Assembly: GCA_020849035.1 (NCBI GenBank) | Contig: JADLHC010000110.1 | Location: 5,269-69,268 of the forward strand | Reading direction: 5' to 3' | Origin: Planctomycetia bacterium | Lineage (GTDB): Bacteria > Planctomycetota > MHYJ01 > WSZJ01 | DNA: 64,000 bases | Shown here: positions 1-64,000 of the stretch, one piece after another | How the letters are laid out: each line of letters begins with the position of its first letter | How positions within the stretch are numbered: position 1 is the first letter of the stretch | Program-made: the position numbers and the translations under genes | Notes under the pieces: generated by a model | What the model was told of the DNA's origin: nothing | The model's input: only the letters and a program-made list of their open reading frames with translations | The model's database searches: none

Positions 1-2
1 TC

Positions 3-878
3 GCCAACCCCGTCAGCGGCCGCGGCCGCGGCGCGCGCGTCGCCGAGAAGGCGGCGATCCGGCTGCGCGACTGGGGGGACGCGGTGGAACTGATGTTCAC
101 GTCGAAGCGCGGGGACGCAAAGGAGTTCGCGAGTCGCGCGGCGGAGTTCGACCGCGTGGTGGCGGTCGGCGGGGACGGCACCGTGAACGAGATCCTGAAC
201 GGCCTGCCGGAGAAGTCGCCGCCGCTCGGGCAGATCCCCGTCGGCACTGCGAACGTCCTCGCCAAGACCTTCGGCATCCCCCGCTCGCCGCGCCACGGCG
301 CCGACGTCATTCACGCCGGTCGCACGCGCGCCTTGGACGTCGGCGTCGCCAACGGCCGCCGCTTCCTCCTCATGGCCTCCGCCGGCTTCGACGCCCAGGT
401 CGTCCACGACTTCCATGCCCAGCGCACCGGCGCCATCCGCATGCACGAGTACTTCACCTGGTCCATCCGCGCGATCTTCAAGTACGAACCCCCGCGCTTC
501 CGCGTCGTCGCCGACGGGCAGAAGCTCCCGGACGCGTCGTTCGTGCTCGCGAGCAACCTTCCGTGCTACGGCGGGCCGCTCGCGTTCACGCGGACGGCGC
601 TCGTGGACGACGGCGCGCTCGACCTGCTGGTCTACAGCGCCTGGGGGAAGCTCAACGTCGTGCGCCTCTTCGCGGAGGCGTTCGCCGGCGACCCGTGCTT
701 CATGCCCGGCATGACCCACGTTCGCGCGAAGTCCATCCGCATCGAGGCCGACGGACCGCTGCCGTGGCAGGTCGACGGCGACCCCGGCGAGACGCTGCCG
801 CTCACCGTCGAGATCCTGCCGCGGGCCGCCACGCTCGTCGTCCCGGATCCAGCGGAGCCCGGGCCTACCTCCCCTTGA
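3..878 (+). CDS. Diacylglycerol/lipid kinase family protein (YegS/BmrU-like); 5' end outside window
   Basis: Frame is open from the window edge (ANPVSGRGRGARVAEKAA...) and contains the DAGK catalytic-domain motif VAVGGDGTVNEILNGL. The ORF track only lists 84..878 from an internal GTG. Confidence 0.8.
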   Translation, partial: ANPVSGRGRGARVAEKAAIRLRDWGDAVELMFTSKRGDAKEFASRAAEFDRVVAVGGDGTVNEILNGLPEKSPPLGQIPVGTANVLAKTFGIPRSPRHGADVIHAGRTRALDVGVANGRRFLLMASAGFDAQVVHDFHAQRTGAIRMHEYFTWSIRAIFKYEPPRFRVVADGQKLPDASFVLASNLPCYGGPLAFTRTALVDDGALDLLVYSAWGKLNVVRLFAEAFAGDPCFMPGMTHVRAKSIRIEADGPLPWQVDGDPGETLPLTVEILPRAATLVVPDPAEPGPTSP

Positions 879-2235
879 ATTCGTCCTGCATGTGCATCTC
901 GAACGCGCCCTCGATCTTCTGGGCCAGGTCCGGGTGGTTGTTCGAGAGGCGGTTCATGAAGCTGCGCGCGTCGGGCATCACGGGGCCGTTGGGAAGGGTC
1001 TCCAGCGTGTCACCCCAGACCTCCAGCAGGTCGGTGAACTTGAATTCGAGGGTCTCGTCGCGCCGCTGCGGGCCACGCGCGGGAATGACGACCGCGTTGT
1101 CGTAGCAGTCCCAGAGGAAGCAGGCCACGCGGTACTCGATCTTCTGCGTCAGTTTCACGTCGTCCGGCGCGTTGGGCGTCTCGAAGTTCCACCCGCGCCA
1201 GACCGGCGCGGCGTCGCCACGCTCGAACGTGAGCGCCGCCCCGACGAAGTTCGCCCACCCCTCCGCCATCGCCCCCGCGGCCGTCTGCTCCTTCGTCATG
1301 TTGTGCGGCGACCCGAGCGAGGGAACGATCACGCAACGGCCGCCGATCAGCGCGTGCCCCAGCTCGTGGCGCACCGTGAAATCGAAGAACTCCTTCCGGT
1401 CGGCCAGCCAGGCCCGCCGCTCGTCCTCCTTCGCCGGCTGGTTCTTCGCGATCCACGCATCGGCCGTCCGCGTGATCACGATCACCTTCTGGACCCCGTC
1501 GCAGTGGTGCCAGAACGGGTCCTTGTTGTCGTCGGGATTCCCGTTCACGGGTTCCCGGTAGAACACCGCCAGCGGCCGCTTCCAGTCGAACTTCACCCCG
1601 AGCGCCTTGAGCCGGCCGATCCCCTCCGCCACGAGACGCTGTACCTCGGCGTCGTCGGTGTAGAAGTCCACGGGCGGGTCCTTCAGGCTCTTCACCTTCT
1701 TCAGCAGGTGCTCGCACGGGACCCTCACCGGGTCGCCCTCGGGATGCTGGTTCACGAGGTGGACGCAGGGGACGTTCGTCCCGGGTTCGCCGTCGGGGTG
1801 CTTCGTGACGAAGTGCTTGCAGGGGGTCTTGACCTTGTCGCCGCCCGGATGTTCCGCGGCCTTGTGCGTGCACGGCGCCATCACCGGGTCCCCGCCGCCG
1901 TGCTCAGGCCGCCCGTTCTTGAGGTGGACGCACGGGACCTTCTTCCCCGTGTCGTCGCCGCCGGGGTGCTCGAGGCGCTGGTGGACGCACGGCACCGTGG
2001 ACTCGTCGCCGTCGGCGTGCTGCACCTTCTTCGGGCACGGGCACGGCGCGAGGTCCCCGCCCGGGTGCTGCTTCGACTTGTGCACGCACGGCGCCTTCCC
2101 GGCCTCGTCGCCGAACGGATGCTCCCAGCGCGGATTCGCCGTCGCCTCGAGCAGGTCGCCCGGCGGGGGCGGCTTGGGAACCTGGGCGGAAGCGGCGGCG
2201 GCCAGCAAGAGGACGGTCAGGGCGTGGCGGGTCAT
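865..2235 (-). CDS. Secreted zincin-like metalloprotease with N-terminal Cys/His-rich tandem repeats
   Basis: Signal peptide MTRHALTVLLLAAAASAQ. About eight repeats of HP(G/D/E)GD-x3-6-PCxH. C-terminal HELGH (HExxH) motif in FTVRHELGHALIGG. Confidence 0.7.
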   Translation of the reverse strand: MTRHALTVLLLAAAASAQVPKPPPPGDLLEATANPRWEHPFGDEAGKAPCVHKSKQHPGGDLAPCPCPKKVQHADGDESTVPCVHQRLEHPGGDDTGKKVPCVHLKNGRPEHGGGDPVMAPCTHKAAEHPGGDKVKTPCKHFVTKHPDGEPGTNVPCVHLVNQHPEGDPVRVPCEHLLKKVKSLKDPPVDFYTDDAEVQRLVAEGIGRLKALGVKFDWKRPLAVFYREPVNGNPDDNKDPFWHHCDGVQKVIVITRTADAWIAKNQPAKEDERRAWLADRKEFFDFTVRHELGHALIGGRCVIVPSLGSPHNMTKEQTAAGAMAEGWANFVGAALTFERGDAAPVWRGWNFETPNAPDDVKLTQKIEYRVACFLWDCYDNAVVIPARGPQRRDETLEFKFTDLLEVWGDTLETLPNGPVMPDARSFMNRLSNNHPDLAQKIEGAFEMHMQDEFKGR

Positions 2236-2274
2236 GGTGCACTCCGGTCGGGGTTGGACGTCGGAATCGAGGGC

Positions 2275-3204
2275 TTACCGCCCCCGCGCCTTCTCGTGCC
2301 AGTACTGCAGGACCTCCTCGAATTCCTTCGCGTCCCGCGTCTCCGCCTTGGCGTAGCCCTGCTTGACGAGCTCGAGGTTCAGGAAGAGCCCGTCCTTCTC
2401 GCGGAAGACCCAGGCGCGGTCGCTCCCGAACGCGTCGCGCTCGGCGCGCCACTTCGGGGAGTCGAGGATGCCGTAGTAGAGGTGGACCCTGGTGCCCTTG
2501 GGAAGCTGCGACTTGAGCCACTCGCGCGTCTCGGTGCCTTCGCGCAGGCCGTGGACGGGCGGGTCGCCGGGCTTCGCGACGCCGACGCCGAGGAAGTGCA
2601 CGGTGATGTTCTTCGTCTCGCCCTTCACGATGATGGTCGCGCCGTCCTCGACCTTGACGACCTCGAACGGGGCGTCCTTCGAGAGGTCCGGCATCGGGTC
2701 CGGCGGAGCGGGCTTCGGAGGCGGGGGCTGCGTGTCGGGCGGCTTCGGCTTCTCCTGCGGCGGCTCGGGCTGCTTGTCCGGCTCCTTCGGCGCGTCGGAC
2801 TTCGGCTGGCGCACCGCGGTCTCGACCTTGCGCTTGAGGTTGTCGATCGGCTCCTGGACTTCCTTGGGCAGGTTCAGGAGTCCGGCGAAATGCAGGCCGA
2901 CCGCGGCGACGACGAGGCCGATCAGGACGCCGAAGACGTTGCGAACGAAATGGGACTTCTTCGGCGTGGAGATCGGCCGCTGGGAGACCGCGGGCTTCGC
3001 GGGCGCGGCGGGGCGCGGCGTGCCCGCGACGGGCGTCGGCGCGGGGCGCGGCGCGGCGCCCGGGTAGACCTGCGGCGGCTCCGTCTGCTGCTCGCGCGGC
3101 GCGTTCGCACGCCGGCATTTCGGGCACGGCGGGTGCCCCGCGCCGGCCGGCACCTCGTACATGTGCCCGCAGGCCGGGCAGGTTCTCAGCGACTTGGCGG
3201 CCAC
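2275..3204 (-). CDS. Membrane-anchored thermonuclease (SNase-like) with N-terminal zinc ribbon
   Basis: N-terminus has CPACG...CPKC. One hydrophobic helix, FGVLIGLVVAAVGLHFAGLL, then a Pro-rich linker. C-terminal SNase-like block VEDGATIIVKG...VHFLGVGVAKPGD...DAFGSDRAWVF...LNLELVKQGYAK. Confidence 0.7.
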   Translation of the reverse strand: MAAKSLRTCPACGHMYEVPAGAGHPPCPKCRRANAPREQQTEPPQVYPGAAPRPAPTPVAGTPRPAAPAKPAVSQRPISTPKKSHFVRNVFGVLIGLVVAAVGLHFAGLLNLPKEVQEPIDNLKRKVETAVRQPKSDAPKEPDKQPEPPQEKPKPPDTQPPPPKPAPPDPMPDLSKDAPFEVVKVEDGATIIVKGETKNITVHFLGVGVAKPGDPPVHGLREGTETREWLKSQLPKGTRVHLYYGILDSPKWRAERDAFGSDRAWVFREKDGLFLNLELVKQGYAKAETRDAKEFEEVLQYWHEKARGR

Positions 3205-3270
3205 GTCGTCTCCCGGTGTTTCAGGAAGCGCCTATTCTGCCTCAATTCGTTCCCGAGTGCAGTTCTCGGC

Positions 3271-3420
3271 CGTATCCGTAGCATCCTTTTTCATCCGCGA
3301 CCCCGCCGTTCGTATCGCCGTTCATCCCTCCTCCACTCCATCCACGAATCCAGGGAAACCGGAGGATGTTCAGGGATAAGAACGGCGGGGTCGCGGATGA
3401 AAGAGGATTTCGGGGATACG
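3271..3420. repeat. Long imperfect inverted repeat (41-nt arms, 68-nt spacer), cargo-less member of an ATCCGCGA-core repeat family
   Basis: Left arm 3271-3311 (cgtatccgtagcatcctttttcatccgcgaccccgccgttc) matches the reverse complement of right arm 3380-3420. The inner 23 nt are perfect and the outer part has about 6 mismatches. Confidence 0.75.
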
Positions 3421-3424
3421 AACG

Positions 3425-4318
3425 TCAGAACAACTGCCCCTTCGGCTTCTCCGCAATCTCCTTCAACTCCGGGAACGCGACGACCAGCGGCTCCGGCACC
3501 TTCACCTTCTTCCCCAGCACCTTCGCCTTCAGCTGCAGCGCGTTCGCCGGCGCCTTCCCCCGGTAGTGGTTGTTCCCGATCACGTACAGCGCCTTCGACC
3601 GCGCCATCATCCGCTTGATCCGCTCCGCCCACGGCTCCAGCTCGGCCGCCGGATAGTAGTAGTCGTACCGCTCGTGCGGCTCGATGTCCTTCGCGAACCA
3701 CTTCTCCACGTTCCTCCCGTGCAGCCGCACGTACCCCACGTCCGCCGTCACGTGCTCGCTCGGCCCCAGGCAGTCGCGCTCCGCCGGCTGGTCCACATTC
3801 ACGAACCCGATCCCCCGCTCCCGCATCCACTCCACCACCTCCGGCCGCTCCCACGACGCGTGCCGCACCTCCACCACCACCGGCCGCGCGAACGCATCCG
3901 CCAGCCGCGCCACCCGCTCCCGCGCCGCCGCCGTGTTCCGGAAACTCCACGGGAACTGCAGCAGAAGCGGCCCCAGCCGCCCCGCCGCCTCGATCGGCGC
4001 GATCCCCTCCAGGAACCGCCGCGCCTCCGCCGCGCCCCACACCGGCTCGCTCGAAGCGGCCCCGACGCGCGCCGCCGGCTCGTGCGTGAACTCCTGCGAC
4101 ACTTTCACCGCGAACGTGAACGCCTTCCCCTCCACCTGCTTCACCCACCCCGCCGACAGCTTCACCTCCGGCGGCCGGTAGAACGTCACGTTCACCTCGG
4201 CGCACTCGAAGTACTCCGAGTAGAACTCCAGCGGCTTCCTCGGCGCGCTCGACGGATAAAACATCCCCGCCCAGTCCGCGAAGGACCACCCGGCGGTGCC
4301 GAACAGGAGGGAGCCCAT
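3425..4318 (-). CDS. DUF72 family protein
   Basis: N-terminus MGSLLFGTAGWSFADWAGMFYP is the typical DUF72 signature. The ORF track start at 4354 would overlap the upstream gene, so the internal ATG at 4318 is preferred. Confidence 0.8.
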   Translation of the reverse strand: MGSLLFGTAGWSFADWAGMFYPSSAPRKPLEFYSEYFECAEVNVTFYRPPEVKLSAGWVKQVEGKAFTFAVKVSQEFTHEPAARVGAASSEPVWGAAEARRFLEGIAPIEAAGRLGPLLLQFPWSFRNTAAARERVARLADAFARPVVVEVRHASWERPEVVEWMRERGIGFVNVDQPAERDCLGPSEHVTADVGYVRLHGRNVEKWFAKDIEPHERYDYYYPAAELEPWAERIKRMMARSKALYVIGNNHYRGKAPANALQLKAKVLGKKVKVPEPLVVAFPELKEIAEKPKGQLF

Positions 4319-4337
4319 GCCGGGATTATGACCGCGC

Positions 4338-4985
4338 CTAGAGCGCGCCACCATCCGGCCAGTTTGACCAGTGCGTATTCGGGTCGAGGGTCGGCCGGTA
4401 TCTGGTCAAGTCGCCGGTCGCCAGGAGTTCGGCGAGCTGGCGAAAGCTCTCGGACTGGCTTGGTCGCTCGCCAACCGACAGATCCGGGTGATTCCAGGCT
4501 TCCAGTTGGAGGACTTGGGGCAGGTCCGGAGGTAGTCGGGCGTGGATCTCCTCCTCCGTCGCGAAAAGAAGGTCGCGGTTGTCCGGGACGAGATCTCGAA
4601 ACACATCGATGAGTCGCCGGGCCTCCTGTCCGGCCTCGATTTGGATCTCCTTGCCTCGTATCTTCAGGCAGTCCACGCCTGACTGGAGGAACTCAGGATT
4701 CTCGGGATCCTCGAGTTCGCCCTCGATCGGAAACAAGAAGTCCTCATTTGCCGTGCCCGGAGCCCGCTTCAGGCAATTCCCGAACAGATGGAGGCAGTTC
4801 TGCAATCCACCTGATCTCGGACTGTAGCCAAGGCACTCGATGACAATCGCCCATCGTCCTTGATCGCGGAATACTCGAAGTCGCGAGTCCACGGGGAACA
4901 CGTATCCGTTGTCCAGCATCGGGAACACGAACCGTGCCGCACAGTCATCGAGTTGCCACAGGATCTCCTCGCGGGTGTAGCTCAC
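4338..4985 (-). CDS. Hypothetical protein
   Basis: 215-aa ORF with protein-like composition, unlike the Arg/Pro-rich shadow ORFs. Locally lower GC. No motif recognised. Confidence 0.55.
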   Translation of the reverse strand: MSYTREEILWQLDDCAARFVFPMLDNGYVFPVDSRLRVFRDQGRWAIVIECLGYSPRSGGLQNCLHLFGNCLKRAPGTANEDFLFPIEGELEDPENPEFLQSGVDCLKIRGKEIQIEAGQEARRLIDVFRDLVPDNRDLLFATEEEIHARLPPDLPQVLQLEAWNHPDLSVGERPSQSESFRQLAELLATGDLTRYRPTLDPNTHWSNWPDGGAL

Positions 4986-5143
4986 GATCTAGTTCCCAAC
5001 ATGGCTTTGACAGCGTCTGACCTGGGGCGTGAGGAGGGCGCTCATGCCGGTACCTCGGTGCGACTCCTGGAAACTTCCCGCGCATCGCACGATCCTCGTC
5101 GACCACCGGACGCCCATGACTCCCATCTCCCTTCTCCCGTCTC

Positions 5144-6736
5144 CTAACTGCCCAGTGCCGCCTTCAGCGCCGCCTTCGCCGCCGAGGCCTCCTTGCCCTT
5201 GCCGTCCTTCACGACCAGTTTCAGCAGGTCCTCGCCGAAGTCCTTCAGCCCCTCCTGCTCGATGAAGTACAGCCCCGCGAACAGGTAGTCGGCGGTCGTC
5301 AGGGCGGGCTCGTTCTTGAGCTGCTTCCAAAGAGCCTTCACATCCGCCTTCGCGAGGTCCTTGATCATCGCGAGCGGGTAGCTGGTGTTGCGCGCGTTGC
5401 GGTCGTCGGGTTTCGGCGAGAGGCGCAGGCGCAGGACGGCGAGTTCGTAGCGCGCGTCGGAGTCGCCGCCGCCTTCGCGGACGAGCAGCCCCAGGAACCG
5501 CTCCGCGAGCTCCCAGCGCTTCCCCTTCTTGTGCTTGAGCCCCGCCTCGAACAGCGCCTTCCGGTACTCCTCCATCGCGGCGGACTTCGCGACCTCGAGC
5601 GCCCAGTTCGGCTGGCCGTCCTTCTCGAACAGCTCCAGCCCCTTGTCGAGGAACTTCGCGACCTCCGACTTCGGAAGCCCCGACTGGTACCCCTTGAGGA
5701 TGCTCGCGAACAGGTCCACCCGCGAGCCCTTCCCCTCCTTCTCCATGAACGTCGCCAGCATCGCCGCGAACTTCGGCTCGTGCCGCAGCGCGTGCATCGC
5801 GGCCTCCTTCACGTCCTCGTCGCGGTCCTCGAGGAGCTCGATGAGGCGGTGGCCGGCGTCCTTGTCGGCGCGCTTGGTCAGCTGCTTCACACCCAGCACG
5901 CGCACCTCCGCCGCCGGGTGCGCCAGGAACGGCTCGACGTCGAGGTTCTCGGGCAGCGGGATGTGCTCGAGGGCCTGCAGCGCGGGGCCGACGATGTTCT
6001 GCGTGTCCTTGTCGTCGAGGAGGCCGACGAGGGTCTTGACGAGGGAAGCGCCGACTTTTTTCGGGCCGAAGTTGAGGAGGGCGATGGCGTGGATGGCGTG
6101 GGAGCGGATGGAAGGGTGTTCCGCGGCGGCGGTGAGTTTGGCCAGCACATCCGCGGCGTCCGGGTTCCGGAGATAGCCGAGCACGCGGATCAGCGCGACC
6201 TTGTGGACGCGCTCCTTCGCGCCGTCCATCGCCTTGCGCGCCGACTCGTACGCCTTCTCGCGGTCCTCGTCCTTGAGCGTGTCGATCAGGCCGCGCAGGA
6301 GGTTCGTGACGTTCTTCACGTACTCGATGTCCTCGTCCGTCGTCTCCTTGAGCAGCGCCTCGAACGCCGGCCGCCCGCCGAGCGAGGCGATCGAGTTCGC
6401 GGCCGCCATGCGCTTCGCCGGGTCGTCCAGGCTCTTCTTCAGCGCGCTCATCGGGTTCCCGCCCAGGTCCTTCACGATCGGCAGGACCTTGTCGCGCGCC
6501 GGCCCGTCGAGAAGCGGCAGGATGAGGTCCACGTGCTTCGGCTTCGCCAGCGCCTTGAGCGCGTCCACGGCGTACTGCCGCACCAGCGCGTTGTCGTCCG
6601 CGCCGGCCTTCGCGAGCGCCGCGACGGTGTCGTCGTCGTTCGCCTCGAGCGCGACCAGGATCCGCGCCGCCGCGCAGCGCAGCTCCGGCTCCCCGCCCTT
6701 CAGGAACCCGCAGATCCGCCGGATCTCGTTGCTCAT
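5144..6736 (-). CDS. HEAT/armadillo-like repeat protein
   Basis: Real start is MSNEIRRICGFLKGG at 6736, with an ATGA overlap onto the stop of the upstream lipoprotein gene. Repeated helical units (ALVRQYAVDALKAL, EVRVLGVKQL, DVKEAAMHALR). The 970-aa ORF-track extension upstream is Ala/Ser/Arg junk. Confidence 0.6.
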   Translation of the reverse strand: MSNEIRRICGFLKGGEPELRCAAARILVALEANDDDTVAALAKAGADDNALVRQYAVDALKALAKPKHVDLILPLLDGPARDKVLPIVKDLGGNPMSALKKSLDDPAKRMAAANSIASLGGRPAFEALLKETTDEDIEYVKNVTNLLRGLIDTLKDEDREKAYESARKAMDGAKERVHKVALIRVLGYLRNPDAADVLAKLTAAAEHPSIRSHAIHAIALLNFGPKKVGASLVKTLVGLLDDKDTQNIVGPALQALEHIPLPENLDVEPFLAHPAAEVRVLGVKQLTKRADKDAGHRLIELLEDRDEDVKEAAMHALRHEPKFAAMLATFMEKEGKGSRVDLFASILKGYQSGLPKSEVAKFLDKGLELFEKDGQPNWALEVAKSAAMEEYRKALFEAGLKHKKGKRWELAERFLGLLVREGGGDSDARYELAVLRLRLSPKPDDRNARNTSYPLAMIKDLAKADVKALWKQLKNEPALTTADYLFAGLYFIEQEGLKDFGEDLLKLVVKDGKGKEASAAKAALKAALGS

Positions 6737-7200
6737 TTCCAGTCCGCCCTGAGCGCCTCGACCATCCACGCCCCCCCGGTCCTCACGAGCGTCGCGGTCA
6801 CGGTCACCTCCGAGTTGAACACGCCGCCTTTCGGGTCGCGCTCCTCGACGATCTCCTTCACCGTCACCGTCGCGCGCTCCCCGGCCACCTCCGCGCCCTG
6901 GAACTGGTGGTGGATCCGCACCACCTTCGCGTTCGTCGTCTCCTCGTACAGCGACGCCGCGTCCTCCCCCGGCTCCCCCGCGAACGCCGCCTTCCACCCC
7001 GCCGCGTCCCGCTTCCCCCGCGCGATCACCAGCCGCTCGTACGCGTCGACCACCCCGCGTTCGTACCTCTCCGCGTTCGTCGGCACGTCCCTCGACTCGA
7101 TCGGCGGACGCTTCTCCCCGTCCTTCTTCCGCCCCGCGAACGGGTCCTTCCCGCACCCGGCGAGGACGGCCGCCACGAGCAGGATCGCGGTCGCGCGCAT
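6733..7200 (-). CDS. Lipoprotein (function unknown)
   Basis: Signal peptide with lipobox: MRATAILLVAAVLAGC. Translationally coupled to the HEAT-repeat gene. Confidence 0.65.
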   Translation of the reverse strand: MRATAILLVAAVLAGCGKDPFAGRKKDGEKRPPIESRDVPTNAERYERGVVDAYERLVIARGKRDAAGWKAAFAGEPGEDAASLYEETTNAKVVRIHHQFQGAEVAGERATVTVKEIVEERDPKGGVFNSEVTVTATLVRTGGAWMVEALRADWK

Positions 7201-7232
7201 CGGGAGCCACTATAGCGCGAACTCCGCTCCCC

Positions 7233-9233
7233 GTGGACTGCGCCGCCGCGCCTATAATTCCGGCCCCGATGGACGAAACCGCCCTCGCCGCCGCACGACA
7301 GCACCTCGCCTCCGGGCGGCACGCCGAGGCCGCGGCCGCCCTCGAGCCGCTCTGCCGCGCGTGGCCGCGGCACGCCGAGGCCGCCCAGGCGCTCGGCCTC
7401 GCGCTCGCGGGGCTCGGGCGCGACCCCGAGGCCCTCGAGTGGCTCGGCCGCGCCGCCGCGCTCGCGCCCGAAGACCCCGCCGCCGCCGTGAACTGGGGCG
7501 CCGCCCTGTCCCGCGCCGGGCGAACCGAGGAAGCGCTGGCGGCCTTCCGCCGCGCCGCCGAGCTCGCCCCAGCCCTTCCCGCCGCCCGCTTCAACCTCGC
7601 CCAGGAGCTCTGGAAGGCCCGCGACGTCGAGGGCGCCGCCCGCGAGATGCGCGCCGCCGCGGCGCTCGACCCGGCCTGCTTCCGCGACCTCGCCCGCATC
7701 GAGGGGGCGCGGGAGGACTGGGAAGCGGCGGCGGCGGCGTGGCGCGCCTGCGCCGCGGCGGGGCTCGCCTCCGCCGAGGCGCGCGCCGGCCTCGCGCTCG
7801 CGCTGGAGAACGCGGGAAAGGACACGGAAGCGCTCGCCGAGTGGCGCCGCCTCGTCGCCGAGGGGCCCGCCTCGACCGCCGCGCGCAACCACGTCGTCGC
7901 GCTCCTCGCGCGCCGCGGGGAGTTCGCGGAGGCCGAGGAAGCGTCCCGCGAGGCGACCGAGGCCGACCCCGCGAACGCCGACGCGTGGCACAACCTGGGC
8001 GCCGTCCGCTCGCTGCGCGGCGACGCAGCCGGTGCCGTCGCCGCGTGGCGCCGCACGCTCCTCGCCGACCCGTCGCGCGTCGAGAGCGCCCGCGAGGCCG
8101 CCGCCGCCCTTCCCCCTCCCCCGGCCGAGCCGGCGGAGATCGACCACGCGGACCCGTTCGGCGACGCGCCCCACCGCGTCGGCGTGCTGACGTTCCGCGC
8201 GCACGGCGCCGACGACGTCTCCCGGGGGCTGGCTCACGCCCTTCCCGCCGTCCTCGCCGACGCCGCCGCCCCCGCGGCCGCCGTCGCCCGCCACGTCGCG
8301 CCGTTCCGCCGCGGCGAACCGCGCCGCGCCGACGTGGCGTTCGACTACTTCGACCCCCACTCCGGCCGCATGGGCGAGCTCACGCGCGCCCTCCGCGCCG
8401 AGCGCTGGGTCTTCGGCGAGATCTCGGAAGACCTCGCGACCCTGCGCGTCCGCCTCTGGACCGCCGGCTCCGCCACCGAACAGTCGGCCACCTTCCCGCT
8501 CGACCCGCGCGACCCCGCCGCCGCCCTCCGCGCCGCCGCCGAAGCCGCCGGCATCCCCCTCGCCGCCGCACCCCCGGACCCCCGCGCCCTCCTCCACCTC
8601 GGCCTCGGCGCCACCTCCGTCGTCGACGACCTCGCCCTCGAACACCTCCTCGCCGCCCTCCGCCCCGCCCCCTGGCCCCTCGCCGAGTCCGAGTTCCTCG
8701 CCCGCGTCCTCGACCTCCTCCATCGCGGCGACCCCGCCGCCGCCCTCCCCTGGCTCGATCGCGCCCTCTCCCTCCGCCCCTCCCCGCGCGCCCACTTCGC
8801 CCGCGGCCAGGCCCTCTTCGCCGCAGGCCGCTTCGACCCCGCCCGCGACGCCTGGGCCGCCGCCGCCGCGCTCGACCCCTCGCTCCGCCCCCCGGCGCTG
8901 CCGTCCGCGTGGCTCGAGCTCCGCGCGGGGCGGCTGGAAGAAGCGGCGCGGCTGTTCGAGCAGGCTTCGAAGTCCTCCGAGGACACCGCGGCCGCACGGG
9001 TCGGCCTCGGATGCGTCGCCGCGGCCCGGGGAGACGAGCCCGCCGCCCGCGCCCGGTTCCACGAGGCGCTGGAGGCGTCGCCGCGGATGCCGGAGGCGCT
9101 GTTCCAGACGGCGCTCTCCTGGTGGCGGGAGGGGAACGCGGAGGAAGCCGTGCGCTGGGGCGGGCGCCTGGAGGCGCACCACGAAGGGCACCCTCTCGTG
9201 GCGGCGCTGGCGCGGATCCTGGGGCGGGCGTAG
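7233..9233 (+). CDS. TPR repeat protein
   Basis: Multiple TPR-like units (AEAAQALGLALAGLGRDPEALEWLGRAAALAP, EEALAAFRRAAELAP, and others). Start uncertain; alternative ATG at 7269. Confidence 0.7.
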   Translation: MDCAAAPIIPAPMDETALAAARQHLASGRHAEAAAALEPLCRAWPRHAEAAQALGLALAGLGRDPEALEWLGRAAALAPEDPAAAVNWGAALSRAGRTEEALAAFRRAAELAPALPAARFNLAQELWKARDVEGAAREMRAAAALDPACFRDLARIEGAREDWEAAAAAWRACAAAGLASAEARAGLALALENAGKDTEALAEWRRLVAEGPASTAARNHVVALLARRGEFAEAEEASREATEADPANADAWHNLGAVRSLRGDAAGAVAAWRRTLLADPSRVESAREAAAALPPPPAEPAEIDHADPFGDAPHRVGVLTFRAHGADDVSRGLAHALPAVLADAAAPAAAVARHVAPFRRGEPRRADVAFDYFDPHSGRMGELTRALRAERWVFGEISEDLATLRVRLWTAGSATEQSATFPLDPRDPAAALRAAAEAAGIPLAAAPPDPRALLHLGLGATSVVDDLALEHLLAALRPAPWPLAESEFLARVLDLLHRGDPAAALPWLDRALSLRPSPRAHFARGQALFAAGRFDPARDAWAAAAALDPSLRPPALPSAWLELRAGRLEEAARLFEQASKSSEDTAAARVGLGCVAAARGDEPAARARFHEALEASPRMPEALFQTALSWWREGNAEEAVRWGGRLEAHHEGHPLVAALARILGRA

Positions 9234-9235
9234 GG

Positions 9236-9592
9236 CTACCCGGCGCGCCGCAGCCGCAGGCGCGCCCGATCGATGGCGTCCACGACGGCCCTGATCCGCC
9301 GGCGGATTTCCAGTCCCGCCTCCCGTCCCAGCAGCCCGTCGTGCAAAGCGAGGTGCACCCGCGCCGCCAGCGCCGCCGCGGCGCCGCGTCCTTCTTCGAA
9401 CCCCGCGTCCGCGGCAACGCCGCCCGCGAGGCCGCGCTCCACGCACGCCGTCACCCGGAGCGCCTGCGCGAACAGCCGCTCGAATTCCCGAGTCCTGCGC
9501 CCCTCGCCGATCGACGGGCACAGCGCTCCGACGACGCCGGTCAGCTCCACGAGCGCGGTCCGCAGCGCAAGCTCCTCCCCGCTACCCCGCAT
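9236..9592 (-). CDS. Four-helix-bundle protein (23S rRNA IVS protein-like family), divergent
   Basis: SIGEGRRTREFERLFAQAL resembles the NIAEG..R.S.KEF..FL.IA core of that family, and the C-terminus is helical. Overlaps the ERCC4 gene end by 11 nt. Confidence 0.45.
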   Translation of the reverse strand: MRGSGEELALRTALVELTGVVGALCPSIGEGRRTREFERLFAQALRVTACVERGLAGGVAADAGFEEGRGAAAALAARVHLALHDGLLGREAGLEIRRRIRAVVDAIDRARLRLRRAG

Positions 9593-10256
9593 CGCGCTGC
9601 TCCTCCTCCCCCCCGCTCTCGTCGTTCAGCAGCTCGTGCATCCGCCGCGCCAGCGTCGGCCCCACCCCCGGCACCTCCCGCCACGCCTCCATCGGCGCGC
9701 AGAAGACGCTCCTCAGGCTCCCGAACGCGTGCAGCAGGTTTCGCGCCCGCTCGGGGCCGACGCCGAAGAACCCCTGAAGCAGGAACAGCCGCCGGTCCGT
9801 GGCATGCCGCGGTTTGCAGAACCGGCGCTCATCCACCTTCGCCGGACGCGCGGCCGCACGGTCGAACTCCGCTTCCGCGAACCTCTGCAGCAGGATCGCC
9901 GTGTCGAGCGGGAACCGCGGCGGGAAGACGCGCAGCCCGAACGACCAGGAGAGCTGCGCGAGGGCCCCGAAGTAGGACTCCTCGCGGCCGTCGCAGGCGG
10001 GGGGCGGGAAGAGCCCCTCGACGACGAGGGCGGCGCGCGGGAACGCGTCGGCGAGGCGGCGGGCCTGGTCGAACGCGCGCCCGTCGGCGATGGAGCGGGC
10101 CAGGTCCAGGGACGTCTTGCGCTCGACGGCCAGCCCGCCGAGCACGTAGTCGCCGACGGGCAGCGGACGAACGCGCACCGGCACCGAGAACCGCTCCGCG
10201 AGCAGGCGCGGGATCCCGGACGCCTCTTCACGGGCGTCGATCTCGATCGTGAGCAT
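9582..10256 (-). CDS. ERCC4-type (XPF/Mus81-like) nuclease with C-terminal helix-hairpin-helix region
   Basis: ERCC4 signature PVGDYVLGGLAVERKTSLDLARSIADGRAFDQ. C-terminus has LLQGFFGVGPERARNLLHAFGS...VPGVGPTLARRM (HhH pair). Start MLTIEID at 10256; the longer ORF-track N-terminus is junk. Confidence 0.75.
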   Translation of the reverse strand: MLTIEIDAREEASGIPRLLAERFSVPVRVRPLPVGDYVLGGLAVERKTSLDLARSIADGRAFDQARRLADAFPRAALVVEGLFPPPACDGREESYFGALAQLSWSFGLRVFPPRFPLDTAILLQRFAEAEFDRAAARPAKVDERRFCKPRHATDRRLFLLQGFFGVGPERARNLLHAFGSLRSVFCAPMEAWREVPGVGPTLARRMHELLNDESGGEEEQRDAG

Positions 10257-10258
10257 GG

Positions 10259-10726
10259 CTACCCGGTCTTTCTGGTCGCGAGGGCGACGGCGGGGTCGCG
10301 CCAGGCGTCGAGGAGATCGAGGAGGACGACGACCTTGAGGAGGAGGTCGAACGCGCGGTCCTCCAGGACCGGGTCCTCCGGGGGCATCGGCGGCGCGAAC
10401 GCTTCGAGGAAGATCCGGGCGCGCCTCAGGGCCCAGGTGAGGCGGGTGAGCAGACGGCCGCGCGGCCGGCCCTGCGCGGGCGACCGCCGCAGGCGGGCGG
10501 CGACGGACGACAGGTCGGGGATCGCCTGGAGCATCGCGCGGACGTCCGCATCCGAGCCGCCCGCGGCCAGCAGGCCGTTGGCCATCTCGTCGCGCTGCCG
10601 CGACACCGTCCCGGCGACCCCCGAGAAGGCCAGCTCCCTGGGGACTCCGGCCAGAACGCGCAGGTCGCAGTCCGCGCACGTCCAAAGCCCCGGCTTCGCG
10701 CCGGGCACGGGCGTCGAGAAGTTCAT
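10259..10726 (-). CDS. Hypothetical protein, operonic with the ERCC4 nuclease
   Basis: 155-aa ORF whose stop lies 2 nt upstream of the ERCC4 start. No recognised motif. Confidence 0.45.
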   Translation of the reverse strand: MNFSTPVPGAKPGLWTCADCDLRVLAGVPRELAFSGVAGTVSRQRDEMANGLLAAGGSDADVRAMLQAIPDLSSVAARLRRSPAQGRPRGRLLTRLTWALRRARIFLEAFAPPMPPEDPVLEDRAFDLLLKVVVLLDLLDAWRDPAVALATRKTG

Positions 10727-10998
10727 GGGGATCTCCTTGTCCTTGGAAAAAGTGGCCCCGAGAAGGCGGCCCGCCGTCCCGCACGGCGGACCGGAGCTCC
10801 CCGGGGCCGGAATGTCCTGCCTCCGGGCCCTGCAACGTCACCTTCCGAACCGGGCGCATCGCGCGGTTTCCCGTGCGGCGCGTCGAACGCGGCCTCCCTC
10901 GGGGGGCAAGCCCGGGAGGGCCGTGGCCCGGAGGCGCCTGTTCATGCCTCCCGGGACGCCGGGGGGCGGAACCGGCCCCCCGGCCTCCCCTCTCCGCT

Positions 10999-11406
10999 CT
11001 AGGCCGGGATCCGCTCCTCCTCCGCCTCCGCGGGCCCCTCCGCCTCCGCCGCCGGCGGCGCCGACTCGCGCGTGCCGCCCTGCGGCAGGTAGACGATCCG
11101 GTCCGAGACGATGCGGATCCGCGAGTTCTTCTTCCCGTCCTGACCCACCCACTCGTCCATCGTCAGCCGCCCCTCCACGCCGATCAGCCGGCCCTTGCGC
11201 AGGTACTGAACCGCAAGCTCGGCCTGGCGGGCCCAGGCGACGACGTCGATGAAGAGATGGTCCTCGCGCTTCTCGCCCTTGGCGGACTTCCAGGTCCTGT
11301 TGCAGGCGACGCGGACGTCGGTGACGGGGACCTGGCTGGGGCCGGCGAAGCGGATCTCGGGGTCCTTGCAGACGTTGCCGATGAGGACGACCTTGTTCAT
11401 GTGCAT
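10999..11406 (-). CDS. ssb: Single-stranded DNA-binding protein
   Basis: OB-fold SSB N-terminus MNKVVLIGNVCKDPEIRF...DVVAWARQAELAVQYLRKGRLIGVEGRL, and an acidic tail ending EEERIPA. Confidence 0.9.
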   Translation of the reverse strand: MHMNKVVLIGNVCKDPEIRFAGPSQVPVTDVRVACNRTWKSAKGEKREDHLFIDVVAWARQAELAVQYLRKGRLIGVEGRLTMDEWVGQDGKKNSRIRIVSDRIVYLPQGGTRESAPPAAEAEGPAEAEEERIPA

Positions 11407-11470
11407 TCGACTACTCCTTTTACTTGTGTTAGCTTTAGGGTCACTACTAAGTTAATTGATATCTGGGCCG

Positions 11471-11503
11471 AAAAAAAACGGCCCCCGGCCTACGGCAGGG
11501 CCG
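11471..11503 (-). terminator. Putative intrinsic terminator of the 11490..12059 gene
   Basis: On the minus strand: CGGCCC, 13-nt loop, GGGCCG, then T8. The hairpin overlaps the stop codon. An alternative GGGCCG-T8-CGGCCC fold is also possible. Confidence 0.5.
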
Positions 11504-12059
11504 ACAACGGCGAACAGTAGGTGTACTCGCGGCCGATCTTCGTCTCCGGATCCTCCTTTCTCAGCACGAGGTGCTTGGCGAACAGGTTGATCAGGCGCGT
11601 GCTGGCCGTGTTCAGCTTGAGCTTGAGCTCGGCGGCCAGGTCGCGGGCGAGAAGCGTTCCGCCCTCCATGCACAGGTCGAGCGTCTCCTTCAGGTACGGG
11701 TTCAGGTCCCCGACGAGCGACCACTTCTTCTTCCCGTCCACGTGCATCAGGCACAGGTCCTTCTGCTTGAGCGCGACTTCGAGCCCCTCGCGGACGGCGT
11801 CGTTGCAGCCGGAGAGGAGGATCGTCCCCTCCCCGTACTCGCCTCCCTCCATGCGGCCGGCGAGCTTGGCGACGATCTCGTCGGCGGCGGAGAAGTCCAG
11901 GATCTCGATCCGGGAGAAATCGAGGACCTCGGCGCCGCCCTTGCGGATGTCGGCGAAGTCCGACTCGATCTTCTCGCGGACGGCGGGCGAGGTCTTGCGG
12001 CCGGACAGGATGCCCCCGAGACCGCATTTCCGGGCGATGGCTCCGACGTCGTGGATCAT
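11490..12059 (-). CDS. STAS-like (DUF4325-like) domain protein with C-terminal winged-helix-like region
   Basis: GGAEVLDFSRIEILDFSAADEIVAKL resembles DUF4325/STAS-like domains. C-terminal ARDLAAELKLKLNTASTRLINLFAKHLV looks like an HTH. Confidence 0.5.
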   Translation of the reverse strand: MIHDVGAIARKCGLGGILSGRKTSPAVREKIESDFADIRKGGAEVLDFSRIEILDFSAADEIVAKLAGRMEGGEYGEGTILLSGCNDAVREGLEVALKQKDLCLMHVDGKKKWSLVGDLNPYLKETLDLCMEGGTLLARDLAAELKLKLNTASTRLINLFAKHLVLRKEDPETKIGREYTYCSPLSALP

Positions 12060-12397
12060 GGTCGTCTCCGCTAGTTCAACTCAGTTGGATGTAATATACA
12101 ACACGTTCCAGCCAAGTCAAGAACCTCTTCAACAAATCTTCTCGATTTTCTTCGTAAACGCAAGCTTCTGTGCAGCCACGACTTGCGGCCCGCCTGGAAA
12201 TCCTGATTTTCCGCGAACCCCGCTTCCCCCCCGCACGATCAACCCCCTGCCATGAAATCGCTTCGAGACTCCATCCGCACGACGAAGGCCTGCTCCCCCG
12301 GTTACCCCACCGGTCGAGCGGCCCATGCCCGGCTCTTCGAAAGCATGAACGTCGCGCAGTGGAGGCTCCGAAGCGGTTAGGCCCGCCGAATCCCAGG

Positions 12398-12446
12398 AAA
12401 ACCGGCGATCCGCCGCCCACGAGCGAAACGGATCGCCGGTTTTTTT
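12398..12446 (+). terminator. Strong intrinsic terminator/attenuator hairpin
   Basis: Perfect 12-bp stem ACCGGCGATCCG (12401-12412) / CGGATCGCCGGT (12429-12440) with a 16-nt loop. Preceded by AAA and followed by a T7 run. Confidence 0.75.
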
Positions 12447-12465
12447 GTTGCCACGGAGGACCGCC

Positions 12466-12573
12466 ATGAAGCCCGAAGCCTGCCAGGACCTGCCCGACCA
12501 CGACGAACTCCGCCCGATCGCCGACCTGGCGGACATGCGGCCCTGCGCCGCGCGCGAGGTGTGTCAAACGTGA
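12466..12573 (+). CDS. Candidate small protein (35 aa, three Cys)
   Basis: GGAGGA lies 5 nt upstream of the ATG. Sequence MKPEACQDLPDHDELRPIADLADMRPCAAREVCQT has strong G/C bias at third positions. Too short for the ORF track. Confidence 0.35.
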   Translation: MKPEACQDLPDHDELRPIADLADMRPCAAREVCQT

Positions 12574-12821
12574 CGCCCTGAGCGAAGGTTGGCCCGATGT
12601 CCTTGAAGAAGGGAGGTGAGCCCGACCAGAAGGAAGCGAGGGGATACCGGCGCTGGATTCCCTTGCGGGGCATTTCCGCCGCCGGCCCGTCCGCGGGACG
12701 CGCGGCACGGCCAGCGCGCCGGCTCCATTTCATCCTCCGGGAGCGTCCGGCGCAGCCGACGGAGAAGCCCTCGTGGACGCGGCGCGGCCGATTAGGCCCG
12801 CCGGTCTGACCCTGCCTTCGC

Positions 12822-12853
12822 GGGGGGCCCGGGAGACCGCTTCCGGGCCCCCC
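12822..12853 (+). other. GC-rich perfect stem-loop of unknown role
   Basis: GGGGGGCCCGG (12822-12832) pairs with CCGGGCCCCCC (12843-12853) across a 10-nt loop. There is no clear U-tract. Confidence 0.45.
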
Positions 12854-12894
12854 GTTCCGTTTCCGGGGCGGCCGTGCGCTGCTACGATCCGCGC

Positions 12895-13368
12895 ATGGCC
12901 GACTTCGACACGTGGGACGGCGAGATGGACCGGCTCCTCAACGCGGTGGGATCCGAGGGCAGGGAGCGCATCGAGGGCCTCCTGAACCGCGCAGCGGAGG
13001 CGGCGAAGAGCGGCCGGTTGCGCGAGGCGGCGGCGACGATCGAGGAGGCGCGCCGCGTCATGGTCGGGAACGGCCTGTTCCGCAGCTGGGACGAGGGAAT
13101 CTGGTGTTTCTCGAGCCTGATCCGGCAGATCCTCGGGATGTCGCAGGAAGAGCCTGTTCCGCAGGAGTATCAGGCGCACCTCGACGCGATCCCGAGCGCG
13201 CGGATGGACGAGCCGATGACCGCGGCGCAGAAGGCGTTCTGGTACGGATCGCCGTCGGCGGAGGTCGGCGGCGAGATCCGGATCGTGCCGGCGGAGCAGG
13301 CCGGGAAGGGCGGCTGCCTCGTGCTGGTCGCCGCGGCGGCTGCGGCGTTGCGCGGCCTGTCAGGTTGA
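12895..13368 (+). CDS. Hypothetical protein with C-terminal hydrophobic tail
   Basis: ORF 12874..13368, with MADFDTWDG at 12895 the likelier start. C-terminus is CLVLVAAAAAALRGLSG. Confidence 0.5.
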   Translation: MADFDTWDGEMDRLLNAVGSEGRERIEGLLNRAAEAAKSGRLREAAATIEEARRVMVGNGLFRSWDEGIWCFSSLIRQILGMSQEEPVPQEYQAHLDAIPSARMDEPMTAAQKAFWYGSPSAEVGGEIRIVPAEQAGKGGCLVLVAAAAAALRGLSG

Positions 13369-13420
13369 CGAAAAAAGGGCGGCTCGGTGAGCCGCCCCCG
13401 TGTCCCTGCTTCCGCCGCTC

Positions 13421-14245
13421 TTACTTCTCGGCCTTCTTCAGCTCGAATTCGATCTCGAGCTCCACCTTCAGTTCGGTCTCTCCGCTGCACGCGGGAGCCG
13501 CGCCCGCCTGACCCGCGATCATGCGCATCGCCGCGGAGGCGGGGTCCGCATCGGGAGCGTCCTTCTGCGAGAGGTCGCGCACGCGCACCGCGCCGCCGAC
13601 CGCGAGGCCCAGCCGCGAAGCGATCGTCTCCGCCCGGGCGCGGGCCTTCCTGACCGCCTCGTCCCACGCTTTCGAGAGCGCCGCCTCGGGGTCGCTGATC
13701 TCGAACCGCACCGGCGACTCGCCGCCCGCGCGGGCCCCGAAGATCGTGAAACCGCCGTCGGCGCCCTCGGCGGCCGCCTCGCCCGCCGCGCCCCGGCCCT
13801 TGTCGAGCAGCGCGCTCACCAGCCCGGCGACGTCCTCAGGCTTCATCCCGTCGACGCCCGGCACCGTCACGCGCACCTGGCTCGACGCCGTCACGTCCGC
13901 CGTCGCGTCGCCGCCGTCGCGGCCGTTGAGCATGACCTGCATCATCCCGCCGCCGCCCTGGGGCGCGAACGACACGCCCGTGTCCTCCACCTTCGCCCCC
14001 TGCGCCTTTTTCTCGGCCAGAATCGCCCCGAGGTCGTCCTTCAGCTGCTTCAGGTTCTTGTTCAGCTTCTCGATCGCGTCCCCCGCCTTCTCCGCCTTCC
14101 CCTTCGCCGCGAACGTCATCACCAGCGTGTCCGGCTTGGCCTTCACCGTGCCCTGCCCTTTCACGGTAATCGTCCGGGCTTCCTCGGCGCCGGCGGCAAG
14201 GGCGAGGACGAGAAGGGCGGGGAGGGCGGCGGCGAAGCGAAGCAT
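13421..14245 (-). CDS. SIMPL domain (DUF541) periplasmic protein
   Basis: Signal peptide followed by ITVKGQGTVKAKPDTLVMTFAAKGKAEKAGDAIEKLNKNLKQL, typical of the SIMPL/DUF541 family. Confidence 0.75.
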   Translation of the reverse strand: MLRFAAALPALLVLALAAGAEEARTITVKGQGTVKAKPDTLVMTFAAKGKAEKAGDAIEKLNKNLKQLKDDLGAILAEKKAQGAKVEDTGVSFAPQGGGGMMQVMLNGRDGGDATADVTASSQVRVTVPGVDGMKPEDVAGLVSALLDKGRGAAGEAAAEGADGGFTIFGARAGGESPVRFEISDPEAALSKAWDEAVRKARARAETIASRLGLAVGGAVRVRDLSQKDAPDADPASAAMRMIAGQAGAAPACSGETELKVELEIEFELKKAEK

Positions 14246-14388
14246 GGGTGGGACTCCGAAAGAGGGGCGCTGGTGTTGGCTTCCGGAATGACTTGCGCCG
14301 GGAGGGTGGAAAGGTTGCAGGAATTTACGGGAATTCCCGTGGAAGGGCGCGCGCTTCGCAACACGTTGTCCAATAACGTCTTGCGGCG

Positions 14389-14913
14389 CTACTGCCGTTT
14401 CTTCTTCCTCTCCAGGAACATCCGCGCCGTCGTCGCCTGCACCGTCATCCCCTGCCGAAGCATGTCGGGAGCGCGCGACAGCCTCGCCTTCACGGTCCCC
14501 AGCGGCACCCCGAGCTCCTTTGCGATCACCGCCAGCTCCTTGCCCTCGTAGAAGCGCATCTCCACCGTTCGGCGGTACGCCTCCGGCAGGGCCGCCACCG
14601 ACGCCCGGATGAACTTCACCACCTCCTCACCGACGAGATCCGCCAGCGGCGACTCTTCGGAAGCTCCTTCCGGTTTCAACGGCGCCGGACGTCTCTTCAC
14701 CGCGACGTGCTTCAGCACTCCCCACAGCCACCCCCGGAACTCCCCTTTCGCCGGGTCGAAGTTCTGGAACGACGCGTAAACCTGGACGAAGGCGTCGTGA
14801 ACGAGGTCCAGGGCGGCTTCCTCGTCCAGCCTGCGCGCGCGGCGGAGCTGGTCCACGAGGGACTGGTACTCCCGGAGGAGGAGGTCGGAGGGGTCGGGCG
14901 TCTTCTCGCTCAT
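14389..14913 (-). CDS. ECF-type RNA polymerase sigma-70 family factor
   Basis: Region 2 (DLVHDAFVQVYASFQNFDP...FRGWLWGVLKHV) and region 4 (LPEAYRRTVEMRFYEGKELAVIAKELGVPLGTVKARLSRA). Confidence 0.8.
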   Translation of the reverse strand: MSEKTPDPSDLLLREYQSLVDQLRRARRLDEEAALDLVHDAFVQVYASFQNFDPAKGEFRGWLWGVLKHVAVKRRPAPLKPEGASEESPLADLVGEEVVKFIRASVAALPEAYRRTVEMRFYEGKELAVIAKELGVPLGTVKARLSRAPDMLRQGMTVQATTARMFLERKKKRQ

Positions 14914-14927
14914 GGCTTCCAGAGAAT

Positions 14928-15482
14928 ATCCGCGGCCGTTTCCGCCCCATCCTCCTTTATCCGCGAATTCCCTTCGCCTTTGCTATCCCGCCCTCGCGCC
15001 AAACTCGCTTCTCACCTTCCTCACGACTTCCACTTTCAATCCTCCGAAGTTCAGCAGCAGTCCCACGGGCATCCTGCCGGCGACCAGGTACGTCAGAAGC
15101 TGGGCCTCATGTGGGGGAGTGAGCTGCTGGACCGCTTTGAGCTCGAGGATGACGCCATCGACGCAGACAAAGTCGGCAGCGAACGTCCCGACGGACTCTC
15201 CCTCGTAGCAAACCTCGAGCGGGACCTCACGCCGGAACGGGATCCCGGCCTTGCGGAGTTCGATGGCGAGCGCGTTTCCGTAGACGACCTCGGGGAGGCC
15301 GGGGCCGAGCCGGTTGTGGACGCGGAACGCGAATCCGATGATGCGCCGGGTGAGGTCGGAGTGGAGGGCGTCGGTGTGGCGCATCATGGGCAGGACTCTA
15401 TCGTACGTATGTATAATGTCAACAGTTCTTCTAATAACAGAATTCGCGGATGAAGCAGGATGGGGCGGAAACGGCCGCGGAT
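14928..15482. mobile_element. Inverted-repeat-bounded cassette carrying a GxxExxY gene
   Basis: 43-nt terminal inverted repeats at 14928-14970 and 15440-15482, with 2 mismatches. They share the core ATCCTnnTTnATCCGCGA with the 3271-3420 hairpin. No transposase or target-site duplication seen. Confidence 0.5.
14983..15387 (-). CDS. GxxExxY protein (PD-(D/E)xK nuclease-like family)
   Basis: Family signature GLPEVVYGNALAIELRKAGIPF...ADFVCVDGVILELKAV...QLLTYL. Start at MMRH; the ORF-track N-terminal extension reads through the repeat arm. Confidence 0.8.
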   Translation of the reverse strand: MMRHTDALHSDLTRRIIGFAFRVHNRLGPGLPEVVYGNALAIELRKAGIPFRREVPLEVCYEGESVGTFAADFVCVDGVILELKAVQQLTPPHEAQLLTYLVAGRMPVGLLLNFGGLKVEVVRKVRSEFGARAG

Positions 15483-15565
15483 GTGAACCGGGAGCGGGGC
15501 TTGCGCGATCAACCCCCCTCACGAATGATCCACCGCCTTCCACTCCTCCCCCGTATCACTCCCTG

Positions 15566-17464
15566 ATGCCTCCCGAACTCCCCCAGGACGTCCAGCCCCA
15601 CGCCGCGGACCCCTCCCGCCGCCTGGGCCGCTACGTCCTGGTCAAGCGGATCGGCAAGGGAGGCCAGTCCGAGGTCTGGCGCGCCTGGGACACCCTTCTC
15701 GCCCGCCACGTCGCCGTCAAGATCCTCAAGGACGCCGAGCCCGAGGACGTCACGCGCTTCCAGCGCGAGGCCAACATCCTCGCGAACCTCCACCACCCGA
15801 ACATCGCCCCCGTCTTCGGCATGGAGCAGGAGGGCGACCGGGCGTTCATCGCGATGCAGCTCGTGGACGGCGAGACGATCGACCGCATGAACGCCCCGCT
15901 GACGCGGAAGGTCGAGTGCCTGCGCGACGCGGCGCGGGCGCTGCACTTCGCCCACAGGCAGGGGATCATCCACCGCGACATCAAGCCGTCGAACATCATG
16001 GCGACGGCGGACGGGCACCTGTACCTGATGGACTTCGGCATCGCCCGCCCGGTCCGCAAGGGCGCGACGATCACGCAGACCGACTTCCTCGTCGGCACCC
16101 CGGCCTACATGTCGCCGGAGCAGGCGCGCGGCGGCCGCTGCGACGAGCGCACGGACGTCTACGCCCTCGGCGCCACGCTCTACAGGCTCGCGACGCACTC
16201 CGACCCGTTCTACGGCGACGACCCCATGCAGGTGCTGCTCAAGGTCACCAACGAGGCCCCGCCGCTCCCGCGCACCCTCGAGCCCTCCATCCCGCGCCCG
16301 GTCGAGGACATCATCCGCGTCGCAATGGCCAAGGAGCCCGGCGCGCGCCACCAGACCGCCGAGGACTTCGCGGCCCAGCTCGACCTGTTCCTGGCGGGGA
16401 AAAAGGTGCGAAGCGCCCCGCGCGAGCGCATCCGCATCCCGCAGGGCGTCTGGATCGGGATCCTCGGCGTCACCACCGTCGCCGCCGTGGCGTGGGCGAT
16501 CTTCAAGCCCCCCGCCGTCCGCGCAAACCCCGGCGGCCCCTCCGTCGTCTCGCCCGAGCCGGCGCCGCCCGCGCCCAAGGACGACGAAGCCGCCCGCGCG
16601 CTCTCCGAGGCCCGCGAGATGCTGGGCCAGCTTCGCGACCTCGACCCCGCCGACCGCCCGGCGCGCGCGAAGCCGATCCGCGACCGTCTGGCGAAAATCC
16701 CCCCCGGGCACCCCGACCGCGCCGGCGCCCTCCTGGAGACGGCGCGCCTCGAGAACCTCCTCGGAAACGCGGTTGCCGCGCTCGCCGCGGCCGACGCCGC
16801 CGTCGAGGCCGACGCCGCGTCCGCCCCCGTCGTCCTGCTCCGCGCCCGCCTCCGCATCAAGCGCGGCCTCTCGCTGCGCACCCGCCGCCTCGCCTCCCTC
16901 GACGGCCCCGCCTCCGCCAACGACCCCACCGACGTCGCCCTCTTCGTCGCCGACGCCGCCGCCGACACCCCCGAAATCCGCGCGCTCTTCCAGGGCGCCG
17001 ACCGCGACCTCGCCGCCTTCCAGCGCCTCTCCCCTTCCGTGGAGCCGGCGGACGCGGCGTTCGTGAAGGGTCTGGCGGCGTTCAACGCGGGGAAGTTCCG
17101 CGAGGCCGCGCTGTCGCTGAAGGCGGCGGCGGAGTCGCTGTGGCTCGGGGCGGACGCGCGGCTGCTGCTGGGAATCGCCCACTACATGTCGGAGAACTTC
17201 GCCGCGGGCGAGGCGTCCCTGGCGCGCGCCGGCTCTGGGGACGACGTGATTGAAGCGCGTCTCCTGCTCGCCATGCTGCTGGGCGTCGAGGTCGCGCGCC
17301 GGGGGCCGCTCGCGATCGACGCGCGCCCCGTCGTCGAACTGCTGGACCACGACTTCGTCGAGCTGGCGAAGGTGCGCCCGAAGTCCGCGGACTGGCTCGC
17401 GCGCGTCCCGCTGTCCGAATACTGGCGGCGGATCTTCCGCCAGTGGATCCAGCGGAATCGTTAG
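15566..17464 (+). CDS. Hanks-type Ser/Thr protein kinase with TM helix and C-terminal helical-repeat domain
   Basis: GKGGQSEVW, VAVKILKD, HRDIKPSNIM, DFGIA, GTPAYMSPE. TM segment WIGILGVTTVAAVAWAIF. Start MPPELPQ at 15566. Confidence 0.85.
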   Translation: MPPELPQDVQPHAADPSRRLGRYVLVKRIGKGGQSEVWRAWDTLLARHVAVKILKDAEPEDVTRFQREANILANLHHPNIAPVFGMEQEGDRAFIAMQLVDGETIDRMNAPLTRKVECLRDAARALHFAHRQGIIHRDIKPSNIMATADGHLYLMDFGIARPVRKGATITQTDFLVGTPAYMSPEQARGGRCDERTDVYALGATLYRLATHSDPFYGDDPMQVLLKVTNEAPPLPRTLEPSIPRPVEDIIRVAMAKEPGARHQTAEDFAAQLDLFLAGKKVRSAPRERIRIPQGVWIGILGVTTVAAVAWAIFKPPAVRANPGGPSVVSPEPAPPAPKDDEAARALSEAREMLGQLRDLDPADRPARAKPIRDRLAKIPPGHPDRAGALLETARLENLLGNAVAALAAADAAVEADAASAPVVLLRARLRIKRGLSLRTRRLASLDGPASANDPTDVALFVADAAADTPEIRALFQGADRDLAAFQRLSPSVEPADAAFVKGLAAFNAGKFREAALSLKAAAESLWLGADARLLLGIAHYMSENFAAGEASLARAGSGDDVIEARLLLAMLLGVEVARRGPLAIDARPVVELLDHDFVELAKVRPKSADWLARVPLSEYWRRIFRQWIQRNR

Positions 17465-18093
17465 CCGGGCTCCGTGACCGCCCCGAGGTGCGCCGCGAGC
17501 AGTTCGCGGTACCACCCCGCCGCCCGCTCCGCACGCCCGGCAAGGTCCTTCGTTCCCCACACGACCGACAGCGTCCGCCGCGTTCCCGCGTGCGTCTTCG
17601 TCCGCTGGCTGTCCTTCACCGGCCCCGCGCACGGCCCTTCGCCGTCAAACAGCATTACCAGACCCGCGACGTCAATCGTCTGCCCCGACGGGTTGAAGAC
17701 GTAGCTGGTGCCTTCGGGGGCGACGCGGATGCGGAAGGGCTCCTTCGCGAGGTCGAGGTCGACGACGCTGATCGGCAGGCCGGAGTGGAGAGAGACGACG
17801 TTGCACGCGTCCACGGCGGCGTTGATCGAGCGGAGGCCGCCCTCGGCCGCGGCGCGCGCGAGGTACTCCGAGGCGGGCTTGCTGCGGCCGGAGGGCTTGA
17901 AGCCGCCGTGGCGGAGGAGGGCGCGGACGGCCTCGCGGACCGCGTCGTCGGACTTGAAGGGCGCGGGGGCGTCGGCGGCGAGCAGCGCCGTCAGCGCCGG
18001 CGGCGGCGCGATCTCGCCGAGAGGCCGCGGGAGATCTGTGACGAAAACGGCTGCTTCGAGAAGCGGGTGCGGATCGCAGACGACGGGGTTCAT
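17461..18093 (-). CDS. B3/B4 tRNA-binding-domain-like protein
   Basis: SINAAVDACNVVSLHSGLPISVVDLD resembles the PheT B3_4 domain. Start MNPVV at 18093. Confidence 0.6.
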   Translation of the reverse strand: MNPVVCDPHPLLEAAVFVTDLPRPLGEIAPPPALTALLAADAPAPFKSDDAVREAVRALLRHGGFKPSGRSKPASEYLARAAAEGGLRSINAAVDACNVVSLHSGLPISVVDLDLAKEPFRIRVAPEGTSYVFNPSGQTIDVAGLVMLFDGEGPCAGPVKDSQRTKTHAGTRRTLSVVWGTKDLAGRAERAAGWYRELLAAHLGAVTEPG

Positions 18094-18160
18094 GGCCGGA
18101 GATGATGCGCGACCGCGCGCCCCGTGGACAGGTTCCGGGCCTGCGGTAGACTCGGCGTAT

Positions 18161-18177
18161 ATCCCCCCCGGGGGGAT
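18161..18177. promoter_or_regulatory. Putative CsoR/RcnR-type operator palindrome
   Basis: ATCCCCCCCGGGGGGAT is a G/C tract flanked by AT. It lies 13 nt upstream of the repressor ATG, overlapping a TATATC -10-like hexamer and followed by GGAGGA. Confidence 0.55.
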
Positions 18178-18189
18178 CCACGGAGGACC

Positions 18190-18456
18190 ATGAGACACGC
18201 CCATCGCCACACCCGCCGGACCGAGGCGGACCGCCGGCTGTCGCGCATCGCCGGCCACGTCGAGGCCATCCGCCGGATGATCCGGGCGGATCGCGACTGC
18301 CCGGAGCTTCTCGTCCAGATCGCCGCGGTCCGCGCCGCCCTGCGGCAGGTCGGACTCGTCGTGCTCAAGGACCACATCTCGGCCTGCCTCGGCTCTTCGC
18401 ATCGCCGCGCCGTCCCGCCCGCGCTCGCCGCCGCCCTCGACCGCTTCCTCAAGTAG
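18190..18456 (+). CDS. CsoR/RcnR/FrmR family metal-sensing transcriptional repressor
   Basis: RLSRIAGHVEAIRRMIRADRDCPELLVQIAAVRAALRQVGLVVLKDHISAC carries the family C...H..C ligand pattern. GGAGGA Shine-Dalgarno sequence upstream. Confidence 0.8.
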   Translation: MRHAHRHTRRTEADRRLSRIAGHVEAIRRMIRADRDCPELLVQIAAVRAALRQVGLVVLKDHISACLGSSHRRAVPPALAAALDRFLK

Positions 18457-18470
18457 CCGGAGAGACGCCC

Positions 18471-19451
18471 ATGATCCGCAACGCCCTCGCCCACACCGCC
18501 ATGAGCCTCGTCTTCACAGCGCTCGGCCTCGCCGCGGGCCGCTGGGCCTGGCGGGCGGCCCCTGCCGCCCCCGCGCCGGTCGCCGACCCGCACGCGCATG
18601 CCGCCGCGGTCTCGCCGCAGGCCCTTCGGAACCTCGGCGTGCGGACGGGAGAAGTGCGACCGTCGTCGTGGACGCGGACGGCGCGGTTCACGGCGGTGGT
18701 GGAAGTGCCGGCAGGCTCGCGGCTGGAAGTGCGGGCGCCGGCGGCGGGGACGGTGGCGGGGTTGAATGTCCGCCCGGGCATGGTCGTGGCGGCCGGGGCG
18801 GCGCTGGCGGCGGTCGGCGACGCGGCGGTGGCGGCGCCCTCGGGGCCGCCGGACTGGGACGTCGTGGACGTGCCGGTGGGCGACGGCAGCGCGGTGCGCG
18901 CCGGGGACGTGATCGCGGTGCTGTCGGACGCGCGCGCGGTGACGCTGCGGGCGACCTCCGCGGGCCCGGACGCTGCGATCCTCCTCGACGCCCTCAAGGC
19001 CGGCACGCCGTGCGGCGCGACGCCGCTCCTCGACGGCACCGGCCCCGTGCTGGCCGACCTGCCGCTCGTGGGCGCCGCGGGCACGGCGGACGTCCTCGCC
19101 GAGGCGCGCAACGAAGTCCTCTCAACCCGGGACGGCGGCCGCACCTGGGCGCTGCGGCCCGGGCAGAAGTACGTGCTGCGCGTGCCGGTGGAGACGCTGA
19201 AGCGCGCCTACGTGCTCCCGGCCGGGGCCGTCGCTTCCGACGGACCCGACAAGGTCGTGTTCCTGCAGAGCGGCGACACGTTCCTGATGCAGAAGGTCGT
19301 CGTGCTGCACCACGACGCGGAGGTCGCCGTCCTCGACGCGAAGGCCTCCGGCCTCGCGCCGGGGGACGTCTGCGTGCTGGAAGGGGCCCCCGCGCTCGCC
19401 CTCGCGCTGCGCGCGGGCGGCAGCACGATCGGCCACGGCCACCCGCACTAG
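18471..19451 (+). CDS. Efflux RND periplasmic adaptor (membrane fusion protein)
   Basis: N-terminal TM anchor and a beta-rich body. Position immediately upstream of, and abutting, the RND pump gene. The call rests mostly on context. Confidence 0.6.
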   Translation: MIRNALAHTAMSLVFTALGLAAGRWAWRAAPAAPAPVADPHAHAAAVSPQALRNLGVRTGEVRPSSWTRTARFTAVVEVPAGSRLEVRAPAAGTVAGLNVRPGMVVAAGAALAAVGDAAVAAPSGPPDWDVVDVPVGDGSAVRAGDVIAVLSDARAVTLRATSAGPDAAILLDALKAGTPCGATPLLDGTGPVLADLPLVGAAGTADVLAEARNEVLSTRDGGRTWALRPGQKYVLRVPVETLKRAYVLPAGAVASDGPDKVVFLQSGDTFLMQKVVVLHHDAEVAVLDAKASGLAPGDVCVLEGAPALALALRAGGSTIGHGHPH

Positions 19452-22400
19452 ATGCTCAGCGCCGCCATCGCCCTCTGCCTGCGCCACCGCGCGCTCGTCG
19501 CGGCGGTCGCGCTCGCCGTCGCGATCGCCGGCGCCCTCGCGGCCGCGCGCACCCCCGTGGACGTCCTCCCCGACCTCGACCGCCCCACCGTCACGATCCT
19601 CACCGAGGTCCACGGCCTCTCCGCGGAAGACGTCGAGCGCCGCGTCACGAAGCCGCTGGAGGACGCGCTCCGCGGCCTGCCCCGCTCGGTCCGCCTCCGC
19701 ACGATCTCGGGACGCGGGTTCTCGCTGGCGTTCGTGGAGTTCGAGTGGGGAAGCGACGTCGCCGCGGACCGCCGCGCCGTCGAGGAGCGCCTGCGCGCCT
19801 CCGCGGCGGCCCTTCCCCCGGGTGCCGTGCCGCGGATGGCGCCGGTGGCGAGCATCATGGGGCAGGTGCAGTTCGTGGGGGTGGCGAGCGCGTCCGGGGG
19901 GACGGACCCGACGGCGCTGCGGGCGCTGGCGGACGATCGGGTGCTGCCGCGGCTGCGCGCGCTGGAGGGCGTCGCGCAGGTGCTGGCGATCGGCGGCGCG
20001 CCGCGCGAGCTGCAGGTCGCCGTGGACCCCACGCGGCTGCGCGACCGCGGCGCGACGCGGCTGGAGGTCGAGCGCGCGGTTCGCGGTGCGGCGCCGGAAT
20101 CGGCTGCTGTCGCGGAAGCGCCGCTCGCCGGCGGCGCGCGCGTCGGCGACGTCGCCGAGGTCGGCGTCGCCCCCACGCCCGCTCCCCTCGGCCTCGCCGG
20201 CGTCAACGGCCGCCCCGGCGTCGTCCTCGTCGTCTTCAAGACCCCCGGCACCGACACCGCCGCCCTCACCCGCCGCGTCGACGCCGCCGTCGCCGAGGTC
20301 GCCGCCGACCTCGCTCCCACGCACCCCGACGTCCGCCTCGCCCCCGACCTCTTCCGCCAGGCCGTCTTCATCGAGCGCTCCGTCTCCAACGTCCGCAACG
20401 CCATCCTCCACGGCTCCCTCCTCGTCCTCGCCGTCCTCCTCCTCTTCCTCGCCAACGTCCGCACCACCGTCATCTCCCTCGCCGCCATCCCCCTCTCCCT
20501 CGCCGTCACCGCCCTCGTCTTCCGCGCCATGGGCCTCACCATCAACACCATGACCCTCGGTGGCCTCGCCGTCGCCGTGGGCGCCCTCGTCGACGACGCC
20601 GTCGTCGACGTCGAGAACGTCTTCCGCCGCCTCCGCGAGAACGCCCGCGCCGCTTCCCCGGCCCCCGGGCTCTGGATCGTCTTCCGCGCGTCCTGCGAAG
20701 TCCGCAACCCGATCCTTTTCGGCACCCTCCTCGCCGTCATCGTCTACGTGCCCCTCTTCTTCCTCAGCGGCATGGAAGGCCGCCTCTTCGCCCCCATCGG
20801 CCTCGCCTACATCCTCAGCACGCTCGCGTCGCTGGTCGTGTCGCTCGCCGTGACTCCGGCGCTCTGCCACGCGCTGCTGGGAAAGGCGTTCGTGGCGCGG
20901 CACGTGGAGGACACGGCGGTGGTGCGGGGGCTGAAGCGCGTCGTGGGGGCGCTGATCGGGCTGGGGATGTCGCAGGCGCTGCGGGTGTGGGCGCTGGTGG
21001 TGTCGCTCGCTGTGGTGGCGGGGGTGGTGCTGGCGACGCGGCCGCGGCAGTTCCTGCCGGCGTTCAACGAGGGGGCGGCGCAGGTGAACCTGATCCTGCC
21101 GGCGGAGACGACGCTGGAGGAGTCGGACCGGTACGGGAGGAAGCTCGAGGAAGTGCTCGTGGGAATCCGCGGGGTGAAGTCGGTCGGGCGGCGGACGGGG
21201 CGGGCGGAGGGGGACGAGCACGTGGACGGCCCGAACGTGACGGAGGCGGTGGTGACGTTCGACGAGGGGGCGGGGCGGCGGCGGGAAGAGCTGATCGAGG
21301 AGATGCGGGCGGCGATCGCGCGCGAGTTGCCGGGGCCGGCGTCCTCCGTCGAGCAGCCGCTGGCGCACCTGCTGAGCCACCTGCTCTCCGGCGTGAACGC
21401 GCAGGTGGCGGTGAAGGTCTACGGCGACGACCTCGAGGTGCTGCGGCGCGCGGCGGCGGACATCGCGGGCGCGCTTCAGCCGGTGCCGGGCGTGCGGGAC
21501 CTTTACGCGGAGCCCCACACGCTTGTCGAGGACGTCGAGGTTCGACCGGACGAGCGGCTCTGTGCGGCGGCGGGGATCGCGCCCGACGACGTGAAGGAGA
21601 CGGTCGAGATCGCGCTCGCCGGCGAAACCTGGGGGGAGGGCCTCCCCGTCGCCGTCCGGCTCCGCGGGACCGGCCGCCCGGACCTCGACGCCGTGCGCGA
21701 CCTCCCCGTGCGCGCCGCCGGCGGCGCCCTCCTGCGCGTCCGCGACGTCGCGACCGTCTCCACCGGCCGCGTCCGCACCCAGGTCCTCCGCGAGAACGGC
21801 GTCCGCCGCGCCGCGGTGCAGTTCAACGTCGCCGGCCGCCCCATCGACGCCACCGTCGCCGACGCCGCCCGCGTCCTCGCCCCCATCCGCGACCGCCTCG
21901 CCGCCTCGGGCTGCACCCTCGTCCTCAGCGGCCAGTTCGAGGCCCAGCAGTCCGCCGCCCGCCGCATCGCCGCCTTCGCCGCCCTCGCCCTCGCCGCCAT
22001 GGCCGCCCTCCTCTTCGCCCACTTCCGCTCCGCCAACCTCGCCCTCCAGGCCCTCCTCGCCATCCCCGCCGCCGTCGCGGGCGGCGCCGCCGCCGTCGTC
22101 GTCACCCGCCAGCCCGTCTCCGTCGCCACCCTCGTCGGCCTCGTCTCCCTCGGCGGCATCGCCACCCGCAACGCCATCCTCCTCCTCGACCACTACCTCC
22201 ACCTCATGCGCGACGAAGGCGTCCCCTTCGGCCCCGACCTCCTCCTCCGCGCCGGCCGCGAACGCATGGTCCCCGTCCTCATGACCGCCCTCTGCACCGG
22301 CATCGGCCTCGTCCCCCTCGCCCTCGCCCCCGACCAGCCCGGCCGCGAACTCCTCTACCCCGTCGCCACCGTCATCCTCGGCGGCCTCGCCTCCGCCACC

Positions 22401-22565
22401 CTCTTCGAGTTCCTCCTCACCCCCGCCCTCTTCTGGCTCTTCGGCCGCTCCCCCGCCGAACGCCTCGCCGCCCGCCGCGACCTGTCCCAGGACGCCCTCG
22501 ATCGCTTCCGCCCCTGGCTCGCCCCGTCGACTACAATCACACCCACCGGAGGCCCCCATGCGTAA
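19452..22565 (+). CDS. CusA/CzcA-family heavy-metal efflux RND transporter
   Basis: 1037 aa. N-terminus VDVLPDLDRPTVTILTEVHGLSAEDVERRVTKPLE is typical of HME-RND pumps. Repeated 6-TM halves. Confidence 0.9.
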   Translation: MLSAAIALCLRHRALVAAVALAVAIAGALAAARTPVDVLPDLDRPTVTILTEVHGLSAEDVERRVTKPLEDALRGLPRSVRLRTISGRGFSLAFVEFEWGSDVAADRRAVEERLRASAAALPPGAVPRMAPVASIMGQVQFVGVASASGGTDPTALRALADDRVLPRLRALEGVAQVLAIGGAPRELQVAVDPTRLRDRGATRLEVERAVRGAAPESAAVAEAPLAGGARVGDVAEVGVAPTPAPLGLAGVNGRPGVVLVVFKTPGTDTAALTRRVDAAVAEVAADLAPTHPDVRLAPDLFRQAVFIERSVSNVRNAILHGSLLVLAVLLLFLANVRTTVISLAAIPLSLAVTALVFRAMGLTINTMTLGGLAVAVGALVDDAVVDVENVFRRLRENARAASPAPGLWIVFRASCEVRNPILFGTLLAVIVYVPLFFLSGMEGRLFAPIGLAYILSTLASLVVSLAVTPALCHALLGKAFVARHVEDTAVVRGLKRVVGALIGLGMSQALRVWALVVSLAVVAGVVLATRPRQFLPAFNEGAAQVNLILPAETTLEESDRYGRKLEEVLVGIRGVKSVGRRTGRAEGDEHVDGPNVTEAVVTFDEGAGRRREELIEEMRAAIARELPGPASSVEQPLAHLLSHLLSGVNAQVAVKVYGDDLEVLRRAAADIAGALQPVPGVRDLYAEPHTLVEDVEVRPDERLCAAAGIAPDDVKETVEIALAGETWGEGLPVAVRLRGTGRPDLDAVRDLPVRAAGGALLRVRDVATVSTGRVRTQVLRENGVRRAAVQFNVAGRPIDATVADAARVLAPIRDRLAASGCTLVLSGQFEAQQSAARRIAAFAALALAAMAALLFAHFRSANLALQALLAIPAAVAGGAAAVVVTRQPVSVATLVGLVSLGGIATRNAILLLDHYLHLMRDEGVPFGPDLLLRAGRERMVPVLMTALCTGIGLVPLALAPDQPGRELLYPVATVILGGLASATLFEFLLTPALFWLFGRSPAERLAARRDLSQDALDRFRPWLAPSTTITPTGGPHA

Positions 22566-23283
22566 GCTCCCCGCCCTCGCCGTTCTCGCCGCCACCGCCC
22601 TCGCCGCCTGGACCGAGGACGCCGCCCCCACGCCCCCCCACGGAGGTACCTGGCTCGACGTCCCCGGCGCCACCGGGAAGTTCGAGATCGTCTGGGCGAA
22701 GGACAAGAAGTCCGCGACCCTCTACAGCCTCGACAAGGACGGCAAGACCCCGCTCGCCCTCAGGACGGCGCCCGAGGTCACCCTGGAAGCGCTCGACGCG
22801 AAGGCCCCGCTGCGCGGCCGCGCGCTCAACCTCAAGGACGGAAGCGCCTCCGAGTTCGACGTCCGCGTCCCGCCCGCCGGCGACGGCGTCCCCCCGAAGG
22901 AGCCTCCCCCCAACACCGGCCCCCACGGCGGCTCCTGGATCGACATCCCCGGCCACGATGCCCTGATCGAGTTCCTGCACGACCCGAAGAACGGCCGCGC
23001 CGTCGTCTGGTTCCTCGACTCGACCGGCGAGAACCCCTTCCCCATCGCCGACGCCCCCGAGTTCAACGTCGACACCCCCCTCGACGGCTTCATCCAGGTC
23101 ACCGGCGTCGCCGTCGGCCTCAAGGACGGCACCGCCTCCCGCTTCGACTTCGAGGGCGCCGACCTCGCCCAGCGCCCCCCGGGCGGCGCGAGCCGCTTCG
23201 CGCTGAAGATCGGCGGCAAGCCCTACCAGGCGCCGGTCCTGAACCGCGAGCACGGGCACATGCACGGGCCGAGGAAGAAGTAA
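22558..23283 (+). CDS. Secreted protein with an internal duplication and His-rich tail (candidate periplasmic metal-binding partner)
   Basis: Overlaps the RND stop by 8 nt. Signal peptide present. Two repeats begin PHGGTWLDVPG and PHGGSWIDIPG. C-terminus is EHGHMHGPRKK. Confidence 0.6.
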   Translation: MRKLPALAVLAATALAAWTEDAAPTPPHGGTWLDVPGATGKFEIVWAKDKKSATLYSLDKDGKTPLALRTAPEVTLEALDAKAPLRGRALNLKDGSASEFDVRVPPAGDGVPPKEPPPNTGPHGGSWIDIPGHDALIEFLHDPKNGRAVVWFLDSTGENPFPIADAPEFNVDTPLDGFIQVTGVAVGLKDGTASRFDFEGADLAQRPPGGASRFALKIGGKPYQAPVLNREHGHMHGPRKK

Positions 23284-23343
23284 GCGTCGCACTTCGTCGC
23301 CGACGGACGGCGGCGCGGGGGCGGTTGCGAATCTCCTGTCAGC

Positions 23344-23931
23344 TTACCTGGCGAACACGTCGGCGATGGCCGGGGCGAATCCCGGCAGGAGGACGCTCTC
23401 GAGCCTCTCGCCCACTGCAAAGAGGCGCGGAGCGGACGTCTCCTGGAGCCGGTAGGTATTCACCGTCGAGGTCGCGGGGTCCACGAACCAGTACTCGACC
23501 ACGCCGGCCTGCCGGTAGAGCTCCGGTTTCACCGTCACGTCGTTCTTCGCGGTTCCCGGGGAGCTCACCTCGACGGCCAGGTCCGGCGCGCCGTGCACGC
23601 CGTCTTCGTGGATCCTCGACGCGTGCTCCTCGAGGACGAGCAGGATGTCCGGCTGCACCACGGACGTGCCCGAGAGGTAGACGTCCAGCGGCGCAATCCG
23701 GAGTGCGCCCATCGGCCTGCGATCGAGATGTTCGCCGAGCATGCGGAAAAGCCGGCCGGCGACGACCTGGTGACGGTCGGAGGGACTCGGCGACCTGAAG
23801 TACTCCCCGTCGAGAAGCTCCCTGCGCGGGGCGTTCTCGGGAAGCGAGCGATAGTGGTCCGCATTGAAGGAGATGGACTGGAGCATAGCGCTGAGGGCGA
23901 TTTTAGCACCGCGGCGGTCCTCAGGTCTCAT
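23344..23931 (-). CDS. Uma2 family (DUF820) endonuclease
   Basis: SPSDRHQVVAGRLFRML...VVQPDILLV...APDLAVEVSSPGTAKNDVTVKPELYRQAGVVEYWFVDP matches the Uma2 PD-(D/E)xK pattern. Confidence 0.75.
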   Translation of the reverse strand: MRPEDRRGAKIALSAMLQSISFNADHYRSLPENAPRRELLDGEYFRSPSPSDRHQVVAGRLFRMLGEHLDRRPMGALRIAPLDVYLSGTSVVQPDILLVLEEHASRIHEDGVHGAPDLAVEVSSPGTAKNDVTVKPELYRQAGVVEYWFVDPATSTVNTYRLQETSAPRLFAVGERLESVLLPGFAPAIADVFAR

Positions 23932-24289
23932 CGAAGAAAGGCGGGGTCAACGAACGCCAGTCCGGATGTTCGACCCCAGGATCGGCGGGGCAGTCGGAAT
24001 GGCCCCAGGAGATTCCCGCATTGATTCGCGGCATTGCGTCCAGGTGACTGACGGTGATCGAAAGCGCGATGTTGTCGCTCGTGCCGAGTACGTCCCGCGG
24101 AAAGCCGCATTCGATCCCAAGCTCGAATGCCTGGAACGAGGTTTGAGATCCGACGGTGTGGCCATAGACATGGACCTGCAGGTCGGGGTGGCGCTTCTTG
24201 AGGACTTCCGCAAGTGCGTCCAGTTGCGGCCGGCACCGGGACTCCAGGTGCTGTGAGATCGGATGCTGAAGAAGTTCATCCTCGTTCAT
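23921..24289 (-). CDS. Hypothetical protein
   Basis: 122-aa reading frame from MNEDELLQ. Lower GC. Its end overlaps the Uma2 start by 11 nt. The ORF-track N-terminal extension looks like junk. Confidence 0.4.
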   Translation of the reverse strand: MNEDELLQHPISQHLESRCRPQLDALAEVLKKRHPDLQVHVYGHTVGSQTSFQAFELGIECGFPRDVLGTSDNIALSITVSHLDAMPRINAGISWGHSDCPADPGVEHPDWRSLTPPFFDET

Positions 24290-24577
24290 CGACGCTGCGA
24301 GTTTACCTCGACTCTCGCCAACCGCGGGACGGCTCGAAATCGCCCGCTGTCTGTCAGTACGCTTCCTCGTCATCGGCGGCACCGCCTGCACGGGCCCGGT
24401 CGAGGTCCGAAAGCTCGCGCAGGGGGGAAGCGAGTTCGCGGAGCTTCTGTGCGGCAAGCTGCAGGTGGGGCACCCGGCGGGCGTGACGGAGTCCCTCGGC
24501 GACCGGCACATGCTCGAGGAGCAGGCGGAACGCCCTCGCTCCTGGAAATATGAATCGACGGCTCCGGCCACAACGCT

Positions 24578-25219
24578 TCACAGCTCGCGCACGACCGGCG
24601 GGTTCACCGGCCGGTACGCCAGGTCGCAGATACTCGCGTTCACGTACGCCACGCCGCCGCGCTCCAGCGCGCCGTACGCCTCGTGGATGTGCCCGAACAC
24701 GTGCACGCGCGGCTTCACTCGCGTCGCGACGGCCTCCTCCAGCGCGTCGCACCCGGCGTCGTCGCCGCCCACCGTCCGGTCGAGGATCCCGCGCGGCGGC
24801 CCGTGCGTCACCAGCACGTCCACGCCGGACGGGATCAGAGCCCACTTCGCCGCCAGGTCCTCCCTCCGCTCGATGTTGAACGCCCAGTGGCAGAACTCCG
24901 GCTGCCACGGCGACCCCCAGAACCGCAGCCCGCGGATCTCCGCGCCGGCGTCCTCGAGGTACACGACGCCGGGGCAGTGCTTCTCCAGGATCTCCCGCGC
25001 GACCTTCGGCTCCCGCTCGAACAGCCAGTCGTGGTTCCCCGCGATCACGACCTTGTGGGGGAAGGGCCGCGCGGCGAGCCAGCGCGCGAAGGACTCGATC
25101 TCCGCGGGGCGCCCCATGCCGGAGACGTCGCCGGCGTGGACGAGGACGTCGCCCGCCGGCAGTTTCACCGCGGCGTGGTGGTTGTGCGTGTCGGAGATCA
25201 GGACGAGGCGGGTCGGCAT
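24578..25219 (-). CDS. Metallophosphoesterase (calcineurin-like)
   Basis: Motifs ISDTHNHH, HAGDVSG, IAGNHD, VFGHIHE. Confidence 0.85.
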   Translation of the reverse strand: MPTRLVLISDTHNHHAAVKLPAGDVLVHAGDVSGMGRPAEIESFARWLAARPFPHKVVIAGNHDWLFEREPKVAREILEKHCPGVVYLEDAGAEIRGLRFWGSPWQPEFCHWAFNIERREDLAAKWALIPSGVDVLVTHGPPRGILDRTVGGDDAGCDALEEAVATRVKPRVHVFGHIHEAYGALERGGVAYVNASICDLAYRPVNPPVVREL

Positions 25220-25283
25220 GCGGAGACGATGCTACGAAGCAGACGCGTTCCTTCCACGCCGGAAACGCGCGGCAACGGCCCGG

Positions 25284-25862
25284 CTACTTCACCCGCCCCG
25301 CCTCGCGCGCGTAAAACCGCATCCGCTCCGAGACCTCCCGCGTCCCTTCCATCTCCGCCCGCCCGCTCACCAGGAACGCCGCGATCTCCGCCGACTCGCC
25401 GCTCAGCTCCTTCACGCGCTGCCGCAGCTCCGCCGACGCCGCCGCGCGCCCCTCCAGCCGCGCCCGGCACAGCCACAGCCGCAGCGCCGCTTCCTGCCGC
25501 GACTCGTCCTCCGGCTTCAGCGCGAGCCGCGCCGCGAAGTCCTCCGCCGCGCCCTTGAAGTCGCCCGTGTCGTAGCGGGCGAGCCCGCGGCGCATGCGCG
25601 CCACCCAGTAGTGCGGCCAGATCCGGATCGCTTCGGTGTAGTCCTCGATCGCGCGCTCGAGCTGCCCCGCGGCGCGCCGCGCGTCGCCGCGCGCCACCCA
25701 CGCGTCCGGGTGCCGCTTGTCCGTCACCACGCGCATCGCCTGCTCGGCGTCCTCGCGCGCCCCGTCGCGCTCGACCGTCTCGACGCCCGCGAACCCGCGA
25801 GGCTGCGCGACCTCCGCGCCCTCCCGGCGAAGCGCCGACCGGTGCACGTAGGCGTCCGCCAT
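25284..25862 (-). CDS. TPR repeat protein (minimal extent; TPR-like sequence continues upstream to an in-frame TGA)
   Basis: TPR units such as ERAIEDYTEAIRIWPHYWVARMRRGLARYDTGDFKGAAEDFAARLALKP. The same frame upstream reads MRLALVVPAFVVTLSAISG-TGA-ATPAAP...; see the finding at 26052-26054. Confidence 0.6.
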   Translation of the reverse strand: MADAYVHRSALRREGAEVAQPRGFAGVETVERDGAREDAEQAMRVVTDKRHPDAWVARGDARRAAGQLERAIEDYTEAIRIWPHYWVARMRRGLARYDTGDFKGAAEDFAARLALKPEDESRQEAALRLWLCRARLEGRAAASAELRQRVKELSGESAEIAAFLVSGRAEMEGTREVSERMRFYAREAGRVK

Positions 25863-26141
25863 CCGCGGGCGGGCGGCGGCGGCGTCCGTGAAGCGCCCCG
25901 CGGCGGGGGTGAGGTCGCCGGAGACCTGGAGGGCGAGGCCGGCGTCGAAATGGGAGCGGGCGAGGGCCGGGTTGGCAGGGGGGAGGCCGGGGGCGGGGTC
26001 GGACGCCGAGGCGACCTGGAAGGGCGTGGGGACGGGGGCGGCCGGGGTGGCTCAACCGCTGATGGCTGAAAGGGTAACGACGAAGGCGGGGACGACGAGA
26101 GCGAGGCGCATACCTGACAGTGCGCATGCCCGCGGAGATCC

Positions 26142-27227
26142 TCAGCGGGATTTCGGCGCGCCGATGGGGGCCAGGCTCCGCCACGAAAGCCAGGTGAGCG
26201 CCGACAGGAAGACCGCCAGGGCTGCCCACAGTCGGAGTGCGACCCAGTCCACGGTCTCCGCCAACGGCGCGTCCGGTAAGCATCCGCCGCAGATCGCGAC
26301 CATGACGCCGCCCGAAGGCGGCGGACGGACGTTCACCTGCAGGCCCTTCGCATCCGCCCAGATCGTGATCCACTGCCGGCCCGTCGCCACCACCTGGACT
26401 TCGACGGCCTTCCCCCGCACCGGCAGGAACACGGCCGACGCCGTCAGCGGCGGATTTCCGGCCTTCTCCGTCGCTTCGAACCCTCGCTGCCGCCCGTCGA
26501 ACCAGCCGCTGTAGACCGCGGAATCGGTCGGACGCTCCGTCATCTCCAGGTCCCACGGCGGGCACCACCCGGGTCCGTCCGAAGCCTCCAGCACCCGGAG
26601 CCTCAATTCCACCGGCATGCCCTCGAGACAGCGCCAGACCCCGAGCACGTCGCCGGTGGCCCCGCCGGCCCGCACGAATCCCTCCGGAACCACGAAGGCC
26701 ACCGGCGGGATGGCGAACCGCACCTTCTCAGCGCCGGGCTCGCCCTCGAGGTTGATGATCGCCTCGAAGTCGCGCAGGAGCGCCGGTTGCCGCGACGCGG
26801 CCCCGCGCAGGAACACTCCGACCGACAGGCCGCCCGCCGGGAGCAGCGCGGCGAACCTCGCTTCCTGCCGGAAGTCGACGCTGACGACGCTCTGCCAGAA
26901 GCTGCTCATCCGGTCCGGCCAGTTCCGCCGCCCGCCCGGCGGCGCAGGCTCGCCGGCGAAGGCTCGCCCCGCCTCCCAGGGCTGCCCCTCGCACCGGGGC
27001 TCGGACACGACAGCGACGATGCAGAGCTCGTCCGACGGCTCCCCCGCCACGCCCGACGGCCTGAAGCGGGTCCCCGGCGCCCCCGGAAGCGTGTCCGCCG
27101 CCGGCGCGAATCCCGCCGGCACCGGGATCTCGAGGTCCTGGATCGGGATCGAGACCGTCTCCGCGGCTGCCTCGGCGCAGGCGATCGCCAGCGGGAGAAT
27201 GAAATTCAGGAGGACAGGGAGTTTCAC
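26142..27227 (-). CDS. Secreted hypothetical protein with C-terminal membrane anchor
   Basis: Signal peptide MKLPVLLNFILPLAIACAEA. C-terminal hydrophobic segment WVALRLWAALAVFLSALTWL. Confidence 0.55.
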   Translation of the reverse strand: MKLPVLLNFILPLAIACAEAAAETVSIPIQDLEIPVPAGFAPAADTLPGAPGTRFRPSGVAGEPSDELCIVAVVSEPRCEGQPWEAGRAFAGEPAPPGGRRNWPDRMSSFWQSVVSVDFRQEARFAALLPAGGLSVGVFLRGAASRQPALLRDFEAIINLEGEPGAEKVRFAIPPVAFVVPEGFVRAGGATGDVLGVWRCLEGMPVELRLRVLEASDGPGWCPPWDLEMTERPTDSAVYSGWFDGRQRGFEATEKAGNPPLTASAVFLPVRGKAVEVQVVATGRQWITIWADAKGLQVNVRPPPSGGVMVAICGGCLPDAPLAETVDWVALRLWAALAVFLSALTWLSWRSLAPIGAPKSR

Positions 27228-27335
27228 GGACGCCTCGCTTGCTGCGCCACCGGGATGATGGTACCTGCCGGGAAATCGACGCCTGCGCCGCGAGTTTCAT
27301 GAGAAAAATCCGGGGGGCGCAGTCGCGGCACGGAC

Positions 27336-28295
27336 GTGGGGAGAATCCCCGCCAGGAGACGTATGATGCACCCCTCTGCCATGGACCACCATCCCGACGA
27401 CGACCTTTCCCCGCGGCTCATTGCCCCGCACTTCCGCCGCCTCGTCAAAGCCGGGAACTTCGGATTGGCCACCCACTGGATTCGCAAGACACCCCCGAAG
27501 CGAGTCCTGCGCACCCGGGACAGCCTCGATGTCGAGTTTGAAGGCGGACACAGCGTGACGATGCGCGCAACCGGAGCGGCACTGGCCTTCACCTGCACCT
27601 GCGGAGCGGGGCCGAAGGCTTGCGGGCACCTCGCCGCCGCCGCGCTCGCCTGGCTCGAAAGGGACTCTCCTCCCGGCGGCCCGTGGGGCCTGTGGCGCGC
27701 CACTCGGTTTGCGGACGTGAAGAACCTGGTTGCAGACGCAGGGACCGTCGAGACCCCGATCATCCCCGGCGAAACTGCCGACAGCGCCACCGCCCGCCTC
27801 CTGCGCCTGGAGGTGCTGCGGCGGGCGCAGCTCGTCCCGGGGGGCCCCGACCTTGGTCTGATGCGCGTCGCCCTGGAAGAAGCCTGCACGCCCAGATCGG
27901 TCCGCGACGCCGGTTCGCCGTCGACCTTCCTGAAGGGTCTCAACCTGATCTTCGAGGAGCTGCTGCACTTCTCGCGGACAGGCGACCCGGAGGCGGCCGT
28001 CGCATGCCTCGAGTACGCGATCGAGCCGTTCCGCGACCTCATCGACCTACTCCCCGCCGACTTCCACTCCGTTTCCGTCAGCCTCGTGAACGTGCTGGGC
28101 TTCCACATCATCGCCTGCAGGCGCGCCCCGTCGGACCCGATCCGGATCGCACGCTGGCTCGGTGTTTCCTATCCGTTCGGAGGGAAGGGAATCCCCGTGC
28201 GCGTCCTGAAGTCCTACCAGGAAGTGCTGGGTGAGAACGGCGTCGCGGAGGCAAAGCGGGTCCACGCGATGATTCGGACGAGGACGAACGCGTAG
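27336..28295 (+). CDS. SWIM zinc-finger domain protein
   Basis: CxCxnCxH pattern in FTCTCGAGPKACGHLAAAAL. Start uncertain (several in-frame Met). Confidence 0.6.
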   Translation: MGRIPARRRMMHPSAMDHHPDDDLSPRLIAPHFRRLVKAGNFGLATHWIRKTPPKRVLRTRDSLDVEFEGGHSVTMRATGAALAFTCTCGAGPKACGHLAAAALAWLERDSPPGGPWGLWRATRFADVKNLVADAGTVETPIIPGETADSATARLLRLEVLRRAQLVPGGPDLGLMRVALEEACTPRSVRDAGSPSTFLKGLNLIFEELLHFSRTGDPEAAVACLEYAIEPFRDLIDLLPADFHSVSVSLVNVLGFHIIACRRAPSDPIRIARWLGVSYPFGGKGIPVRVLKSYQEVLGENGVAEAKRVHAMIRTRTNA

Positions 28296-28356
28296 CAGGC
28301 GCCGGGGCGCGGCGAGGTATGAAGCAGGTTGCGGACGCCGAGTGGAGCCGCGGCTT

Positions 28357-28417
28357 GGGAGCTGGGTTCGAACCACCCTGCGCCCTGGTGAGGGGGACAC
28401 CGGATTTGAAGTGCGGA
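28357..28417 (-). repeat. Degenerate tRNA-Sec-like 3' fragment (att-like repeat, left island boundary)
   Basis: The minus strand reads CACTTCAAATCCGGTG, then a hairpin-prone variable region, then GGTGGTTCGAACCCAGCTCCC. It shares the 15-mer CACCGGATTTGAAGT (28398-28412) with 46510-46524. No 5' half and no intact T-stem. Confidence 0.45.
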
Positions 28418-28557
28418 GGGGTGGGAATCGTGGTGGTGTAAGTGGCGGAGGATGCGCAACTTGCGGCGGGGAATCTGGAAAATTGCGCGCGATCTGGCGA
28501 TGAGCAACGATGTGAGCACCGCCTGCGAACCCCGCTCCGACCCCAGACGATCAAGAC

Positions 28558-30453
28558 GTGGATCTCGATATGCGGAGAGCGGACGTGAAGGCGGAGATGA
28601 TCGAATGGAAGAAGCCCTGCCGCTGCGGCAGCGGCCGCCAGGCGAGGAAGTGCTGCGGACACTCCCCGCGATCCGGGGTCAAGACCGTCGGCAAGTCCGG
28701 CGCCTTTCGCTACGGGGCAATCACCCCGACTTTTCGCGAGATCTTCCCCGGCTTCGCCAACTCCCCCGCGCATCTCCGTGCTGCATTTGGCCTGTTCAAC
28801 CCGGACGAGATGATCGAGGGCATCGCCAGGCTGAATCACCGCACGAGCTACGCCGCTGGAGCCGATGACCCGGCGGAGATGGCCGCTGTGGAAGCCGTGG
28901 CCGGGCCGGAGCTGACGCGGCGACTGCGAGAGTTCGCACAAGACAAGGCCTGCCGGCTGTTCTCCCCGCTTACGTACCTGGCCCGCATCATCGAGACGCT
29001 TCGCTGCCCCGCGAATTCGAACGGGCAGTCTCCGCTCTCGTCGGGGCCTGTTTTCGTCGGCACGCTCCTCCGCATGGCAGATCATGCTGAAGCGGACGCG
29101 GCGGCCGCGATGGAGAGCAGCGGAGCCAATTTTCGGCGATTCGGATTCGGCTCGCTGCTTCGGAACATCCGGTTCAACACGCGGGAGAAGTTCGAGTACC
29201 TGATGGGCCGGACGTACTCCATGTACGTCGATCATCTGCCGCGCGTCCTCAAGAGTGGCAAGGGCTCCATCGACCTCGCGGCGGAGCTCGCAAATCGGAC
29301 GGGGGCAGACTTGAAGACGTTTCTGGTCTGCATGTTCAGCACCTGGGGCTACTACTTCGGGGGGGAGGAGAAGCACGGCCAGTTTCTGAAGCAGCTCGAT
29401 CAGTCGCCTCCAGCCTTCTACCTCACGCAGGTCGTGAACAACTTCAAGCCGGCTTACCAGAGCGCAGCAGCAAGTGCGCTTCGGCTCTTGACGGGAGACA
29501 TGTCGAGTCTGGCAGATGAGGTCTCCAGACTCGAAGGACTCGGCGACCCGATCAACCGGTACGCAGGTCTCGACATTCTCTGGAGACGTCCGCTCTACAA
29601 GACTCCACAGGGATGCTGGTTTCCGGTGGATCGGCACCTGCTGGAGGAGCGGATGACCAGCGGCATCAAGTGGGCCATTCATGACGCCGTCGTCGCGGAT
29701 GCGAAGGCGGTGAAAGGGACGCCTGAGGAGAAGCGCCTCCTGAACCTCAGAGGTGACGTGATGGCGCTGTTCGGGCACGTCCTGGATTCGTACGTGAGCG
29801 ACATCGTCGATCGCATCTGGGGGGAACGCCACAGCGTGACGGTGCTTCGCGATGCCGAAGTTGGCGGAGGCGCGGACTTCAGCATCTTGGACTCCGCCAC
29901 CCCCCATGACGCGGTGGTCATCGAGACAACCGCCTCCGGCATTCGAGTCGCGACCGCCATGTCGGGCGACATGGACCTGATCGACGAGGAAGTCGACAGG
30001 GAGATCTTCTTCAAGACCGTGGGCAAGGAGAAGCGGGGGAAGATGGCGCAGCTGGACTGGACAGTCAGCCAGTTGCGTGCGGGCACGCTCAAGGGGCAAG
30101 GAGCACAGCGGCCGAAGCGGATTTACCCGATTCTCGTTCTGGAGAACGGACTGCCCACGTCGATGGGCCTGTTGGATCACTTCCGCGACCGAGTGAGAGC
30201 CAAGGGCCTGCTTCAGCAGGATGTCGATCGCTTGACGATCATCTCCGTCAGCGAGCTGGAACGGCTGGAACCCATTCTTGGTCGCCCTGGCACTTCTCTG
30301 GCGTCGGTCCTGGAGGAGAAGTCGCGAAGCTCAGCATCATCAGACTCGATGCGGAACTACCTTCATTTCTCAGGTCGAGATGAGTTCAACGAAGTCCTTC
30401 AGCGGCAGTGGGACAGGTTGGAAGACGATGCAGAAGAGGTCCTCATCAAATAG
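28558..30453 (+). CDS. Large hypothetical protein with N-terminal SEC-C metal-binding motif
   Basis: CRCGSGRQARKCCG matches the SecA C-terminal CxCGSGxKxKxCC motif. The remaining ~590 aa were not recognised. A possible nuclease-like segment is ADFSILDS...VVIETTAS. Confidence 0.6.
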   Translation: MDLDMRRADVKAEMIEWKKPCRCGSGRQARKCCGHSPRSGVKTVGKSGAFRYGAITPTFREIFPGFANSPAHLRAAFGLFNPDEMIEGIARLNHRTSYAAGADDPAEMAAVEAVAGPELTRRLREFAQDKACRLFSPLTYLARIIETLRCPANSNGQSPLSSGPVFVGTLLRMADHAEADAAAAMESSGANFRRFGFGSLLRNIRFNTREKFEYLMGRTYSMYVDHLPRVLKSGKGSIDLAAELANRTGADLKTFLVCMFSTWGYYFGGEEKHGQFLKQLDQSPPAFYLTQVVNNFKPAYQSAAASALRLLTGDMSSLADEVSRLEGLGDPINRYAGLDILWRRPLYKTPQGCWFPVDRHLLEERMTSGIKWAIHDAVVADAKAVKGTPEEKRLLNLRGDVMALFGHVLDSYVSDIVDRIWGERHSVTVLRDAEVGGGADFSILDSATPHDAVVIETTASGIRVATAMSGDMDLIDEEVDREIFFKTVGKEKRGKMAQLDWTVSQLRAGTLKGQGAQRPKRIYPILVLENGLPTSMGLLDHFRDRVRAKGLLQQDVDRLTIISVSELERLEPILGRPGTSLASVLEEKSRSSASSDSMRNYLHFSGRDEFNEVLQRQWDRLEDDAEEVLIK

Positions 30454-30546
30454 GAGTTTCGAAAGATGCGGTCGCCGCCTCGGCTAAGGCGTTTTGGAGG
30501 TCGGAGGTGGGGGACGAGGTCGGCAGTAGTGGCGCTCGCGTGGCCA

Positions 30547-32904
30547 TCAGCTGCGACCGATTCTGACGCGGGACCGGATCGCCTCGACTCGGGCGCGCAC
30601 GCTGGTGTAAACATTCACGTCCGGGTCCTCGGCTTCCAGGCCGACTACAACGGCGAATCCTTGCAACTCGGCCTGATGCGCCGGACGAACAGCCTTCGCC
30701 ACAAGGGCCAATCGGTACGACTCACCGTACACGCCCCGCTTCCACTCGAAGAGGTTCTTGTAGACGCTTCCCGAGGACTGCATTCGGTAGGGGTACTTCC
30801 CCCGCCAGAAGATCGGTCGTTTTCCCTTCTTCCCGACGCTCTCCTCTGGCTCGCCGTCAGACTGCTCCGCGGCCGCCTCAATCTCTGATACCGCCTTGAG
30901 CACATCCGCTTCGCTCCGGTCGCCGCGAGCCAGGTGCGTGCCGATTCGAATGCCCGCGATGTTCAGCTCGTCAAAGACGTTGGTTGGAGGGTCGTACGCG
31001 ACAGTGACCCAAATGCGCTTCGAGCCCTTCGACGCTGCAAACTCGCGAGGGACGGGAACCTCGAATAGCTGGACCTCGTTTGGGCGAATCTTGCCTTCGT
31101 GGTAGAGCGTGGCCAGGCGATTCGAGCAGTAGAGCGCACGTTCTTCTTTCGGCACCCCGAATCCGCAGAGTCGCAGTTGCCGCTGTATCTTCCAGGCCAC
31201 GACCTCCTCGGGATGACGCGCCGCATTGACGATCAGCGCGCGCATGAGGTTGGGACTGGCTTCCGGGTGCTTTGCAAGAATTGCCGCGGCGAGATTCGCG
31301 ATCTTCGGGGCTGCCAGGCTAGTGCCTACTTCGTGGACCAGGAGTCTTCCTCCTGCGGCGAAGTCGGGGCGCGTTGTGAGGACGCGGGCCGTTTCGATGT
31401 TGTGCCTGTACGCCTTCAAACCCGTATCGAAGACCCAGTTCCCGGCGACCTCGACTACCTCCGGCTTGATCAATCCCCTTAATGAGCCCGCGCGTGCGAA
31501 CGGGGATGGCGCTCCTGGGTCTGCGACGCGCTCTTCCTCTGCCTTTCGTACGCCAGCGGCTTCACGGGGCGCAATCCCCCCCACGGTCAGGGCGTTCAGA
31601 GACTCGCCAGGTGCGCAAACACGATTGTCGTCATGCTCCATCCAGGTCGGGTACTGCGCGTGGCGCGGCGGGGCGCCAGATTGAAAGTCCCTGTTGCCCG
31701 ATGACACGATCGGAAGTACGCCGTGAGACCGCACGAGTTCGTCGAGTTCAGCACCGAACTTCGTGAGCTTGCTCGCTGGCTCCGCAAGTCCCAAGGAGAG
31801 GTTCAAGATGCGACAGTCCGGAGCGACGTGGTCGACGACATCGCGCAGGAACGGCTGCCGATTCGTGTCGAGCTCGCATTGATCGCCAAGCATGCGCGCA
31901 TTGATCAGTCGAGCCGATGACGTGAACTTGCGAGCATCCACGTGCCGTCGGACCTCCCCGAAGGCGGCGATGCCTGCGACGAGCGTGCCGTGTCCGGCAG
32001 GAACCGCGCTTACGTTCGGAATCGGCGGGCCGAGAGAGGCTGGGAACGATTTGGACTTGGCTGGCATCAGCGACGGCCCGATGAGTGGATGTCCCTCACG
32101 AATTCCCGAGTCCACGATGCAGACAAGGGGCGCAGTCGGTGGCGGAGGTACGACGGGTTGGACATCGTCCAGCCCGAATTCAAGGGAGTGTCTCGCAAGG
32201 CTTCGCGTGTACGGAGGGAGCTCGACTTCCGCAACATCATCCCGGTACTCCAGGAAACTCTGGAGTGCCTGCCCCTTCATCTTCACGCGCGCCGAGACGA
32301 ACGTCGTCCGGAACGCCGTGTCCAGGATCTGTCCGCCTGCCTCCTTGGCAAACGCGCTCAGGGAGTTCAGGCCCTGCGGGCTTACGTGGCCGTCAGGGGC
32401 TGGTAAGAACAGCACGTCAACGATGACCTCCTCCTCCGGACCCTTGGGCCTCGCCATGAGGCGCGGTCCCCTTCGGTCCGTCGCAGACCAGGGCGCGAGG
32501 TGTTCGATCTTGGCGAGCGGGGCTATGGCCTTCTGGCCCGATTCGTAGGACCGCACCCTCGCCGTTAGCTTCGTAAGAGCCCGATCCTGGCCGAAGGCGG
32601 CGATGACCGAGTCGTGCCTGCGCAGGACCGGAGTTAGGCCAACGCTCATCAGCTCGGCGTCGCTGACGTACTGTTTCGGGGGAAGTTCGACCCGAACGAC
32701 GGGAACGTCAGTCGCGAGCTTCGGGAACCTCTTCTCGGCCTCGCCGAAGTGCCCCAAGGCTCGTAGGGCCCCGGATCGGAGGTTCAAGCCGTGCTTCCCG
32801 ACCTCACGCTGAGGCAGAGGCGGAGGTACGAACCTGCCCTTCTTGCGCGCCACGCTTGAAGGCGGACCGAGTCTGAGCAGCGGTCGAAGATCTTCTTCTG
32901 CCAT
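30547..32904 (-). CDS. S8 family (subtilisin-like) serine peptidase, IetS-like
   Basis: Catalytic motifs in subtilase order: VCIVDSGI (Asp), AGHGTLVAG (His), VGTSLAAPKIA (Ser). Located 10 nt downstream of the AAA+ gene on the same strand. Confidence 0.85.
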   Translation of the reverse strand: MAEEDLRPLLRLGPPSSVARKKGRFVPPPLPQREVGKHGLNLRSGALRALGHFGEAEKRFPKLATDVPVVRVELPPKQYVSDAELMSVGLTPVLRRHDSVIAAFGQDRALTKLTARVRSYESGQKAIAPLAKIEHLAPWSATDRRGPRLMARPKGPEEEVIVDVLFLPAPDGHVSPQGLNSLSAFAKEAGGQILDTAFRTTFVSARVKMKGQALQSFLEYRDDVAEVELPPYTRSLARHSLEFGLDDVQPVVPPPPTAPLVCIVDSGIREGHPLIGPSLMPAKSKSFPASLGPPIPNVSAVPAGHGTLVAGIAAFGEVRRHVDARKFTSSARLINARMLGDQCELDTNRQPFLRDVVDHVAPDCRILNLSLGLAEPASKLTKFGAELDELVRSHGVLPIVSSGNRDFQSGAPPRHAQYPTWMEHDDNRVCAPGESLNALTVGGIAPREAAGVRKAEEERVADPGAPSPFARAGSLRGLIKPEVVEVAGNWVFDTGLKAYRHNIETARVLTTRPDFAAGGRLLVHEVGTSLAAPKIANLAAAILAKHPEASPNLMRALIVNAARHPEEVVAWKIQRQLRLCGFGVPKEERALYCSNRLATLYHEGKIRPNEVQLFEVPVPREFAASKGSKRIWVTVAYDPPTNVFDELNIAGIRIGTHLARGDRSEADVLKAVSEIEAAAEQSDGEPEESVGKKGKRPIFWRGKYPYRMQSSGSVYKNLFEWKRGVYGESYRLALVAKAVRPAHQAELQGFAVVVGLEAEDPDVNVYTSVRARVEAIRSRVRIGRS

Positions 32905-32914
32905 TCGGCCGATC

Positions 32915-33757
32915 TTACTCGGCGCGTTGCGTCTTCGTGACGATCTTCAGGCGGGCGGCTTGCTGCTCGATCTCGAGTGCAAGGTCAGTTTCGGCGAGTT
33001 CGCGCGAACCACGCATCGCGAGCGCTTTCATCGCTTCGTGGCAGACTCTCTCCGCGTCCGCGAACGAGAAGCCGCGCATCTTTGCCGCAGCCTTCCTTAG
33101 GTCGAGGCCGGACGTGCTTACCGGGCGAAGGCGAAGCTGCAGCAGCGCAGTCAGGTCCGCCGCCTTTGCCATGGGGAACTCCAGCACATCATCGAAGCGT
33201 CGCCAGAGCGCCTCGTCCAACATCCCTTGGTGATTGGAGGCGGCGACCACGAACTTGTCCCTCGGGTGGGCATCCAGAATTTGAAGGAAGCTGCTGATGA
33301 CGCGCTTTAACTCTCCTACCTCGTGCGGATCGTCGCGACGCTTGCCCAGCGCGTCGAATTCGTCGAAGAACAGGATCGCGTTCTGCTGCGCCGCGAACGT
33401 GAAGACCCGACGAAGGTTGGTCGCGGTCTCCCCGAGATACGAGGACACGATCCCATCGAACCTGGCGTAGAGGAGCTTCATGCCCAACGAACCGGCTAGC
33501 GCCTCGGCGCACACAGTCTTCCCGCACCCGGGCGGTCCGACGAAGATCAGTCGCGAGCGCGGGTGCAGGCCAAGGCCGGCGATCGCGTCTCGGCCGCGGA
33601 ATTCCTGTTCGATCCTCCGGAGGGAGCCACGAATCGCGGGCGTGAAGACAAGTTCGTCGAGGGAGCGGACGGGGTCGCGCATCTCCACCAACAGCGCGTC
33701 CCGATCCGGGTCGCGGGGAAGCGAACCGAAGTGGATGATCTTGCTTGGTTCACCCAT
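32915..33757 (-). CDS. AAA+ ATPase, IetA-like
   Basis: Walker A FVGPPGCGKT, Walker B ILFFDEFD, classical AAA second region of homology. Operonic with the S8 peptidase. Confidence 0.85.
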   Translation of the reverse strand: MGEPSKIIHFGSLPRDPDRDALLVEMRDPVRSLDELVFTPAIRGSLRRIEQEFRGRDAIAGLGLHPRSRLIFVGPPGCGKTVCAEALAGSLGMKLLYARFDGIVSSYLGETATNLRRVFTFAAQQNAILFFDEFDALGKRRDDPHEVGELKRVISSFLQILDAHPRDKFVVAASNHQGMLDEALWRRFDDVLEFPMAKAADLTALLQLRLRPVSTSGLDLRKAAAKMRGFSFADAERVCHEAMKALAMRGSRELAETDLALEIEQQAARLKIVTKTQRAE

Positions 33758-33825
33758 GGTTTTGTCCCTTTTCGCCTCCGCGTACGTAGTCAGTATATCG
33801 GCGGGGTCCCGGAGCTGACACTAAC

Positions 33826-34761
33826 TTAACTTCCGGCGATGGAAGAGGATGCGCTCTTCCTGGCCGGATCGAGCACCCCCACCGCCTCCCTTAAGTTCTT
33901 CTCCTGCAGGTGCGCGTACCGCATCGCCATCGCCAGCGTGGTGTGCCCGAGGAGCTGCTTGATCGCGAGGATCGGCACCCCGGCCTGCGCGAGCCGCGAC
34001 GCGAACGTGTGCCGCAGGTCGTGCCACCGGAACCGCTCGACGCCTGCGCGTTTCAGCGCCGTCCGCCACGCCTCCCCGTTGAACCAGTTCATCGCCTTGC
34101 CCGAGATTGGCCCCGTGAGCACGCACGGCTGGTGCAGGCGCCGCGGGATCGCGGTCAGCGTCTCGCGCAGGGTCGCGTTCATCGGAACGACGCGGTCGCG
34201 TTTCGACTTCGTGTGGCGGATGGTGAGCGTGCCGCGCTCAAAGCTGACGTCGGCCCAGGCCAGACGGCGGAGTTCGCCCGCGCGGAGGCCACTGTGGATG
34301 GAGATCACGATCGCGGGGCGGAGCCAGGGGGCGGCGTGAGCAAGGAGGTTCGCTTCTTCCTCGGGCGAGAGGAAGCGGACCACCGTGTTCTCGATGCGGG
34401 GCTTCTTGACCAGCTTCACGGGTTTGCGCTCGACGAGGTCGGCCTTGAGGGCCTCGCGGAAGACGCCGGAGAGCGAGCAGACCTCCTGATACACGCTGGC
34501 GGGTCTCGCGCCGGCGCGCAGGCGGCGGTCGGCGTACTTCTGGACGTCGGCGGCCTTGACCTCGCGCAGCGTCATCGAGCCGAACGCCGGACGGACGTGC
34601 GTGCCCCACAGGCCGACGTAGCGCGCGCTCGTGCCGGGAGCGAGGTTGGTACGGACGTGGTCGAGGTACTCGCGCTCCACGAACTGCCGCACGGTCGCGG
34701 GCGCCTGCGGGTTCACGAGCGCGTCCACCGACGGCAGCTTCAGGAGCCGTGCCTGCAGCAC
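33826..34761 (-). CDS. Tyrosine recombinase/integrase (N-terminus uncertain, possibly truncated)
   Basis: Catalytic box WHDLRHTFASRL...LLGHTTLAMAMRYAHL and an SAM-like N-domain. The first usable start is GTG at 34761. The 519-aa ORF-track extension is antisense to a plus-strand gene remnant. Confidence 0.8.
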   Translation of the reverse strand: MLQARLLKLPSVDALVNPQAPATVRQFVEREYLDHVRTNLAPGTSARYVGLWGTHVRPAFGSMTLREVKAADVQKYADRRLRAGARPASVYQEVCSLSGVFREALKADLVERKPVKLVKKPRIENTVVRFLSPEEEANLLAHAAPWLRPAIVISIHSGLRAGELRRLAWADVSFERGTLTIRHTKSKRDRVVPMNATLRETLTAIPRRLHQPCVLTGPISGKAMNWFNGEAWRTALKRAGVERFRWHDLRHTFASRLAQAGVPILAIKQLLGHTTLAMAMRYAHLQEKNLREAVGVLDPARKSASSSIAGS

Positions 34762-34812
34762 CTGCTCATTGCGCTCGGCCAGCAGCCACCGCGCGACCTC
34801 CTCCTGCGTTAG

Positions 34813-35625
34813 CGCCGCCGCCGTCCGGGCCGCGACCTGACCGACGGAAAGACGATCCGGCAGGCCCTGAACTACTCCAACAACGCGGGGGTGACCTGGT
34901 GCGTCCTCTCGAACGGTGACCACTACCACTTCTACAAGGCGTCCGACCCGGCGAAGGCGGAGGAAAAGATCTTCTGGAAGCTCTCCCTCACGGAAGACTC
35001 GCCGGAGGAAGTCGCCCAGTTCCTGCGGCTCATCTCCCGCGAGTGCGTCGGCGACAATCCGCTGGAGCAGTTCTGGCGGCAGCGGGCGCTCGACCGGGAC
35101 GTGAAGGCGGCCCTCTAGGCGCTGCTGGCGCGGCCGGACGCGGCGATCGTCAAGCTGGTGAGCCAGGACGTCGCCGGGCGAACCCCGAAGGAGATTGCGG
35201 AGTCCATCCGCCGCCTCGTGCCCCACATGACGATCCCGACGCCGGACCTGATGCAGAAGCCGCGCCGGGAGAGGCGTGCGGAGCCGGGCGCGCGGCGTGT
35301 CGTGAAGGGCGAACTCGCGGCAATCCTCGCCGCGGGCATCCTCCAGGCCCCCGTGACCCTCCGCAGTCGGTACAAGGACGGCCACGTCGAAGCGGTCCTT
35401 CAGGCGGACGGCCAGATCCTCTTCGACGGAACGCTCTACGGCTCCTGCTCGGCGGCGGGGGCCATGGGGAAGAAGAAGGTCGACGGCACCGCGAAAGCCA
35501 CGAACGGCTGGGTGTTCTGGACGTACCGGGACGCCAGCGGCCGCGAAGTTCCTCTGGCCGAAGCCCGTGAGGCTCTCGTCGGGAAGCGTGGAGAACGACG
35601 GGAAGGGGCCGACGCTGGCACCTGA
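34813..35625 (+). pseudogene. Remnant of a restriction-type gene (HsdR_N-like PD-(D/E)xK N-domain plus DUF4357/RAMA-like C-domain), 5'-truncated with an in-frame TAG
   Basis: VTWCVLSNGDHYHFYK is HsdR_N-like. LYGSCSAAGAMGKKKVDGTAKATNGWVFW is RAMA/DUF4357-like. ORFs 34891..35118 and 35158..35625 share a frame separated by TAG at 35116-35118. There is no N-terminus upstream of about 34813. Confidence 0.55.
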
Positions 35626-35744
35626 AGCCCGGGTAATCCTCGGACGGCTTGACGGTCCACTGGACTCACGTAGAGTCCCGCTCGCCAGCCGAGGCTACCC
35701 TGATCCCTCCCCTTTGGCTGCACCAAGCCCTCGGCTGGCAGCTT

Positions 35745-36638
35745 TCACATCCCGGCCACCGCCGCCGCCACCTGCTCGTCCGCAACCCGCGCATACACCA
35801 GCGTGCTGGCGATGCTCCGGTGGTCGAGCGCCCGCTGGACGAGCAGGATGTCCTTCGTCTTGCGATAGAGAGCTGTGGCGAAGGTGTGGCGAAGGCCGTG
35901 CGCAGTGACCCGGCGAGCGATCCCGGCCTCCCGAAGACGCCGCCCGATGATGGCCTGGACCTGCCGGCGACAGAGGCGACGGCGCTGCGTGGAGACGAGC
36001 AGGGCCGGAGAAGTCGAGCCCAGCAGCGCCCGCGCCGCGAGCCACGCCGTCAGCCGCTGTCGAACAGCCTCGGAGAGCCCCTTCCGTACTTCGCCGCCAC
36101 CCTTCAGCCGCCGGAGGAGGACAACGCGCTCTGCGAAGTGCACGTCAGCAGCGTCGAGCGCCACAAGGCTGGACAGGCGTATCCCGGTGCCGAGGAGCAG
36201 CGCCAGGATCGCGGCATCGCGTGTCCCACGCCACCCCGAGGTCCGGTCCAGCGCCTGCCGGAGCCTGTCGCGCTCCTCGTCGGTGAGAAGCTCAGGAACG
36301 CGATGGTCGCGGCGGAACTTGAGTACTCGCGCGGGGTTCGTCGAGAGCTCCCCGGCGTCGAGGAGGAACCGGAAGAACGCCCGCAGCGACATCTTGATCT
36401 TGTCCACGCTCGCCTGGCGCTTGCGGCGGCCATCGGCGGTCTCCGTCGCGCACCTCGCCGTTGCGAAGCGGCAGAGGGTGGAGGAGGAAAGGCGTCGAAC
36501 ATCGGTCGGGACGCGCTCCGTTGCCAGCCACGCCCGGAACTCCCCGAGATCTCGCAGGTAGCTGCTGATCGTATGCGGACTGCGCTGGTTCGCGCGGAGC
36601 TGGGTCTCGAAGTCGCGGATCGCTTGGCCGAGCAGCAT
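35745..36638 (-). CDS. Tyrosine recombinase (XerC/D-like integrase)
   Basis: Start MLLGQAIRDF is preceded by GAGGAGG. Motifs GTGIRLSSL, AHGLRHTFATAL, LDHRSIASTLVYARV. Confidence 0.85.
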   Translation of the reverse strand: MLLGQAIRDFETQLRANQRSPHTISSYLRDLGEFRAWLATERVPTDVRRLSSSTLCRFATARCATETADGRRKRQASVDKIKMSLRAFFRFLLDAGELSTNPARVLKFRRDHRVPELLTDEERDRLRQALDRTSGWRGTRDAAILALLLGTGIRLSSLVALDAADVHFAERVVLLRRLKGGGEVRKGLSEAVRQRLTAWLAARALLGSTSPALLVSTQRRRLCRRQVQAIIGRRLREAGIARRVTAHGLRHTFATALYRKTKDILLVQRALDHRSIASTLVYARVADEQVAAAVAGM

Positions 36639-36865
36639 GGTCGCCTCCTCTGATGGCAGGCGGATGTACGCTCGAAAACGGCCAACCGGCAAGGCATCCG
36701 GGTAGTTCTTGCTCGCAGCGCGGGAGGCTGAGAACCTTGGGGATGAACGGGGGTGGCGCAGGGACTCGCAAGGATAATGCTCCCTGCCTGGCCGCCGCGA
36801 GCGGCATGCATGGGAGCTGAGGATCGCGGTATGCATCGAGTCGAACGGTCTGGGGACCTCTGCGC

Positions 36866-39800
36866 ATGAGGCTCGTTCGCAACTCAGGCAATGACCGTGT
36901 CATCGACCTCCTCCGCCCCATCGTCTCCGAAGGGCGGAATCTCGACGTCGCCACTCCCTGCTTCTCGCTCTTCGCCTTTGAGGCATTCATGCGGGAGGCC
37001 GAGGATCTGGAGAAGTGCCGTCTCGTCCTGCCTCCCGCGGATTCCGATCTGGCGGCTCTTGGATCGACGGCCGATCGCACGGCAAGGAATCGGCTGCACA
37101 CCCGCTGGCTCGCGGGGCGGATGCAGGAGTGGGTTCGGGGGAAGGCCGAGGTGCGTCGCGCGCGGGGCGCGATTCCCCAGGGAACGGTCGTTGTCCGGGA
37201 CAAGGGCGCCCAGCCGATCCTCGCGCTCCTGGGGTCGCTCTCGCTGAGCACGGACGGATTGGGCCTGACCCCCGGGAACCCGATGAGCCTCATTCAGGCG
37301 TCAGAGTCGCCGGAAGAAGCTCGGCAGCTCAGCCAGTGGTTCGACCTCCAGTGGTCGGCGCTTGCGGCGGAGGCGAGCGGCAGGGACTCCCTCCTGGAGG
37401 AACTGCGTCGGTACTCAGACTTGCGGGAGCCGTCTCTCATCTATGCGCTGATCCTTTACCATCTGTTCCGAGATCGGGACGAGGCGCTGGACGAGGAAGA
37501 AGTCGTCAAGTCCTCCACGGGGATTCGGAACACGGTCCTCTGGAAGAAGCTGTATCGGTTCCAGCGAGATGGAGTCGTTGGGGCGTTGGAGAAGCTGCAG
37601 CGATTCGGCGGCTGCATCATCGCCGACAGCGTCGGACTCGGAAAGACGTTCGAGGCGCTGGCAATCGTCAAGTACCACGAACTGCGAAACGACCGGGTCT
37701 TGGTCCTCTGCCCCAAGCGCCTCCGGGACAACTGGACGTTGTACAAGGCAAACGACCGCAGAAACATTCTGGCGCCCGACCGGTTCAACTACGACGTGCT
37801 GAACCACACCGACCTCTCGCGCGACGACGGCATGTCCGGCGACATCGATTTGTCGCACGTGAACTGGGGGAACTACGACCTCGTCGTCATCGACGAGTCC
37901 CACAACTTCCGCAACAAGCAGACGCCGCGCCAGAGCGGGGAAACCCGGTACGACCGGCTGATGCGCAAGATCATCCGCGAAGGCGTCAAGACGCGCGTGC
38001 TGATGCTGTCGGCGACGCCGGTGAACAACCGCCTGGCGGACCTGCGCAACCAGATTGCTTTCGCGACGGAGGGCAACGACGTCGCGCTAGCGGACCATGG
38101 GATAGCGAGCATCGACAGCACGACACGGTTAGCGCAGAAGCAGTTCAATCGTTGGCTCGACTTGGGCGAGAGCGAACGCACCCCGGCACAGCTGATCGAG
38201 ATGCTCGGGTTCGACTATTTCCGGCTGCTGGACCTGCTGACGATCGCGCGCTCGCGTAAGCACGTCGAGAAGTACTACGGGACGGTGGAAACAGGGCGGT
38301 TCCCGGATCGCCTGAAGCCAATCAACATCAAGTCCGACGTCGATCGCGCCGGGCAGTTCCCCTCGATTCGAGACATCAACCAGGAGATCCGTCGCCTCAA
38401 ATTGGCGTCGTACGCTCCACTTCGGTATGTCCTCCCTCACAGGCAGGAGGCGTACGACAAGAAGTACAGCACGCAAGTACGGGGCGGCGAGGGCTTCTTC
38501 CGCCAGGCGGACCGCGAGGAGAGCCTGATCCACCTCCTGCGAGTAAACGTGCTGAAGCGTATGGAAAGCGCAGCCCCGTCGTTCGCCCTCACCGTCGGCC
38601 GCCAGCTTCAGGACGTCGAGCAGACTCTGGCGAGGATCGAGAGTCAGGCTACCGACCTCGAAGAGGTCGACATCGAGGATGTGGATCTCGACGATCCGGC
38701 GTTCGAGAGCTTGCTCGTCGGTCGGAAAGTAAAAGTTCTGCTCAAGGACGTCGACCTGGTGCGCTGGAAACAGGACCTCCTCGAAGATCGCAATCGCCTC
38801 AAGAATCTTCACGCGTCCGCTGTCGAAATCAACGCGGCGCGGGATGCAAAGCTCGCGGCGCTCCGCGAGATGATCGAGAGCAAGGTCAGAAACCCGATCA
38901 ACCCGGGTAACCGCAAGATTCTCGTGTTCACGCACTTCGCGGACACCGCGAGGTATTTGTTCGATGAGCTTTCACCGTGGGCAAGACAGCACCTCGGCGT
39001 CGAGTCCGCGCTCGTCACAGGCGCAGGCAGCAACCTGAGCACCATCGCGGACCTGCGAAAGGACCTGGCCTCGATTCTGTCCGCCTTCGCCCCGCGATCC
39101 AAGGAGCGGCCGGCGGAGCTCGTCAGCGAAGGCGAGATCGACCTCCTCAATGCCACCGATTGCATTTCCGAGGGGCAGAATCTCCAGGACTGCGATTGGC
39201 TCATCAACTATGACATTCACTGGAACCCGGTGAGGATCATCCAGCGCTTCGGGCGAATCGACCGCCTCGGTTCGCCCAACTCGCGCATTCAGCTTGTGAA
39301 CTTCTGGCCGAACATCGAGCTGGAGGAGTACATCAAGCTGGAGCAGCGCGTCAGCGGCCGCATGGTGCTCCTCGATGTCTCGGCGACCGGCGAAGAGAAC
39401 CTGATCGAGCAGCAGTCCGGCAACCAGATGAACGACCTCGAGTACCGCCGAAAGCAGCTCCTGAAGTTGCAGGATGCCGTGATCGATCTCGAAGACCTAT
39501 CCAGTGGTGTGTCCATCGCGGACCTGACGCTGACGGACTTGCGGATTGATCTGGCCACCTATCTCAAGGCCCATCCGGGCGTTCTCGAGGACACGCCACT
39601 GGGCATCACCGCCGTGACTACGGCTGCTGAGGCGGACCTGCAACCCGGAGTTGTGTTCTGCCTGCGCGCCGAAACGGACAGGGCGAAGCTCGCCACGGAT
39701 GCAAGCTATCCGCTCGCCCCGCACTATCTGGTACACGTCGGAGCGGACGGCGCTGTCCGGCTGCCGTTCACACAGGCGAAGCAGATTCTGGACGGACTCA

Positions 39801-40558
39801 AGCGGATCTGCTTCGGCCGCGACCTGCCCGATCGAACCGCGTACGCTCGATTCGACGCGCGCACCCGAGGCGGCGAGGACATGAAGGGGGTTCAGAGTCA
39901 ACTTGCCGCAGCTGCCGCGTGCGTGTTGGGCAAAGGCGAGGAGCGGGCGGCATCCAGCCTGTTCAAGCCCGGGGGGACACTGAGTTTCCCGGGCGACTTC
40001 GCCGGCTCGGGCGACTTCGAGGTCGTCTCGTACCTCGTTGTTCTCCCCGAGGAAAGCCACAGTTACCCCCAAGTCGAACGCACAGAGTGCGCCATCGTCA
40101 CGCTGAGATATGAAAAGCCAGGCGATTCGGCCTTCACGTCCGAAGAGAGGCGCCTGTGCGTCCGTGAGGGTCATGCCTCGCTGAAAACTCAGCTAGCGGC
40201 GGCCATAAGGTCCGAGGACCTGGCGACAGAAGTCGTTCACCTCGGCGATGGCGAGGGATCGTTCTGGGCCGAATTTGCCGTCGTTGCCCTCGGGGCCTTG
40301 ACCCTTTCCGGAGGATTCGCCAATGCTCTCCACATCGTGGGTACGGCGCTGGAGAGCTTTGCCCCTCGCTTGACCACGACCGGGAAGTGGCTGCAGGGCT
40401 GCGCCTGGAGATTGACCCCGAAGCCCGGCGGCGAAGCGCCGAAGCCGGGGTGTTTCGGCGTCCGAAAGTGGTTGGACCGCCGGACGACTCGCTGCAAGCT
40501 CTGCGGGTTTCTCGCCGAGTGCGTGCAGATTGTCGAACCGGGCGGAGGGAAAAAGTGA
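36866..40558 (+). CDS. SNF2-family helicase with N-terminal accessory domain and unusual C-terminal extension
   Basis: Motif I ADSVGLGKTFEA, motif II VVIDESHNFRN, motif VI HWNPVRIIQRFGRIDRLGS. About 165 extra C-terminal residues follow the DFEVVSYLVVL region. Confidence 0.85.
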   Translation: MRLVRNSGNDRVIDLLRPIVSEGRNLDVATPCFSLFAFEAFMREAEDLEKCRLVLPPADSDLAALGSTADRTARNRLHTRWLAGRMQEWVRGKAEVRRARGAIPQGTVVVRDKGAQPILALLGSLSLSTDGLGLTPGNPMSLIQASESPEEARQLSQWFDLQWSALAAEASGRDSLLEELRRYSDLREPSLIYALILYHLFRDRDEALDEEEVVKSSTGIRNTVLWKKLYRFQRDGVVGALEKLQRFGGCIIADSVGLGKTFEALAIVKYHELRNDRVLVLCPKRLRDNWTLYKANDRRNILAPDRFNYDVLNHTDLSRDDGMSGDIDLSHVNWGNYDLVVIDESHNFRNKQTPRQSGETRYDRLMRKIIREGVKTRVLMLSATPVNNRLADLRNQIAFATEGNDVALADHGIASIDSTTRLAQKQFNRWLDLGESERTPAQLIEMLGFDYFRLLDLLTIARSRKHVEKYYGTVETGRFPDRLKPINIKSDVDRAGQFPSIRDINQEIRRLKLASYAPLRYVLPHRQEAYDKKYSTQVRGGEGFFRQADREESLIHLLRVNVLKRMESAAPSFALTVGRQLQDVEQTLARIESQATDLEEVDIEDVDLDDPAFESLLVGRKVKVLLKDVDLVRWKQDLLEDRNRLKNLHASAVEINAARDAKLAALREMIESKVRNPINPGNRKILVFTHFADTARYLFDELSPWARQHLGVESALVTGAGSNLSTIADLRKDLASILSAFAPRSKERPAELVSEGEIDLLNATDCISEGQNLQDCDWLINYDIHWNPVRIIQRFGRIDRLGSPNSRIQLVNFWPNIELEEYIKLEQRVSGRMVLLDVSATGEENLIEQQSGNQMNDLEYRRKQLLKLQDAVIDLEDLSSGVSIADLTLTDLRIDLATYLKAHPGVLEDTPLGITAVTTAAEADLQPGVVFCLRAETDRAKLATDASYPLAPHYLVHVGADGAVRLPFTQAKQILDGLKRICFGRDLPDRTAYARFDARTRGGEDMKGVQSQLAAAAACVLGKGEERAASSLFKPGGTLSFPGDFAGSGDFEVVSYLVVLPEESHSYPQVERTECAIVTLRYEKPGDSAFTSEERRLCVREGHASLKTQLAAAIRSEDLATEVVHLGDGEGSFWAEFAVVALGALTLSGGFANALHIVGTALESFAPRLTTTGKWLQGCAWRLTPKPGGEAPKPGCFGVRKWLDRRTTRCKLCGFLAECVQIVEPGGGKK

Positions 40559-40563
40559 TCGCC

Positions 40564-41334
40564 ATGCAAGAAGCCCTCACGGCAAGCGTCCTTCTGCGGG
40601 TTCTTGACCTCCCCTCCGCTTGTCTCGTCAACCAGCGCATCCCCAAGAAGCTCCTCCTCGAGAACGGCGCGCCAACGGCCGCCGACAAACGCCAGATCAA
40701 CGACGGGATCGAAGAGTTGCTCTGGATCGCGGCGCTCAAACCGACGACCGTCGGCGTCGCCGGGTATCGGGACAGCGTCCGCGAATACTTGGAAATCGCC
40801 GTCCTTCGGTTGACGCTTCGGGCTGGGGCGAAGTCGGCGCGACTGATCGAGCTCGTGCACCGTGCCGTGCCCTATCCCGCGCTCATTATTTCGGAGCCGG
40901 GTCCGCAGGCCGGGCTTTCGGCCGCTCACAAGCGCTGGGCACAGAATGAAGCGGACAAGACCGTGCTCGACGGCGACGTGGTCTTCGCGGAGCTGGACTC
41001 GGAGCGCGACGCGAACGTTTGGCCCACCTTTGCCGCCGCGATGGCCCTGGGCCGCCAGCCGCGCGGCGAGCTCTACGCCCTCTATCAAGGCTGGCTGGAT
41101 ACCCTGCTCGCCCTAAAGGCTGCCCGACTGACAGGCGTTCTCGGCCTTGCCGAGACCGCTGACCAGGCCGCCGTACGGCAGGAGGCGCTCCGCGAGTGCG
41201 CGAAACTGGCGGCCGAAATCGTGCGCCTGCGTGCGGCCGCCGCCAAGGAGAGGCAGATGGCCCGGCAGGTGGGTCTGAACCTGGAACTCAAGCGCGCCGA
41301 GGCGGCCCTCGAATCCGCCCGCGCCCGGTTGTGA
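40564..41334 (+). CDS. DUF4391-like protein
   Basis: Pattern QRIPKKLL...IEELLWIAALKPTTVGV...EIAVLRLTL...VHRAVPYPALII...AAHKRW fits my recollection of DUF4391, which sits between the helicase and methylase in such clusters. Alternative GTG start at 40555 overlaps the helicase stop. Confidence 0.6.
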   Translation: MQEALTASVLLRVLDLPSACLVNQRIPKKLLLENGAPTAADKRQINDGIEELLWIAALKPTTVGVAGYRDSVREYLEIAVLRLTLRAGAKSARLIELVHRAVPYPALIISEPGPQAGLSAAHKRWAQNEADKTVLDGDVVFAELDSERDANVWPTFAAAMALGRQPRGELYALYQGWLDTLLALKAARLTGVLGLAETADQAAVRQEALRECAKLAAEIVRLRAAAAKERQMARQVGLNLELKRAEAALESARARL

Positions 41335-41344
41335 AGGAGGAGCG

Positions 41345-43255
41345 ATGAAGAAGCTGACGCCCGCCGACGCCGAGACTAGGTCCACGGACACCGTGGCCGA
41401 GAACATCGCCAAGCTCAAGGCCCTGTTCCCCGAGATCGTCACCGAAGGACCGACGGGAGCGGCGGTGAATGTGGACACGCTCAAGGGCCTCGTGGGGGAC
41501 GGTACGGTCACGGACGCTGAGGAGAAGTACGGCCTCAACTGGCACGGCAAGCGACGCGCGCGGCAGTTGGCGCTCATGCCATCGACCGGCACCCTGCGTC
41601 CCTGCCCGAAGGAAAGCGTGGATTGGGACAAGACGCAGAACCTGATGATCGAGGGGGACAACCTCGAAGTCCTGAAACTTCTTCAGAAGAGCTACGCGGG
41701 CAAGGTGAAGCTCATCTACATCGACCCGCCCTACAACACCGGAGATGACTTTGTCTATTCAGACGATTTCCAGGACAACATTCGGAATTACCTTGAACTG
41801 ACCGGCCAAGTTGCGGGCGGGCAGAAGGTGATCAGCAACACTGAGGCCAGCGGGCGATTTCATACTGACTGGCTGAACATGATGTATCCACGCCTAAAGC
41901 TGGCTCGCAACCTACTGAGGCCTGATGGGCTTATATTCGTAAGCATCGACGACGGAGAAGTTGGGCATCTAAAGCTCGCGATGAGTGACGTGTTCGGCGA
42001 TGACAACTTCGAGGGACACATCCACTGGCGCAGGCGTCACAATCAACCCAACGATCCCACGAAGATGCTGGCGTTGGTTACGGAGCACGTCTTGGTGTAT
42101 GCGAGAGACAAGAGCGCATACAAAGCGGCAGGGGTTGGGAAGCTCGCGCTGACTGGTGAATTCTCGAACCCCGACGGAGATTCGCGGGGTGATTGGGCCT
42201 CCAAACCCTGGAAGGTGGGGGCCGACCAGTCTGGAAGTCGTTACAAGATAACCACGCCAACGGGGAAGGTGTACGACGAAGATTGGATGGGAGAAGAGGC
42301 CACGTTCAAGGCCCTTCTGGCCGACAAGAGAATGATCTTTCCAGACAAAGGAAATGGCGCTCCACGCAAGAAATACTTCAGAAGCGAGCGGGAGCAAGAA
42401 GGACAGTGTGCGACGAACTGGTGGCCGCACGAGATGTTCGGACATAACCAAGGTGCCAATAGCGCCATGGAGGCGCTGCTAGGCGAGAAGAACGTGTTCA
42501 GCAATCCCAAGCCGATTGAGTTGATCGACGGCATTCTTAGCGTTGGCAACGTCAAAAGCAACGATCTCGTCTTGGACTTCTTCGCCGGTTCCGGAACCAC
42601 CGGCCACGCCGTCATGGCTGGAAACGCCGCCGACGGCGGCAAGCGCCGCTACATCCTCGTCCAGCTTCCCGAGCCTCTCGATCCAGAGAGCAAGGACCAG
42701 AAAGTCGCCGCCGACTACTGCGACAAGCTGAAGAAGCCCCGCAACATCGCCGAGCTGACCAAGGAACGCCTGCGCCGCGCGGCCAAGAAGATCAAGGAAG
42801 AGAACCAAGAGTTCACGGGCGACCTCGGGTTCCGCGTCTTTAAGCTCGACTCCACGAACATCCAGGAGTGGGAGCCCAAGCGCGAGGAGCTAGAAGCGTC
42901 GCTCCTGACAGCGGTCGAGCACCTCAAGACCGGCCGATCGGAAGCTGACATCGTGTACGAATTGCTGCTCAAGCTCGGCCTTGATCTTTGTGTCCCCATC
43001 GAGAAGCGCGCCATCGCGGGCAAGGATGTGCACGCGATCGGCCGCGGCGTCTTGATCGTCTGCCTCGCGGAGAAGATCACCCGCGACGATTTCGAGCCGC
43101 TGGGCCAGGGGATCGTCAAGTGGCACAAGACGCTCGCCCCGGCGGGCGACACAACCTGCGTCTTCCGCGACAGCGCCTTTGCCGACGACGTGGCCAAGAC
43201 GAACCTCGCGGCGATCCTCAGCCAAAACGGAATTGCCAACGTGCGGAGCCTGTAG
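41345..43255 (+). CDS. Site-specific DNA methyltransferase (N6A/N4C, type III Mod-like, beta-class motif order)
   Basis: Motif IV IYIDPPYNTG precedes motif I VLDFFAGSGTTGHAV. Confidence 0.9.
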   Translation: MKKLTPADAETRSTDTVAENIAKLKALFPEIVTEGPTGAAVNVDTLKGLVGDGTVTDAEEKYGLNWHGKRRARQLALMPSTGTLRPCPKESVDWDKTQNLMIEGDNLEVLKLLQKSYAGKVKLIYIDPPYNTGDDFVYSDDFQDNIRNYLELTGQVAGGQKVISNTEASGRFHTDWLNMMYPRLKLARNLLRPDGLIFVSIDDGEVGHLKLAMSDVFGDDNFEGHIHWRRRHNQPNDPTKMLALVTEHVLVYARDKSAYKAAGVGKLALTGEFSNPDGDSRGDWASKPWKVGADQSGSRYKITTPTGKVYDEDWMGEEATFKALLADKRMIFPDKGNGAPRKKYFRSEREQEGQCATNWWPHEMFGHNQGANSAMEALLGEKNVFSNPKPIELIDGILSVGNVKSNDLVLDFFAGSGTTGHAVMAGNAADGGKRRYILVQLPEPLDPESKDQKVAADYCDKLKKPRNIAELTKERLRRAAKKIKEENQEFTGDLGFRVFKLDSTNIQEWEPKREELEASLLTAVEHLKTGRSEADIVYELLLKLGLDLCVPIEKRAIAGKDVHAIGRGVLIVCLAEKITRDDFEPLGQGIVKWHKTLAPAGDTTCVFRDSAFADDVAKTNLAAILSQNGIANVRSL

Positions 43256-43258
43256 CCG

Positions 43259-46200
43259 ATGAAACTGCACTTCGAGCCCAACCTCGACTACCAGCTTCAG
43301 GCCATCGAGGCCGTCTGCGACCTCTTCCGGGGGCAGGAGACATGCCGGACGGAGTTCACCGTGTCGAGGCGACCCGTGGAGCCGAAGACCGTCCAGGGTG
43401 AACTCGGACTCGCGGAACCCAAGCACCTCCAGCTAGAACTGGGCTTGAGCGAATCGGCGCTGGGCATCGGCAACCGCCTCACGCTTCTCGACGATGAGCT
43501 GCTCAAGAACCTGAAGGACATCCAGCTCCGAAACGGCCTGACCCCCTCGGCTTCCCTCGCAGCCGGCGACTTCACCGTGGAGATGGAGACCGGCACAGGC
43601 AAGACCTACGTCTACCTGCGCACTATCTTCGAGCTGAACAAACAGTACGGCTTCACCAAGTTCGTCATCGTAGTGCCCTCCGTGGCTATCAAGGAGGGGG
43701 TCTACAAGTCGCTCCAGATCACCGAGGAGCACTTCAAGGGGCTCTACGCAGGTGTGCCCTTCGACTACTTCCTCTACGACTCGGGCAAGCTCGGCCAGGT
43801 GCGCAACTTTGCCACGAGCCCTCAGATCCAGATCATGGTGGTGACGGTCGGGGCCATCAACAAGAAGGACGTGAACAACCTCTACAAGGACAGCGAGAAG
43901 ACCGGTGGCGAGAAGCCCATCGACCTCATCAAGGCGACACGGCCCATCGTCATCGTGGACGAGCCCCAGAGCGTCGACGGAGGGCTGGAGGGACGCGGCA
44001 AAGAAGCGCTCGACGCCATGAACCCACTCTGCACCTTGCGTTACTCGGCGACACACGTGCACAAGCACCACATGATCTACCGCCTCGATGCTGTGGACGC
44101 CTACGACAAGCGGCTGGTCAAGCAGATCGAGGTTGCCTCGGCGACCATCGAGAACGCGCACAACAAGCCCTACGTGAAGCTAATCACAACTCAGAATAAG
44201 CGCGGGATCATCTCCGCGAAGGTTGAGTTGGACGCGCAGACCGTCAGCGGAGTGTCCCGGCAGGAGATCACGGTCCACGACGGGGACAACCTGGAGCAGA
44301 CGACGGGGCGAGCGGTCTACAAAGACTGCCGAGTCGGCGAAATCCGTGTGGCCAAGGGCAGCGGGTCCATGGAGATCCGCTTCCCGGGCGGCGAACGCTT
44401 CCTGAAGCCGGGAGAAGCCTGGGGAGATGTCGATGCCGCCGCGGTGCAGCGGGAGATGATCCGCAGGACCATCCGCGAGCACCTCGACAAGGAGAAACGC
44501 CTGCGCCCGCAGGGGATCAAGGTGCTATCGCTCTTCTTCATCGATGAAGTCGCGAAGTACCGGCAGTACGACGCGGACGGACGGGCGGTCCAAGGCGACT
44601 ACGCGCGCATCTTCGAGGAGGAGTACCGGCGGCTCGCGAACCATCCCGACTACCGCACCCTGTTCAAGGAGGCAGACCTGACGCGTCCCGCCTCCGACGT
44701 CCACGACGGCTACTTCTCGATCGACAGGAAGGGCGGGTGGACGGACACGGCGGAGGGGAACCAGTCCGGTCGGGACAACGCGGAACGCGCCTATAATCTC
44801 ATCATGAAGGACAAGGAGAGGCTGCTCTCCTTCGAGACCCCGCTGAAGTTCATCTTCTCCCACTCGGCCCTGCGCGAAGGCTGGGACAACCCGAACGTCT
44901 TCCAGATCTGCACGCTGCGTGACATCCGGACCGAGCGCGAGCGCCGGCAGACGATCGGACGCGGGTTGCGGCTCGGCGTGGACCAGGACGGGCAGCGTCG
45001 GCGGGGATTCGATGTGAATACGCTGACCGTAGTCGCCACGGAGAGCTACGAGGACTTCGCCAGAAAACTGCAGAAGGAGATCGAGGAGGAAACCGGCATC
45101 CGGTTCGGGGTCGTCGAGGCACACCAGTTCGCGGTCATCCTCACGGTCGATCCTGAGGGAAAGCCGACTCCGCTGGGATTCGAGAAGTCGAAGGAGGTCT
45201 GGCAGCACCTAAAGAACAAGGGCTACATCGACACCCATGGAAAGGTGCAGGACTCGCTCAGGAAAGCACTGAAGGATGGCTCTCTCGATCTGCCTGAGGA
45301 GTTCGCGGATCTCCACCCGGAAGTCGCCCACATCCTCGGGAAACTCGCCGGTCGGCTGGAGATCAAGACCGCCGACGATCGCCGGCAGGTCCGTCCCCGG
45401 CAGGCCGTGCTCCACGGCCCGGAATTCAAGGCCTTGTGGGATCGCATCAAGCACAAGACGACCTATCGCGTGAATTTCGACAACGAGAAGCTCGTCGAGA
45501 GCTGCACGAAAGCGCTGCGTGAAGCACCGGCCATCCCCAAGACACGCCTCCAGTGGAGAAAGGCCGACATCGCCATCGGGAAGGCGGGCATCGAGGCCAC
45601 GGAGCGGGACGGCGCCGCCACGGTCGTTCTGGAGGAAGGCGACATCGAGCTGCCGGACGTTCTCACGGAAATGCAGGATCGAACCCAGCTGACTCGCCGG
45701 ACCATTTTCAGGATCTTGACCGGCAGCAACCGGCTAGCCGACTTCACGCTGAACCCGCAGAAGTTCATCGACACGGCGGCCGAAGCGATCAACCGATGCA
45801 AGCGACTCGCCATCGTGGACGGGATCAAGTACCAGCGCCTGGGCGACGAGGAGTATTACGCCCAGGAGCTGTTCGAGAGAGAGGAACTGAGGGGATATCT
45901 GAGGAACCTCCTCGAATCCAAAAAGTCGATCTACGAGCAGGTCGTCTACGACTCGGACACCGAGGCCGCCTTCGCCGACCAGCTGGAAAAGAACTCAGCG
46001 ATCAGGGTCTACGCGAAACTCCCAGGATGGTTCTCCGTGCCGACGCCCCTCGGAGGCTACAACCCGGACTGGGCCGTGCTCGTCGAGCAGGACGGCCAGG
46101 AACGGCTGTACTTCGTGGTTGAGACCAAAGGCGCGGCTCTCTTCGCGGACAGCCTGCGCCCCACGGAGAAGGCAAAGGTGGACTGCGGTCGGGAGCACTT

Positions 46201-46324
46201 CAAGGCGGTCGGAGGAGGCGTGGGATTCGCGGTCACCGACAGTTTCAGCGGATTCATGGACGAGGTGGCCCGACGACAGGCGGTCCGAGGACCTGAGGGG
46301 AAGGACCTTGAGCACCGACGTTGA
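43259..46324 (+). CDS. Type III restriction Res-like helicase-nuclease
   Basis: N-terminus MKLHFEPNLDYQLQAIEAV. Helicase motif I METGTGKTYVY and motif II VIVDEPQS. C-terminal PD-(D/E)xK-like YNPDWAVLVEQDGQERLYFVVETKG. Confidence 0.85.
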   Translation: MKLHFEPNLDYQLQAIEAVCDLFRGQETCRTEFTVSRRPVEPKTVQGELGLAEPKHLQLELGLSESALGIGNRLTLLDDELLKNLKDIQLRNGLTPSASLAAGDFTVEMETGTGKTYVYLRTIFELNKQYGFTKFVIVVPSVAIKEGVYKSLQITEEHFKGLYAGVPFDYFLYDSGKLGQVRNFATSPQIQIMVVTVGAINKKDVNNLYKDSEKTGGEKPIDLIKATRPIVIVDEPQSVDGGLEGRGKEALDAMNPLCTLRYSATHVHKHHMIYRLDAVDAYDKRLVKQIEVASATIENAHNKPYVKLITTQNKRGIISAKVELDAQTVSGVSRQEITVHDGDNLEQTTGRAVYKDCRVGEIRVAKGSGSMEIRFPGGERFLKPGEAWGDVDAAAVQREMIRRTIREHLDKEKRLRPQGIKVLSLFFIDEVAKYRQYDADGRAVQGDYARIFEEEYRRLANHPDYRTLFKEADLTRPASDVHDGYFSIDRKGGWTDTAEGNQSGRDNAERAYNLIMKDKERLLSFETPLKFIFSHSALREGWDNPNVFQICTLRDIRTERERRQTIGRGLRLGVDQDGQRRRGFDVNTLTVVATESYEDFARKLQKEIEEETGIRFGVVEAHQFAVILTVDPEGKPTPLGFEKSKEVWQHLKNKGYIDTHGKVQDSLRKALKDGSLDLPEEFADLHPEVAHILGKLAGRLEIKTADDRRQVRPRQAVLHGPEFKALWDRIKHKTTYRVNFDNEKLVESCTKALREAPAIPKTRLQWRKADIAIGKAGIEATERDGAATVVLEEGDIELPDVLTEMQDRTQLTRRTIFRILTGSNRLADFTLNPQKFIDTAAEAINRCKRLAIVDGIKYQRLGDEEYYAQELFEREELRGYLRNLLESKKSIYEQVVYDSDTEAAFADQLEKNSAIRVYAKLPGWFSVPTPLGGYNPDWAVLVEQDGQERLYFVVETKGAALFADSLRPTEKAKVDCGREHFKAVGGGVGFAVTDSFSGFMDEVARRQAVRGPEGKDLEHRR

Positions 46325-46331
46325 GCACTTC

Positions 46332-46381
46332 TTTCCGTCGTCCTGCGTCCCGTTCCGTCGCGCTCCGTCCCTCTCCGTCGC
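46332..46381 (+). repeat. Five 10-bp-phased direct repeats with core TCCGTC
   Basis: Cores at 46334, 46344 (variant TGCGTC), 46354, 46364 and 46374. The array starts 8 nt after the Res stop codon. Confidence 0.7.
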
Positions 46382-46411
46382 AATCCGGACGCACCGAGCC
46401 GCAGACGGGGA

Positions 46412-46449
46412 GGCGCGTAAGTCGCTGCCCGCCCCGCGACTTACGCGCC
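46412..46449. repeat. Perfect 14-bp inverted repeat (hairpin) between the Res gene and the tRNA-like element
   Basis: GGCGCGTAAGTCGC (46412-46425), 10-nt loop, GCGACTTACGCGCC (46436-46449). No U-tract on either strand. Confidence 0.65.
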
Positions 46450-46463
46450 GTAACCCCTTGCAA

Positions 46464-46543
46464 CGGGAGCGCATCGGAATCGAACCGACCAATCCCCTTG
46501 TGGAGGATTCACCGGATTTGAAGTCCGCTTGCTCCGGACTCCC
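46464..46543 (-). tRNA. tRNA-Sec-like element (UCA anticodon loop), apparently lacking a D-arm; probable degenerate selC or att remnant
   Basis: The minus strand reads GGGAGTCC..GCGGA-CTTCAAA-TCCGG, variable hairpin AATCCTCCACAAGGGGATT, T-arm GTCGG-TTCGATT-CCGAT, then GCGCTCCC-G. Only about 20 nt precede the anticodon loop, against about 31 in a normal tRNA. Confidence 0.4.
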
Positions 46544-46566
46544 GTTCGAATCATGTTGTTTCCTGC

Positions 46567-47460
46567 ATGAGAAGACCCTCCCTGATCGCCGCCATCATGC
46601 TGGCCGTCACTTCCCCGGCGCGGGCGGAGGACGTTCCGGGCGCTGAGGATGTGCGGAAGTTCCTCGACTCCGCGGGGTGGGCACTTTCGATGGCCCGGCG
46701 CGACGACTGGGACCACCTTCAGTCCCCGGATTTCCGCGCCCGGGAGGCTTCCCGCGCGAGGGTCCTGCTGGCTCACGCCGCGAAGGGAAACGTCATCGCG
46801 GCAGCCACGGTCTGGCTAGCCTCGGGGCGCCGGCCGGACGCCGGGCTCCCGGTCCCGGAGTTCCTGCAGGCCTCCTTCCCTCCCTGCAGGTTCGGCCGGG
46901 TGCCGGCGTTCCGGCTCGACCTGCCGCGCGTCGAAGAGCTCTCCGTTTCCGGCGGGTCGCTGGAGGCGGTCATCCAGACGGTGCATGACCGCACGCGGAT
47001 CCGGGCTTCCTGGGACGGGAAACGGTTCCTGGTCGACGATGCGCTTCACGGCGCCCGTCCGATGCGCGCCAACTCCCCCGCGGCGAGAGTGTTCGACCAC
47101 TGGAGGATCGCCCTCACGACGCGCGACGGATTCGCGTTGTTCGCGTGCCTCAGCGGCCGGAAGAAGGATCTCCTTCGGAAGGAACACAAACCGAAGGGAC
47201 TCGAACGGGTGTTATTCGCGTCTCGCATCAAGGACGTTCTTCCGATTCTGGCTCTCGGCAACGAACTCAAGCAGACGAAATTCGACCCCGGCGTGGACGA
47301 TGCGATCCTCCGCGGCCCGTGGACGCTCGGCTACGCGTCGCCGACCCGGCAGGTCTACGTGGCTCCGGATCTGCCGCCGGTGGAGATCCTCCTCGAAGGA
47401 AAGCGCTGGATCGTCTCGACCACGCTGGAGGACCTCTTGCCGTTACCGCCAGAGAAGTAG
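46567..47460 (+). CDS. Secreted hypothetical protein
   Basis: Signal peptide MRRPSLIAAIMLAVTSPARA. Protein-like composition. No motif recognised. Confidence 0.55.
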   Translation: MRRPSLIAAIMLAVTSPARAEDVPGAEDVRKFLDSAGWALSMARRDDWDHLQSPDFRAREASRARVLLAHAAKGNVIAAATVWLASGRRPDAGLPVPEFLQASFPPCRFGRVPAFRLDLPRVEELSVSGGSLEAVIQTVHDRTRIRASWDGKRFLVDDALHGARPMRANSPAARVFDHWRIALTTRDGFALFACLSGRKKDLLRKEHKPKGLERVLFASRIKDVLPILALGNELKQTKFDPGVDDAILRGPWTLGYASPTRQVYVAPDLPPVEILLEGKRWIVSTTLEDLLPLPPEK

Positions 47461-47520
47461 GTCCGCGCTCGCCGCCAATCTCCCGTCTCCCATCCCCCAT
47501 CTCCCATCTTCCGTCCTGCC

Positions 47521-48309
47521 CTACCCCTTCAGGATCGCCATCAACTCCGGATCCACATCCTCTTCCCGCGCCGTGTACTCCCGAACGCGCTTCCGAAGCA
47601 GCCTTCTCAGCGATCCGCGGCAGTGCGCGAGGTAGTGCCTCACCTGCGTCTCGCTGACCGCGAACCTCCGCGCGACGAGCTCGTAGGTCACGCCGGGCAT
47701 CTCGTCGCCCATGACGATCGTCTCGCGCGTGTCCCTGGAGAGGCCGCCGGGCTCGAGGCAATACATGCGGAAGACGTCGAACCAGACGGCCTTGCCTTCC
47801 TGGATGAGCTCGATGCGGAGGTCGTCCACGGCGGAGTCGAGGACGCCGCGGAACCATTCGCGGTCGTAGGCGGCGTCGGGGGATTCGTCGGGGGCGGCGG
47901 GCTCGAGGCGGTCGAAGTCGGACTCGCGGGCGTCGAGGCGGAAGACGGGGGTGGCGGGGCGGCGGACGGAGTCGTGGCGTTCGGCGTCTATGAGGAAGTG
48001 GGCGAGGGCGATCTTGAGGTAGCCGCGGAAGGAGCCGCGGTCGGGGGACATGCGGGCGAGGGTGTCCTTCTCGAGGAGGTGGGCGAAGAAGGCCTGGGTG
48101 AGGTCCTTGGCGTCCTCGTTCTTCTTGCGCCAGGCGGCGCGGACGTAGGCGTAGACGGGTTTCCAGTAGGTGCGGAAGAGCCGGTCGAGGCACTCGCGGT
48201 ACTGGGGGGAAGCGGGGTTGGCGGCGGAGAGGATATCGGACCAGTTGGTGGTCTCGAAGGCGCGGGGGGTGCCGCCGATGTTGGTGTCGTGGGACATGGG
48301 CGGGGGCAT
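47521..48309 (-). CDS. Sigma-70 family (ECF-like) RNA polymerase sigma factor
   Basis: N-terminal TNWSDIL motif, region 2-like FRTYWKPVYAYVRAAW...DLTQAFFAHLL, and a C-terminal HTH YELVARRFAVSETQVRHYLAHCRGSLR. Confidence 0.75.
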   Translation of the reverse strand: MPPPMSHDTNIGGTPRAFETTNWSDILSAANPASPQYRECLDRLFRTYWKPVYAYVRAAWRKKNEDAKDLTQAFFAHLLEKDTLARMSPDRGSFRGYLKIALAHFLIDAERHDSVRRPATPVFRLDARESDFDRLEPAAPDESPDAAYDREWFRGVLDSAVDDLRIELIQEGKAVWFDVFRMYCLEPGGLSRDTRETIVMGDEMPGVTYELVARRFAVSETQVRHYLAHCRGSLRRLLRKRVREYTAREEDVDPELMAILKG

Positions 48310-48320
48310 TCTAGCGGAAA

Positions 48321-48410
48321 GGCGGGGGCGAACGGCGGGGGCGTAAGGCGGGGGCGTAGGGCGGGGGCGCGGGGCGCGGGGCGGGGTGGGGGGGCTGGGG
48401 TGGGGGAACC
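48321..48410 (+). repeat. G-rich tandem repeat tract (GGCGGGGGCGTAR x3-4, then further G-runs)
   Basis: ggcgggggcgaac ggcgggggcgtaa ggcgggggcgtag ggcgggggcgc ggggcgcggggcggggtgggggggctggggtggggg, in the divergent intergenic region between the sigma gene and the DUF2089 operon. Confidence 0.65.
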
Positions 48411-48446
48411 TGGAAATGGGTCGGTACCACGTCCGGGGGAGGGAAA

Positions 48447-48497
48447 CTCAATAATTTTAAGTTTAGATTTGACTTTATTGAGAATCTGTATTAGAAT
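48447..48497 (+). promoter_or_regulatory. Sigma-70-type promoter with overlapping 8-bp inverted repeat (candidate operator)
   Basis: TTGACT (48469-48474), 17-nt spacer, TAGAAT (48492-48497). Inverted repeat CTCAATAA (48447-48454) / TTATTGAG (48475-48482). AT-rich island 23 nt upstream of the DUF2089 start. Confidence 0.55.
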
Positions 48498-48519
48498 CAT
48501 TGTGTTAAGAGAGGGAACC

Positions 48520-48873
48520 ATGGACATCTCAAGAGCCCGCTGCGGAAGCTGCGCCAAGCCCATGACCATCGCCAAGATGGTCTGTCAGGACTGCAACCTC
48601 TCCCTCGAAGGCTCCTTCGAAGTCCCACCGCTCGCGTCGCTCCCCCCGGAGGACCAGGTCTTCGTCACCGCCTTCGTCCGCCACCACGGGTCGCTCAAGA
48701 AGATGGAAGAGCTCTTCGACATCTCCTACCCCACCGTCAAGAACCGCCTGAACGCGATCACCGCCCAGCTCGACCGCTCCCTCAAGGCGCCGTCGCCCAA
48801 CGCCGCCGTCCTCGAGCAGCTCGCCCGCGGCGAGATCACCGTCGACGAGGCCCTGGAAAGGCTCGGCCCATGA
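48520..48873 (+). CDS. DUF2089-like zinc-ribbon/HTH protein
   Basis: CGSCAKPM...CQDCNL zinc ribbon followed by FVRHHGSLKKMEELFDISYPTVKNRLNAI. ATGA overlap with the next gene. Confidence 0.7.
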   Translation: MDISRARCGSCAKPMTIAKMVCQDCNLSLEGSFEVPPLASLPPEDQVFVTAFVRHHGSLKKMEELFDISYPTVKNRLNAITAQLDRSLKAPSPNAAVLEQLARGEITVDEALERLGP

Positions 48874-49127
48874 TCCCCGCCCTCCTCCTCGTCGGTGTCG
48901 GCTGGCAGCGCCGCCTGCCCCTCCCGATCCCCCTGTTCCTGCTGTGGCCGCTCGTGGCCGTGGCCGTGCTCGTCACGGCGATCGTCCAGCTCGCGCGCCG
49001 CATCACGCGACCGGCCGCGACCACGCCGCTCTTCCCGCCCGTCCTCGAGGCGCTCTTCCAGCTCTCCGGCCTCAGGGTCGACATCCGTGACCGCGAGGGC
49101 ACGAGCGTCCTCGTGTGGCTGATCTGA
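48870..49127 (+). CDS. Small membrane protein
   Basis: Two hydrophobic segments (IPALLLVGVGW, LPIPLFLLWPLVAVAVLVTAIV). Start is translationally coupled. Confidence 0.5.
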   Translation: MIPALLLVGVGWQRRLPLPIPLFLLWPLVAVAVLVTAIVQLARRITRPAATTPLFPPVLEALFQLSGLRVDIRDREGTSVLVWLI

Positions 49128-49180
49128 CCGTGGACCCCGACCAGGACTTCATCCTCTTCGACAGCGACAAGGAGCCTGCC

Positions 49181-49570
49181 ATGACGACCGAACGACGCCA
49201 GGTGCTCGACATGCTCGCGCAGGGAAAGATCTCGGCGGAGGAAGCGGACCGGCGGCTGGACACGCTCGGCGCGGCGAAGCCCGCCGAGGGCCCCGCGGCC
49301 GGCGGCGCGGCGCCGAAGTTCCTGCGGGTGACCGTGGATTCGCACGACGGGGACAAGGTGAACGTCCGCGTGCCGCTCGCGCTGGTGCGGACCGGGATCA
49401 AGCTGTCCGCGATGATGCCGAAGGAGGCGGGGGAGAAGCTGCAGGCGAGCGGCGTGGACCTGTCGCACCTGAGCGGGCTGAAGGGCGACGAGCTCGTCGA
49501 GGCGCTGCGGGAGCTGCAGGTGGACGTGGATTCGAAGGAGGGGGACCGGGTGAAGGTCTTCTGCGAATAG
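49181..49570 (+). CDS. SHOCT-like/LiaX-N-like domain protein
   Basis: MTTERRQVLDMLAQGKISAEEADRRLDTL motif. AAGGAG lies 6 nt upstream of the ATG at 49181. Confidence 0.55.
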   Translation: MTTERRQVLDMLAQGKISAEEADRRLDTLGAAKPAEGPAAGGAAPKFLRVTVDSHDGDKVNVRVPLALVRTGIKLSAMMPKEAGEKLQASGVDLSHLSGLKGDELVEALRELQVDVDSKEGDRVKVFCE

Positions 49571-49574
49571 GGGG

Positions 49575-50606
49575 CTAGCGCCCCTCGATGACCTGGGCCT
49601 CGGCCTCGACCGGCGGGGCCCAGACTCTTGCGCCGTCCGCGCCGATCCACCAGGCCTGCAGGACGACGGGAATCTTCCCGAGCTCGCGGGCGTCCCGGTT
49701 GACGTCGAACGTCGCGGTGGCGCGGCCGCCGGAGTCGGCGGCGCCGAACGTGAGCTCCCTCATCCCGGGGCCGGCGGGCTTCCAGGCGCCGTCGGCCCCC
49801 GCGGCGGGCGGGTCCTTGAGCGCGTCCTTGCGGATCCACGACACGCCCCAGGCCTGCAGCTTCCCCATCGGGTCGAACACGGCGGCCGTGACCTCGAGGC
49901 GCGCCTTCACGCCCAGCGCGACCGTCGGCTTCGCCTCGACCTTCAGCACCCGCCCCTTCACGAACCCCCGCAGCACCTCGGGGGGCTGCAGGAAGACCAT
50001 CTCCGTCCCCTGGATGCGCGACGTGGCGATGCCGACGAGCCGGCCGCGGCCGTCCACCGCGGGGCCGCCGCTGTTCCCCGGGTTGATGTCGCCGGAGAGC
50101 TGCACGACGACGCACTCCCCCGCCTCGTCGCGCCTCACGGCGGACACCGAGACCTTCGTCACCGACGGCGAAGGATTGTCCCCCGCCGTGGCCAGCGACG
50201 GCCCGAACGGGTACCCCGCGACGTAGACCGCCTCCGTCTCCTTCACCTCCGTCTTCGGCGCCAGGTCGATCGGCGCAGGAGTGTCTTCGGCGGTGAAGCG
50301 CAGGACGGCGAGATCCCGCTCCCTGTCCACGGTCACGACCCGCGCCTCGACCTTCTGCTCCCCGTCCCGCCCGCTCTTCAGGATGACCGTCACCGTCTCC
50401 GTGTCGCGCACGACGTGCTCGCAGGTCAGCACCCACCCGGTCTTCCCGTCCTTCCGGAACAGCGACCCGCTTCCCGTCTCCAGCCCCCGGAATCCCACGT
50501 GCTTCACGTAGACCGTCGCGTCCTTGAGCTTCGAGAGCTGCGCCCCGGGGAGCTCCTGGCCGAAGGCGGGGAGGGCGAGGAGGCAGGCGAGAAGCGTGGC
50601 GCGCAT
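49575..50606 (-). CDS. Secreted trypsin-like (S1 family) serine protease
   Basis: Signal peptide. Catalytic triad contexts TCEHVV (His), DLAVLRF (Asp), GNSGGPAV (Ser). Confidence 0.8.
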   Translation of the reverse strand: MRATLLACLLALPAFGQELPGAQLSKLKDATVYVKHVGFRGLETGSGSLFRKDGKTGWVLTCEHVVRDTETVTVILKSGRDGEQKVEARVVTVDRERDLAVLRFTAEDTPAPIDLAPKTEVKETEAVYVAGYPFGPSLATAGDNPSPSVTKVSVSAVRRDEAGECVVVQLSGDINPGNSGGPAVDGRGRLVGIATSRIQGTEMVFLQPPEVLRGFVKGRVLKVEAKPTVALGVKARLEVTAAVFDPMGKLQAWGVSWIRKDALKDPPAAGADGAWKPAGPGMRELTFGAADSGGRATATFDVNRDARELGKIPVVLQAWWIGADGARVWAPPVEAEAQVIEGR

Positions 50607-50694
50607 GGGGGTTGCCAGTCTAACGGAGGCGCGGGGCGAGGGATCGCCTCAAACCTCCGTGCGTCCGCCCGCCCGAAACGCTACGCTTCCCTTC

Positions 50695-52542
50695 ATGGAG
50701 AGCGAGGCAACCCAGCGCCCCCCGACATCGTACGCCGAGGACATCGCGGCGCACCCCTACCTCAAGAACCGCATCGCGCGCGTCGTGGAGCACATCGACC
50801 GCGGCGCCTTCGGGGCCGTTTACCTCGGCGAGCTCGAGAACCTCTTCGGCCTCATCGCCGAGCGCGTCTGGCTCGGCGAGTCCGCGCTCGCGCCGCTGCT
50901 GGGCATCCCCGCGGCGGAGTTCGAGGCGCGCCGCGGCGACCCCGAGATGCGCCACGCGCTCTACGTCGCTTCCCATGAGCGCTGGACCCAGTATCGCCAC
51001 CTGCGGGAGCAGTCGGCCGAGGCGGCGGAGGACAAGTTCCACGACATCCTGCAGGTGATCGACCCGGCGCTGGTGAGCCGGCAGGTGGCGATCAAGGTGC
51101 TGCGACCGGCGCTCGGTCCCGCGGGGGACCGGGAATCGGAAGCGCGGCTGGCGGAGATCGTGAAGAGCCAGTTCCTGCGGGAGTGCCGGGTTCTGGCGGC
51201 GCTGAACCACCGGAACATCGTGCGGTACTTCGGGCTGGTGGACGACCCGCACTACGGGCTGTGCATGATCCTGGAGTACCTGAACGGGGTGACGCTGTTC
51301 GACGGGCTGACGAAGGGGCTGATGCCGCCCGACAAGGCGGTGGAGCTGGCGATCGGGATCGCGGAGGCGCTGAGGTACTGCCACGAGGGGCCGGGGCACC
51401 CGCCGGTGCTGCACCGGGACCTGAAGCCCGGCAACATCATGATCGTGAGCGAGGAATCGGGGATGCGGCCGGTGCTGATCGACTTCGGCATCGGGAAGTT
51501 CGCGGGGCCGACGCAGACGCAGCTGACGATGCCGGGGGCGATCTCGGGGACGCCGCGGTACATGGCGCCGGAGCAGTGGGAGGGGGACTCGGCGAAGATC
51601 ACGGCGGCGACGGACATGTACGCGCTGAGCCTGGTGCTGTTCGAGATGCTGGCGGGCGAGCCGGCGTACGGCACGAACGACGACGTGACGGCGCTGCGCA
51701 CGATGGCGCTGAACCCGCGGCTGCCGCACCCGAAGGGGCTGCGCGACTTCGAGCACCTGCGGGGCATCTCGCGGCGGCTCGAGGACCTCGTGGAGATCGG
51801 GCGGCGCAAGGACCCGTCGAAGCGCTGGACGATGGGGGAGTTCATCCTGCAGGCGAAGTCGATCTTCCACACGAGGATCTACGAGCAGCCGCCCGAGGAG
51901 CCCAAGTCGCTCACGGAGCTGCGGATCGAGAAGAAGATCCACGACTGGCGCTCCGAGCAGATCGACACGCGGATCCACTTCCTCAAGATCGAGGAGGACG
52001 TCGCCGCGGCGGCGCAGCTCATGCGCGCGCAGCGGTACGAGGAGGCCGGCGCGGCGATGCAGGCGATCGTGAAGGACGTGCTGCCGCTGCCGCGGAGGTA
52101 CGACCCGCTGAAGAGGGAGCTGCTGCGGCGGCTGCTGGCGCTGGCGTGGCTCGAGTCCCGCGCGGGGCTTTTCCCGGCGCTGCCCGGGGCGCTGGACAGC
52201 GCGCGGTCGCTGCTGGGGACGTTCCCGTCGGACGACTACCCGGCGCTGTTCACGCGGTTCCGCTACCTCGAGCGGAGGTTCGAGCCGCACAAGGCGGTGG
52301 TGCTGGCGCTGAACGTCATCCAGGCGAACTTCGTGAACGACGTGCGCAGGGCGATGGCGGCGCTGAACTGCCCGGCGGACCCGGCGAAGGTGCGCGAGCT
52401 GCAGGGGCGCGTCGAGACGGGGAAGGCGATGTTCGCGCCGCTGGATCCGCGGCTGGTCGGCACCGCCGCACACAAACGGACCTCGTACGAGCTGGACCAG
52501 CTGGCGGCGGCGCTGGCGAACCTGCTCGACGCGGGCCGCTAG
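50695..52542 (+). CDS. Hanks-type Ser/Thr protein kinase with long C-terminal helical domain
   Basis: VAIKVLRP, HRDLKPGNIMI, DFGIGK, GTPRYMAPE. Start MESEATQ at 50695. Confidence 0.85.
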   Translation: MESEATQRPPTSYAEDIAAHPYLKNRIARVVEHIDRGAFGAVYLGELENLFGLIAERVWLGESALAPLLGIPAAEFEARRGDPEMRHALYVASHERWTQYRHLREQSAEAAEDKFHDILQVIDPALVSRQVAIKVLRPALGPAGDRESEARLAEIVKSQFLRECRVLAALNHRNIVRYFGLVDDPHYGLCMILEYLNGVTLFDGLTKGLMPPDKAVELAIGIAEALRYCHEGPGHPPVLHRDLKPGNIMIVSEESGMRPVLIDFGIGKFAGPTQTQLTMPGAISGTPRYMAPEQWEGDSAKITAATDMYALSLVLFEMLAGEPAYGTNDDVTALRTMALNPRLPHPKGLRDFEHLRGISRRLEDLVEIGRRKDPSKRWTMGEFILQAKSIFHTRIYEQPPEEPKSLTELRIEKKIHDWRSEQIDTRIHFLKIEEDVAAAAQLMRAQRYEEAGAAMQAIVKDVLPLPRRYDPLKRELLRRLLALAWLESRAGLFPALPGALDSARSLLGTFPSDDYPALFTRFRYLERRFEPHKAVVLALNVIQANFVNDVRRAMAALNCPADPAKVRELQGRVETGKAMFAPLDPRLVGTAAHKRTSYELDQLAAALANLLDAGR

Positions 52543-52671
52543 GCGGCGTCAAACCGCGCTTCCAGCGCTCCCTGCGCCACGCCGTGCAACCGGGCCGGCC
52601 GGCGGCGTTCCGGAGGAGCGCGATGGGGCGCACGGGTTCCCCTGAACCGGACGCGGCGATCCTCCGTTGAA

Positions 52672-53787
52672 ATGGCCAACCCGATGGCCCCCCGTGTTTC
52701 CGCGATCTGCGCCCTGTGCCTCGCCGCCACCGCGGCGAGCCTCGGAGCCGAGGTCTATCTCACGACCGACGGCGGCGAGACCTGGCAAAAACGCGGGCCG
52801 GAGGGTCTCGCGGTCCTGCAGCTGGTCCCGGACCCGAAGGACCCGGCCGTCGCCTGGGCGATCGCGAAGCCGACGGTGGCGAAGGAGGGCGAGGACCTGA
52901 GATTCGCGCCGCCGGCCATCCTGCGGACCGGGGACGCGGGAAAAACCTGGGAGAAGAACGCGGCGTGGCAGGGGCCGGATCCGTTCTGCATCGCCGTGGA
53001 CCCGCTGGACCCGCAGGTCGTATGCGTCGGGGGGACATTCGGCAGAATCGGAAGGTCCACCGACGGCGGGAAGACCTGGGGCCTGATCAACCTCAAGGAA
53101 TCGTGCAAGGACGCCGACGGAACGCCCGTGGCCGTCCAGGACGACATCCTCAGGATCTGCGCCCGCGGCGAGCGGATCCTTGCATCGGGCAGACAGCGCG
53201 GCGACCGCGTCCCGGGCGTGGGCAGGCTGCCGGTGGAGGGCGACGGCTTCGTGCTCATGAGCTCCGACTCGGGGAAGTCGTGGACCCGAATCCGCAGATC
53301 GTGGTCATGTTCGTTCGCGATGGCGGGAGACCGGATTCTCGTGGCGGACACCTGGGGAAGCGCGGACGAGTCGTCCGACGGTGGCAAGACGTGGACGAGC
53401 ATCCGGAAGCTGCAGGACCACGAGATCTACCCCAGTCCCGGCTACGGCGTCTTCTCGGTGTCCCCGGACGGGTCGGAAGTGGCGTACTGGTGTCTCGGAC
53501 AGGCGATGACCAGCAGGAAAGCAGGCGAGTGGACGCCGTGGCCGGGAGAGGACCCGACGAAAGCGGCGGAGCGGATCGCCTGGTGCCGCCCTCGGCGCGT
53601 GGCGATCTTCCAGCACGGCAGCTTCGATGAAGGCGGCGTCCGACGCTACCGCCACTCCTCGAAGCGCTCGCTCCGGGTCTGCGACCGGGACGGCGAGTGG
53701 GTCCCGGTCGCCGTCCCGGACGAGAGGACACCCAGGCTGCTCGAGACGGCCTGCGACCGCTCGGCCGCGTGGCTCGTCGCGGAGTAG
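52672..53787 (+). CDS. Secreted BNR/Asp-box repeat beta-propeller protein
   Basis: Signal peptide. Asp-boxes TTDGGETW, TGDAGKTW, STDGGKTW, SSDSGKSW, SSDGGKTW. Confidence 0.75.
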   Translation: MANPMAPRVSAICALCLAATAASLGAEVYLTTDGGETWQKRGPEGLAVLQLVPDPKDPAVAWAIAKPTVAKEGEDLRFAPPAILRTGDAGKTWEKNAAWQGPDPFCIAVDPLDPQVVCVGGTFGRIGRSTDGGKTWGLINLKESCKDADGTPVAVQDDILRICARGERILASGRQRGDRVPGVGRLPVEGDGFVLMSSDSGKSWTRIRRSWSCSFAMAGDRILVADTWGSADESSDGGKTWTSIRKLQDHEIYPSPGYGVFSVSPDGSEVAYWCLGQAMTSRKAGEWTPWPGEDPTKAAERIAWCRPRRVAIFQHGSFDEGGVRRYRHSSKRSLRVCDRDGEWVPVAVPDERTPRLLETACDRSAAWLVAE

Positions 53788-53812
53788 GGCCGGCCCGGCG
53801 TAGAATCGTCGC

Positions 53813-54709
53813 GTGGACCACGACGTCGCCGTCGCCTGGGACTGGGAGCACGACGAGGCCTTCGTCGCGGACCTCGAGCGGGCGTGCCGCGCCCGGGGAA
53901 TGACGTTCCGGTCGGTGACGCCGGCGACGGTGGACGCCGACCTCGCCACGGCGGCCGAGGGGCGCGTCCGGTGGAAGCTGCTGCTCGACCGCGCATGGGA
54001 GAGCGACCCGCGCTTCCTCCGCCTGAACGACACCGTCGCCGCAGCGGGGACGCGCCTCCTGAACCGCCCCGAGCTGTCGGCGCGGATGGGGAACAAGGCG
54101 GCGGCGCACGCGTTGCTTGCGGGGAAGGGCGTGGCGCTGCCGCGGCTGGTGGATTTCATGCCGTCGGAGTGGTCGGACTTCGCGCTGGCGCGGGCGACGG
54201 AGGGGTGGCGGCGGCCGCTCTGGATCAAGCCGGCGTGCGGCGGCGGCGGCGACGGGGTCCTCGCGCTCGAGGAGGTGCCCGCGCGGTTTCCGCTCGGCGT
54301 CCAGTGGGACCGCGAGCGTTGCGTCCTTCAGGAGGACGCGGCGCCGCTGTCGCTCGACGGGCGGCCGGCGTGGTTCCGCGCGGTCCACGTGCTGGGGACG
54401 ATTCACCTGTTCTGGTGGCACCCGCAGACGCACGTCTTCGCGACGGTCACCGCGGCGGAGGCGGCCGCGCACGGGTTGGGCTGCGTGACCGACGTCGCGC
54501 GCGCCGTCGCGGCCCACTGCGAGCTCGAGATCTTCTCCTCCGAGGTCTCCCTCGTCGCGCCCGGCGTCCCGCTCCTCGTGGACCCCGTGAACGATCCCGT
54601 GGACTTCCGGCGCCGGTCGCGCGCAGCGGACGGGATACCGGACGAGGGGCTGGCGGCGATCGTCGAAGCGGCGGCCGACGGGCTGCGGGCGCTGCTGGCG
54701 GACCTCTGA
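53813..54709 (+). CDS. ATP-grasp-like protein
   Basis: Spacing and motifs such as LWIKPACGGGGDGVLAL and LLVDPVNDPVDF suggest an ATP-grasp fold. GTG start. Weak call. Confidence 0.45.
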   Translation: MDHDVAVAWDWEHDEAFVADLERACRARGMTFRSVTPATVDADLATAAEGRVRWKLLLDRAWESDPRFLRLNDTVAAAGTRLLNRPELSARMGNKAAAHALLAGKGVALPRLVDFMPSEWSDFALARATEGWRRPLWIKPACGGGGDGVLALEEVPARFPLGVQWDRERCVLQEDAAPLSLDGRPAWFRAVHVLGTIHLFWWHPQTHVFATVTAAEAAAHGLGCVTDVARAVAAHCELEIFSSEVSLVAPGVPLLVDPVNDPVDFRRRSRAADGIPDEGLAAIVEAAADGLRALLADL

Positions 54710-54711
54710 GA

Positions 54712-55917
54712 TCAGGGCTGGTCGAACGGCCGCCGCGTCGCACGCGGCGCGCATCTCCGAGAGCTTCCGATCGCCCGGCAACAGCTGCCGGCGGAGCGGC
54801 GATTCCCGAGTTCGCGCGCGATCTCGATCGCCTGCTGGTACAGCACCTCCGCCTCCCCCTCGCGGCCGCTCGCTGCCGCGACGTCGGCCAGGGCGCCCAG
54901 CGCGAGCGCTTCGGCCCGGCGGTTGCCGGACGCGCGGTGAAGCTCCAGCGCGGCGCGGAAGTGCGCGACGGACTCCTCCACGCGTCCGGTCTCCATGCAG
55001 ATGCGGGCCGTCATGTCCAGGGTGTTCGCCTCGGACCGGCGGTCCCCGATTTCACGGTGGATGGCGAGCGCGGCCTGCACGAGGCGCTCCGCCTCCTCCC
55101 GCCTTCCCTGCGCGGAACGGATCCCTGCAATCGCCGCCATCGTCGCCGCCTCTTCCGCGCGGAGCCCGAACTCGCGATGGCGATCGAGGGCTTCCGTGAG
55201 GAGCGCCTCTGCCTCCTGCGGTTTGCCCGCGATGCGAAGCAGCTCTCCCTGGTGCCCGAGGAGGATGCCCTCCAGCCGCCGGTCCCCGCAGGAGCGGAAA
55301 ATGTCGACCGCTTCGGCGGCCGCGCGCTCGGAGTCGGCGATGCGTCCGGTTTCCTTGCAGAGGAGGCTCAGGCTGGCCAGGACCCGCCCGACGGAATGCG
55401 AGTCGCCGAGGGCCCGGAATTCCTCGAGGGCCTGCGAGTAGAGCGGCTCGGCCACGGTGTGCCGGCCCGCCAGCGCAGCCGCATGGCCGGCCTTCCCCAC
55501 GGCCTGTGCGCGCTCGGCGCCGCTGGAAAGCTCAGCGAGTCGCATCCACGCGGCCCTCGCCGCGTCGAGCCGGTAGGCGCGCTCGGCAAGTTGCCCTCCC
55601 CGACGGAGGTAGATGCGCTCGGCGTCGCGAAGCGCGCCTCGCGGCGCAGGGTCCGCGAGAGCGGCGTGGGTCGCGAGCTCGAGCGCGAACGGGTCGCTCG
55701 CGTGGGGCACCCACGGTTCGCGCGTCCCGTACACCAGCGGCGCCCCCGCCGGGGGCCGCCCGCCGCACTTCGCCTCGATCAGCTCAAAGGCCAGCCGGTG
55801 CAGCCGGGTGCGGTCGCCGGGAAGCTGCAACTGGTAGGCCGCGTCGCGCAGGAGCGCGTGGCGGAAGAGGTACGCGACTTCGGCCGGGGGCGGAGTGTCT
55901 GCGCTCACAGGCAGCAT
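54712..55917 (-). CDS. TPR (TPR_12-like) protein starting at a STAND winged-helix-like motif, paralog 1
   Basis: N-terminus AEVAYLFRHALLRDAAYQLQLPGDRTRLHRLAFELIEAKCGGRP, followed by about 40-aa TPR units (LALGALADVAAASGREGEAEVLYQQAIEIARELGNRR and others). Confidence 0.7.
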   Translation of the reverse strand: MLPVSADTPPPAEVAYLFRHALLRDAAYQLQLPGDRTRLHRLAFELIEAKCGGRPPAGAPLVYGTREPWVPHASDPFALELATHAALADPAPRGALRDAERIYLRRGGQLAERAYRLDAARAAWMRLAELSSGAERAQAVGKAGHAAALAGRHTVAEPLYSQALEEFRALGDSHSVGRVLASLSLLCKETGRIADSERAAAEAVDIFRSCGDRRLEGILLGHQGELLRIAGKPQEAEALLTEALDRHREFGLRAEEAATMAAIAGIRSAQGRREEAERLVQAALAIHREIGDRRSEANTLDMTARICMETGRVEESVAHFRAALELHRASGNRRAEALALGALADVAAASGREGEAEVLYQQAIEIARELGNRRSAGSCCRAIGSSRRCAPRATRRPFDQP

Positions 55918-55974
55918 GGTACGCGTATTGGGGTCCCGCCCATGGGACTCGGGCCGGTCCGGGAAGTCGCCCGG

Positions 55975-56448
55975 CTACCCCCAGATCTCCATCTTCATGC
56001 GAACGGTCGTCACGGGACCGCCCTCGGGACACTCGAACAGCGGATCAGGTCCTTCGTCCTCGACCTGGAGTCCGCGACCCTGGAACCACCTCCACGCACC
56101 GGTCGCCTTCACCGTGTCCAATCGAAGCCTGCGACAACCCCCCCGGCGTCCTGCGGAGATCACCGCGAAGACCAGGGCCTCGCCGAGGCCGCGTCTCCTC
56201 CAGGCAGGGTCAACGGCAAGTCCGAAGAGCGTCACTTCAACTCCCTCGATCGCGTACTCGACGGTGCCAACGACGGCTCCCTTCTGTCGGACGACGAGGC
56301 GAAAGGACTCTCCCGGGACCGATATTGCTCGACGCTGCCGGGCCGTTTCTGTGGGGCGGTAGTGAAATCGCAACTCGGCGAACACGCGGTCCCGAAGCGC
56401 CCTGGCCGGCCCTTCGTCCGCCGCTTCGGCTCTGCAGACAGTGATCAC
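55975..56448 (-). CDS. GNAT family N-acetyltransferase
   Basis: Motif A LFGLAVDPAWRRRGLGEALV. GTG start at 56448 forms a GTGA overlap with the stop of the upstream kinase-TPR frame. Confidence 0.75.
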   Translation of the reverse strand: MITVCRAEAADEGPARALRDRVFAELRFHYRPTETARQRRAISVPGESFRLVVRQKGAVVGTVEYAIEGVEVTLFGLAVDPAWRRRGLGEALVFAVISAGRRGGCRRLRLDTVKATGAWRWFQGRGLQVEDEGPDPLFECPEGGPVTTVRMKMEIWG

Positions 56449-59400
56449 CTGCGGAGCGATTCTGCGGCCCGCGAGCGAAGTCCCGGATCCGTTGCGAGCC
56501 GCGCGGCCTGCTCGAGGTCCGGCCGCGCGCCGGCGGCGTCGCCGAGCTCGGCGAGCATTTCGCCGCGGGAGAGGAGGGCCTCGGCGCAGCGGGGGTCGAG
56601 GCCGAGGGCGGCGTTGAACTCGGCGAGGGCGTCGTTGTTGGCGTTGACGCCGCCTTTCTGGCGGATGGCGGCGCCGTGGCGGGCGCGGGCGGCGGCGCAC
56701 CTGGGGGCGAGGGCGACGGCCTGCCGGGCGTCGGCGAACGCGCGGTCGGCGTCGCGGCGCGCGAGGTGGACGAAGGCGCGGTGGGCGAAGGCGTCGGCGG
56801 AGCGCGGGGCGGAGCCCACGGCGGCCTCGGCGTCGGCGAGCGCGCCGGGGACGTCGCCGGAGTCGAGGCGCGCCGACGAGCGGGCGAGGAGCGCTTCCAC
56901 GAGCGCCGGGGCGCGGCGGACGGCCTCGTCGAGTTCGCGGAGGGCGTCGCCGTCGCGGCCGAGGGCGCGCAGGGCGGCGGCGTAGCGGACGCGGTGGGAG
57001 GCGGAGTCGGGGTGGCGGCGGACGGCCTCGCGGAGATCCTCGGCGGCGGCGCGAGGTCGAGCGCGCGCGTGAAGTCGGCGAGCGCTTCCCCGGACTGTCC
57101 GCAAGCCAGGCGAAGGTGGCCGCGGTGGAGGTAGGACTCGGGGGACTCGGCGGCCTTGAGGGACGCGTCGTAGTCGGCGAGGGCGCCGGGGACGTCGCCG
57201 CGGCGCTCGCGGCCGATGCCGCGGAGGCGGAGGAGCGCCGGGTCGGCGGGGCGGGCGCGCAGGGCGGTCTCGGCGTCGTCGAGCGCGGCGGGGTCGCCGG
57301 TGCGGAGGCGCGCTTCGCAGCGTTGCCGCAAGGCGACGACGTCGCGCGGCCGGAATTTCAGGGCCTCGGAGAACGCGGCGATCGCGTCGGCCTCCTTGCC
57401 GTGCAGCCGCAGCCACGCGCGCCCGGCCCACGCCCAGCCGTCCGGGTCCGTCACCGTCGCCTTTGCGTACTCGTCGAGCTGCCGCGCCGCCGTCTCGCCG
57501 TGGCCGTCCGCCAGCGCGAGGATCCCCGCCGCCAGCATCACCTCGCGCCGCTCGCGCGTGTGCCCCTGCACGAGCTTCAGCTCCTCCTCGATCTCCCGCC
57601 GGAGCTCCGACTCGTCCGCGACGTCGCCGCGGTCGTGCCCGTGCCGCAGCGCGCCGTAGCGCTCGAGGCGCAGCATCGCGCGCTCGAGGTGGGCCGTGGG
57701 GAAATACGCCGAGGAGGCGATGGCGCGATCGAGCCACGCAAGCGCGTCGTCGCGCCGCCCCTCGACGCGGTACGCCCGCGCCATCTCGAGGCAGGCGTCG
57801 GGGTTCTTCGGCTGCTCCCGCAGCGCCTCGCGGAACTCGCCGCGCGCGGACTCCGCGAGCGGCGCGAGCTCCGCGACCGTCCAGTCCTTCGTGGACAGCA
57901 GGCGGTCGGCGCGGAGCAGGAGGGCCCTCCCGGCGTCCGCGTGGACGCGCGCGCGCTCGGCCGCCAGCTCCGCGTCGAGGGCCTTGCGCGAGAGCGAGCG
58001 GCGCCAGAGCCAGACGAGCACGACGAGATTCACGGCGCCCGCCGCGACGACCGTCGGCACGCCGCGCGGGTCCGCGGCCCCCGTGATCCCCGCGACGCAG
58101 TACGCGCCCAGCAGGATCCCGAGGCAGGAAGACACCACCACCGGGACCAGCGTGGCGCGGTTGCGACGCAACTTCCGCTTCACCCGCCTCCACCCCGTCA
58201 CCGGCTGCGCCCAGACCGCCTCGCCGCGCCGGTGCCGCGAAAGATCCTCGGCGAACGCGTGCGCGTCCGCGTACCGGTCCTCGCGGCGCTTCTCCATCGC
58301 CTTCAGGCACACCGCCTCAAGCTCCTCGTCCGCCTCGCGCGAGCTCGTCGCCGGCCGCGCCGGCTCGTCCTCGAGAATCCGCCGGTACAGGTCCACCAGC
58401 GACTCCGCCTCGAACGGCATCTTCCCCGTCAGCATCTCGTACAGCATCACCCCCAGCGAGTACACGTCCGTCCGCGCGTCCACCTCCGCCGCCTTCCCCT
58501 GCACCTGCTCGGGCGCCATGTACTGCGGCGTCCCGATCACCGCCTGCTCCCGCGTCAGCTTCGTCCCGAACGCCTCCGCGTGCGCCACGCCGAAGTCCGT
58601 CAGCACCACGCGCCCGCCCCGGTCCACCAGCACGTTGCTCGGCTTCAGGTCCCGGTGAATCACCCCCTTGCCGTGCGCGAACGCCACCGCCCGCGCCACG
58701 TCCTCCAGCATCCGCAGCAGCTCGGGAAGCGCCGTCCGCTTCGCCGCGAGGATGTGGGCCAGCGTCGTGCCTTCGACGTAGTCCATCGCGATGAAGTGCA
58801 CACTCTGCCCCATCGCGTCGCGCGCCATCGCGACCTCGTGGATCGAGACGATGTTCGGGTGAGCGAGCTGCGCCGCGATCGCCGCCTCCCGGTGCAGCCG
58901 CGCGATCACCTTCGCCGTGGACTCGTTCTCCTTCAGCACCTTCAGCGCCACCCGCCGCTTCAGCTCCGGGTCCTCCGCCTCGTGCACCACCGCCACGCCG
59001 CCGCGCCCGATCTCCCGGATCAGCGCGTACTTCCCCAGCCTCGGCCGCGTGTCCGTCGGCGCCTGCACCGCCGGCCGGATCCCGCTCCCCGCCGCCGGCT
59101 TCTTCGCCGCCGCCGGCGCGTGCCCCAGCTCGAGGCCGCACTTCACGCACCGCAGCTTCACCTCCGGCGCATGCCCCGACACGTCGTAGACGCGCCCGCA
59201 CTCGAGGCAGACGCGCAGGCCGACGTCCTGCAGGCCGGCGACGTCGGTGAAGCGCTGGGGGGTGAGCACGCCGCGCGACACGAGCACGTCCGACAGCCGC
59301 ACGTCCTCGCCGGCCGCGCGCCGCCGGTCGCGTTCGTCGAGGCACTCTTCCAGCTGCGCCGTGGTCAGGAACGACTTCTCCAGCGCCGTGCGGCACAACG

Positions 59401-59476
59401 CGGCGTCGCGCGCCTCCTCGCCCGCCGTCTCGGCGAGGAAGTTGCGCAGGCGGTCGGCGGTAGAGGGGGAGGTCAT
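56445..59476 (-). pseudogene. Ser/Thr kinase - TM - TPR protein with an apparent frameshift near 57041-57056
   Basis: Kinase motifs VALKVLKE, HRDLKPSNVLV, DFGVA, GTPQYMAPE. TM segment LVPVVVSSCLGILLGAYCVAGI. TPR sequence continues in frame A up to ADFTRALDLAP, then in another frame (AAEDLREAVRRHPD...) down to 56445. Confidence 0.7.
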
Positions 59477-59519
59477 CGCGGGCGAGTGTACAGCGCCCGC
59501 TCCGTGCGATCATGGGCCC

Positions 59520-61175
59520 GTGTCGACCGCCGAGGAAGCCTACGGATTCCGCCACGCTCTGTTGCGGGAAGCGGCGTACCAGCTGCAGCTCCCCGGCGAC
59601 CGTGCGCGGCTCCACAGGCTCGCGATCCTGGCCACGGAGGCGGCCTGCGGCGGCCGCCTGCCGGCTCCGGGCCCGCTGAGCGTCACCCTGGCCGGCGAGG
59701 CTCCCGCGCATCCGGCCGACGCGTTCGCCGCCGAGCTGGCCGACCACGCGCGCTTCGCCGGCGATTCGCCGGACGTCGCCGCGCTCCGCCGCGCGTTCCT
59801 CCGCCGCGCCGCCCTCCATGCCGAGCGGTCCTGGCGGCTGGAAGAGGCGAAGAGGCGCTGGCGCGAGTTGGCCGACGCGTCGGAAGGCGCGGACCGGGGC
59901 GTGGCGCTCTGCAGGGCCGGCGTCGTCGCCTATCGGGGCGGACAGCCGCGGGCCGCCGAGGAACTCGCCTCGGCCGCGGTCGCGATCCTGCGCGGCGCGG
60001 GCGATCCGGCGACCACGGCCGTCGCCCTCGAAACCCTGGTCATGGCCCTGAAGGACCTGGGCCGCCTCGCCGACGCGGACGCCCTCGCCGCCGAGGCGCT
60101 CGAAGCCGCGCGGAGAGCGGGAGACACTTCCCGCATCGGGTCCGTGCTCCAGCGCGCGGCCGTCATCCACCAGACCCTCGGTCGCGTGGACGATGCCGAA
60201 CGCGACTTCCTCGAGGCCCGCAGGCTGTTCGCGGAGATCGGCAACGCCCACGGGGGAGCCGTCGTCACCGGGAGCCTGGCGATCCTCTACCAGCAGCGCG
60301 GCCGGATCGCGGAAGCGGAGGCGGCCTACCGTGAGGCGATCGCGGCCCATCGCGCGTCCGGCGACCGCCGCTCAGCGGGCATCGGCCTCCAGGGACTCGC
60401 CGGGATCCTGCGAACGACCGGGAGGCTGACGGAAGCGCGGGTCGCGCAGGCCGAAGCCCTCGCCCTCGCCAGGGACGCCGGCGACCGGATCTCCGAGGGC
60501 GTCGCACTGGGCCAGGGCGCCGTGCTGCTCAAGGAGGAGGGACGATTCGAGGAAGCGGAGCGGGCGTTCCGGGACGCGCTGGCGGTTTCGCGCGAGACGG
60601 GCGCCCGCAGCGCCGAGGGCGTCGACCTGCTCAACCTCGGGAACCTCCGCGTGAACATGTCCCGGCCCCAGGACGCCCGGCGCAACTACGCGGAAGCCCT
60701 CGCGATCTTCCGGGAAATCGGAGAACACCGCATGGCGGCCTCCGTCCTTACGAACCTTGCCAGCCTGCAGGTGTCCGCCGGTGAGGTGGAGGAGGCGCGC
60801 CGCAACCTGGAGTCGGCCGTCGAAACGCACCGCGCCGTCCGCGATCCCTTTGCCCTGGGCGTCGCCACCGGCCTGCTGGCGAGGGTCCACGCCGCCGACG
60901 GCAACATCCCCGAGGCGCTTCGCCAGTCTGACGAAGCCCTCGGAATCCTGCGCAGCTGCGGCCACCGCGTCTTCGAGGGCGAGGTCCTCTGCAACGCGTC
61001 GCGAATCCTCCTGCAGGCGGGGCGCACGGAAGAGGCCCGCGCCTCCTGGAACGCGGGCGCGAGCATCCTCCGCGAGCTCGGGAGCACTTCGAGGCTCAAG
61101 CGCCAGGAGGAGGAGTGCCGCGCCGCCTGCGCGAAGGCCGGGATCGCCCCATTCGGGATGCCGGAGAAGAGCTGA
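59520..61175 (+). CDS. TPR protein starting at a STAND winged-helix-like motif, paralog 2
   Basis: GTG start, then VSTAEEAYGFRHALLREAAYQLQLPGDRARLHRLAILATEAACGGRLP and about ten TPR_12-like units. Confidence 0.7.
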   Translation: MSTAEEAYGFRHALLREAAYQLQLPGDRARLHRLAILATEAACGGRLPAPGPLSVTLAGEAPAHPADAFAAELADHARFAGDSPDVAALRRAFLRRAALHAERSWRLEEAKRRWRELADASEGADRGVALCRAGVVAYRGGQPRAAEELASAAVAILRGAGDPATTAVALETLVMALKDLGRLADADALAAEALEAARRAGDTSRIGSVLQRAAVIHQTLGRVDDAERDFLEARRLFAEIGNAHGGAVVTGSLAILYQQRGRIAEAEAAYREAIAAHRASGDRRSAGIGLQGLAGILRTTGRLTEARVAQAEALALARDAGDRISEGVALGQGAVLLKEEGRFEEAERAFRDALAVSRETGARSAEGVDLLNLGNLRVNMSRPQDARRNYAEALAIFREIGEHRMAASVLTNLASLQVSAGEVEEARRNLESAVETHRAVRDPFALGVATGLLARVHAADGNIPEALRQSDEALGILRSCGHRVFEGEVLCNASRILLQAGRTEEARASWNAGASILRELGSTSRLKRQEEECRAACAKAGIAPFGMPEKS

Positions 61176-61224
61176 CGTTGCCGGCCGCGGTCCTGCCGGA
61201 CCCGGTGTGCGATCATGGGCCCGC

Positions 61225-62748
61225 ATGACTGCCGAGCAGGCCTTCCTGTTCCGCCACGCTCTCCTTCGCGACGCCGCGTACCAGCTTCAGCTCCCCGCGG
61301 ATCGTGCGAGGCTGCACGGGCTCTCCGTGGCCGCGATCGAGACGCTCTGCGGGTCCAGGCCGGCGGAAGGAGGAGACGCGGCGATTCCCCATGCGACCGA
61401 CGCATTCGCCGAGGAACTGGCGGAGCATGCCCGGGACGCCGGGGAGACTTGGCGAGACGTTCGCGTCCTGTACGTGCGGAGGGCCGCGGAGTCGGCCGCC
61501 CGGAGATTCCAGCCGGCCGCTGAGTCGCGCTGGTGGCTCGAGCTGGCGGGCCTGGTTTCTTCCGCGCAGGAACGGCGGGTCGCGCTCGCTAAGGCAGGAT
61601 CGGCCAGCCTCACGGCGGGGCGGTTCCGTGACGCCGAGAGAGTCCTTCGGGAGGCCCGCGACCTGCATGCCGGCCGCACGGATGGCGCAGTCCTCCGCTC
61701 GCTCGGCACCGCGCTCCGCGAACTGGGGCGAGTCCCGGAAGCGGTCGCGAGCCTCCGGAGCGCCCTCCGGGTCTTCCGCCGCGCGGGCGACGCCGCGGGA
61801 AGCAGCCAGACGCTGCTGCAGCTGGCTTCTCTACGACAGGACACCGGCCGGCCACGCGAGGCGGAACGCATCCTGCGCGGCCTCATGTGCGAGGACGCTC
61901 CCGGAGGCACGCCCGGCCTGCGCGCCTCGGCCGCCGCAGTCCTGGCCCGCGTTTGCGCACGCACCGGCCGCGCCGCCGAGGCCGCACACCTTTACCGCCT
62001 CGCCCTCCGCCACCTCCGCGCCACCGGCCAGCATCGCGGCGAGGGCATCGTCCTGGGGAATCTCGGCAACCTGCTCGCGGACTCGGGCCGGCTCCGCGAC
62101 GCCGGCCGCGCTTACGCCGCCGCGCTCGTCCTTCACCGGACCCACGGCCTCCGCCGCTCGGAGGCCGTCCTTCTCGCGAACGTCGGCCGGATGCTCGAGC
62201 GGAGGCGACGGTATCCGGAGGCGGGGGCGCGATACCGTGAAGCGCTGGCGCTGATGCGGGAGTCCGGCGACCGGCGTTCCGAAGGCGTGACGTTGGGCAA
62301 CCTCGCCAACACCGAGCGGGCGGCGGGCCGCCTCGAGGAGGCAGGCCTCCTCTACGCGGAGGCGCTGGCTCTTCTGCGGGCCGTGCACGACAGGCATGGA
62401 GAAGGCATCGCGCTGGGAAATGCGGCCGACCTGTACGCGCAGCGCGGGGACCCTGCGGCCGCGGATCGCCTGTTCCGGGAGGCGCTCTCCGTACACCGGA
62501 GCGTGAGGAACCGTCGCGACGAAGGGACGGACCGGCTCCGCCACGCGGTGGTCCTCGCAACCCTGGGCCGGTCGGCCGAGGCGCGCCGCCAGTGGCGCGC
62601 GGGGCGGGCGCGGATGGCGGGCTTCGGCAGGAGGCCTCCGGCGAAACTGCGGGGGCAGATGCGAAGGCTCCTGAAGGACGCCCGGATCCCCGCCGGCGGC
62701 GCGGCGCGGCGGCAGGCCCCTCCTGCGCCAACCCGTCCGCGCCGCTGA
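61225..62748 (+). CDS. TPR protein starting at a STAND winged-helix-like motif, paralog 3
   Basis: MTAEQAFLFRHALLRDAAYQLQLPADRARLHGLSVAAIETLCGSRP, then TPR_12-like units. The ORF-track start at 60757 lies inside the previous gene. Confidence 0.7.
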   Translation: MTAEQAFLFRHALLRDAAYQLQLPADRARLHGLSVAAIETLCGSRPAEGGDAAIPHATDAFAEELAEHARDAGETWRDVRVLYVRRAAESAARRFQPAAESRWWLELAGLVSSAQERRVALAKAGSASLTAGRFRDAERVLREARDLHAGRTDGAVLRSLGTALRELGRVPEAVASLRSALRVFRRAGDAAGSSQTLLQLASLRQDTGRPREAERILRGLMCEDAPGGTPGLRASAAAVLARVCARTGRAAEAAHLYRLALRHLRATGQHRGEGIVLGNLGNLLADSGRLRDAGRAYAAALVLHRTHGLRRSEAVLLANVGRMLERRRRYPEAGARYREALALMRESGDRRSEGVTLGNLANTERAAGRLEEAGLLYAEALALLRAVHDRHGEGIALGNAADLYAQRGDPAAADRLFREALSVHRSVRNRRDEGTDRLRHAVVLATLGRSAEARRQWRAGRARMAGFGRRPPAKLRGQMRRLLKDARIPAGGAARRQAPPAPTRPRR

Positions 62749-62820
62749 ACTTCGCGCAGGCCGGATTCCTGGCGCTTCCGCATGCGATCATGCCCTCGCG
62801 TGAACGCCGAAGCGGCCTAA

Positions 62821-63330
62821 ATGTTCCGACACGCAGTTCTCCGCGACGCCGCTTACCAGCTCCAGCTCCCGCGCGACCGCGCGCGCGCTCACGCCCTCGC
62901 ATTCGAGGCGATCGAGGAGCTCTGCGGCGGACGGCCCGGCGACGCCCCGCTCGACTCGACCAGTCATTCTTCTTTCTGCGCCCATCCGACGGACCCCTTC
63001 GCCGAGGGTCTGGCCGGGCACGCCCTCCTGGGGACGGCTGCGCGGCCGGACCTTGGCGCCCTGGAGGTCACGTATCTCGCCCGGGCCGCGGCCGTCGCCG
63101 AGCGCAGCTTTCGCCAGGCGGACGCCGCCCGGCTCTGGCTGCGCGTCGCGGAACTGACCGGGCAGTAGGTCCTGGCGGACGCGTGGCGCAAGGCGGGCAT
63201 GGCCTTCCGTGACATCGATGCGCAGCGCTCCGAGTCCCTCCGCCGCCGCCCCGCTCCTGCTACCCTGTTGATCCCGGATCGGGAGCGAATCCGCTGTGAA
63301 TGCCATGAGCTTTCCGAATCTTGTCTGTGA
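62821..63330 (+). pseudogene. Decayed fourth paralog of the FRHALLRDAAYQLQLP TPR family
   Basis: MFRHAVLRDAAYQLQLPRDRARAHALAFEAIEELCGGRP. TAA just upstream in the conserved leader. In-frame TAG at 63166-63168 with homology continuing (AWRKAGMAFRD). The TPR body is missing. Confidence 0.55.
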
Positions 63331-63700
63331 TGCGACCCGGAAACTGCCGCAGGACAACATGAGGCATGCCGCCTTTGTGGCCCTTCTCCGGGGGCGCGGG
63401 TGTCAGTTCCTGGAAGGTCGACGTTGCGACCCTGACGACGACCTGCACGGGCCGGAAAGGCGAGAGCTACGCCGAGACCGGCGCCGTGCCGCGGACCGTC
63501 GCGGGCACGTACAACGCCGAGATCCCGGACGCGGCGCCCGCGCCCGGGCACGCGGGGAACTCGAGCCCGCCGCTTTCCTCGACCGCGTCGCGGCCGCCGG
63601 CATCCGGACCTGCGAGGTGCGCATCTCGGACCGCGTGATCGTCTACGAGGGCCACGGCCACTCCTACGCAGAGTCGCTTCACCGCCAGCCGGTGCCTTGA
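63296..63700 (+). CDS. Hypothetical small protein, probably disrupted by two compensating frameshifts
   Basis: Third-position GC bias switches frame at G-runs near 63393-63397 and 63553-63556. A merged reading is MRHAAFVALLRG/AGVSSWKVDVATLTTTCTG...APGHAG/ELEPAAFLDRV...VIVYEGHGHSY. Confidence 0.3.
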   Translation: MNAMSFPNLVCDATRKLPQDNMRHAAFVALLRGRGCQFLEGRRCDPDDDLHGPERRELRRDRRRAADRRGHVQRRDPGRGARARARGELEPAAFLDRVAAAGIRTCEVRISDRVIVYEGHGHSYAESLHRQPVP

Positions 63701-63734
63701 CGCCGGGGCGGGGAGGGCCCAACCTTCTGTCCCC

Positions 63735-64000
63735 ATGCCCGCCCCCCGCGACCCCGACGCCGAGTTCGGCGTCCCTTTCCCCGGCCGCCCCCTCCCCCGC
63801 GACCGCTGGACCACCACCGGCCTCCGCGACCCCGGCGGCGTCTTCGACTGGGGGAGAACGTTCGGGCGGGAAGCGCGCCGCGTCGTGGACCTCGGCTGCG
63901 GCAACGGCCGCTACCTCATCGGCTCCGCCCTCGCCCGCCCCGACTGCGACCACGTCGGCGTGGACGTCGTGCAGGTCGCCGTGGACTACGCCGCCCGGCG
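63735..64000 (+). CDS. Class I SAM-dependent methyltransferase (TrmB-like), 3' end outside window
   Basis: ATG at 63735. The reading frame is open to the window edge with high GC3. SAM-binding motif I VVDLGCGNGRYLIGS. Confidence 0.5.
   Translation, partial: MPAPRDPDAEFGVPFPGRPLPRDRWTTTGLRDPGGVFDWGRTFGREARRVVDLGCGNGRYLIGSALARPDCDHVGVDVVQVAVDYAAR

Follow-up and report, generated by a model that had tools for sequence, protein, structure and literature searches.

A GxxExxY nuclease gene nested within one copy of a dispersed family of phased-word hairpins in a genus of Planctomycetia

Introduction

Why does a small nuclease gene lie between two inverted repeats of a kind that recurs elsewhere in the same genome as hairpins without a gene? 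The question is raised by a cassette at positions 14928-15482 of a 64,000-nucleotide stretch of DNA from a Planctomycetia bacterium, referred to here as the window (C110:5269-69268 of genome G000, a 5.4 Mb assembly of 70% GC in 349 contigs). The initial annotation of this DNA regarded the cassette as the cargo-bearing version of a small repeat family, of which a hairpin at 3271-3420 was the empty version, and suggested that the gene is either the passenger or the mobilising nuclease of a palindromic element.

The gene belongs to the GxxExxY family. GxxExxY and four-helix-bundle genes belong to families that are linked to contexts such as the ORF-bearing 23S rRNA intervening sequences of Leptospira and Coxiella. 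Full-text literature searches on GxxExxY returned essentially nothing, and no described function. We analysed the cassette, its protein and its repeats in the window and in the whole G000 assembly, and compared G000 with seven other species-level genomes of the genus (G001-G007).

Results

A nuclease gene with its own promoter lies between inverted arms

The cassette holds a single, intact gene on the minus strand (14983-15387), placed exactly between inverted arms, as the initial annotation had described. The downstream arm (14928-14970) and the upstream arm (15440-15482) are 43 nt long and complementary at 41 positions, and reach 56 nt at 86% under looser matching. Four phased WTCCGCS words make up the pattern of the upstream arm, which has GAATTC at its inward end and is matched by both nhmmer and the arm model R1 described below. 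The downstream arm lies 12 nt past the stop codon of the nuclease gene and is separated by 14 nt from the start codon of an ECF sigma factor gene, which confirms the close spacing proposed initially.

A sigma-70-like promoter is located within the arms on the minus strand (15395-15422), and consists of TTGACA, a 16-nt spacer and TAGAGT. It matches 10 of the 12 consensus positions, where shuffled sequences are expected to yield 0.2 such promoters, and the same layout is found in the orthologous cassettes of G002 and G003. Since the promoter ends 7 nt before the ATG, the mRNA is predicted to be leaderless. Moreover, because the promoter is situated inside the arms, the cassette's own transcript carries one arm only and cannot form the long stem. 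The ECF sigma factor gene (14389-14913, minus strand) has the orientation of the cassette and follows directly downstream, an adjacency that is kept in G002 and G003; transcription from the cassette promoter may continue into it. On its other side, the cassette is flanked by a divergent Ser/Thr kinase gene. These protein-coding flanks distinguish the cassette from a 23S rRNA intervening sequence, and the Rfam search found no rRNA in the window.

The encoded protein of 134 residues matches the GxxExxY family TIGR04256 (E of 6e-39, 133 bits against a cut-off of 35) and the PDDEXK_3 family PF13366 (E of 4e-38, 130.8 bits against a cut-off of 22, profile positions 2-116 of 117). The catalytic residues D71, E81 and K83 and the G-x-x-E32-x-x-Y35 motif are intact, and E32, Y35, D71, E81 and K83 are invariant across 44 homologues; a homologue search with the protein returned 2,387 homologues. 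A search of the solved structures in the PDB by sequence gave no match. The AlphaFold model of the protein (pLDDT of 92) has a restriction-endonuclease-like α/β core, and its best Foldseek matches were Cas4 SSO0001 (4ic1; E of 2e-4, TM-score of 0.51-0.56), lambda exonuclease, RecE and the AdnAB nuclease domains. The four-cysteine motif of an Fe-S cluster is absent, the protein having two cysteines only. We infer that the gene encodes a minimal PD-(D/E)xK nuclease of the Cas4/RecB-like type.

A gene-less hairpin shares a core word with the cassette arms

The empty hairpin at 3271-3420 is real, with dimensions that differ from those given initially: its arms (3271-3327 and 3364-3420) are 57 nt long, 81% complementary and separated by 36 nt. 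Folded as DNA, it reaches -52 kcal/mol (z of -8 against shuffles). The hairpin is close to the stop codon of a DUF72 gene (3425-4354, minus strand), as had been observed, at a measured distance of 4 nt. No known RNA family in Rfam matches the hairpins, and no T-run or U-tract was found beyond the stems.

The initial annotation had also proposed a core common to all four arms, and had set beforehand that similarity no greater than background would count against it. The word ATCCTnnTTnATCCGCGA occurs once in each arm, at 3283-3300 (plus strand), 3391-3408 (minus), 14949-14966 (plus) and 15444-15461 (minus), and nowhere else in the window, giving exactly four copies where shuffles expect 0.02. 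Across the 5.4 Mb genome there are 11 copies, all in such arms, against about 0.002 predicted from base composition.

Two families of phased-word arms are dispersed in the genome

Searching the whole G000 assembly with BLAST and iterated nhmmer identified 33 arms of the family of the cassette (A) and 27 arms of the family of the gene-less hairpin (B) at E < 0.01, while the sequence models R1 (A) and R2 (B) detected 34 and 33. With about 33 arms per family, the possibility raised at the outset that the arms occur nowhere else in the genome does not hold. The A consensus is ATCCGCGGCCGTTTCCGCCCCATCCGCCTTCATCCGCGAATTCC, with a mean column identity of 91%, and the B consensus is ATCCCTTTTCATCCTTTTTCATCCGCGACCCCGCCGTTCnTATCC. 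Arms of both families are arrays of ATCC-type words spaced at 9-12 nt, approximately one turn of DNA; in the A arm, the WTCCGCS words start at positions 1, 13, 22 and 32. The two have the core TTCATCCGCGA in common, and this core word alone, and are distinct sub-families. Thus, the initial proposal of one repeat family with empty and cargo-bearing copies stands in that the arms are dispersed, with many gene-less and few gene-bearing copies, but the two loci of the window belong to different sub-families, one locus to each.

Every A arm, the cassette arms included, starts with the SacII-type palindrome CCGCGG and has the EcoRI-type GAATTC at its inward end. The latter is a hexamer expected to be rare at 70% GC.

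The majority of arms pair in inverted orientation to form hairpins of 80-200 nt (9 of family A and about 11 of family B). The shortest A hairpins have the apical loop TCCnTTCTTGAAAnGGA in common, which indicates that the whole hairpin behaves as a unit. A minority of arm pairs are separated by approximately 500-800 nt, and each surrounds one gene. All four PF13366 genes of G000 are enclosed in this way: the window gene by A arms, one on C230 by B arms, and those on C69 and C246 by B variants. An A pair at C57:1576-2103 surrounds an orphan gene of 152 codons with four predicted transmembrane segments, the C-terminus of which is read from the arm. Another, at C110:4414-5212 (56-855 nt upstream of the window start), encloses an orphan ORF of 221 codons for which we found no Pfam match and no paralogue. 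Since A arms surround these unrelated genes, they do not need the nuclease as cargo. A further A pair, at C282:3716 and C282:8714, is 5 kb apart. At C246:1-696, a B-derived 38-nt unit, ATCCGCGACCCCGTCGTTCCATCGTCGTGATCGTCGTG, is repeated in tandem to form the 86-nt arms of the fourth GxxExxY cassette, and the same unit makes up a gene-less tandem array at a contig end (C138:25-119).

We compared partner with non-partner arms for 11 A pairs. Partners are 84.9% identical and non-partners 84.7% (permutation p = 0.46), which implies that it is the consensus sequence that is kept, and not pairing alone. Among the arms, which are about 85% alike, no two were found that are near-identical copies of the sort that would hint at recent movement.

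The core is the target of an unrelated element

At twelve contig ends, corresponding to about six insertions, a multi-copy element abuts the core, in every case at TTTTTC^ATCCGCGA within an A or a B arm; the insertion point, TTC^ATCCGCGA, is the core common to the two families. One end of the element is found at C110:1-113 (5.2 kb upstream of the window), C115, C159, C338, C89 and C157, and the other end at C120, C128, C135, C136, C173 and C299. The ends read CTCAGAAAACAGCC... and ...CCTCGTGACGATTC, and one of them encodes a protein C-terminus, ...ADYFDRRDKERLKSKLVKRLGELGFEVTVTQKQPA. None of the seven congeners has the element, and the G000 assembly lacks its interior. Exact-word scans of metagenome and genome collections returned nothing, and its 35-residue C-terminal peptide had no significant family or plasmid match. 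An unrelated element that targets the arm core indicates that the arms attract insertions.

Four-helix-bundle genes have arrays of their own

The divergent four-helix-bundle gene proposed initially at 9236-9592 (minus strand) was not borne out. This ORF of 118 codons has no Pfam or NCBIfam match at E ≤ 0.01, PF05635 and TIGR02436 included, and is not among the 11 PF05635 matches of the genome. Several long ORFs overlap in the GC-rich stretch where it is situated, and it is uncertain that it is a real gene. Eight of the 11 PF05635 genes in G000 each lie within their own inverted arrays of tandem 7-10-nt units, the unit differing from gene to gene (C49:4867-5664, C278:2517-3182, C321:600-1309, C227:25891-26584, and loci on C315, C251, C192 and C287). 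Examples include 13 copies of GGCGGAGGCT on each side of the gene, and AGTRGGC heptamers.

The window cassette is vertically inherited

The cassette is found between the kinase and sigma factor genes in three species, G000, G002 and G003. In G001 the locus has degenerate, gene-less arms only, and in G004 and G005 the cassette is missing and a different gene lies upstream of the sigma factor gene. The nuclease orthologs of the three species share 70-73% identity, with dS of about 1.2 and dN/dS of 0.15-0.18. The window cassette has therefore not moved: it is inherited vertically at one locus, under purifying selection. Between species, the cassette arms are 84-91% identical, and the arms of G000 and G002 are 91% identical while dS of the enclosed gene is about 1.2. 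Two arm positions have changed on both arms together between these two species. The B cassette on C230 likewise has an ortholog in G004, and no genome has more than one nuclease gene per arm family.

Gene-less hairpins turn over at orthologous sites

For 12 elements, we joined the two flanks and used them to search the genus, and the junctions of five sites were aligned. The DUF72 site of the window (3271-3420) is empty in G002, has a B hairpin in G000, G001 and G004, and has a solo A arm in G003. At the C238 site, the flanking genes overlap as TGATG in G005 and G007, and an A hairpin lies between them in G000, G002, G003 and G004. At the C230 site, G000 and G004 have the GxxExxY cassette, and G002 has a hairpin without a gene that belongs to its own arm family; G003 and G001 carry other palindromes, and G005 and G007 nothing. 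The site of the C69 cassette is empty in G003 and G005. Finally, the C57 site has an A hairpin with a loop of 17-25 nt in G001, G003 and G004, a B-variant hairpin in G002, and A arms around a 440-bp gene in G000. This membrane-protein gene is absent from the seven congeners and has relatives of 34-36% identity only, in two other families, which indicates that it was gained inside the hairpin loop.

Orthologous sites are accordingly empty, filled, or filled by another family, and identical structures in the relatives, which would have spoken against mobility, were not what we found. Where hairpins are orthologous, the arms are kept and the loops replaced. The hairpins are positioned just past stop codons, between convergent genes and between the cistrons of operons. 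As the genus diversified, gene-less hairpins have appeared, disappeared and been exchanged for others between genes and at the junctions of operons. The mobile-element pattern suggested for the window thus holds in part: insertion sites do differ between relatives, but the gene-bearing copy is fixed in three species and it is the gene-less hairpins that turn over. At the five aligned sites, the flanks between the genes have diverged too far for a target-site duplication or an exact excision scar to be read.

The A hairpin at C255:4268-4419 lies exactly at a break in synteny. G001 and G003 have 3.2 kb between the flanks that is missing in G000; one flank is inverted in G002 and G004, and a solo A arm is present at the G004 junction.

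Arm families follow nuclease clades across the genus

The seven congeners have between 0 and 7 PF13366 genes per genome. Flanking inverted repeats of at least 17 nt were found for 22 of the 28 GxxExxY genes of the genus, and a TTGACN-16/17-TANNNT promoter lies between the upstream arm and the ATG in 16 of the 28 cassettes, compared to 11 of 5000 random 140-nt windows. In a maximum-likelihood tree, the proteins cluster by arm type. The A clade comprises proteins of G000, G002 and G003, and a B/B-variant clade contains ten proteins (support 93/93). Two further clades are a promoter-bearing one with CACGGA arms (support 100/99) and a promoter-less one with CACAGAG arms that abut the ORF. Every one of these four clades has its own arm word. 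Beyond the genus, ATCC words, here with a period of 9 nt, also frame a homologue of 57% identity from an unrelated metagenome that is rich in AT.

Models R1 and R2 were used to count arms in each genome. Besides the counts for G000 given above, we found 12 A and 13 B arms in G001, 70 and 23 in G002, 66 and 5 in G003, 61 and 39 in G004, 28 and 8 in G005, and 1 and 49 in G006. G007 has 1 A arm, no B arm and no PF13366 gene. A canonical B-armed gene is present in G000, G004 and G006, which have the three highest B counts (33, 39 and 49); there are 8-23 B arms where only variant genes occur, and 5 and 0 where none occur. The genomes with an A-armed gene, G000, G002 and G003, have 34, 70 and 66 A arms. 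The exception is G004, in which 61 A arms are well conserved although its assembly (82% complete) contains neither an A-clade gene nor a fragment of one. Thus, within each family, the abundance of arms tracks the presence of the gene in seven of the eight genomes, a co-occurrence over related genomes that is confounded by shared ancestry.

Discussion

The nuclease gene, together with its promoter, occupies the apical part of one hairpin of a dispersed family. In this genome, arms pair as hairpins of approximately 100-150 nt at about 10 sites per family. We propose, tentatively and stopping a little short of calling it probable, that the nuclease gene of the window, present in one copy and passed on vertically, is nested in one of the dispersed repeats that its own product targets, in the manner of REPIN/RAYT and NTS/Ssn, with an action of the protein on the arms that we infer from this arrangement. 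The GxxExxY protein would recognise its own arm family by the phased words, and would cut or nick the arms, probably when these are single-stranded or extruded, and the gene-less hairpins would be maintained, and perhaps dispersed, in trans. A side effect could be that the cassette promoter reads into the adjoining sigma factor gene. Conservation of the consensus, the phasing of the words at one turn and the location of the promoter inside the arms together point to a protein that reads the sequence of DNA, rather than to an RNA stem.

Other explanations of the same features differ in what they make of the gene. It could be a passenger in a landing pad: independent REP-like hairpins would be moved or kept by a host or mobile function, their loops would take up small, self-promoted selfish genes, of which GxxExxY is the commonest, and the nuclease would serve its own insertion or retention in a homing-like or addiction-like manner. 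The C57 arms, which gained an orphan membrane-protein gene of 440 bp in G000 and are short-looped in three congeners, fit this explanation, as do the second A pair around the orphan 221-codon ORF, the 61 A arms of G004 with no A-clade gene, and the multi-copy element that targets the arm core. However, a passive lodger is not expected to form clades that match the arm families, or to have arm abundance track its presence in seven of eight genomes, and the nuclease genes, at most one per arm family per genome and orthologous, give no sign of repeated homing into the at least 10 loops available. We therefore regard the passenger explanation as possible, though rather unlikely. Efficient homing of the gene into empty hairpins was also considered as the main process in its own right, and was rejected on the finding of one gene per arm family per genome, orthologous across species. 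A RAYT as the mobiliser was likewise rejected, since PF01797 (Y1/RAYT) is absent from all eight genomes, while six of 14 control genomes gave matches.

The stems could instead act as RNA, with the arms pairing in read-through transcripts and being either processed by RNase III or used as insulators, terminators or stabilisers. The cassette mRNA would in this way be freed from transcripts of the host, as in the ORF-bearing intervening sequences of 23S rRNA, and the gene-less hairpins would be REP-like punctuation of mRNA. The stems are long and stable, and the hairpins are found past stop codons, between convergent genes and between operon cistrons. The promoter-less GxxExxY clade, in which the arms hug the ORF, depends on transcription from the host; the two cassette-arm positions that differ between G000 and G002 changed on both sides; and the layout resembles the ORF-bearing intervening sequences of Coxiella and Leptospira. 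Set against this, the promoter lies within the arms in the window cassette and in 16 of the 28 cassettes of the genus, leaving their own mRNA with one arm. The complementarity of partner arms does not exceed that of random pairs from the family, and the consensus is kept across species; there is no U-tract and no Rfam family, and the 10-nt phasing of the words is suggestive of binding on a single face of the DNA duplex. A role in RNA processing or insulation, which we consider improbable, is a better fit to the promoter-less clade than to the window cassette. That the palindromes are chance features, or ordinary GC-rich intergenic DNA unrelated to the gene, has the 70% GC content in its favour and nothing else, and the chance of this is negligible: the core counts (11 copies against about 0.002 expected) and the number of arms (at least 60 at E < 0.01) refute it, and four out of four GxxExxY genes are flanked by arms.

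A broader proposal can be made, which is speculative and on balance doubtful. GxxExxY proteins in general may be the trans-acting partners of phased-word hairpins, a PD-(D/E)xK counterpart of RAYT and Ssn, in which each paralogue would read its own 7-nt words and would keep and spread its repeats. The gene would stay fixed for millions of years, and the loops would be landing pads for foreign genes, as at C57. If true, the very large GxxExxY family would gain a function, and a new class of intragenomic replicators with long lifetimes would be defined. Nucleases of programmable sequence specificity, each tied to its own repeat, would explain a common class of hairpin repeats in bacteria and archaea, and would make available small nucleases with diverse and readable specificities. 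The genus itself contributes orthologous sites that are filled, empty and re-occupied, a fixed copy of the gene, arm counts that mostly track the gene, and a foreign gene captured in a loop.

Comparison with known systems indicates what is shared and what is particular to this arrangement. The intervening sequences of 23S rRNA similarly place one small gene within a long stem of short repeats. The window cassette is situated in the intergenic DNA between protein-coding genes rather than in an rRNA helix, carries a promoter of its own within the stem, and has arms of a kind that often occurs without a gene. MITE and Correia-type elements resemble the gene-less hairpins in being short inverted repeats without genes, found between genes and within operons, and present or absent between relatives. 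The inverted arms of a MITE are present here; a transposase-bearing parent element was not found in recognisable form, no target-site duplication was seen at the diverged flanks, and the arms are internally periodic, unlike those of such elements.

A close parallel is that of REP doublets and the REP-associated tyrosine transposases, the REPIN-RAYT system (PMC3116915, PMC3337134, bioRxiv 10.1101/2021.07.10.451892). Here, as there, a single-copy gene lies between inverted copies of a repeat whose gene-less hairpin doublets are scattered through the genome, the gene is inherited vertically under purifying selection while the repeat population varies (0-70 arms here), and different gene clades go with different repeat families. 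Yet the gene encodes a PD-(D/E)xK nuclease of about 130 residues instead of an HUH Y1 transposase, PF01797 being absent from the genus. The arms are arrays of phased 7-nt words where REPs are a single stem-loop, there are no populations of identical copies, and partner arms do not co-vary.

The Ssn GIY-YIG single-strand nucleases offer a second parallel, in which a small nuclease gene is framed by the NTS/SRM repeats that are cut (PMC11893778). Both are stand-alone, small nuclease genes, often flanked on both sides by a hairpin-forming repeat that is dispersed in the genome, and in both the specificity co-varies between homologues and their own repeats. Cleavage of the repeat is demonstrated for Ssn and proposed here from the arrangement of gene and repeats, and the Ssn repeats are short single hairpins. 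The folds also differ, since the GIY-YIG domain of Ssn (cd10448) is not that of our protein, which is a PF13366 member with a PD-(D/E)xK fold. We thus appear to have an undescribed PD-(D/E)xK variant of a known theme, that of a nuclease or transposase with its cognate repeat, for which such partnerships have so far been known for other folds only. If so, PD-(D/E)xK would be the third independent fold, beside HUH and GIY-YIG, to have adopted this lifestyle.

Follow-up and report, generated by a model that had tools for sequence, protein, structure and literature searches.

The window analysed here is a 64-kb stretch of DNA from a Planctomycetia MAG, and all coordinates are positions within it. 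GC content and kinase/TPR genes had at first suggested a myxobacterial source, which was discarded because homologs and a 100%-identical NCBI protein indicated Planctomycetia. Two tRNA-Sec-derived segments in direct orientation enclose two tyrosine recombinase genes, a predicted IetAS pair and a type III restriction-modification module. We compared the window with L001, a near-identical metagenome strain that carries different cargo in the same frame, and with the loci L009–L011; the flanks of all four are 99.4–100% identical to those of the window and their cargo is unrelated. L001 and L009 derive from a single sample and may, but need not, be parts of one genome. The features and the evidence for each are as follows.

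27195–28356, no strand: flank adjacent to the proposed hot spot, including a SWIM-like gene at 27336–28295 (+); strain comparison.
28357–28397 (-): proposed attR, a displaced and decayed chromosomal tRNA-Sec 3' fragment (variable arm, T arm, acceptor strand); alignment, BLAST.
28398–28412, no strand: left core copy, 15 bp; 15-mer search.
28413–28500 (-): arm A, a conserved island arm (attP P-like); homology to L009–L011.
28501–28519 (-): left border motif, GTGCTCA and a one-mismatch copy 12 nt apart; L009 homology ends at 28522.
28558–30453 (+): 631-aa protein with an N-terminal SEC-C-like CxCGSG..CCG motif; translation.
30547–32904 (-): IetS, S8 subtilase; PADLOC IetS E = 7.3e-75, Pfam Peptidase_S8.
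32915–33757 (-): IetA, AAA+ ATPase; PADLOC IetA E = 4.6e-78, Pfam AAA.
33826–34809 (-): integrase 1 (Int1), N-terminally truncated; Pfam Phage_integrase E = 9.9e-29, alignment to full-length relatives.
35158–35625 (+): RAMA-domain ORF; Pfam RAMA E = 1.3e-13.
35745–36836 (-): tyrosine recombinase 2 (Int2), XerC/D-like architecture; Pfam Phage_integrase E = 3.5e-35 and SAM_1.
36866–40558 (+): SNF2-family helicase of the restriction module; Pfam SNF2-rel_dom and Helicase_C, PADLOC C3a139 E = 1.1e-104.
40387–41334 (+): DUF4391 protein; Pfam DUF4391 E = 1.3e-69, match from residue 73.
41345–43255 (+): Mod, type III methyltransferase; PADLOC MTase_III E = 1.9e-224, Pfam N6_N4_Mtase.
43259–46324 (+): Res, type III restriction subunit; PADLOC REase_III 1329 bits, Pfam ResIII and RE_endonuc.
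46309–46328 (-): right border motif, two GTGCTCA heptamers 13 nt apart; motif inspection, L001 homology starts at 46309.
46329–46464 (-): arm B, a conserved island arm (attP P'-like); homology to L001 and L007/L008.
46465–46543 (-): proposed attL, a probable chimeric tRNA-Sec pseudogene; Rfam, ARAGORN, own covariance model, identity to the L007 tRNA.
46510–46524, no strand: right core copy, covering the anticodon loop and 3' anticodon stem, and putative island/chromosome junction; 15-mer search, divergence versus L001.

The Mod and Res matches, preceded by the SNF2 and DUF4391 genes, identify a type III restriction-modification system, and the same SNF2-DUF4391-Mod-Res order is found on plasmid pOLGA2. 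The true start of the DUF4391 gene is probably near 40555, and the RAMA-domain ORF is apparently the remnant of a restriction-associated gene. IetA and IetS are adjacent on the same strand and are predicted from their sequence matches to form an IetAS system. The accessory gene content named in the initial annotation (SEC-C, AAA+/S8, two recombinases, RAMA-like, SNF2-DUF4391-MTase-Res) was thus found in full (Pfam, PADLOC); the 631-aa SEC-C-like protein itself had zero matches in Pfam, PADLOC and NCBIfam.

The GC content was 63.6% in 28413–46509 (18.1 kb) versus 71.5% and 72.1% in the flanks, and GC3 was 0.73–0.85 for island genes and 0.93–0.97 for core genes. The tetranucleotide distance was 0.33–0.49 inside and 0.17–0.33 outside, except at 34–36 kb, where GC is also higher. 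The shift in composition, first judged by eye, therefore held up.

The 15-mer CACCGGATTTGAAGT is located at 28398–28412 and 46510–46524, both copies in direct orientation, and there was no other site within the 64-kb window when up to two mismatches were allowed. The number of matches expected from shuffled sequences was 0.03, and none of 100 shuffles gave two. A pairwise alignment of the two ends, as proposed with the initial annotation, extended the similarity to 48 nt at 73% identity (28368–28415 vs. 46480–46527, direct orientation). The results confirmed that the ends are two minus-strand tRNA-Sec-derived segments sharing a 15-mer that is a unique pair in the window, not a common repeat, and the assignment of this 15-mer to the anticodon loop (UCA) and 3' anticodon stem agrees with the CUUCAAA loop in the Rfam match of the right copy.

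The left copy had no Rfam match even at E ≤ 10 and scored only 13.6 bits (E = 1.3) with our own covariance model, which was built on five intact planctomycete tRNA-Sec genes. MFE folding of both copies did not discriminate. By BLAST, the left copy was 81–82% identical to the 3' halves of intact tRNA-Sec genes over 45–49 nt (E ~2–7e-6), and a UCA anticodon loop, a T-loop (GGTTCGAA) and a GCTCCC acceptor strand are discernible, the latter two as initially described. The BLAST match and these visible elements together identify a decayed 3' fragment; it is the old chromosomal 3' half, ~27% diverged. The low covariance-model score would also fit a chance likeness in a region that is merely a low-GC accessory patch. 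Such a coincidence is scarcely credible, as the 15-mer occurs at two sites only against 0.03 expected and the similarity continues over 48 nt with order and orientation preserved; at the orthologous position, L009–L011 carry this fragment too, its core differing by one mismatch, and arm and core are arranged alike in the L021 element described below.

The right copy (46465–46543, minus strand) scored 47.6 bits with Rfam tRNA-Sec (RF01852; gathering cut-off 47), with 16 D-arm model positions replaced by 3 nt. With our own model it scored 66 bits, 17 model positions being reduced to 4 nt, and the intact genes scored 113–118 bits. ARAGORN found zero tRNAs across the whole 64-kb window. The intact 92-nt tRNA-Sec genes of five Planctomycetota MAGs reached 72–80 Rfam bits and were all called tRNA-SeC by ARAGORN; the extended D stem with a 4-nt loop that is present in these relatives is absent from the right copy. 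What the right copy does have is a UCA anticodon in a 7-nt loop (CUUCAAA) and a 5-bp variable stem, together with mismatches in the anticodon and acceptor stems.

The 63 nt of its 3' part (46465–46527) are 100% identical to the tRNA-Sec of L007 and L008 (positions 30–92 of the L007 tRNA). Since this stretch matches intact planctomycete tRNA-Sec genes exactly, the 3' half appears to be supplied by the island. The chromosomal 5' half falls ~13 nt short of full length and lacks the D arm; it diverges between strains at an intergenic-like rate, in L003 with indels and stem mismatches, and thus appears to drift like a pseudogene. Loss of the D arm recurs in the independent assemblies L001 and L003. 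With the D arm missing from its 5' half, the complete gene cannot count as intact, and the expectation of an intact selC at the right end had to be given up: ARAGORN rejects the sequence, and the Rfam score lies next to the cut-off. The gene is probably dead.

Recognition by SelA depends chiefly on the D arm (PMC11047290). There was no SelA homolog within the 64-kb window, and in L004 selA lies directly upstream of selC. The D-arm deletion and the lack of selA in these 64 kb suggest that selenocysteine use may have been lost.

The four differences between the window and L001 inside the tRNA form two compensatory pairs in the variable arm. Together with the passed Rfam cut-off and the same architecture in three assemblies, this might suggest that the 79-nt D-armless gene is a functional, non-canonical RNA under selection. 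We consider this very improbable, as the compensatory variants are two alleles already found in intact tRNA-Sec genes (L007/L008 carry that of the window, L004/L006 that of L001), the L003 5' half has accumulated indels and stem mismatches, the anticodon and acceptor stems are mismatched in a sequence that ARAGORN rejects, and the missing arm is the one on which SelA mainly depends (PMC11047290).

To the right, the window and L001 differ at 10 positions in 46510–48106 (0.6%) and at 20 positions in 46322–46509 (~11%). The last difference of the latter stretch, at 46509, abuts the 15-mer, and the cargo to the left of 46309 is unrelated. This divergence change-point at the right 15-mer edge marks the putative crossover core. 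On the left side, strain-variable DNA starts at ~27,195, 1.2 kb left of the left repeat; the flank 27195–28356 is only ~78% identical between strains and the remaining flank is 100% identical. As the variable DNA starts there and not at attR, at least one strain difference arose via homologous, not site-specific, recombination, and such recombination could in principle also yield the right-hand change-point. We also considered a second displaced tRNA fragment at the 27.2-kb change-point; by eye there were only weak, mis-ordered likenesses, and homologous flank exchange is the preferred explanation.

Between core and cargo, each end carries a conserved arm. L009–L011 have the left flank, the displaced fragment, arm A and the border motif in common with the window, arm A being 85% identical (122-nt match, window 28401–28522, border motif included) and adjoining unrelated cargo; after the border motif, these loci carry AbiE, a 363-aa integrase, an HTH_17 protein and DUF2924. 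Arm B, which contains a 14-bp inverted repeat (GGCGCGTAAGTCGC / GCGACTTACGCGCC) and ~20-nt GCGACGGA..GGGACG repeats, is ~89% identical to L001, and window 46309–46527 (arm B and the tRNA 3' part) is 78–80% identical to L007/L008, again adjoining unrelated cargo in each case. The res stop codon lies inside the right border motif, where homology with other islands ends, and the two border motifs have the same orientation. The GTGCTCA pairs are, by analogy with lambda-type integrases, candidate arm-type integrase sites.

The L021 integrase is 73% identical to the L009–L011 query integrase and 74% identical to Int1 over residues 50–349. Besides PrimPol, Mor, DUF2924 and Int, its element contains an IetAS-like pair; at its end lie the border motif, arm A and tRNA-Sec positions 28–57. 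The L021 arm is in the same position and has the border motif and a GCCACTTAC stretch in common with the window by eye; BLAST of this arm against the window found the 15-mer core only. Integrases 51–53% identical adjoin tRNA-Met genes.

An empty site was not recovered among the available contigs, nor was an excised attP or circular junction. A scan of viral contigs for the tRNA/core pattern gave 0 matches, and so recovered no phage or excised attP. A metagenome scan with the L009 integrase found relatives of at most 54% identity, most over short segments, and ten longer integrase loci, L009–L011 included, were scanned and showed no tRNA-Sec. Exact-protein look-ups of the window flank proteins gave no match.

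The possibility exists that the hot spot lies downstream of selC and that nothing integrated into the gene, the arms, heptamers and partial tRNA being old chromosomal sequence and the cargo being swapped between the motifs or region-wide. On both sides, cargo homology indeed ends precisely where the heptamer pairs lie, and the left variable boundary at 27,195 needs homologous recombination. In L007/L008, moreover, arm B and the border motif follow an intact tRNA-Sec gene with no integrase seen within 4.9 kb, so arm B could be chromosomal there. We nevertheless find this explanation unlikely. The step in divergence that separates near-identical strains lies directly next to the 15-mer and not next to the motif, an element that carries an integrase is physically linked to arm A and the tRNA-Sec core in another context (L021), relatives of the L021-type integrase adjoin tRNA-Met genes, and a partial tRNA copy is just what a tRNA-targeted integration leaves behind. 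L007/L008 had also been suspected of being cargo-less attL-attR scars because of a TCCGGTGAA 9-mer after the border motif; the two loci are collinear orthologues with ~88% identity, which makes the shared TCCGGTGAA block uninformative, and this candidate was rejected.

Int1 and residues 36–349 of the 363-aa L009 integrase share 94.6% identity. The catalytic domain of Int1 is intact, with the catalytic motifs conserved in the alignment; NCBI annotates Int1 as 311 aa. Homology to full-length relatives stops at 34809/34810 and the sequence upstream of 34809 is unrelated. The conserved N-terminal ~35 residues that Int1 lacks are kept in L009, L021, P0008 and P0011 (alignment) and presumably bind the arms. 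There was no excisionase (Xis) homolog in the island. By analogy with lambda-type integrases, the island is probably immobilised and would be unable to excise.

The truncated gene at ~34.8 kb had been taken as a sign of nested or tandem insertions. The breakpoint is real and lies within Int1; the tandem part of the proposal was not supported, no third att copy being present. In the tandem version, there would be two independent islands, one made up of IetAS and the recombinase Int1, the other of the type III restriction-modification module and the recombinase Int2, which would account for two recombinases only 27% identical, for the breakpoint at 34.8 kb and for the raised GC at 34–36 kb. This is quite improbable, since there is no third core or tRNA-Sec fragment between 28.4 and 46.5 kb (up to two mismatches), the SNF2-DUF4391-Mod-Res module occurs elsewhere without an Int2-like gene directly upstream, and a breakpoint inside the Int1 gene is consistent with replacement within one element. 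In pOLGA2, the nearest integrase-family gene is ~2.8 kb upstream of the module and differs in size from Int2. Among plasmids, Int2 had relatives of at most 34% identity in uninformative context. Together, the Int1 breakpoint and the missing third att copy point to an internal replacement by the RAMA fragment, Int2 and the type III module, not to tandem islands.

We therefore consider it probable that 28398–46524 is a tyrosine-integrase genomic island that entered a tRNA-Sec gene by site-specific recombination, that the selC at this locus is a pseudogene and that one module of the island has been replaced. The initial claim of integration into a tRNA gene with duplication of its 3' part thus holds for the integration, in view of the composition, the strain-specific cargo, the change-point and the integrase-bearing relatives, and fails for a simple duplication, as the halves are ~27% diverged and the right half is pristine. 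The crossover core would be the 15 bp over the anticodon loop and 3' anticodon stem, and the attP of the element family would span ~320 bp with a GTGCTCA pair at each outer end. Upon integration, the chromosomal 5' half would have gained a fresh, island-borne 3' half (attL, 46465–46543), and the old chromosomal 3' half would have been displaced by 18 kb (attR, 28357–28412). The chromosomal selC may already have been a pseudogene in this lineage or may have turned into one, leaving the island's own tRNA sequence as the only pristine one at the locus; the dead gene would persist as a landing pad. Two cargo slots are proposed: one downstream of the integrase, with IetAS and the SEC-C protein, and one on the tRNA side, with the SNF2-DUF4391 type III module, the second recombinase and the RAMA fragment. 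The latter block would have displaced the family's usual replication/excision module (PrimPol, Mor, DUF2924, Xis), and its arrival would have clipped ~35 N-terminal residues off the integrase. Whole islands with adjacent flank have been swapped between strains, probably by homologous recombination.

A bolder proposal, which we regard as fairly improbable, is that the dead selC is kept only as a landing pad, with the anticodon-arm core alone mattering and every arriving island supplying a fresh 3' half of functional appearance, and is re-used by a selC-targeting, PrimPol-bearing, satellite-like family that exchanges defence cargo between heptamer-marked arms. In a stronger version, the heptamer pairs are sites of separate cassette exchange, possibly by the XerC-like Int2, and not arm-type sites.

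The island resembles Islander-type tRNA/tmRNA islands (PMC4383910) in its tyrosine integrase, split tRNA target and island-borne 3' restoration, with the regenerated target and displaced fragment direct at the ends, foreign composition and strain-variable cargo. It differs in that no working tRNA gene was regenerated, the D arm being absent from the chromosomal 5' half, in that the integrase is N-terminally truncated and located mid-island, and in its planctomycete host. Insertion at a tRNA gene is a common route by which bacteria acquire foreign DNA; what is unusual here is the broken state of the tRNA gene, of which only the half supplied by the island is intact.

In the selC islands of enterobacteria, the selC gene is intact and P4-like integrases act at its 3' end. 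In contrast, the shared segment here runs from the anticodon arm, the integrase belongs to another family, anti-phage defence makes up the cargo and selC has decayed. Common to both are the tRNA-Sec gene as a recurrent hot spot and cargo differing by strain, as in LEE and SHI-2 (PMC6174562, PMC7545054). Integrases that cross over in the anticodon loop, e.g. that of ICEAfe1, have been summarised (bioRxiv 10.1101/2020.11.02.365908); there, too, an identity block extends from the anticodon stem-loop to the tRNA 3' end, and a short anticodon-loop stretch is found in both att sites, whereas the crossover here was deduced from the position at which divergence between strains changes.

The familiar concept of selC/tRNA islands would thereby extend to Planctomycetota, and a defence-carrying element family gains a precisely delimited attL and attR and an inferred attP. 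An integration hot spot may outlive the function of its founding tRNA gene, with the island half perfect and the chromosomal half decaying. For tRNA annotation, the locus calls for caution, in that a probably dead gene is reported as tRNA-Sec by Rfam and passed over by ARAGORN; similar caution applies to reading selenocysteine use off a selC match.

As in defence islands and the cargo hot spots of integrative elements, several defence systems are clustered inside a mobile element, and there is no fundamental difference from known defence islands, IetAS, Mod and Res being clear matches to known families. The same slot holds alternative systems, namely IetAS variants in the window and L021, AbiE in L009, and PLD and SNF2 in L001. 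IetAS, AbiE, PLD-SNF2 and the SNF2-DUF4391 type III system in one frame thus make up a natural catalogue of exchangeable defence modules.

When the 15-mer CACCGGATTTGAAGT, which the initial annotation had reported as common to two direct tRNA-Sec-like repeats, was searched for in the window, exactly two copies were found, at 28398-28412 and 46510-46524, against 0.03 matches expected from shuffles, and no further copy appeared at up to two mismatches. The wider alignment of the two copies covers 48 nt (73% identity, direct orientation), which bears out the repeats. The right copy (46465-46543, minus strand) scored 47.6 bits as tRNA-Sec in Rfam (gathering score, 47), the sole Rfam match of the window, with 3 nt standing in for 16 D-arm positions in the alignment. 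ARAGORN called no tRNA in the whole window, and Rfam did not match the left copy (28357-28412, minus strand) even when E was allowed to reach 10. The left copy carries the CUUCAAA loop, the GGTTCGAA T-loop and the GCTCCC acceptor strand in the correct order, and BLAST aligned it with the 3' halves of intact tRNA-Sec genes at 81-82% identity (E about 2-7e-6).

The DNA between the repeats is foreign in composition. Overall GC of the window is about 72%, and Ser/Thr kinase and TPR genes abound in it; GC was 63.6% in 28413-46509 versus 71.5% and 72.1% in the flanks, tetranucleotide distance was 0.33-0.49 inside and 0.17-0.33 outside (34-36 kb being an exception), and island genes had a GC3 of 0.73-0.85, compared with 0.93-0.97 for core genes. 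A shift that had been judged only by eye was thus confirmed by three measures. The patches 4001-6000 and 14001-16000 have lower GC (about 65%), raised tetranucleotide distances (0.31-0.33) and one low-GC3 gene each (4338-4985, 0.72; 14983-15543, 0.73), and may be other small acquisitions. The island carries the following genes.

28558-30453, plus strand: SEC-C-motif protein, no family match
30547-32904, minus strand: IetS (PADLOC, E = 7e-75)
32915-33757, minus strand: IetA (PADLOC, E = 5e-78)
33826-35385 (ORF), minus strand: integrase 1 (Pfam Phage_integrase)
35158-35625, plus strand: RAMA-domain ORF (Pfam, E = 1e-13)
35745-36836, minus strand: XerC/D-like recombinase 2 (Pfam Phage_integrase and SAM_1)
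36866-46324, plus strand: SNF2, DUF4391, type III Mod (E = 2e-224) and type III Res (1329 bits)

The SNF2-DUF4391-MTase-Res unit is a recurrent module, found in the same gene order on the Paraburkholderia plasmid pOLGA2 (L030, 5744-14917), an unrelated, betaproteobacterial carrier. In a full-text literature search DUF4391 came up in just two papers, so the roles of SNF2 and DUF4391 appear unstudied. The IetA ORF encodes 280 aa, its match begins at position 65 of the 374-position profile, and the homolog on contig L021 has 371 aa; the window protein may be N-terminally shortened, since it lies only 69 nt from the integrase stop.

When 185,579 species genomes were scanned for the pattern, five Planctomycetota MAG contigs with tRNA-Sec came up, and on all of them the gene is normal (92 nt, 72-80 Rfam bits, ARAGORN call tRNA-SeC). 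The island-side 3' half of the right copy is pristine: over 63 nt, starting at position 30 (GGACUUCAAA...) and running through the 3' end, it is 100% identical to the gene of two of these contigs, L007 and L008. The 5' part of the right copy (GGGAGUCCGGAGCAAGC) lacks the D arm and falls 13 nt short of its intact counterpart. Under a covariance model made from the five intact genes, these scored 113-118 bits and the right copy 66 bits, with 4 nt in place of 17 positions. As SelA recognises tRNA-Sec mainly by its D arm (PMC11047290), it is very improbable that the right copy functions as selC. A SelA homolog was not found within the 64-kb window. In the planctomycete MAG L004, selA lies immediately upstream of intact selC (153-1932), and a SEC-C-motif/PRiA4_ORF3 protein is encoded about 3 kb downstream of it (4975-6666). 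SEC-C-motif accessory proteins recur near selC in Planctomycetota; the L004 protein showed no homology to the window SEC-C protein by tblastn.

Metagenome contig L001 encodes a homolog 99% identical to the right-flank protein. The contig shares the D-armless tRNA-Sec and, upstream of it, carries a PLD protein, another SNF2 helicase and unknown genes in place of the type III R-M genes. Only 10 differences (0.6%) separate the two sequences in 46510-48106, compared with 20 (about 11%) in 46322-46509, and left of 46309 they are unrelated. The step lies at the core: the final difference, at 46509, directly adjoins the 15-mer. The four differences that fall within the tRNA make up two pairs of compensatory changes in its variable arm, and both variants are present among intact tRNA-Sec genes of other planctomycetes. 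This pattern is expected if the island imported all DNA left of the core. Further out, four head-to-tail copies of a 13-nt G-rich unit (AAGGCGGGGGCGT-like) occupy 48319-48370, immediately beyond the point where the gene at 47521-48309 starts. Contig L003 matched the right side at 77% across the tRNA and a 297-aa gene (46494-47448) and then at 94.5%. The D-armless RNA might itself be functional, which is unlikely, as its 5' half has diverged in L003, with indels and stem mismatches. An empty site or excised form was not found among the contigs compared.

On the left, contigs L009-L011 (L009 from the same sample as L001) were identical to the window from 22267 to about 27195, and only about 78% identical from there to 28522. 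This stretch holds a SWIM-like gene (27336-28295; 69% aa identity), the conserved left island arm (arm A) and the displaced tRNA fragment, whose core has a single mismatch in L009-L011. The position of the left repeat is conserved between strains. Past 28522, L009-L011 carry unrelated cargo: small ORFs, a TPR protein, AbiEii/AbiEi, a 363-aa integrase, HTH_17 and DUF2924. Since the strain-variable segment extends 1.2 kb past the left repeat, homologous exchange of the island with adjacent flank is required. On both sides, between-strain divergence is much higher in the genes adjoining the hot spot than in those one step further out, which suggests repeated exchange of this kind.

Alternative cargo sits in a conserved frame. 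Homology between islands with different cargo is limited to arm A (28413-28522), the right arm B (46309-46464) and the tRNA 3' half. It stops exactly, on both sides, at paired GTGCTCA heptamers, 12-13 nt apart and always oriented alike with respect to the tRNA, which form the outer ends of the arms.

28501-28519 and 46309-46328: heptamer pairs of the window
7668-7686, 4797-4815 and 7813-7831: heptamer pairs of L001, L007 and L008
6227-6245 and 14222-14240: heptamer pairs of L009 and L021

The stop codon of res falls within the right-hand motif, and arm B contains a 14-bp inverted repeat and direct repeats of about 20 nt. By analogy with lambda-type systems, we read the outer limits as putative arm-type integrase sites of an attP of about 320 bp. 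The chief rival reading treats the arms and the partial tRNA copy as chromosomal sequence, with cargo swapped at the heptamers. Arm B does occur downstream of the intact L007/L008 tRNA-Sec with no integrase within 4.9 kb, but L021, and the fact that divergence steps up at the 15-mer, make this reading the less likely one.

Contig L021 (Logan SRR13076506, 1-14353) encodes PrimPol/D5_N, Mor, DUF2924, a 94-aa protein (a small Xis-like gene), an integrase and an AAA+/S8 (IetAS-like) pair, and ends in the border motif, arm A and CCCCGGACTTCAAATCCGGTGAATCCTCCAC, corresponding to positions 28-57 of tRNA-Sec. Its integrase shares 73% identity with the L009 query and 74% with integrase 1 (residues 50-349), and its IetA is 43% identical to that of the window. 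L021 resembles a satellite or an integrative replicative element, of which type the window island seems a stripped-down derivative; no HTH_17, DUF2924 or PrimPol homologs were found in the window. Integrase 1 is truncated: the L009 integrase matches it at 94.6%, only from L009 residue 36 on, and the segment M..G.V..D....RWV.RF.DV.GR.RRE.T, conserved in full-length relatives, is missing. NCBI annotates only 311 residues, and the alignment showed all catalytic positions (R, K, HxxR, H, Y). The breakpoint noted near 34.8 kb is therefore real, the homology being lost upstream of 34809. Tandem insertion, also proposed from the two recombinases, is unlikely because a third att copy is missing. Integrases at 51-53% identity are encoded near tRNA-Met genes, at distances of 64 nt to 1 kb, so the clade looks tRNA-targeting overall.

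With its repeats, composition and cargo in a conserved frame, the island is real, and the initial reading of it holds in essence: a tRNA-integrated defence island of a well-known type, in a phylum that has received little study. Integration would have occurred through crossover in the anticodon-arm core, which would agree with the anticodon-loop sublocation that other integrases are described as using (bioRxiv 10.1101/2020.11.02.365908) and fit the general island model (PMC4383910). The RAMA, recombinase 2 and type III R-M block may have taken the place of the replication/excision module, disabling the integrase and fixing the window copy, and islands were probably swapped between strains via homologous recombination in the flanks. 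The instructive point is that the island-supplied half alone is intact and the target selC has decayed; it is probably a pseudogene and may have been kept on as a landing pad. Planctomycete MAGs also contain long near-perfect GC-rich hairpins of CCCTTGCCCTTTCCC... repeats (L007, 6513-6602; L006, 3662-3751; L008, 3319-3510), which gave spurious sub-threshold Rfam matches to several microRNA families and may be a repetitive palindromic element family.

Follow-up and report, generated by a model that had tools for sequence, protein, structure and literature searches.

An intact copy of a widespread, un-named four-gene restriction operon in a genomic island of a planctomycete

Type III restriction-modification (R-M) enzymes such as EcoP15I and EcoP1I consist of two components, the beta-class methyltransferase Mod and, encoded after it, Res, which joins an SF2 ATPase to a C-terminal PD-(D/E)xK nuclease. 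They hemi-methylate a short asymmetric site, and cleavage takes ATP and a pair of unmethylated sites in inverse orientation. The classic enzymes act by a diffusion-only mechanism and work without SNF2- or DUF4391-like partners. Class 1 DISARM (DrmD, DrmMI, DrmA, DrmB, DrmC) is a methylation-based operon with an SNF2 ATPase and an adenine-type methylase; DISARM is marked by the helicase DrmA and by DrmB (DUF1998), as a rule joined by the PLD protein DrmC. In the SauUSI-type or ‘HKD+Snf2’ proteins (C3a139; Shah et al., 2018) an N-terminal phospholipase-D (PLD) fold is followed by a helicase/translocase; their partners are none, or DUF499 and a PglX-like methylase. This family has been listed among those that neighbour type III CRISPR cassettes (PMC6546367), and BREX-related type 2 systems carry an HKD-Swi2/Snf2 helicase (PMC12839542). 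Hma consists of the SNF2 helicase-nuclease HmaA, a methylase and an ATPase, the SNF2 helicase being essential (PMC11232893). In ietHAS (Liu-DS4) an SNF2 helicase is combined with IetA and IetS; the helicase is essential and its mutation releases toxicity (PMC13069673). MADS comprises eight genes and needs MAD6–8; its methylase is type I-like and its site bipartite (10.1101/2023.03.30.534895).

We analysed a stretch of 64,000 nt from a Planctomycetia bacterium, referred to here as the window, in which an initial annotation had pointed out a type III-like R-M module with two extra partners. This observation was confirmed: positions 36866–46324 of the window hold an intact copy of a widespread, un-named family of four-gene restriction operons. 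All genes lie on the plus strand in the order SNF2-family ATPase (36866..40558, 1230 aa), DUF4391 (40564..41334, 256 aa), type III Mod methyltransferase (41345..43255, 636 aa) and type III Res (43259..46324, 1021 aa). They had been described as packed with gaps or overlaps of 3–10 nt; the gaps are indeed 5, 10 and 3 nt, but there are no true overlaps. A GTG start at 40387 given for DUF4391 in the ORF list was rejected as a spurious upstream extension; the orthologues begin at the ATG (40564), which GGAGGG precedes by 12 nt. None of the four ORFs is truncated relative to its orthologues, and in this respect the genes look intact. The catalytic motifs of SNF2, Mod and Res are all present and show no variation across the 35 orthologous loci that were aligned. 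Each of the expected domain families (SNF2, DUF4391, N6/N4 methyltransferase, ResIII) was supported by Pfam. Judged from the sequences, the family matches and motif conservation of the four genes are far beyond chance.

For the Mod protein, the earlier assignment as a beta-class DPPY methyltransferase was borne out by motif order and by homology to EcoP15I Mod. DPPY (residues 127–130) is followed by a variable region and then by the FxGxG motif (FFAGSGTT, residues 412–419), which is the beta-class order. Both motifs are conserved, and the middle region differs between loci, as expected of a target-recognition domain. The protein matches Pfam N6_N4_Mtase (3e-31), PADLOC MTase_III (2e-224, positions 5–620 of 621) and, in the PDB, the Mod protein 6k0w (2e-69) and EcoP15I Mod (6.5e-58). 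Homology and motifs identify it as a predicted EcoP15I-like adenine/cytosine-N methyltransferase, which would be responsible for sequence recognition and for marking of host DNA. The res gene follows mod directly (Mod stop at 43255, Res ATG at 43259). Its product had been called a Res-type helicase with a C-terminal PD-(D/E)xK motif, and Pfam, PADLOC, structural homology and motifs agree. The SF2 ATPase spans residues 102–265 and the nuclease residues 888–992 (45920–46234, plus strand), with the conserved motifs TGTGKT, VDEPQ, NPDW, VETK and PD(937)...E(955)xK(957). Matches were obtained to ResIII (1e-10) and RE_endonuc (PF19778, 5e-34) in Pfam, to PADLOC REase_III (E=0, positions 1–981 of 989) and to EcoP15I Res (4zcf_C, 2e-65); the match to the NCBIfam type III equivalog PRK15483 (9e-112, 375 bits) is below its cut-off of 564. 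By the same kind of evidence Res is a predicted EcoP15I-like ATPase; it carries the module's only intact nuclease and would cut unmarked DNA.

The first protein of the operon matches SNF2-rel_dom (7e-10), Helicase_C (2e-11) and also ResIII in Pfam, and ‘C3a139 HKD+Snf2’ in PADLOC (1e-104, residues 150–1059). It is 66–78% identical to its orthologues over residues 1–~1062. The ATPase core (37562..39271, plus strand; N-lobe residues 233–386, C-lobe residues 682–802, Pfam coordinates) contains GLGKT (257–261, with K260), DESHNFRN (343–350, with DESH at 343–346), LSATPV (381–386) and QRFGRIDR (793–800). These are motifs I, II, III and VI, which do not vary among orthologues, and the nearest solved relatives of the core are RapA and a Sulfolobus Rad54-like SNF2 protein. 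On this basis the protein is classified as a putative double-stranded-DNA translocase with an intact ATPase. A non-helicase domain had been noticed at its N-terminus; it can now be refined to a PLD fold which is predicted to be catalytically dead (residues ~1–155; 36866..37330, plus strand). The AlphaFold2 model of residues 1–200 (pLDDT 90.3) retrieved SauUSI (7clg, 2.6e-6) and the FAM83 pseudo-PLD (4urj, 7e-5) from the PDB by Foldseek and, with weaker scores, NgoAVII R (3e-4) and BfiI (1e-3). In place of the HxK(x)4D motif it has P104-Q105-G-T...D112, a register set manually and not residue-mapped onto a PLD structure. In the manual motif alignment PQG(T/A) replaces HxK(x)4D in 68 SNF2 orthologues, and the catalytic His and Lys are absent from these 68 and, in the same manual register, from six distant relatives. 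The domain, a nuclease in SauUSI, NgoAVII and BfiI, appears to have lost its catalytic residues here.

The SNF2 ORF also carries a rare C-terminal extension (residues 1063–1230, ~170 aa; 40052..40558, plus strand), which the initial annotation had missed. Of 80 related loci, 79 lack it and only L028 has it (41% identity); among 5.8 billion proteins a single homologue turned up. The extension has no Pfam match, and its in-frame GC3 stays high (0.68–0.83).

The second protein, previously noted as DUF4391-like with ~256 residues, is a genuine DUF4391 protein. PF14335 is matched over its full length (profile 1–232 of 232) at 6.4e-70 (236 bits; cut-off 29.9), and no PADLOC or NCBIfam family matches. 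The gene appears dedicated to its SNF2 neighbour as a partner. The AlphaFold2 model (pLDDT 89) begins with an alpha/beta domain and continues into three long helices. As the fold matches no structure in the PDB or among the viral structures of BFVD, and as there is no sequence relative in the PDB, it gives no functional clue. Our literature search found no description of the four-gene system, no occurrence of ‘PF14335’, and ‘DUF4391’ only in irrelevant contexts, in agreement with the earlier view that the two partners are uncharacterized.

Comparison with type III R-M shows homologous Mod and Res proteins, the mod-then-res order, a beta-class Mod and a Res with SF2 ATPase and C-terminal nuclease. 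The difference lies in two extra conserved genes before mod, for the pseudo-PLD SNF2 and for DUF4391, which belong to no characterized type III enzyme; the locus thus exceeds the two components Mod and Res, as the two additional genes are co-conserved in 53 of 54 loci (see below). With DISARM the module shares a methylation-based operon containing an SNF2 ATPase and an adenine-type methylase, and DrmD is the closest named family for its helicase lobes. However, the match to NCBIfam DISARM_DrmD reaches only 146.6 bits, the cut-off being 610, and is confined to residues 547–817 (the helicase C-lobe), the effector is a type III Res, and DISARM as described is without DUF4391. DrmB and DrmC had no match in the four genes or the scanned neighbours, and DrmA only a weak one (6e-21) to the SNF2 helicase lobe; tblastn with DrmA and DrmB of Bacillus cereus gave nothing in the window or in the other loci examined. 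For the BREX phosphatase PglZ, ATPase BrxC and methylase PglX, PADLOC gave no match in the four genes or in the neighbouring genes between 24 and 48 kb of the window; only weak helicase-lobe matches to BrxHI/II occurred. The reported lack of DISARM and BREX markers thus holds for the four genes and the tested neighbours.

The HKD+Snf2 proteins have the same succession of PLD fold and helicase/translocase. They differ in that the HKD His and Lys are lost in every module member examined, that the PADLOC model aligns from residue 150 onward only, and that the partners here are a type III Mod–Res and DUF4391. Like the module, Hma is a methylase-linked SNF2 operon and a hotspot for inserted defence genes. 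HmaA, however, has an active C-terminal PD-(D/E)xK nickase, and an ATPase (HmaC) takes the place of Res and DUF4391; the HmaA model covers only residues 627–803 of our SNF2 protein (helicase C-lobe, 1.6e-21), which has no nuclease domain match, and the module has no ATPase gene of the Hma type. The ietHAS system likewise links an SNF2 ATPase with IetAS, but the Walker A lysine of its helicase is at residue 65, which by comparison with the published description leaves no PLD-like N-domain, and R-M genes are not described with it. MADS is also a methylation-based multi-gene defence system. A small HTH regulator gene often precedes the operon in relatives of the module, and in E. coli NCTC11023 this gene is annotated as MAD1-like; the window copy, in contrast, lacks it. 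No MADS family of NCBIfam, MAD6, MAD7 and MAD8 included, was detected in the four window proteins or their neighbours.

Had the four genes not been co-conserved in other genomes, the proposal of a module would have failed. The outcome was strongly in its favour. Among related species-representative genomes/loci with sufficient sequence on both flanks, 53 of 54 contain all four genes in the order SNF2–DUF4391–Mod–Res. SNF2 is present in 71/71 loci with a sufficient upstream flank, Mod in 57/57 and Res in 56/57 with a sufficient downstream flank. Synteny is kept at 23–31% DUF4391 identity, an archaeon included. The same order was found in Vibrio, Methanomethylovorans, Enterococcus, Methylotuvimicrobium, Acinetobacter, Providencia, Lactococcus, L. 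plantarum, Raoultella and E. coli, where the module is present in 88 of 5426 complete genomes. It is mobile, occurring on islands, on plasmids and in IS-flanked copies, across bacterial phyla and archaea.

In no case did DUF4391 occur without the pseudo-PLD SNF2, and Mod and Res accompany it wherever the flank sufficed. The exceptions are three loci that are decayed or unresolved: L034 has lost Mod, in L052 no Res was found, and in Desulforapulum SNF2–DUF4391–Mod is kept and Res is not listed. Mod–Res of the same clade also occurs alone (Res 51–56% identical). The dependence is one-way. The four proteins co-evolve, with Mantel r of 0.46–0.80 (SNF2–DUF4391 0.80, DUF4391–Res 0.79, SNF2–Res 0.74; p=0.001), which simple co-transfer of linked genes could partly explain. 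Some relatives have a different, DrmD-like SNF2 in place of SNF2 and DUF4391, and in Cupriavidus and Rhizobium the same Res clade is paired with a second, unrelated SNF2. About 15 B. cereus plasmids carry DrmA–DrmB(DUF1998)–SNF2–DUF4391–Mod–Res as one co-directional block, a fusion which places the module closer to DISARM than the initial annotation had assumed. These independent associations indicate that partnership with an SNF2 protein is a recurring functional theme of this Res clade.

In the window, the operon is part of an ~18-kb island which adjoins a tRNA-Sec-like gene and also contains IetAS and two integrases. The tRNA-Sec-like gene (46465..46543, minus strand) forms the right edge and is the probable integration site. 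It scores 47.6 bits with Rfam RF01852 (gathering score 47), has the anticodon loop CUUCAAA and is missing the D-arm; ARAGORN makes no call. The probable left boundary is an imperfect 48-nt direct repeat of its 3' part (28368..28415; 73% identity with 46480–46527, family D5 of the repeat search), which has no Rfam match and coincides with a fall in GC content from ~0.70–0.75 to ~0.62. Two tyrosine recombinase/integrase genes (33826–35385 and 35745–36836, minus strand) lie directly upstream of the SNF2 gene and divergent from it; they match Pfam Phage_integrase (1e-28 and 3.5e-35), with XerC/XerD-like NCBIfam matches below cut-off. The genes for IetS (30547–32904; PADLOC 7e-75) and IetA (32915–33757; PADLOC 5e-78), both on the minus strand, form the second defence system of the island; their NCBIfam IteS/IteA matches are below cut-off.

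Of 59 related loci, 44 have other defence genes inserted between core genes, among them GmrSD, DarT/DarG (DarTG), IetA/IetS, AAA_21 with RloB, Fic and Schlafen-like genes. In L037, L048, L067 and L075 IetAS follows the SNF2 gene directly. The remaining 15 loci, and the window itself, are compact and free of embedded effectors. These insertions indicate that the operon is modular and not tightly translationally coupled. Other defence genes also use it as a landing pad.

We favour the view, with a probability of roughly 0.55, that SNF2 and DUF4391 serve a type III R-M system here as its dedicated accessory motor–adaptor pair. Going by its gene content, the locus is a complete and apparently active R-M defence system. 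The pair would have no function of its own and would dock on Mod–Res. DUF4391, with its alpha/beta domain and long helices, is the likely bridge from SNF2 to Res and co-evolves equally with both; the dead PLD domain probably serves dimerization or the binding of DNA or a partner. Driven by ATP, the SNF2 motor might move along or remodel the invading DNA, so that site-bound Mod–Res complexes would meet or would reach protein-covered DNA, and restriction might become stronger or broader than in classic, diffusion-only type III enzymes. As two-gene Mod–Res systems of the same clade exist, SNF2–DUF4391 cannot be indispensable for Mod–Res activity as such. The essential SNF2 helicases of Hma (PMC11232893) and ietHAS (PMC13069673) may serve as published analogies for the role of the SNF2 protein.

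The embedded genes suggest another function for the pair, that of a sensor or regulatory hub which monitors Mod–Res or the invading DNA, for example for anti-restriction inhibition, and controls or restrains toxic effectors. We consider this unlikely. It would account for the abortive-infection or toxin-type genes that 44/59 loci carry inside the operon and for IetAS next to SNF2 in four loci and nearby in the window, and it has parallels in ietHAS, where mutation of the essential SNF2 helicase frees toxicity (PMC13069673), and in PrrC, which is embedded in a type I locus (PMC12707154). However, the 15 compact loci and the window require a role of the pair that is independent of cargo, the cargo is so heterogeneous that an insertion hotspot fits better than specific coupling, and the ietHAS helicase, to judge from its lysine at residue 65, resembles the short DrmD-like SNF2 and not the pseudo-PLD SNF2. 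Still less probable is a function in host protection, in which the motor would strip Mod–Res from unmodified host sites after replication, during repair or upon entry of the island, with less self-restriction and easier horizontal establishment. RapA and Mot1 are SNF2 motors that displace proteins, the module is highly mobile, so that control of establishment matters, and the HTH regulator gene often found upstream would fit such control. On the other hand, type III enzymes escape self-cutting through their site-orientation rule, and two-gene versions of the clade persist without SNF2–DUF4391.

We give equally little credence to a reduced or alternative DISARM-type system with SNF2 as the DrmD equivalent, Mod as the DrmMI equivalent and Res as effector instead of DrmA/B/C. 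DrmD is the best named NCBIfam/PADLOC match of SNF2 after ‘HKD+Snf2’, and DrmA–DrmB stand ahead of the module on the ~15 B. cereus plasmids. Yet the DrmD match (147 bits against 610) is restricted to the helicase C-lobe, neither DrmA nor DrmB occurs in the window or in any other locus examined, and Mod and Res are clear EcoP15I homologues. That SNF2 and DUF4391 form an independent system, or simply lie next to an ordinary type III R-M system, is already close to refuted. Defence genes do cluster in islands, here with IetAS and integrases alongside, and the related HKD+Snf2 family has type III CRISPR cassettes as neighbours (PMC6546367), but order and orientation are fixed in 53/54 loci and across domains of life, the four genes co-evolve, and neither SNF2 nor DUF4391 brings an intact effector domain. 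DUF4391 is, moreover, never away from the pseudo-PLD SNF2, and Mod or Res is missing in the three decayed or unresolved loci only.

Returning to the motor–adaptor pair, we tentatively raise the possibility, doubtful as it is at present, that pseudo-PLD SNF2 and DUF4391 define a new R-M subtype, a ‘motor-assisted type III’ in which a dsDNA translocase would be joined to a diffusion-driven enzyme via an adaptor that has no detectable solved relative. If this is true, the rules of cleavage would change; for example, the need for two head-to-head sites might be relaxed, or protein-coated DNA might be cut. Such an enzyme might also be coupled to the toxins that the operon harbours as a back-up.

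The four module genes lie on the plus strand (window 36866–46324) within a stretch of lower GC content (about 0.62, from roughly 28 to 47 kb) in a window that is otherwise at about 0.70–0.75. The SNF2 ORF (36866–40558, 1230 aa) matches the Pfam domains SNF2-rel_dom and Helicase_C. It is followed by the DUF4391 ORF (40564–41334, 256 aa), which covers the whole PF14335 profile at 6.4e-70; its start was set at an ATG which matches the starts of the orthologues and has GGAGGG 12 nt upstream. The Mod ORF (41345–43255, 636 aa) has an N6_N4_Mtase domain and matches the PADLOC type III methyltransferase model end to end (2e-224). The Res ORF (43259–46324, 1021 aa) contains ResIII and RE_endonuc and matches the PADLOC type III restriction model, also end to end (E = 0). 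The co-oriented ORFs are separated by only 5, 10 and 3 nt. Res and Mod are homologous to the solved EcoP15I subunits (2e-65 and 6.5e-58 respectively), and all catalytic motifs are present in the module proteins. The initial annotation had described a type III-like restriction-modification module with two extra partners; the Pfam, PADLOC and EcoP15I matches and the motifs bear this out in every particular. Judged from these matches, Mod and Res are an intact EcoP15I-type pair, accompanied by an SNF2 ATPase predicted to be intact and by DUF4391 as a conserved partner.

To assess conservation of the unit, we collected relatives of DUF4391. A large protein collection contains more than 5700 close relatives, and clustering of the family at 50% identity gives 1803 clusters. 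When one genome per species was scanned by pattern, 232 genomes had a close relative; 80 loci were fetched and scored for the core genes by tblastn with the four window proteins. An SNF2 orthologue lay upstream of DUF4391 in each of the 71 loci whose flank reached 3.3 kb or more. Downstream, Mod was present in 57 and Res in 56 of the 57 loci with a flank of at least 5.2 kb. The four genes were complete, in constant order and orientation, in 53 of the 54 loci with both flanks, which come from many phyla; the co-conservation implied by the initial annotation thus holds. The same order is kept in copies with only 23–31% DUF4391 identity, on plasmids of Vibrio, Enterococcus faecium, Methylotuvimicrobium, Acinetobacter, Providencia, Lactococcus, Lactiplantibacillus and Raoultella, in the archaeon Methanomethylovorans and on E. 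coli chromosomes. On a Desulforapulum plasmid the first three genes are kept and Res is not listed. The public annotation of the distant copies is generic (‘helicase-related protein’, ‘DUF4391 domain-containing protein’, ‘site-specific DNA-methyltransferase’, ‘DEAD/DEAH box helicase family protein’). Among 5426 complete E. coli genomes, 88 (1.6%) contain the module's SNF2 gene. A compact copy is present in the cultured strain Acidimicrobium ferrooxidans DSM 10331 (CP001631.1 1445691–1464449). Identical-looking IS gene pairs (rve and HTH_38) lie on both sides of this copy, resembling a composite transposon.

Pairwise protein distances from 35 complete loci are correlated among the module proteins (Mantel test, p = 0.001 throughout). 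The coefficients are 0.80 for SNF2–DUF4391, 0.79 for DUF4391–Res and 0.74 for SNF2–Res. Values for Mod against the other three proteins are lower (0.46–0.57), as expected if the recognition domain of Mod is swapped between systems.

The converse association was analysed by a plasmid search with the Res protein and inspection of the contexts of the matches. Four forms of the same Res clade were seen. Beside the module itself, there is a plain Mod–Res pair in Aeromonas (Res 56% identical) and in Thiodictyon, where RhuM is inserted. Cupriavidus (locus L099, 2838–10991) and Rhizobium (locus L101, 1648–10976) have an arrangement without DUF4391, consisting of an HTH gene, SNF2, Mod and Res. The 949-residue SNF2 protein of these two loci belongs to another family: its Walker A motif is close to residue 67, a PLD-like domain is absent and the core is only 27–29% identical. 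About 15 Bacillus cereus plasmids carry a single co-directional block DrmA–DrmB(DUF1998)–SNF2–DUF4391–Mod–Res. In this six-gene block (NZ_AP022875.1 274723–288456; loci L093 and L095), DrmA and DrmB stand head-to-tail with the module, and the block itself lacks both DrmC and DrmD. DUF4391 was never seen apart from an SNF2 protein with the pseudo-PLD domain described below among the loci examined. Mod and Res accompanied it wherever the flank allowed, with three exceptions: one locus in which Mod is lost (L034), one in which Res was not found (L052) and the Desulforapulum plasmid. Since DUF4391 always occurs with SNF2 and, bar these three loci, with Mod–Res, while Mod–Res can stand alone, the dependence is one-way. 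The four genes are inherited together, and SNF2 and DUF4391 depend on Mod–Res for their occurrence. The Mod–Res clade has also taken on SNF2 partners more than once.

The ATPase core of SNF2 is intact, with GLGKT, DESH, SAT and QRFGRIDR invariant; RapA and archaeal Rad54-like enzymes are its closest relatives with a solved structure. An AlphaFold2 model of residues 1–200 (pLDDT 90.3) gave best structural matches that all have the phospholipase D (PLD) fold. The nuclease domain of SauUSI came first (2.6e-6), further matches being FAM83 pseudo-PLD, the NgoAVII R-protein, BfiI, phosphatidylserine synthase, Tdp1 and PLD itself. The signature of this fold, HxK(x)4D, aligns with P104-Q105-G-T...D112, in a manual motif register and not by residue-level superposition. 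His and Lys are missing at this position in 68 orthologues and six distant relatives, and the Gln is largely conserved. The N-terminal domain is thus predicted to be a conserved pseudo-nuclease, which would leave the PD-(D/E)xK domain of Res as the sole predicted nuclease in the module. Among PADLOC models, ‘C3a139, HKD+Snf2’ matches the SNF2 protein best (1e-104), with an alignment that starts only at residue 150. Shah et al. (2018; PMC6546367) first listed this family, as one neighbouring type III CRISPR cassettes. The window copy also has a C-terminal extension (40052–40558), which reaches about 170 residues beyond the end of almost all orthologues. It retains the GC3 signal of the coding frame and has no family match; homologues were found only in one Lentisphaerae locus (L028) and in one metagenomic protein.

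The model of DUF4391, also confident (pLDDT 89, pTM 0.86), comprises an alpha/beta domain (about 145 residues) and, after it, three long helices. Foldseek searches returned a best E of 0.2 with TM ≤0.2 against the PDB, and a best E of 0.02 with TM 0.22 against the viral BFVD collection; the best match of the profile HMM to PDB sequences had an E-value of 1.7. The residues P17, K28, K42, K59, E77, P103/P105, R124 and Y174 are invariant in the family, and no catalytic-looking motif conserved throughout it was found in DUF4391. A PD-(D/E)xK reading of the alpha/beta domain was rejected, as the order of strands and helices and the invariant residues give no D...ExK pattern. Among the long DUF4391 proteins from the representative search, P0298 (1419 aa) was considered as an SNF2–DUF4391 fusion, which would indicate contact; its N-terminal part is an embedded SF1 helicase-nuclease instead. 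This protein and P0311, in which a Schlafen/AlbA_2 piece is joined to DUF4391, are probably read-through or assembly chimeras and not real fusions.

Two tandem tyrosine recombinase genes (33826–35385 and 35745–36836, both on the minus strand) lie directly upstream of SNF2 and divergent from it. The annotated start of the nearer one is only 29 nt from the SNF2 start, with almost no room for a promoter. The true start may lie further in, since the Pfam domains of this recombinase begin at residue 75. The same low-GC island contains an IetS/IetA pair (subtilase and AAA ATPase, 30547–33757, minus strand), separated from the module by the two integrase genes. A tRNA-Sec-like gene (46465–46543, minus strand) reaches 47.6 bits in Rfam against a gathering score of 47 and lacks the D-arm; ARAGORN called no tRNA, this gene included. 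An imperfect 48-nt copy of its 3′ part at 28368–28415 is 73% identical and is not recognized by Rfam. Taken together, the tRNA-Sec-like gene, atypical as it is, the diverged repeat and the GC profile suggest, as evidence of moderate weight, that an island of about 18 kb was inserted at a selC-like site. A 631-residue ORF (28558–30453, plus strand) at the island's left end has coding-like GC3 and no Pfam, PADLOC or NCBIfam match. Just outside the island, about four tandem repeats of the 13-nt unit AAGGCGGGGGCGT (48319–48370) adjoin a sigma-70/ECF-like gene and a DUF2089 ORF. The window (64 kb, about 72% GC) also contains three Ser/Thr protein kinase genes (15314–17464, 50524–52542 and 56237–59476), a content that, with the base composition, might point to a myxobacterium-like host.

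The window copy is a compact form of the module. The core genes are separated by one or more further genes in 44 of 59 related loci, and the added genes share their orientation without exception. They lie between SNF2 and DUF4391 in 15 loci, at the DUF4391–Mod junction in 16 and at the Mod–Res junction in 33. Inserted representatives are known defence or toxin genes, such as Schlafen/AlbA_2, GmrSD/DUF262, RhuM and small PD-(D/E)xK proteins. Also found were DarT with the macro-domain protein DarG, IetA with IetS, AAA_21 ATPases with RloB, Fic, YhcG, AAA_14-DUF4143 and large SF1 helicase-nucleases. This listing was drawn from the junctions in the fetched loci (L001–L080) and in L094, L096, L098 and L101. 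IetA–IetS is located between the SNF2 and DUF4391 genes in four loci (L037 from Coralloluteibacterium, L048, L067 and L075). Several inserted ORFs have no Pfam match (for example L014 7582–8601 and L057 10737–11516) and could be unrecognized defence genes. Inserted cargo is likewise known from type I hsd loci, with PrrC (PMC12707154), and insertion of defence genes has been reported for Hma (PMC11232893). Many relatives have a small DNA-binding gene ahead of SNF2 (candidate Xis/MerR-type HTH, ribbon-helix-helix or Phd-like), which the window copy lacks. In E. coli NCTC11023 (locus L090, 8252–8416) this gene is annotated as MAD1-like. The module is not MADS, which according to a preprint is a different system of eight genes.

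We favour the view, with a probability of about 0.55, that SNF2 and DUF4391 are an accessory motor–adaptor pair working through Mod–Res. Co-evolution of DUF4391 is equally strong with SNF2 and Res, which would make it the likely bridge between them. The pseudo-PLD domain of SNF2 is a likely surface for dimerization or binding: PLD nucleases are active as dimers, and FAM83 uses its pseudo-PLD to bind proteins. The SNF2 motor would equip an enzyme otherwise dependent on ATP-triggered diffusion with directed translocation or a means of displacing proteins.

Other roles can be considered. The pair may be a sensor or regulatory hub for the embedded toxins, a tentative idea encouraged by ietHAS, an IetAS variant that requires its SNF2 helicase, which is antitoxin-like (2026 paper, PMC13069673). 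We consider a host-protective stripping role of SNF2–DUF4391 improbable, and equally so that the module is a DISARM-type system: DrmA and DrmB adjoin it only in the B. cereus plasmids and were found neither in the window nor in any other locus examined. That the pair is merely adjacent to a type III system is very improbable; the one-way dependence on Mod–Res is at odds with simple neighbourhood.

By their defining genes, DISARM, BREX, Hma and MADS all leave the module outside. It contains a type III restriction-modification system and is predicted to work like one, whereas such systems have two components only. We found no description of the module in the literature searched, which took in few subscription journals and supplementary tables; a prior mention may exist. 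The term ‘DUF4391’ occurred in two unrelated papers only and ‘PF14335’ in none, and broader searches gave analogous systems only. The window copy is an ordinary member of a widespread family without a characterized member. Current annotation reduces the module to ‘type III R-M’ and two generic names.

The family is common: its close subfamily by itself covers at least 232 species-representative genomes, DUF4391 forms 1803 clusters, 1.6% of complete E. coli genomes carry a copy, and further copies lie on plasmids from Enterococcus, Lactococcus, Vibrio and Bacillus cereus. It is a previously unlisted landing pad and thus a useful place to look for new defence genes. Multi-helicase defence based on methylation is no longer surprising in itself. 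What is distinctive here is that, of the restriction enzymes driven by diffusion, the best-understood one is joined by a true translocase and a protein without structural relatives. For long-range communication on DNA, type III enzymes are the textbook example in which ATP triggers one-dimensional diffusion, not translocation. By pairing such an enzyme with an SNF2 translocase, the family makes it possible to study what diffusion-based restriction gains from a motor, and it also bears on the role of dead-nuclease domains in defence proteins. The module is directly testable in E. coli strains from culture collections.
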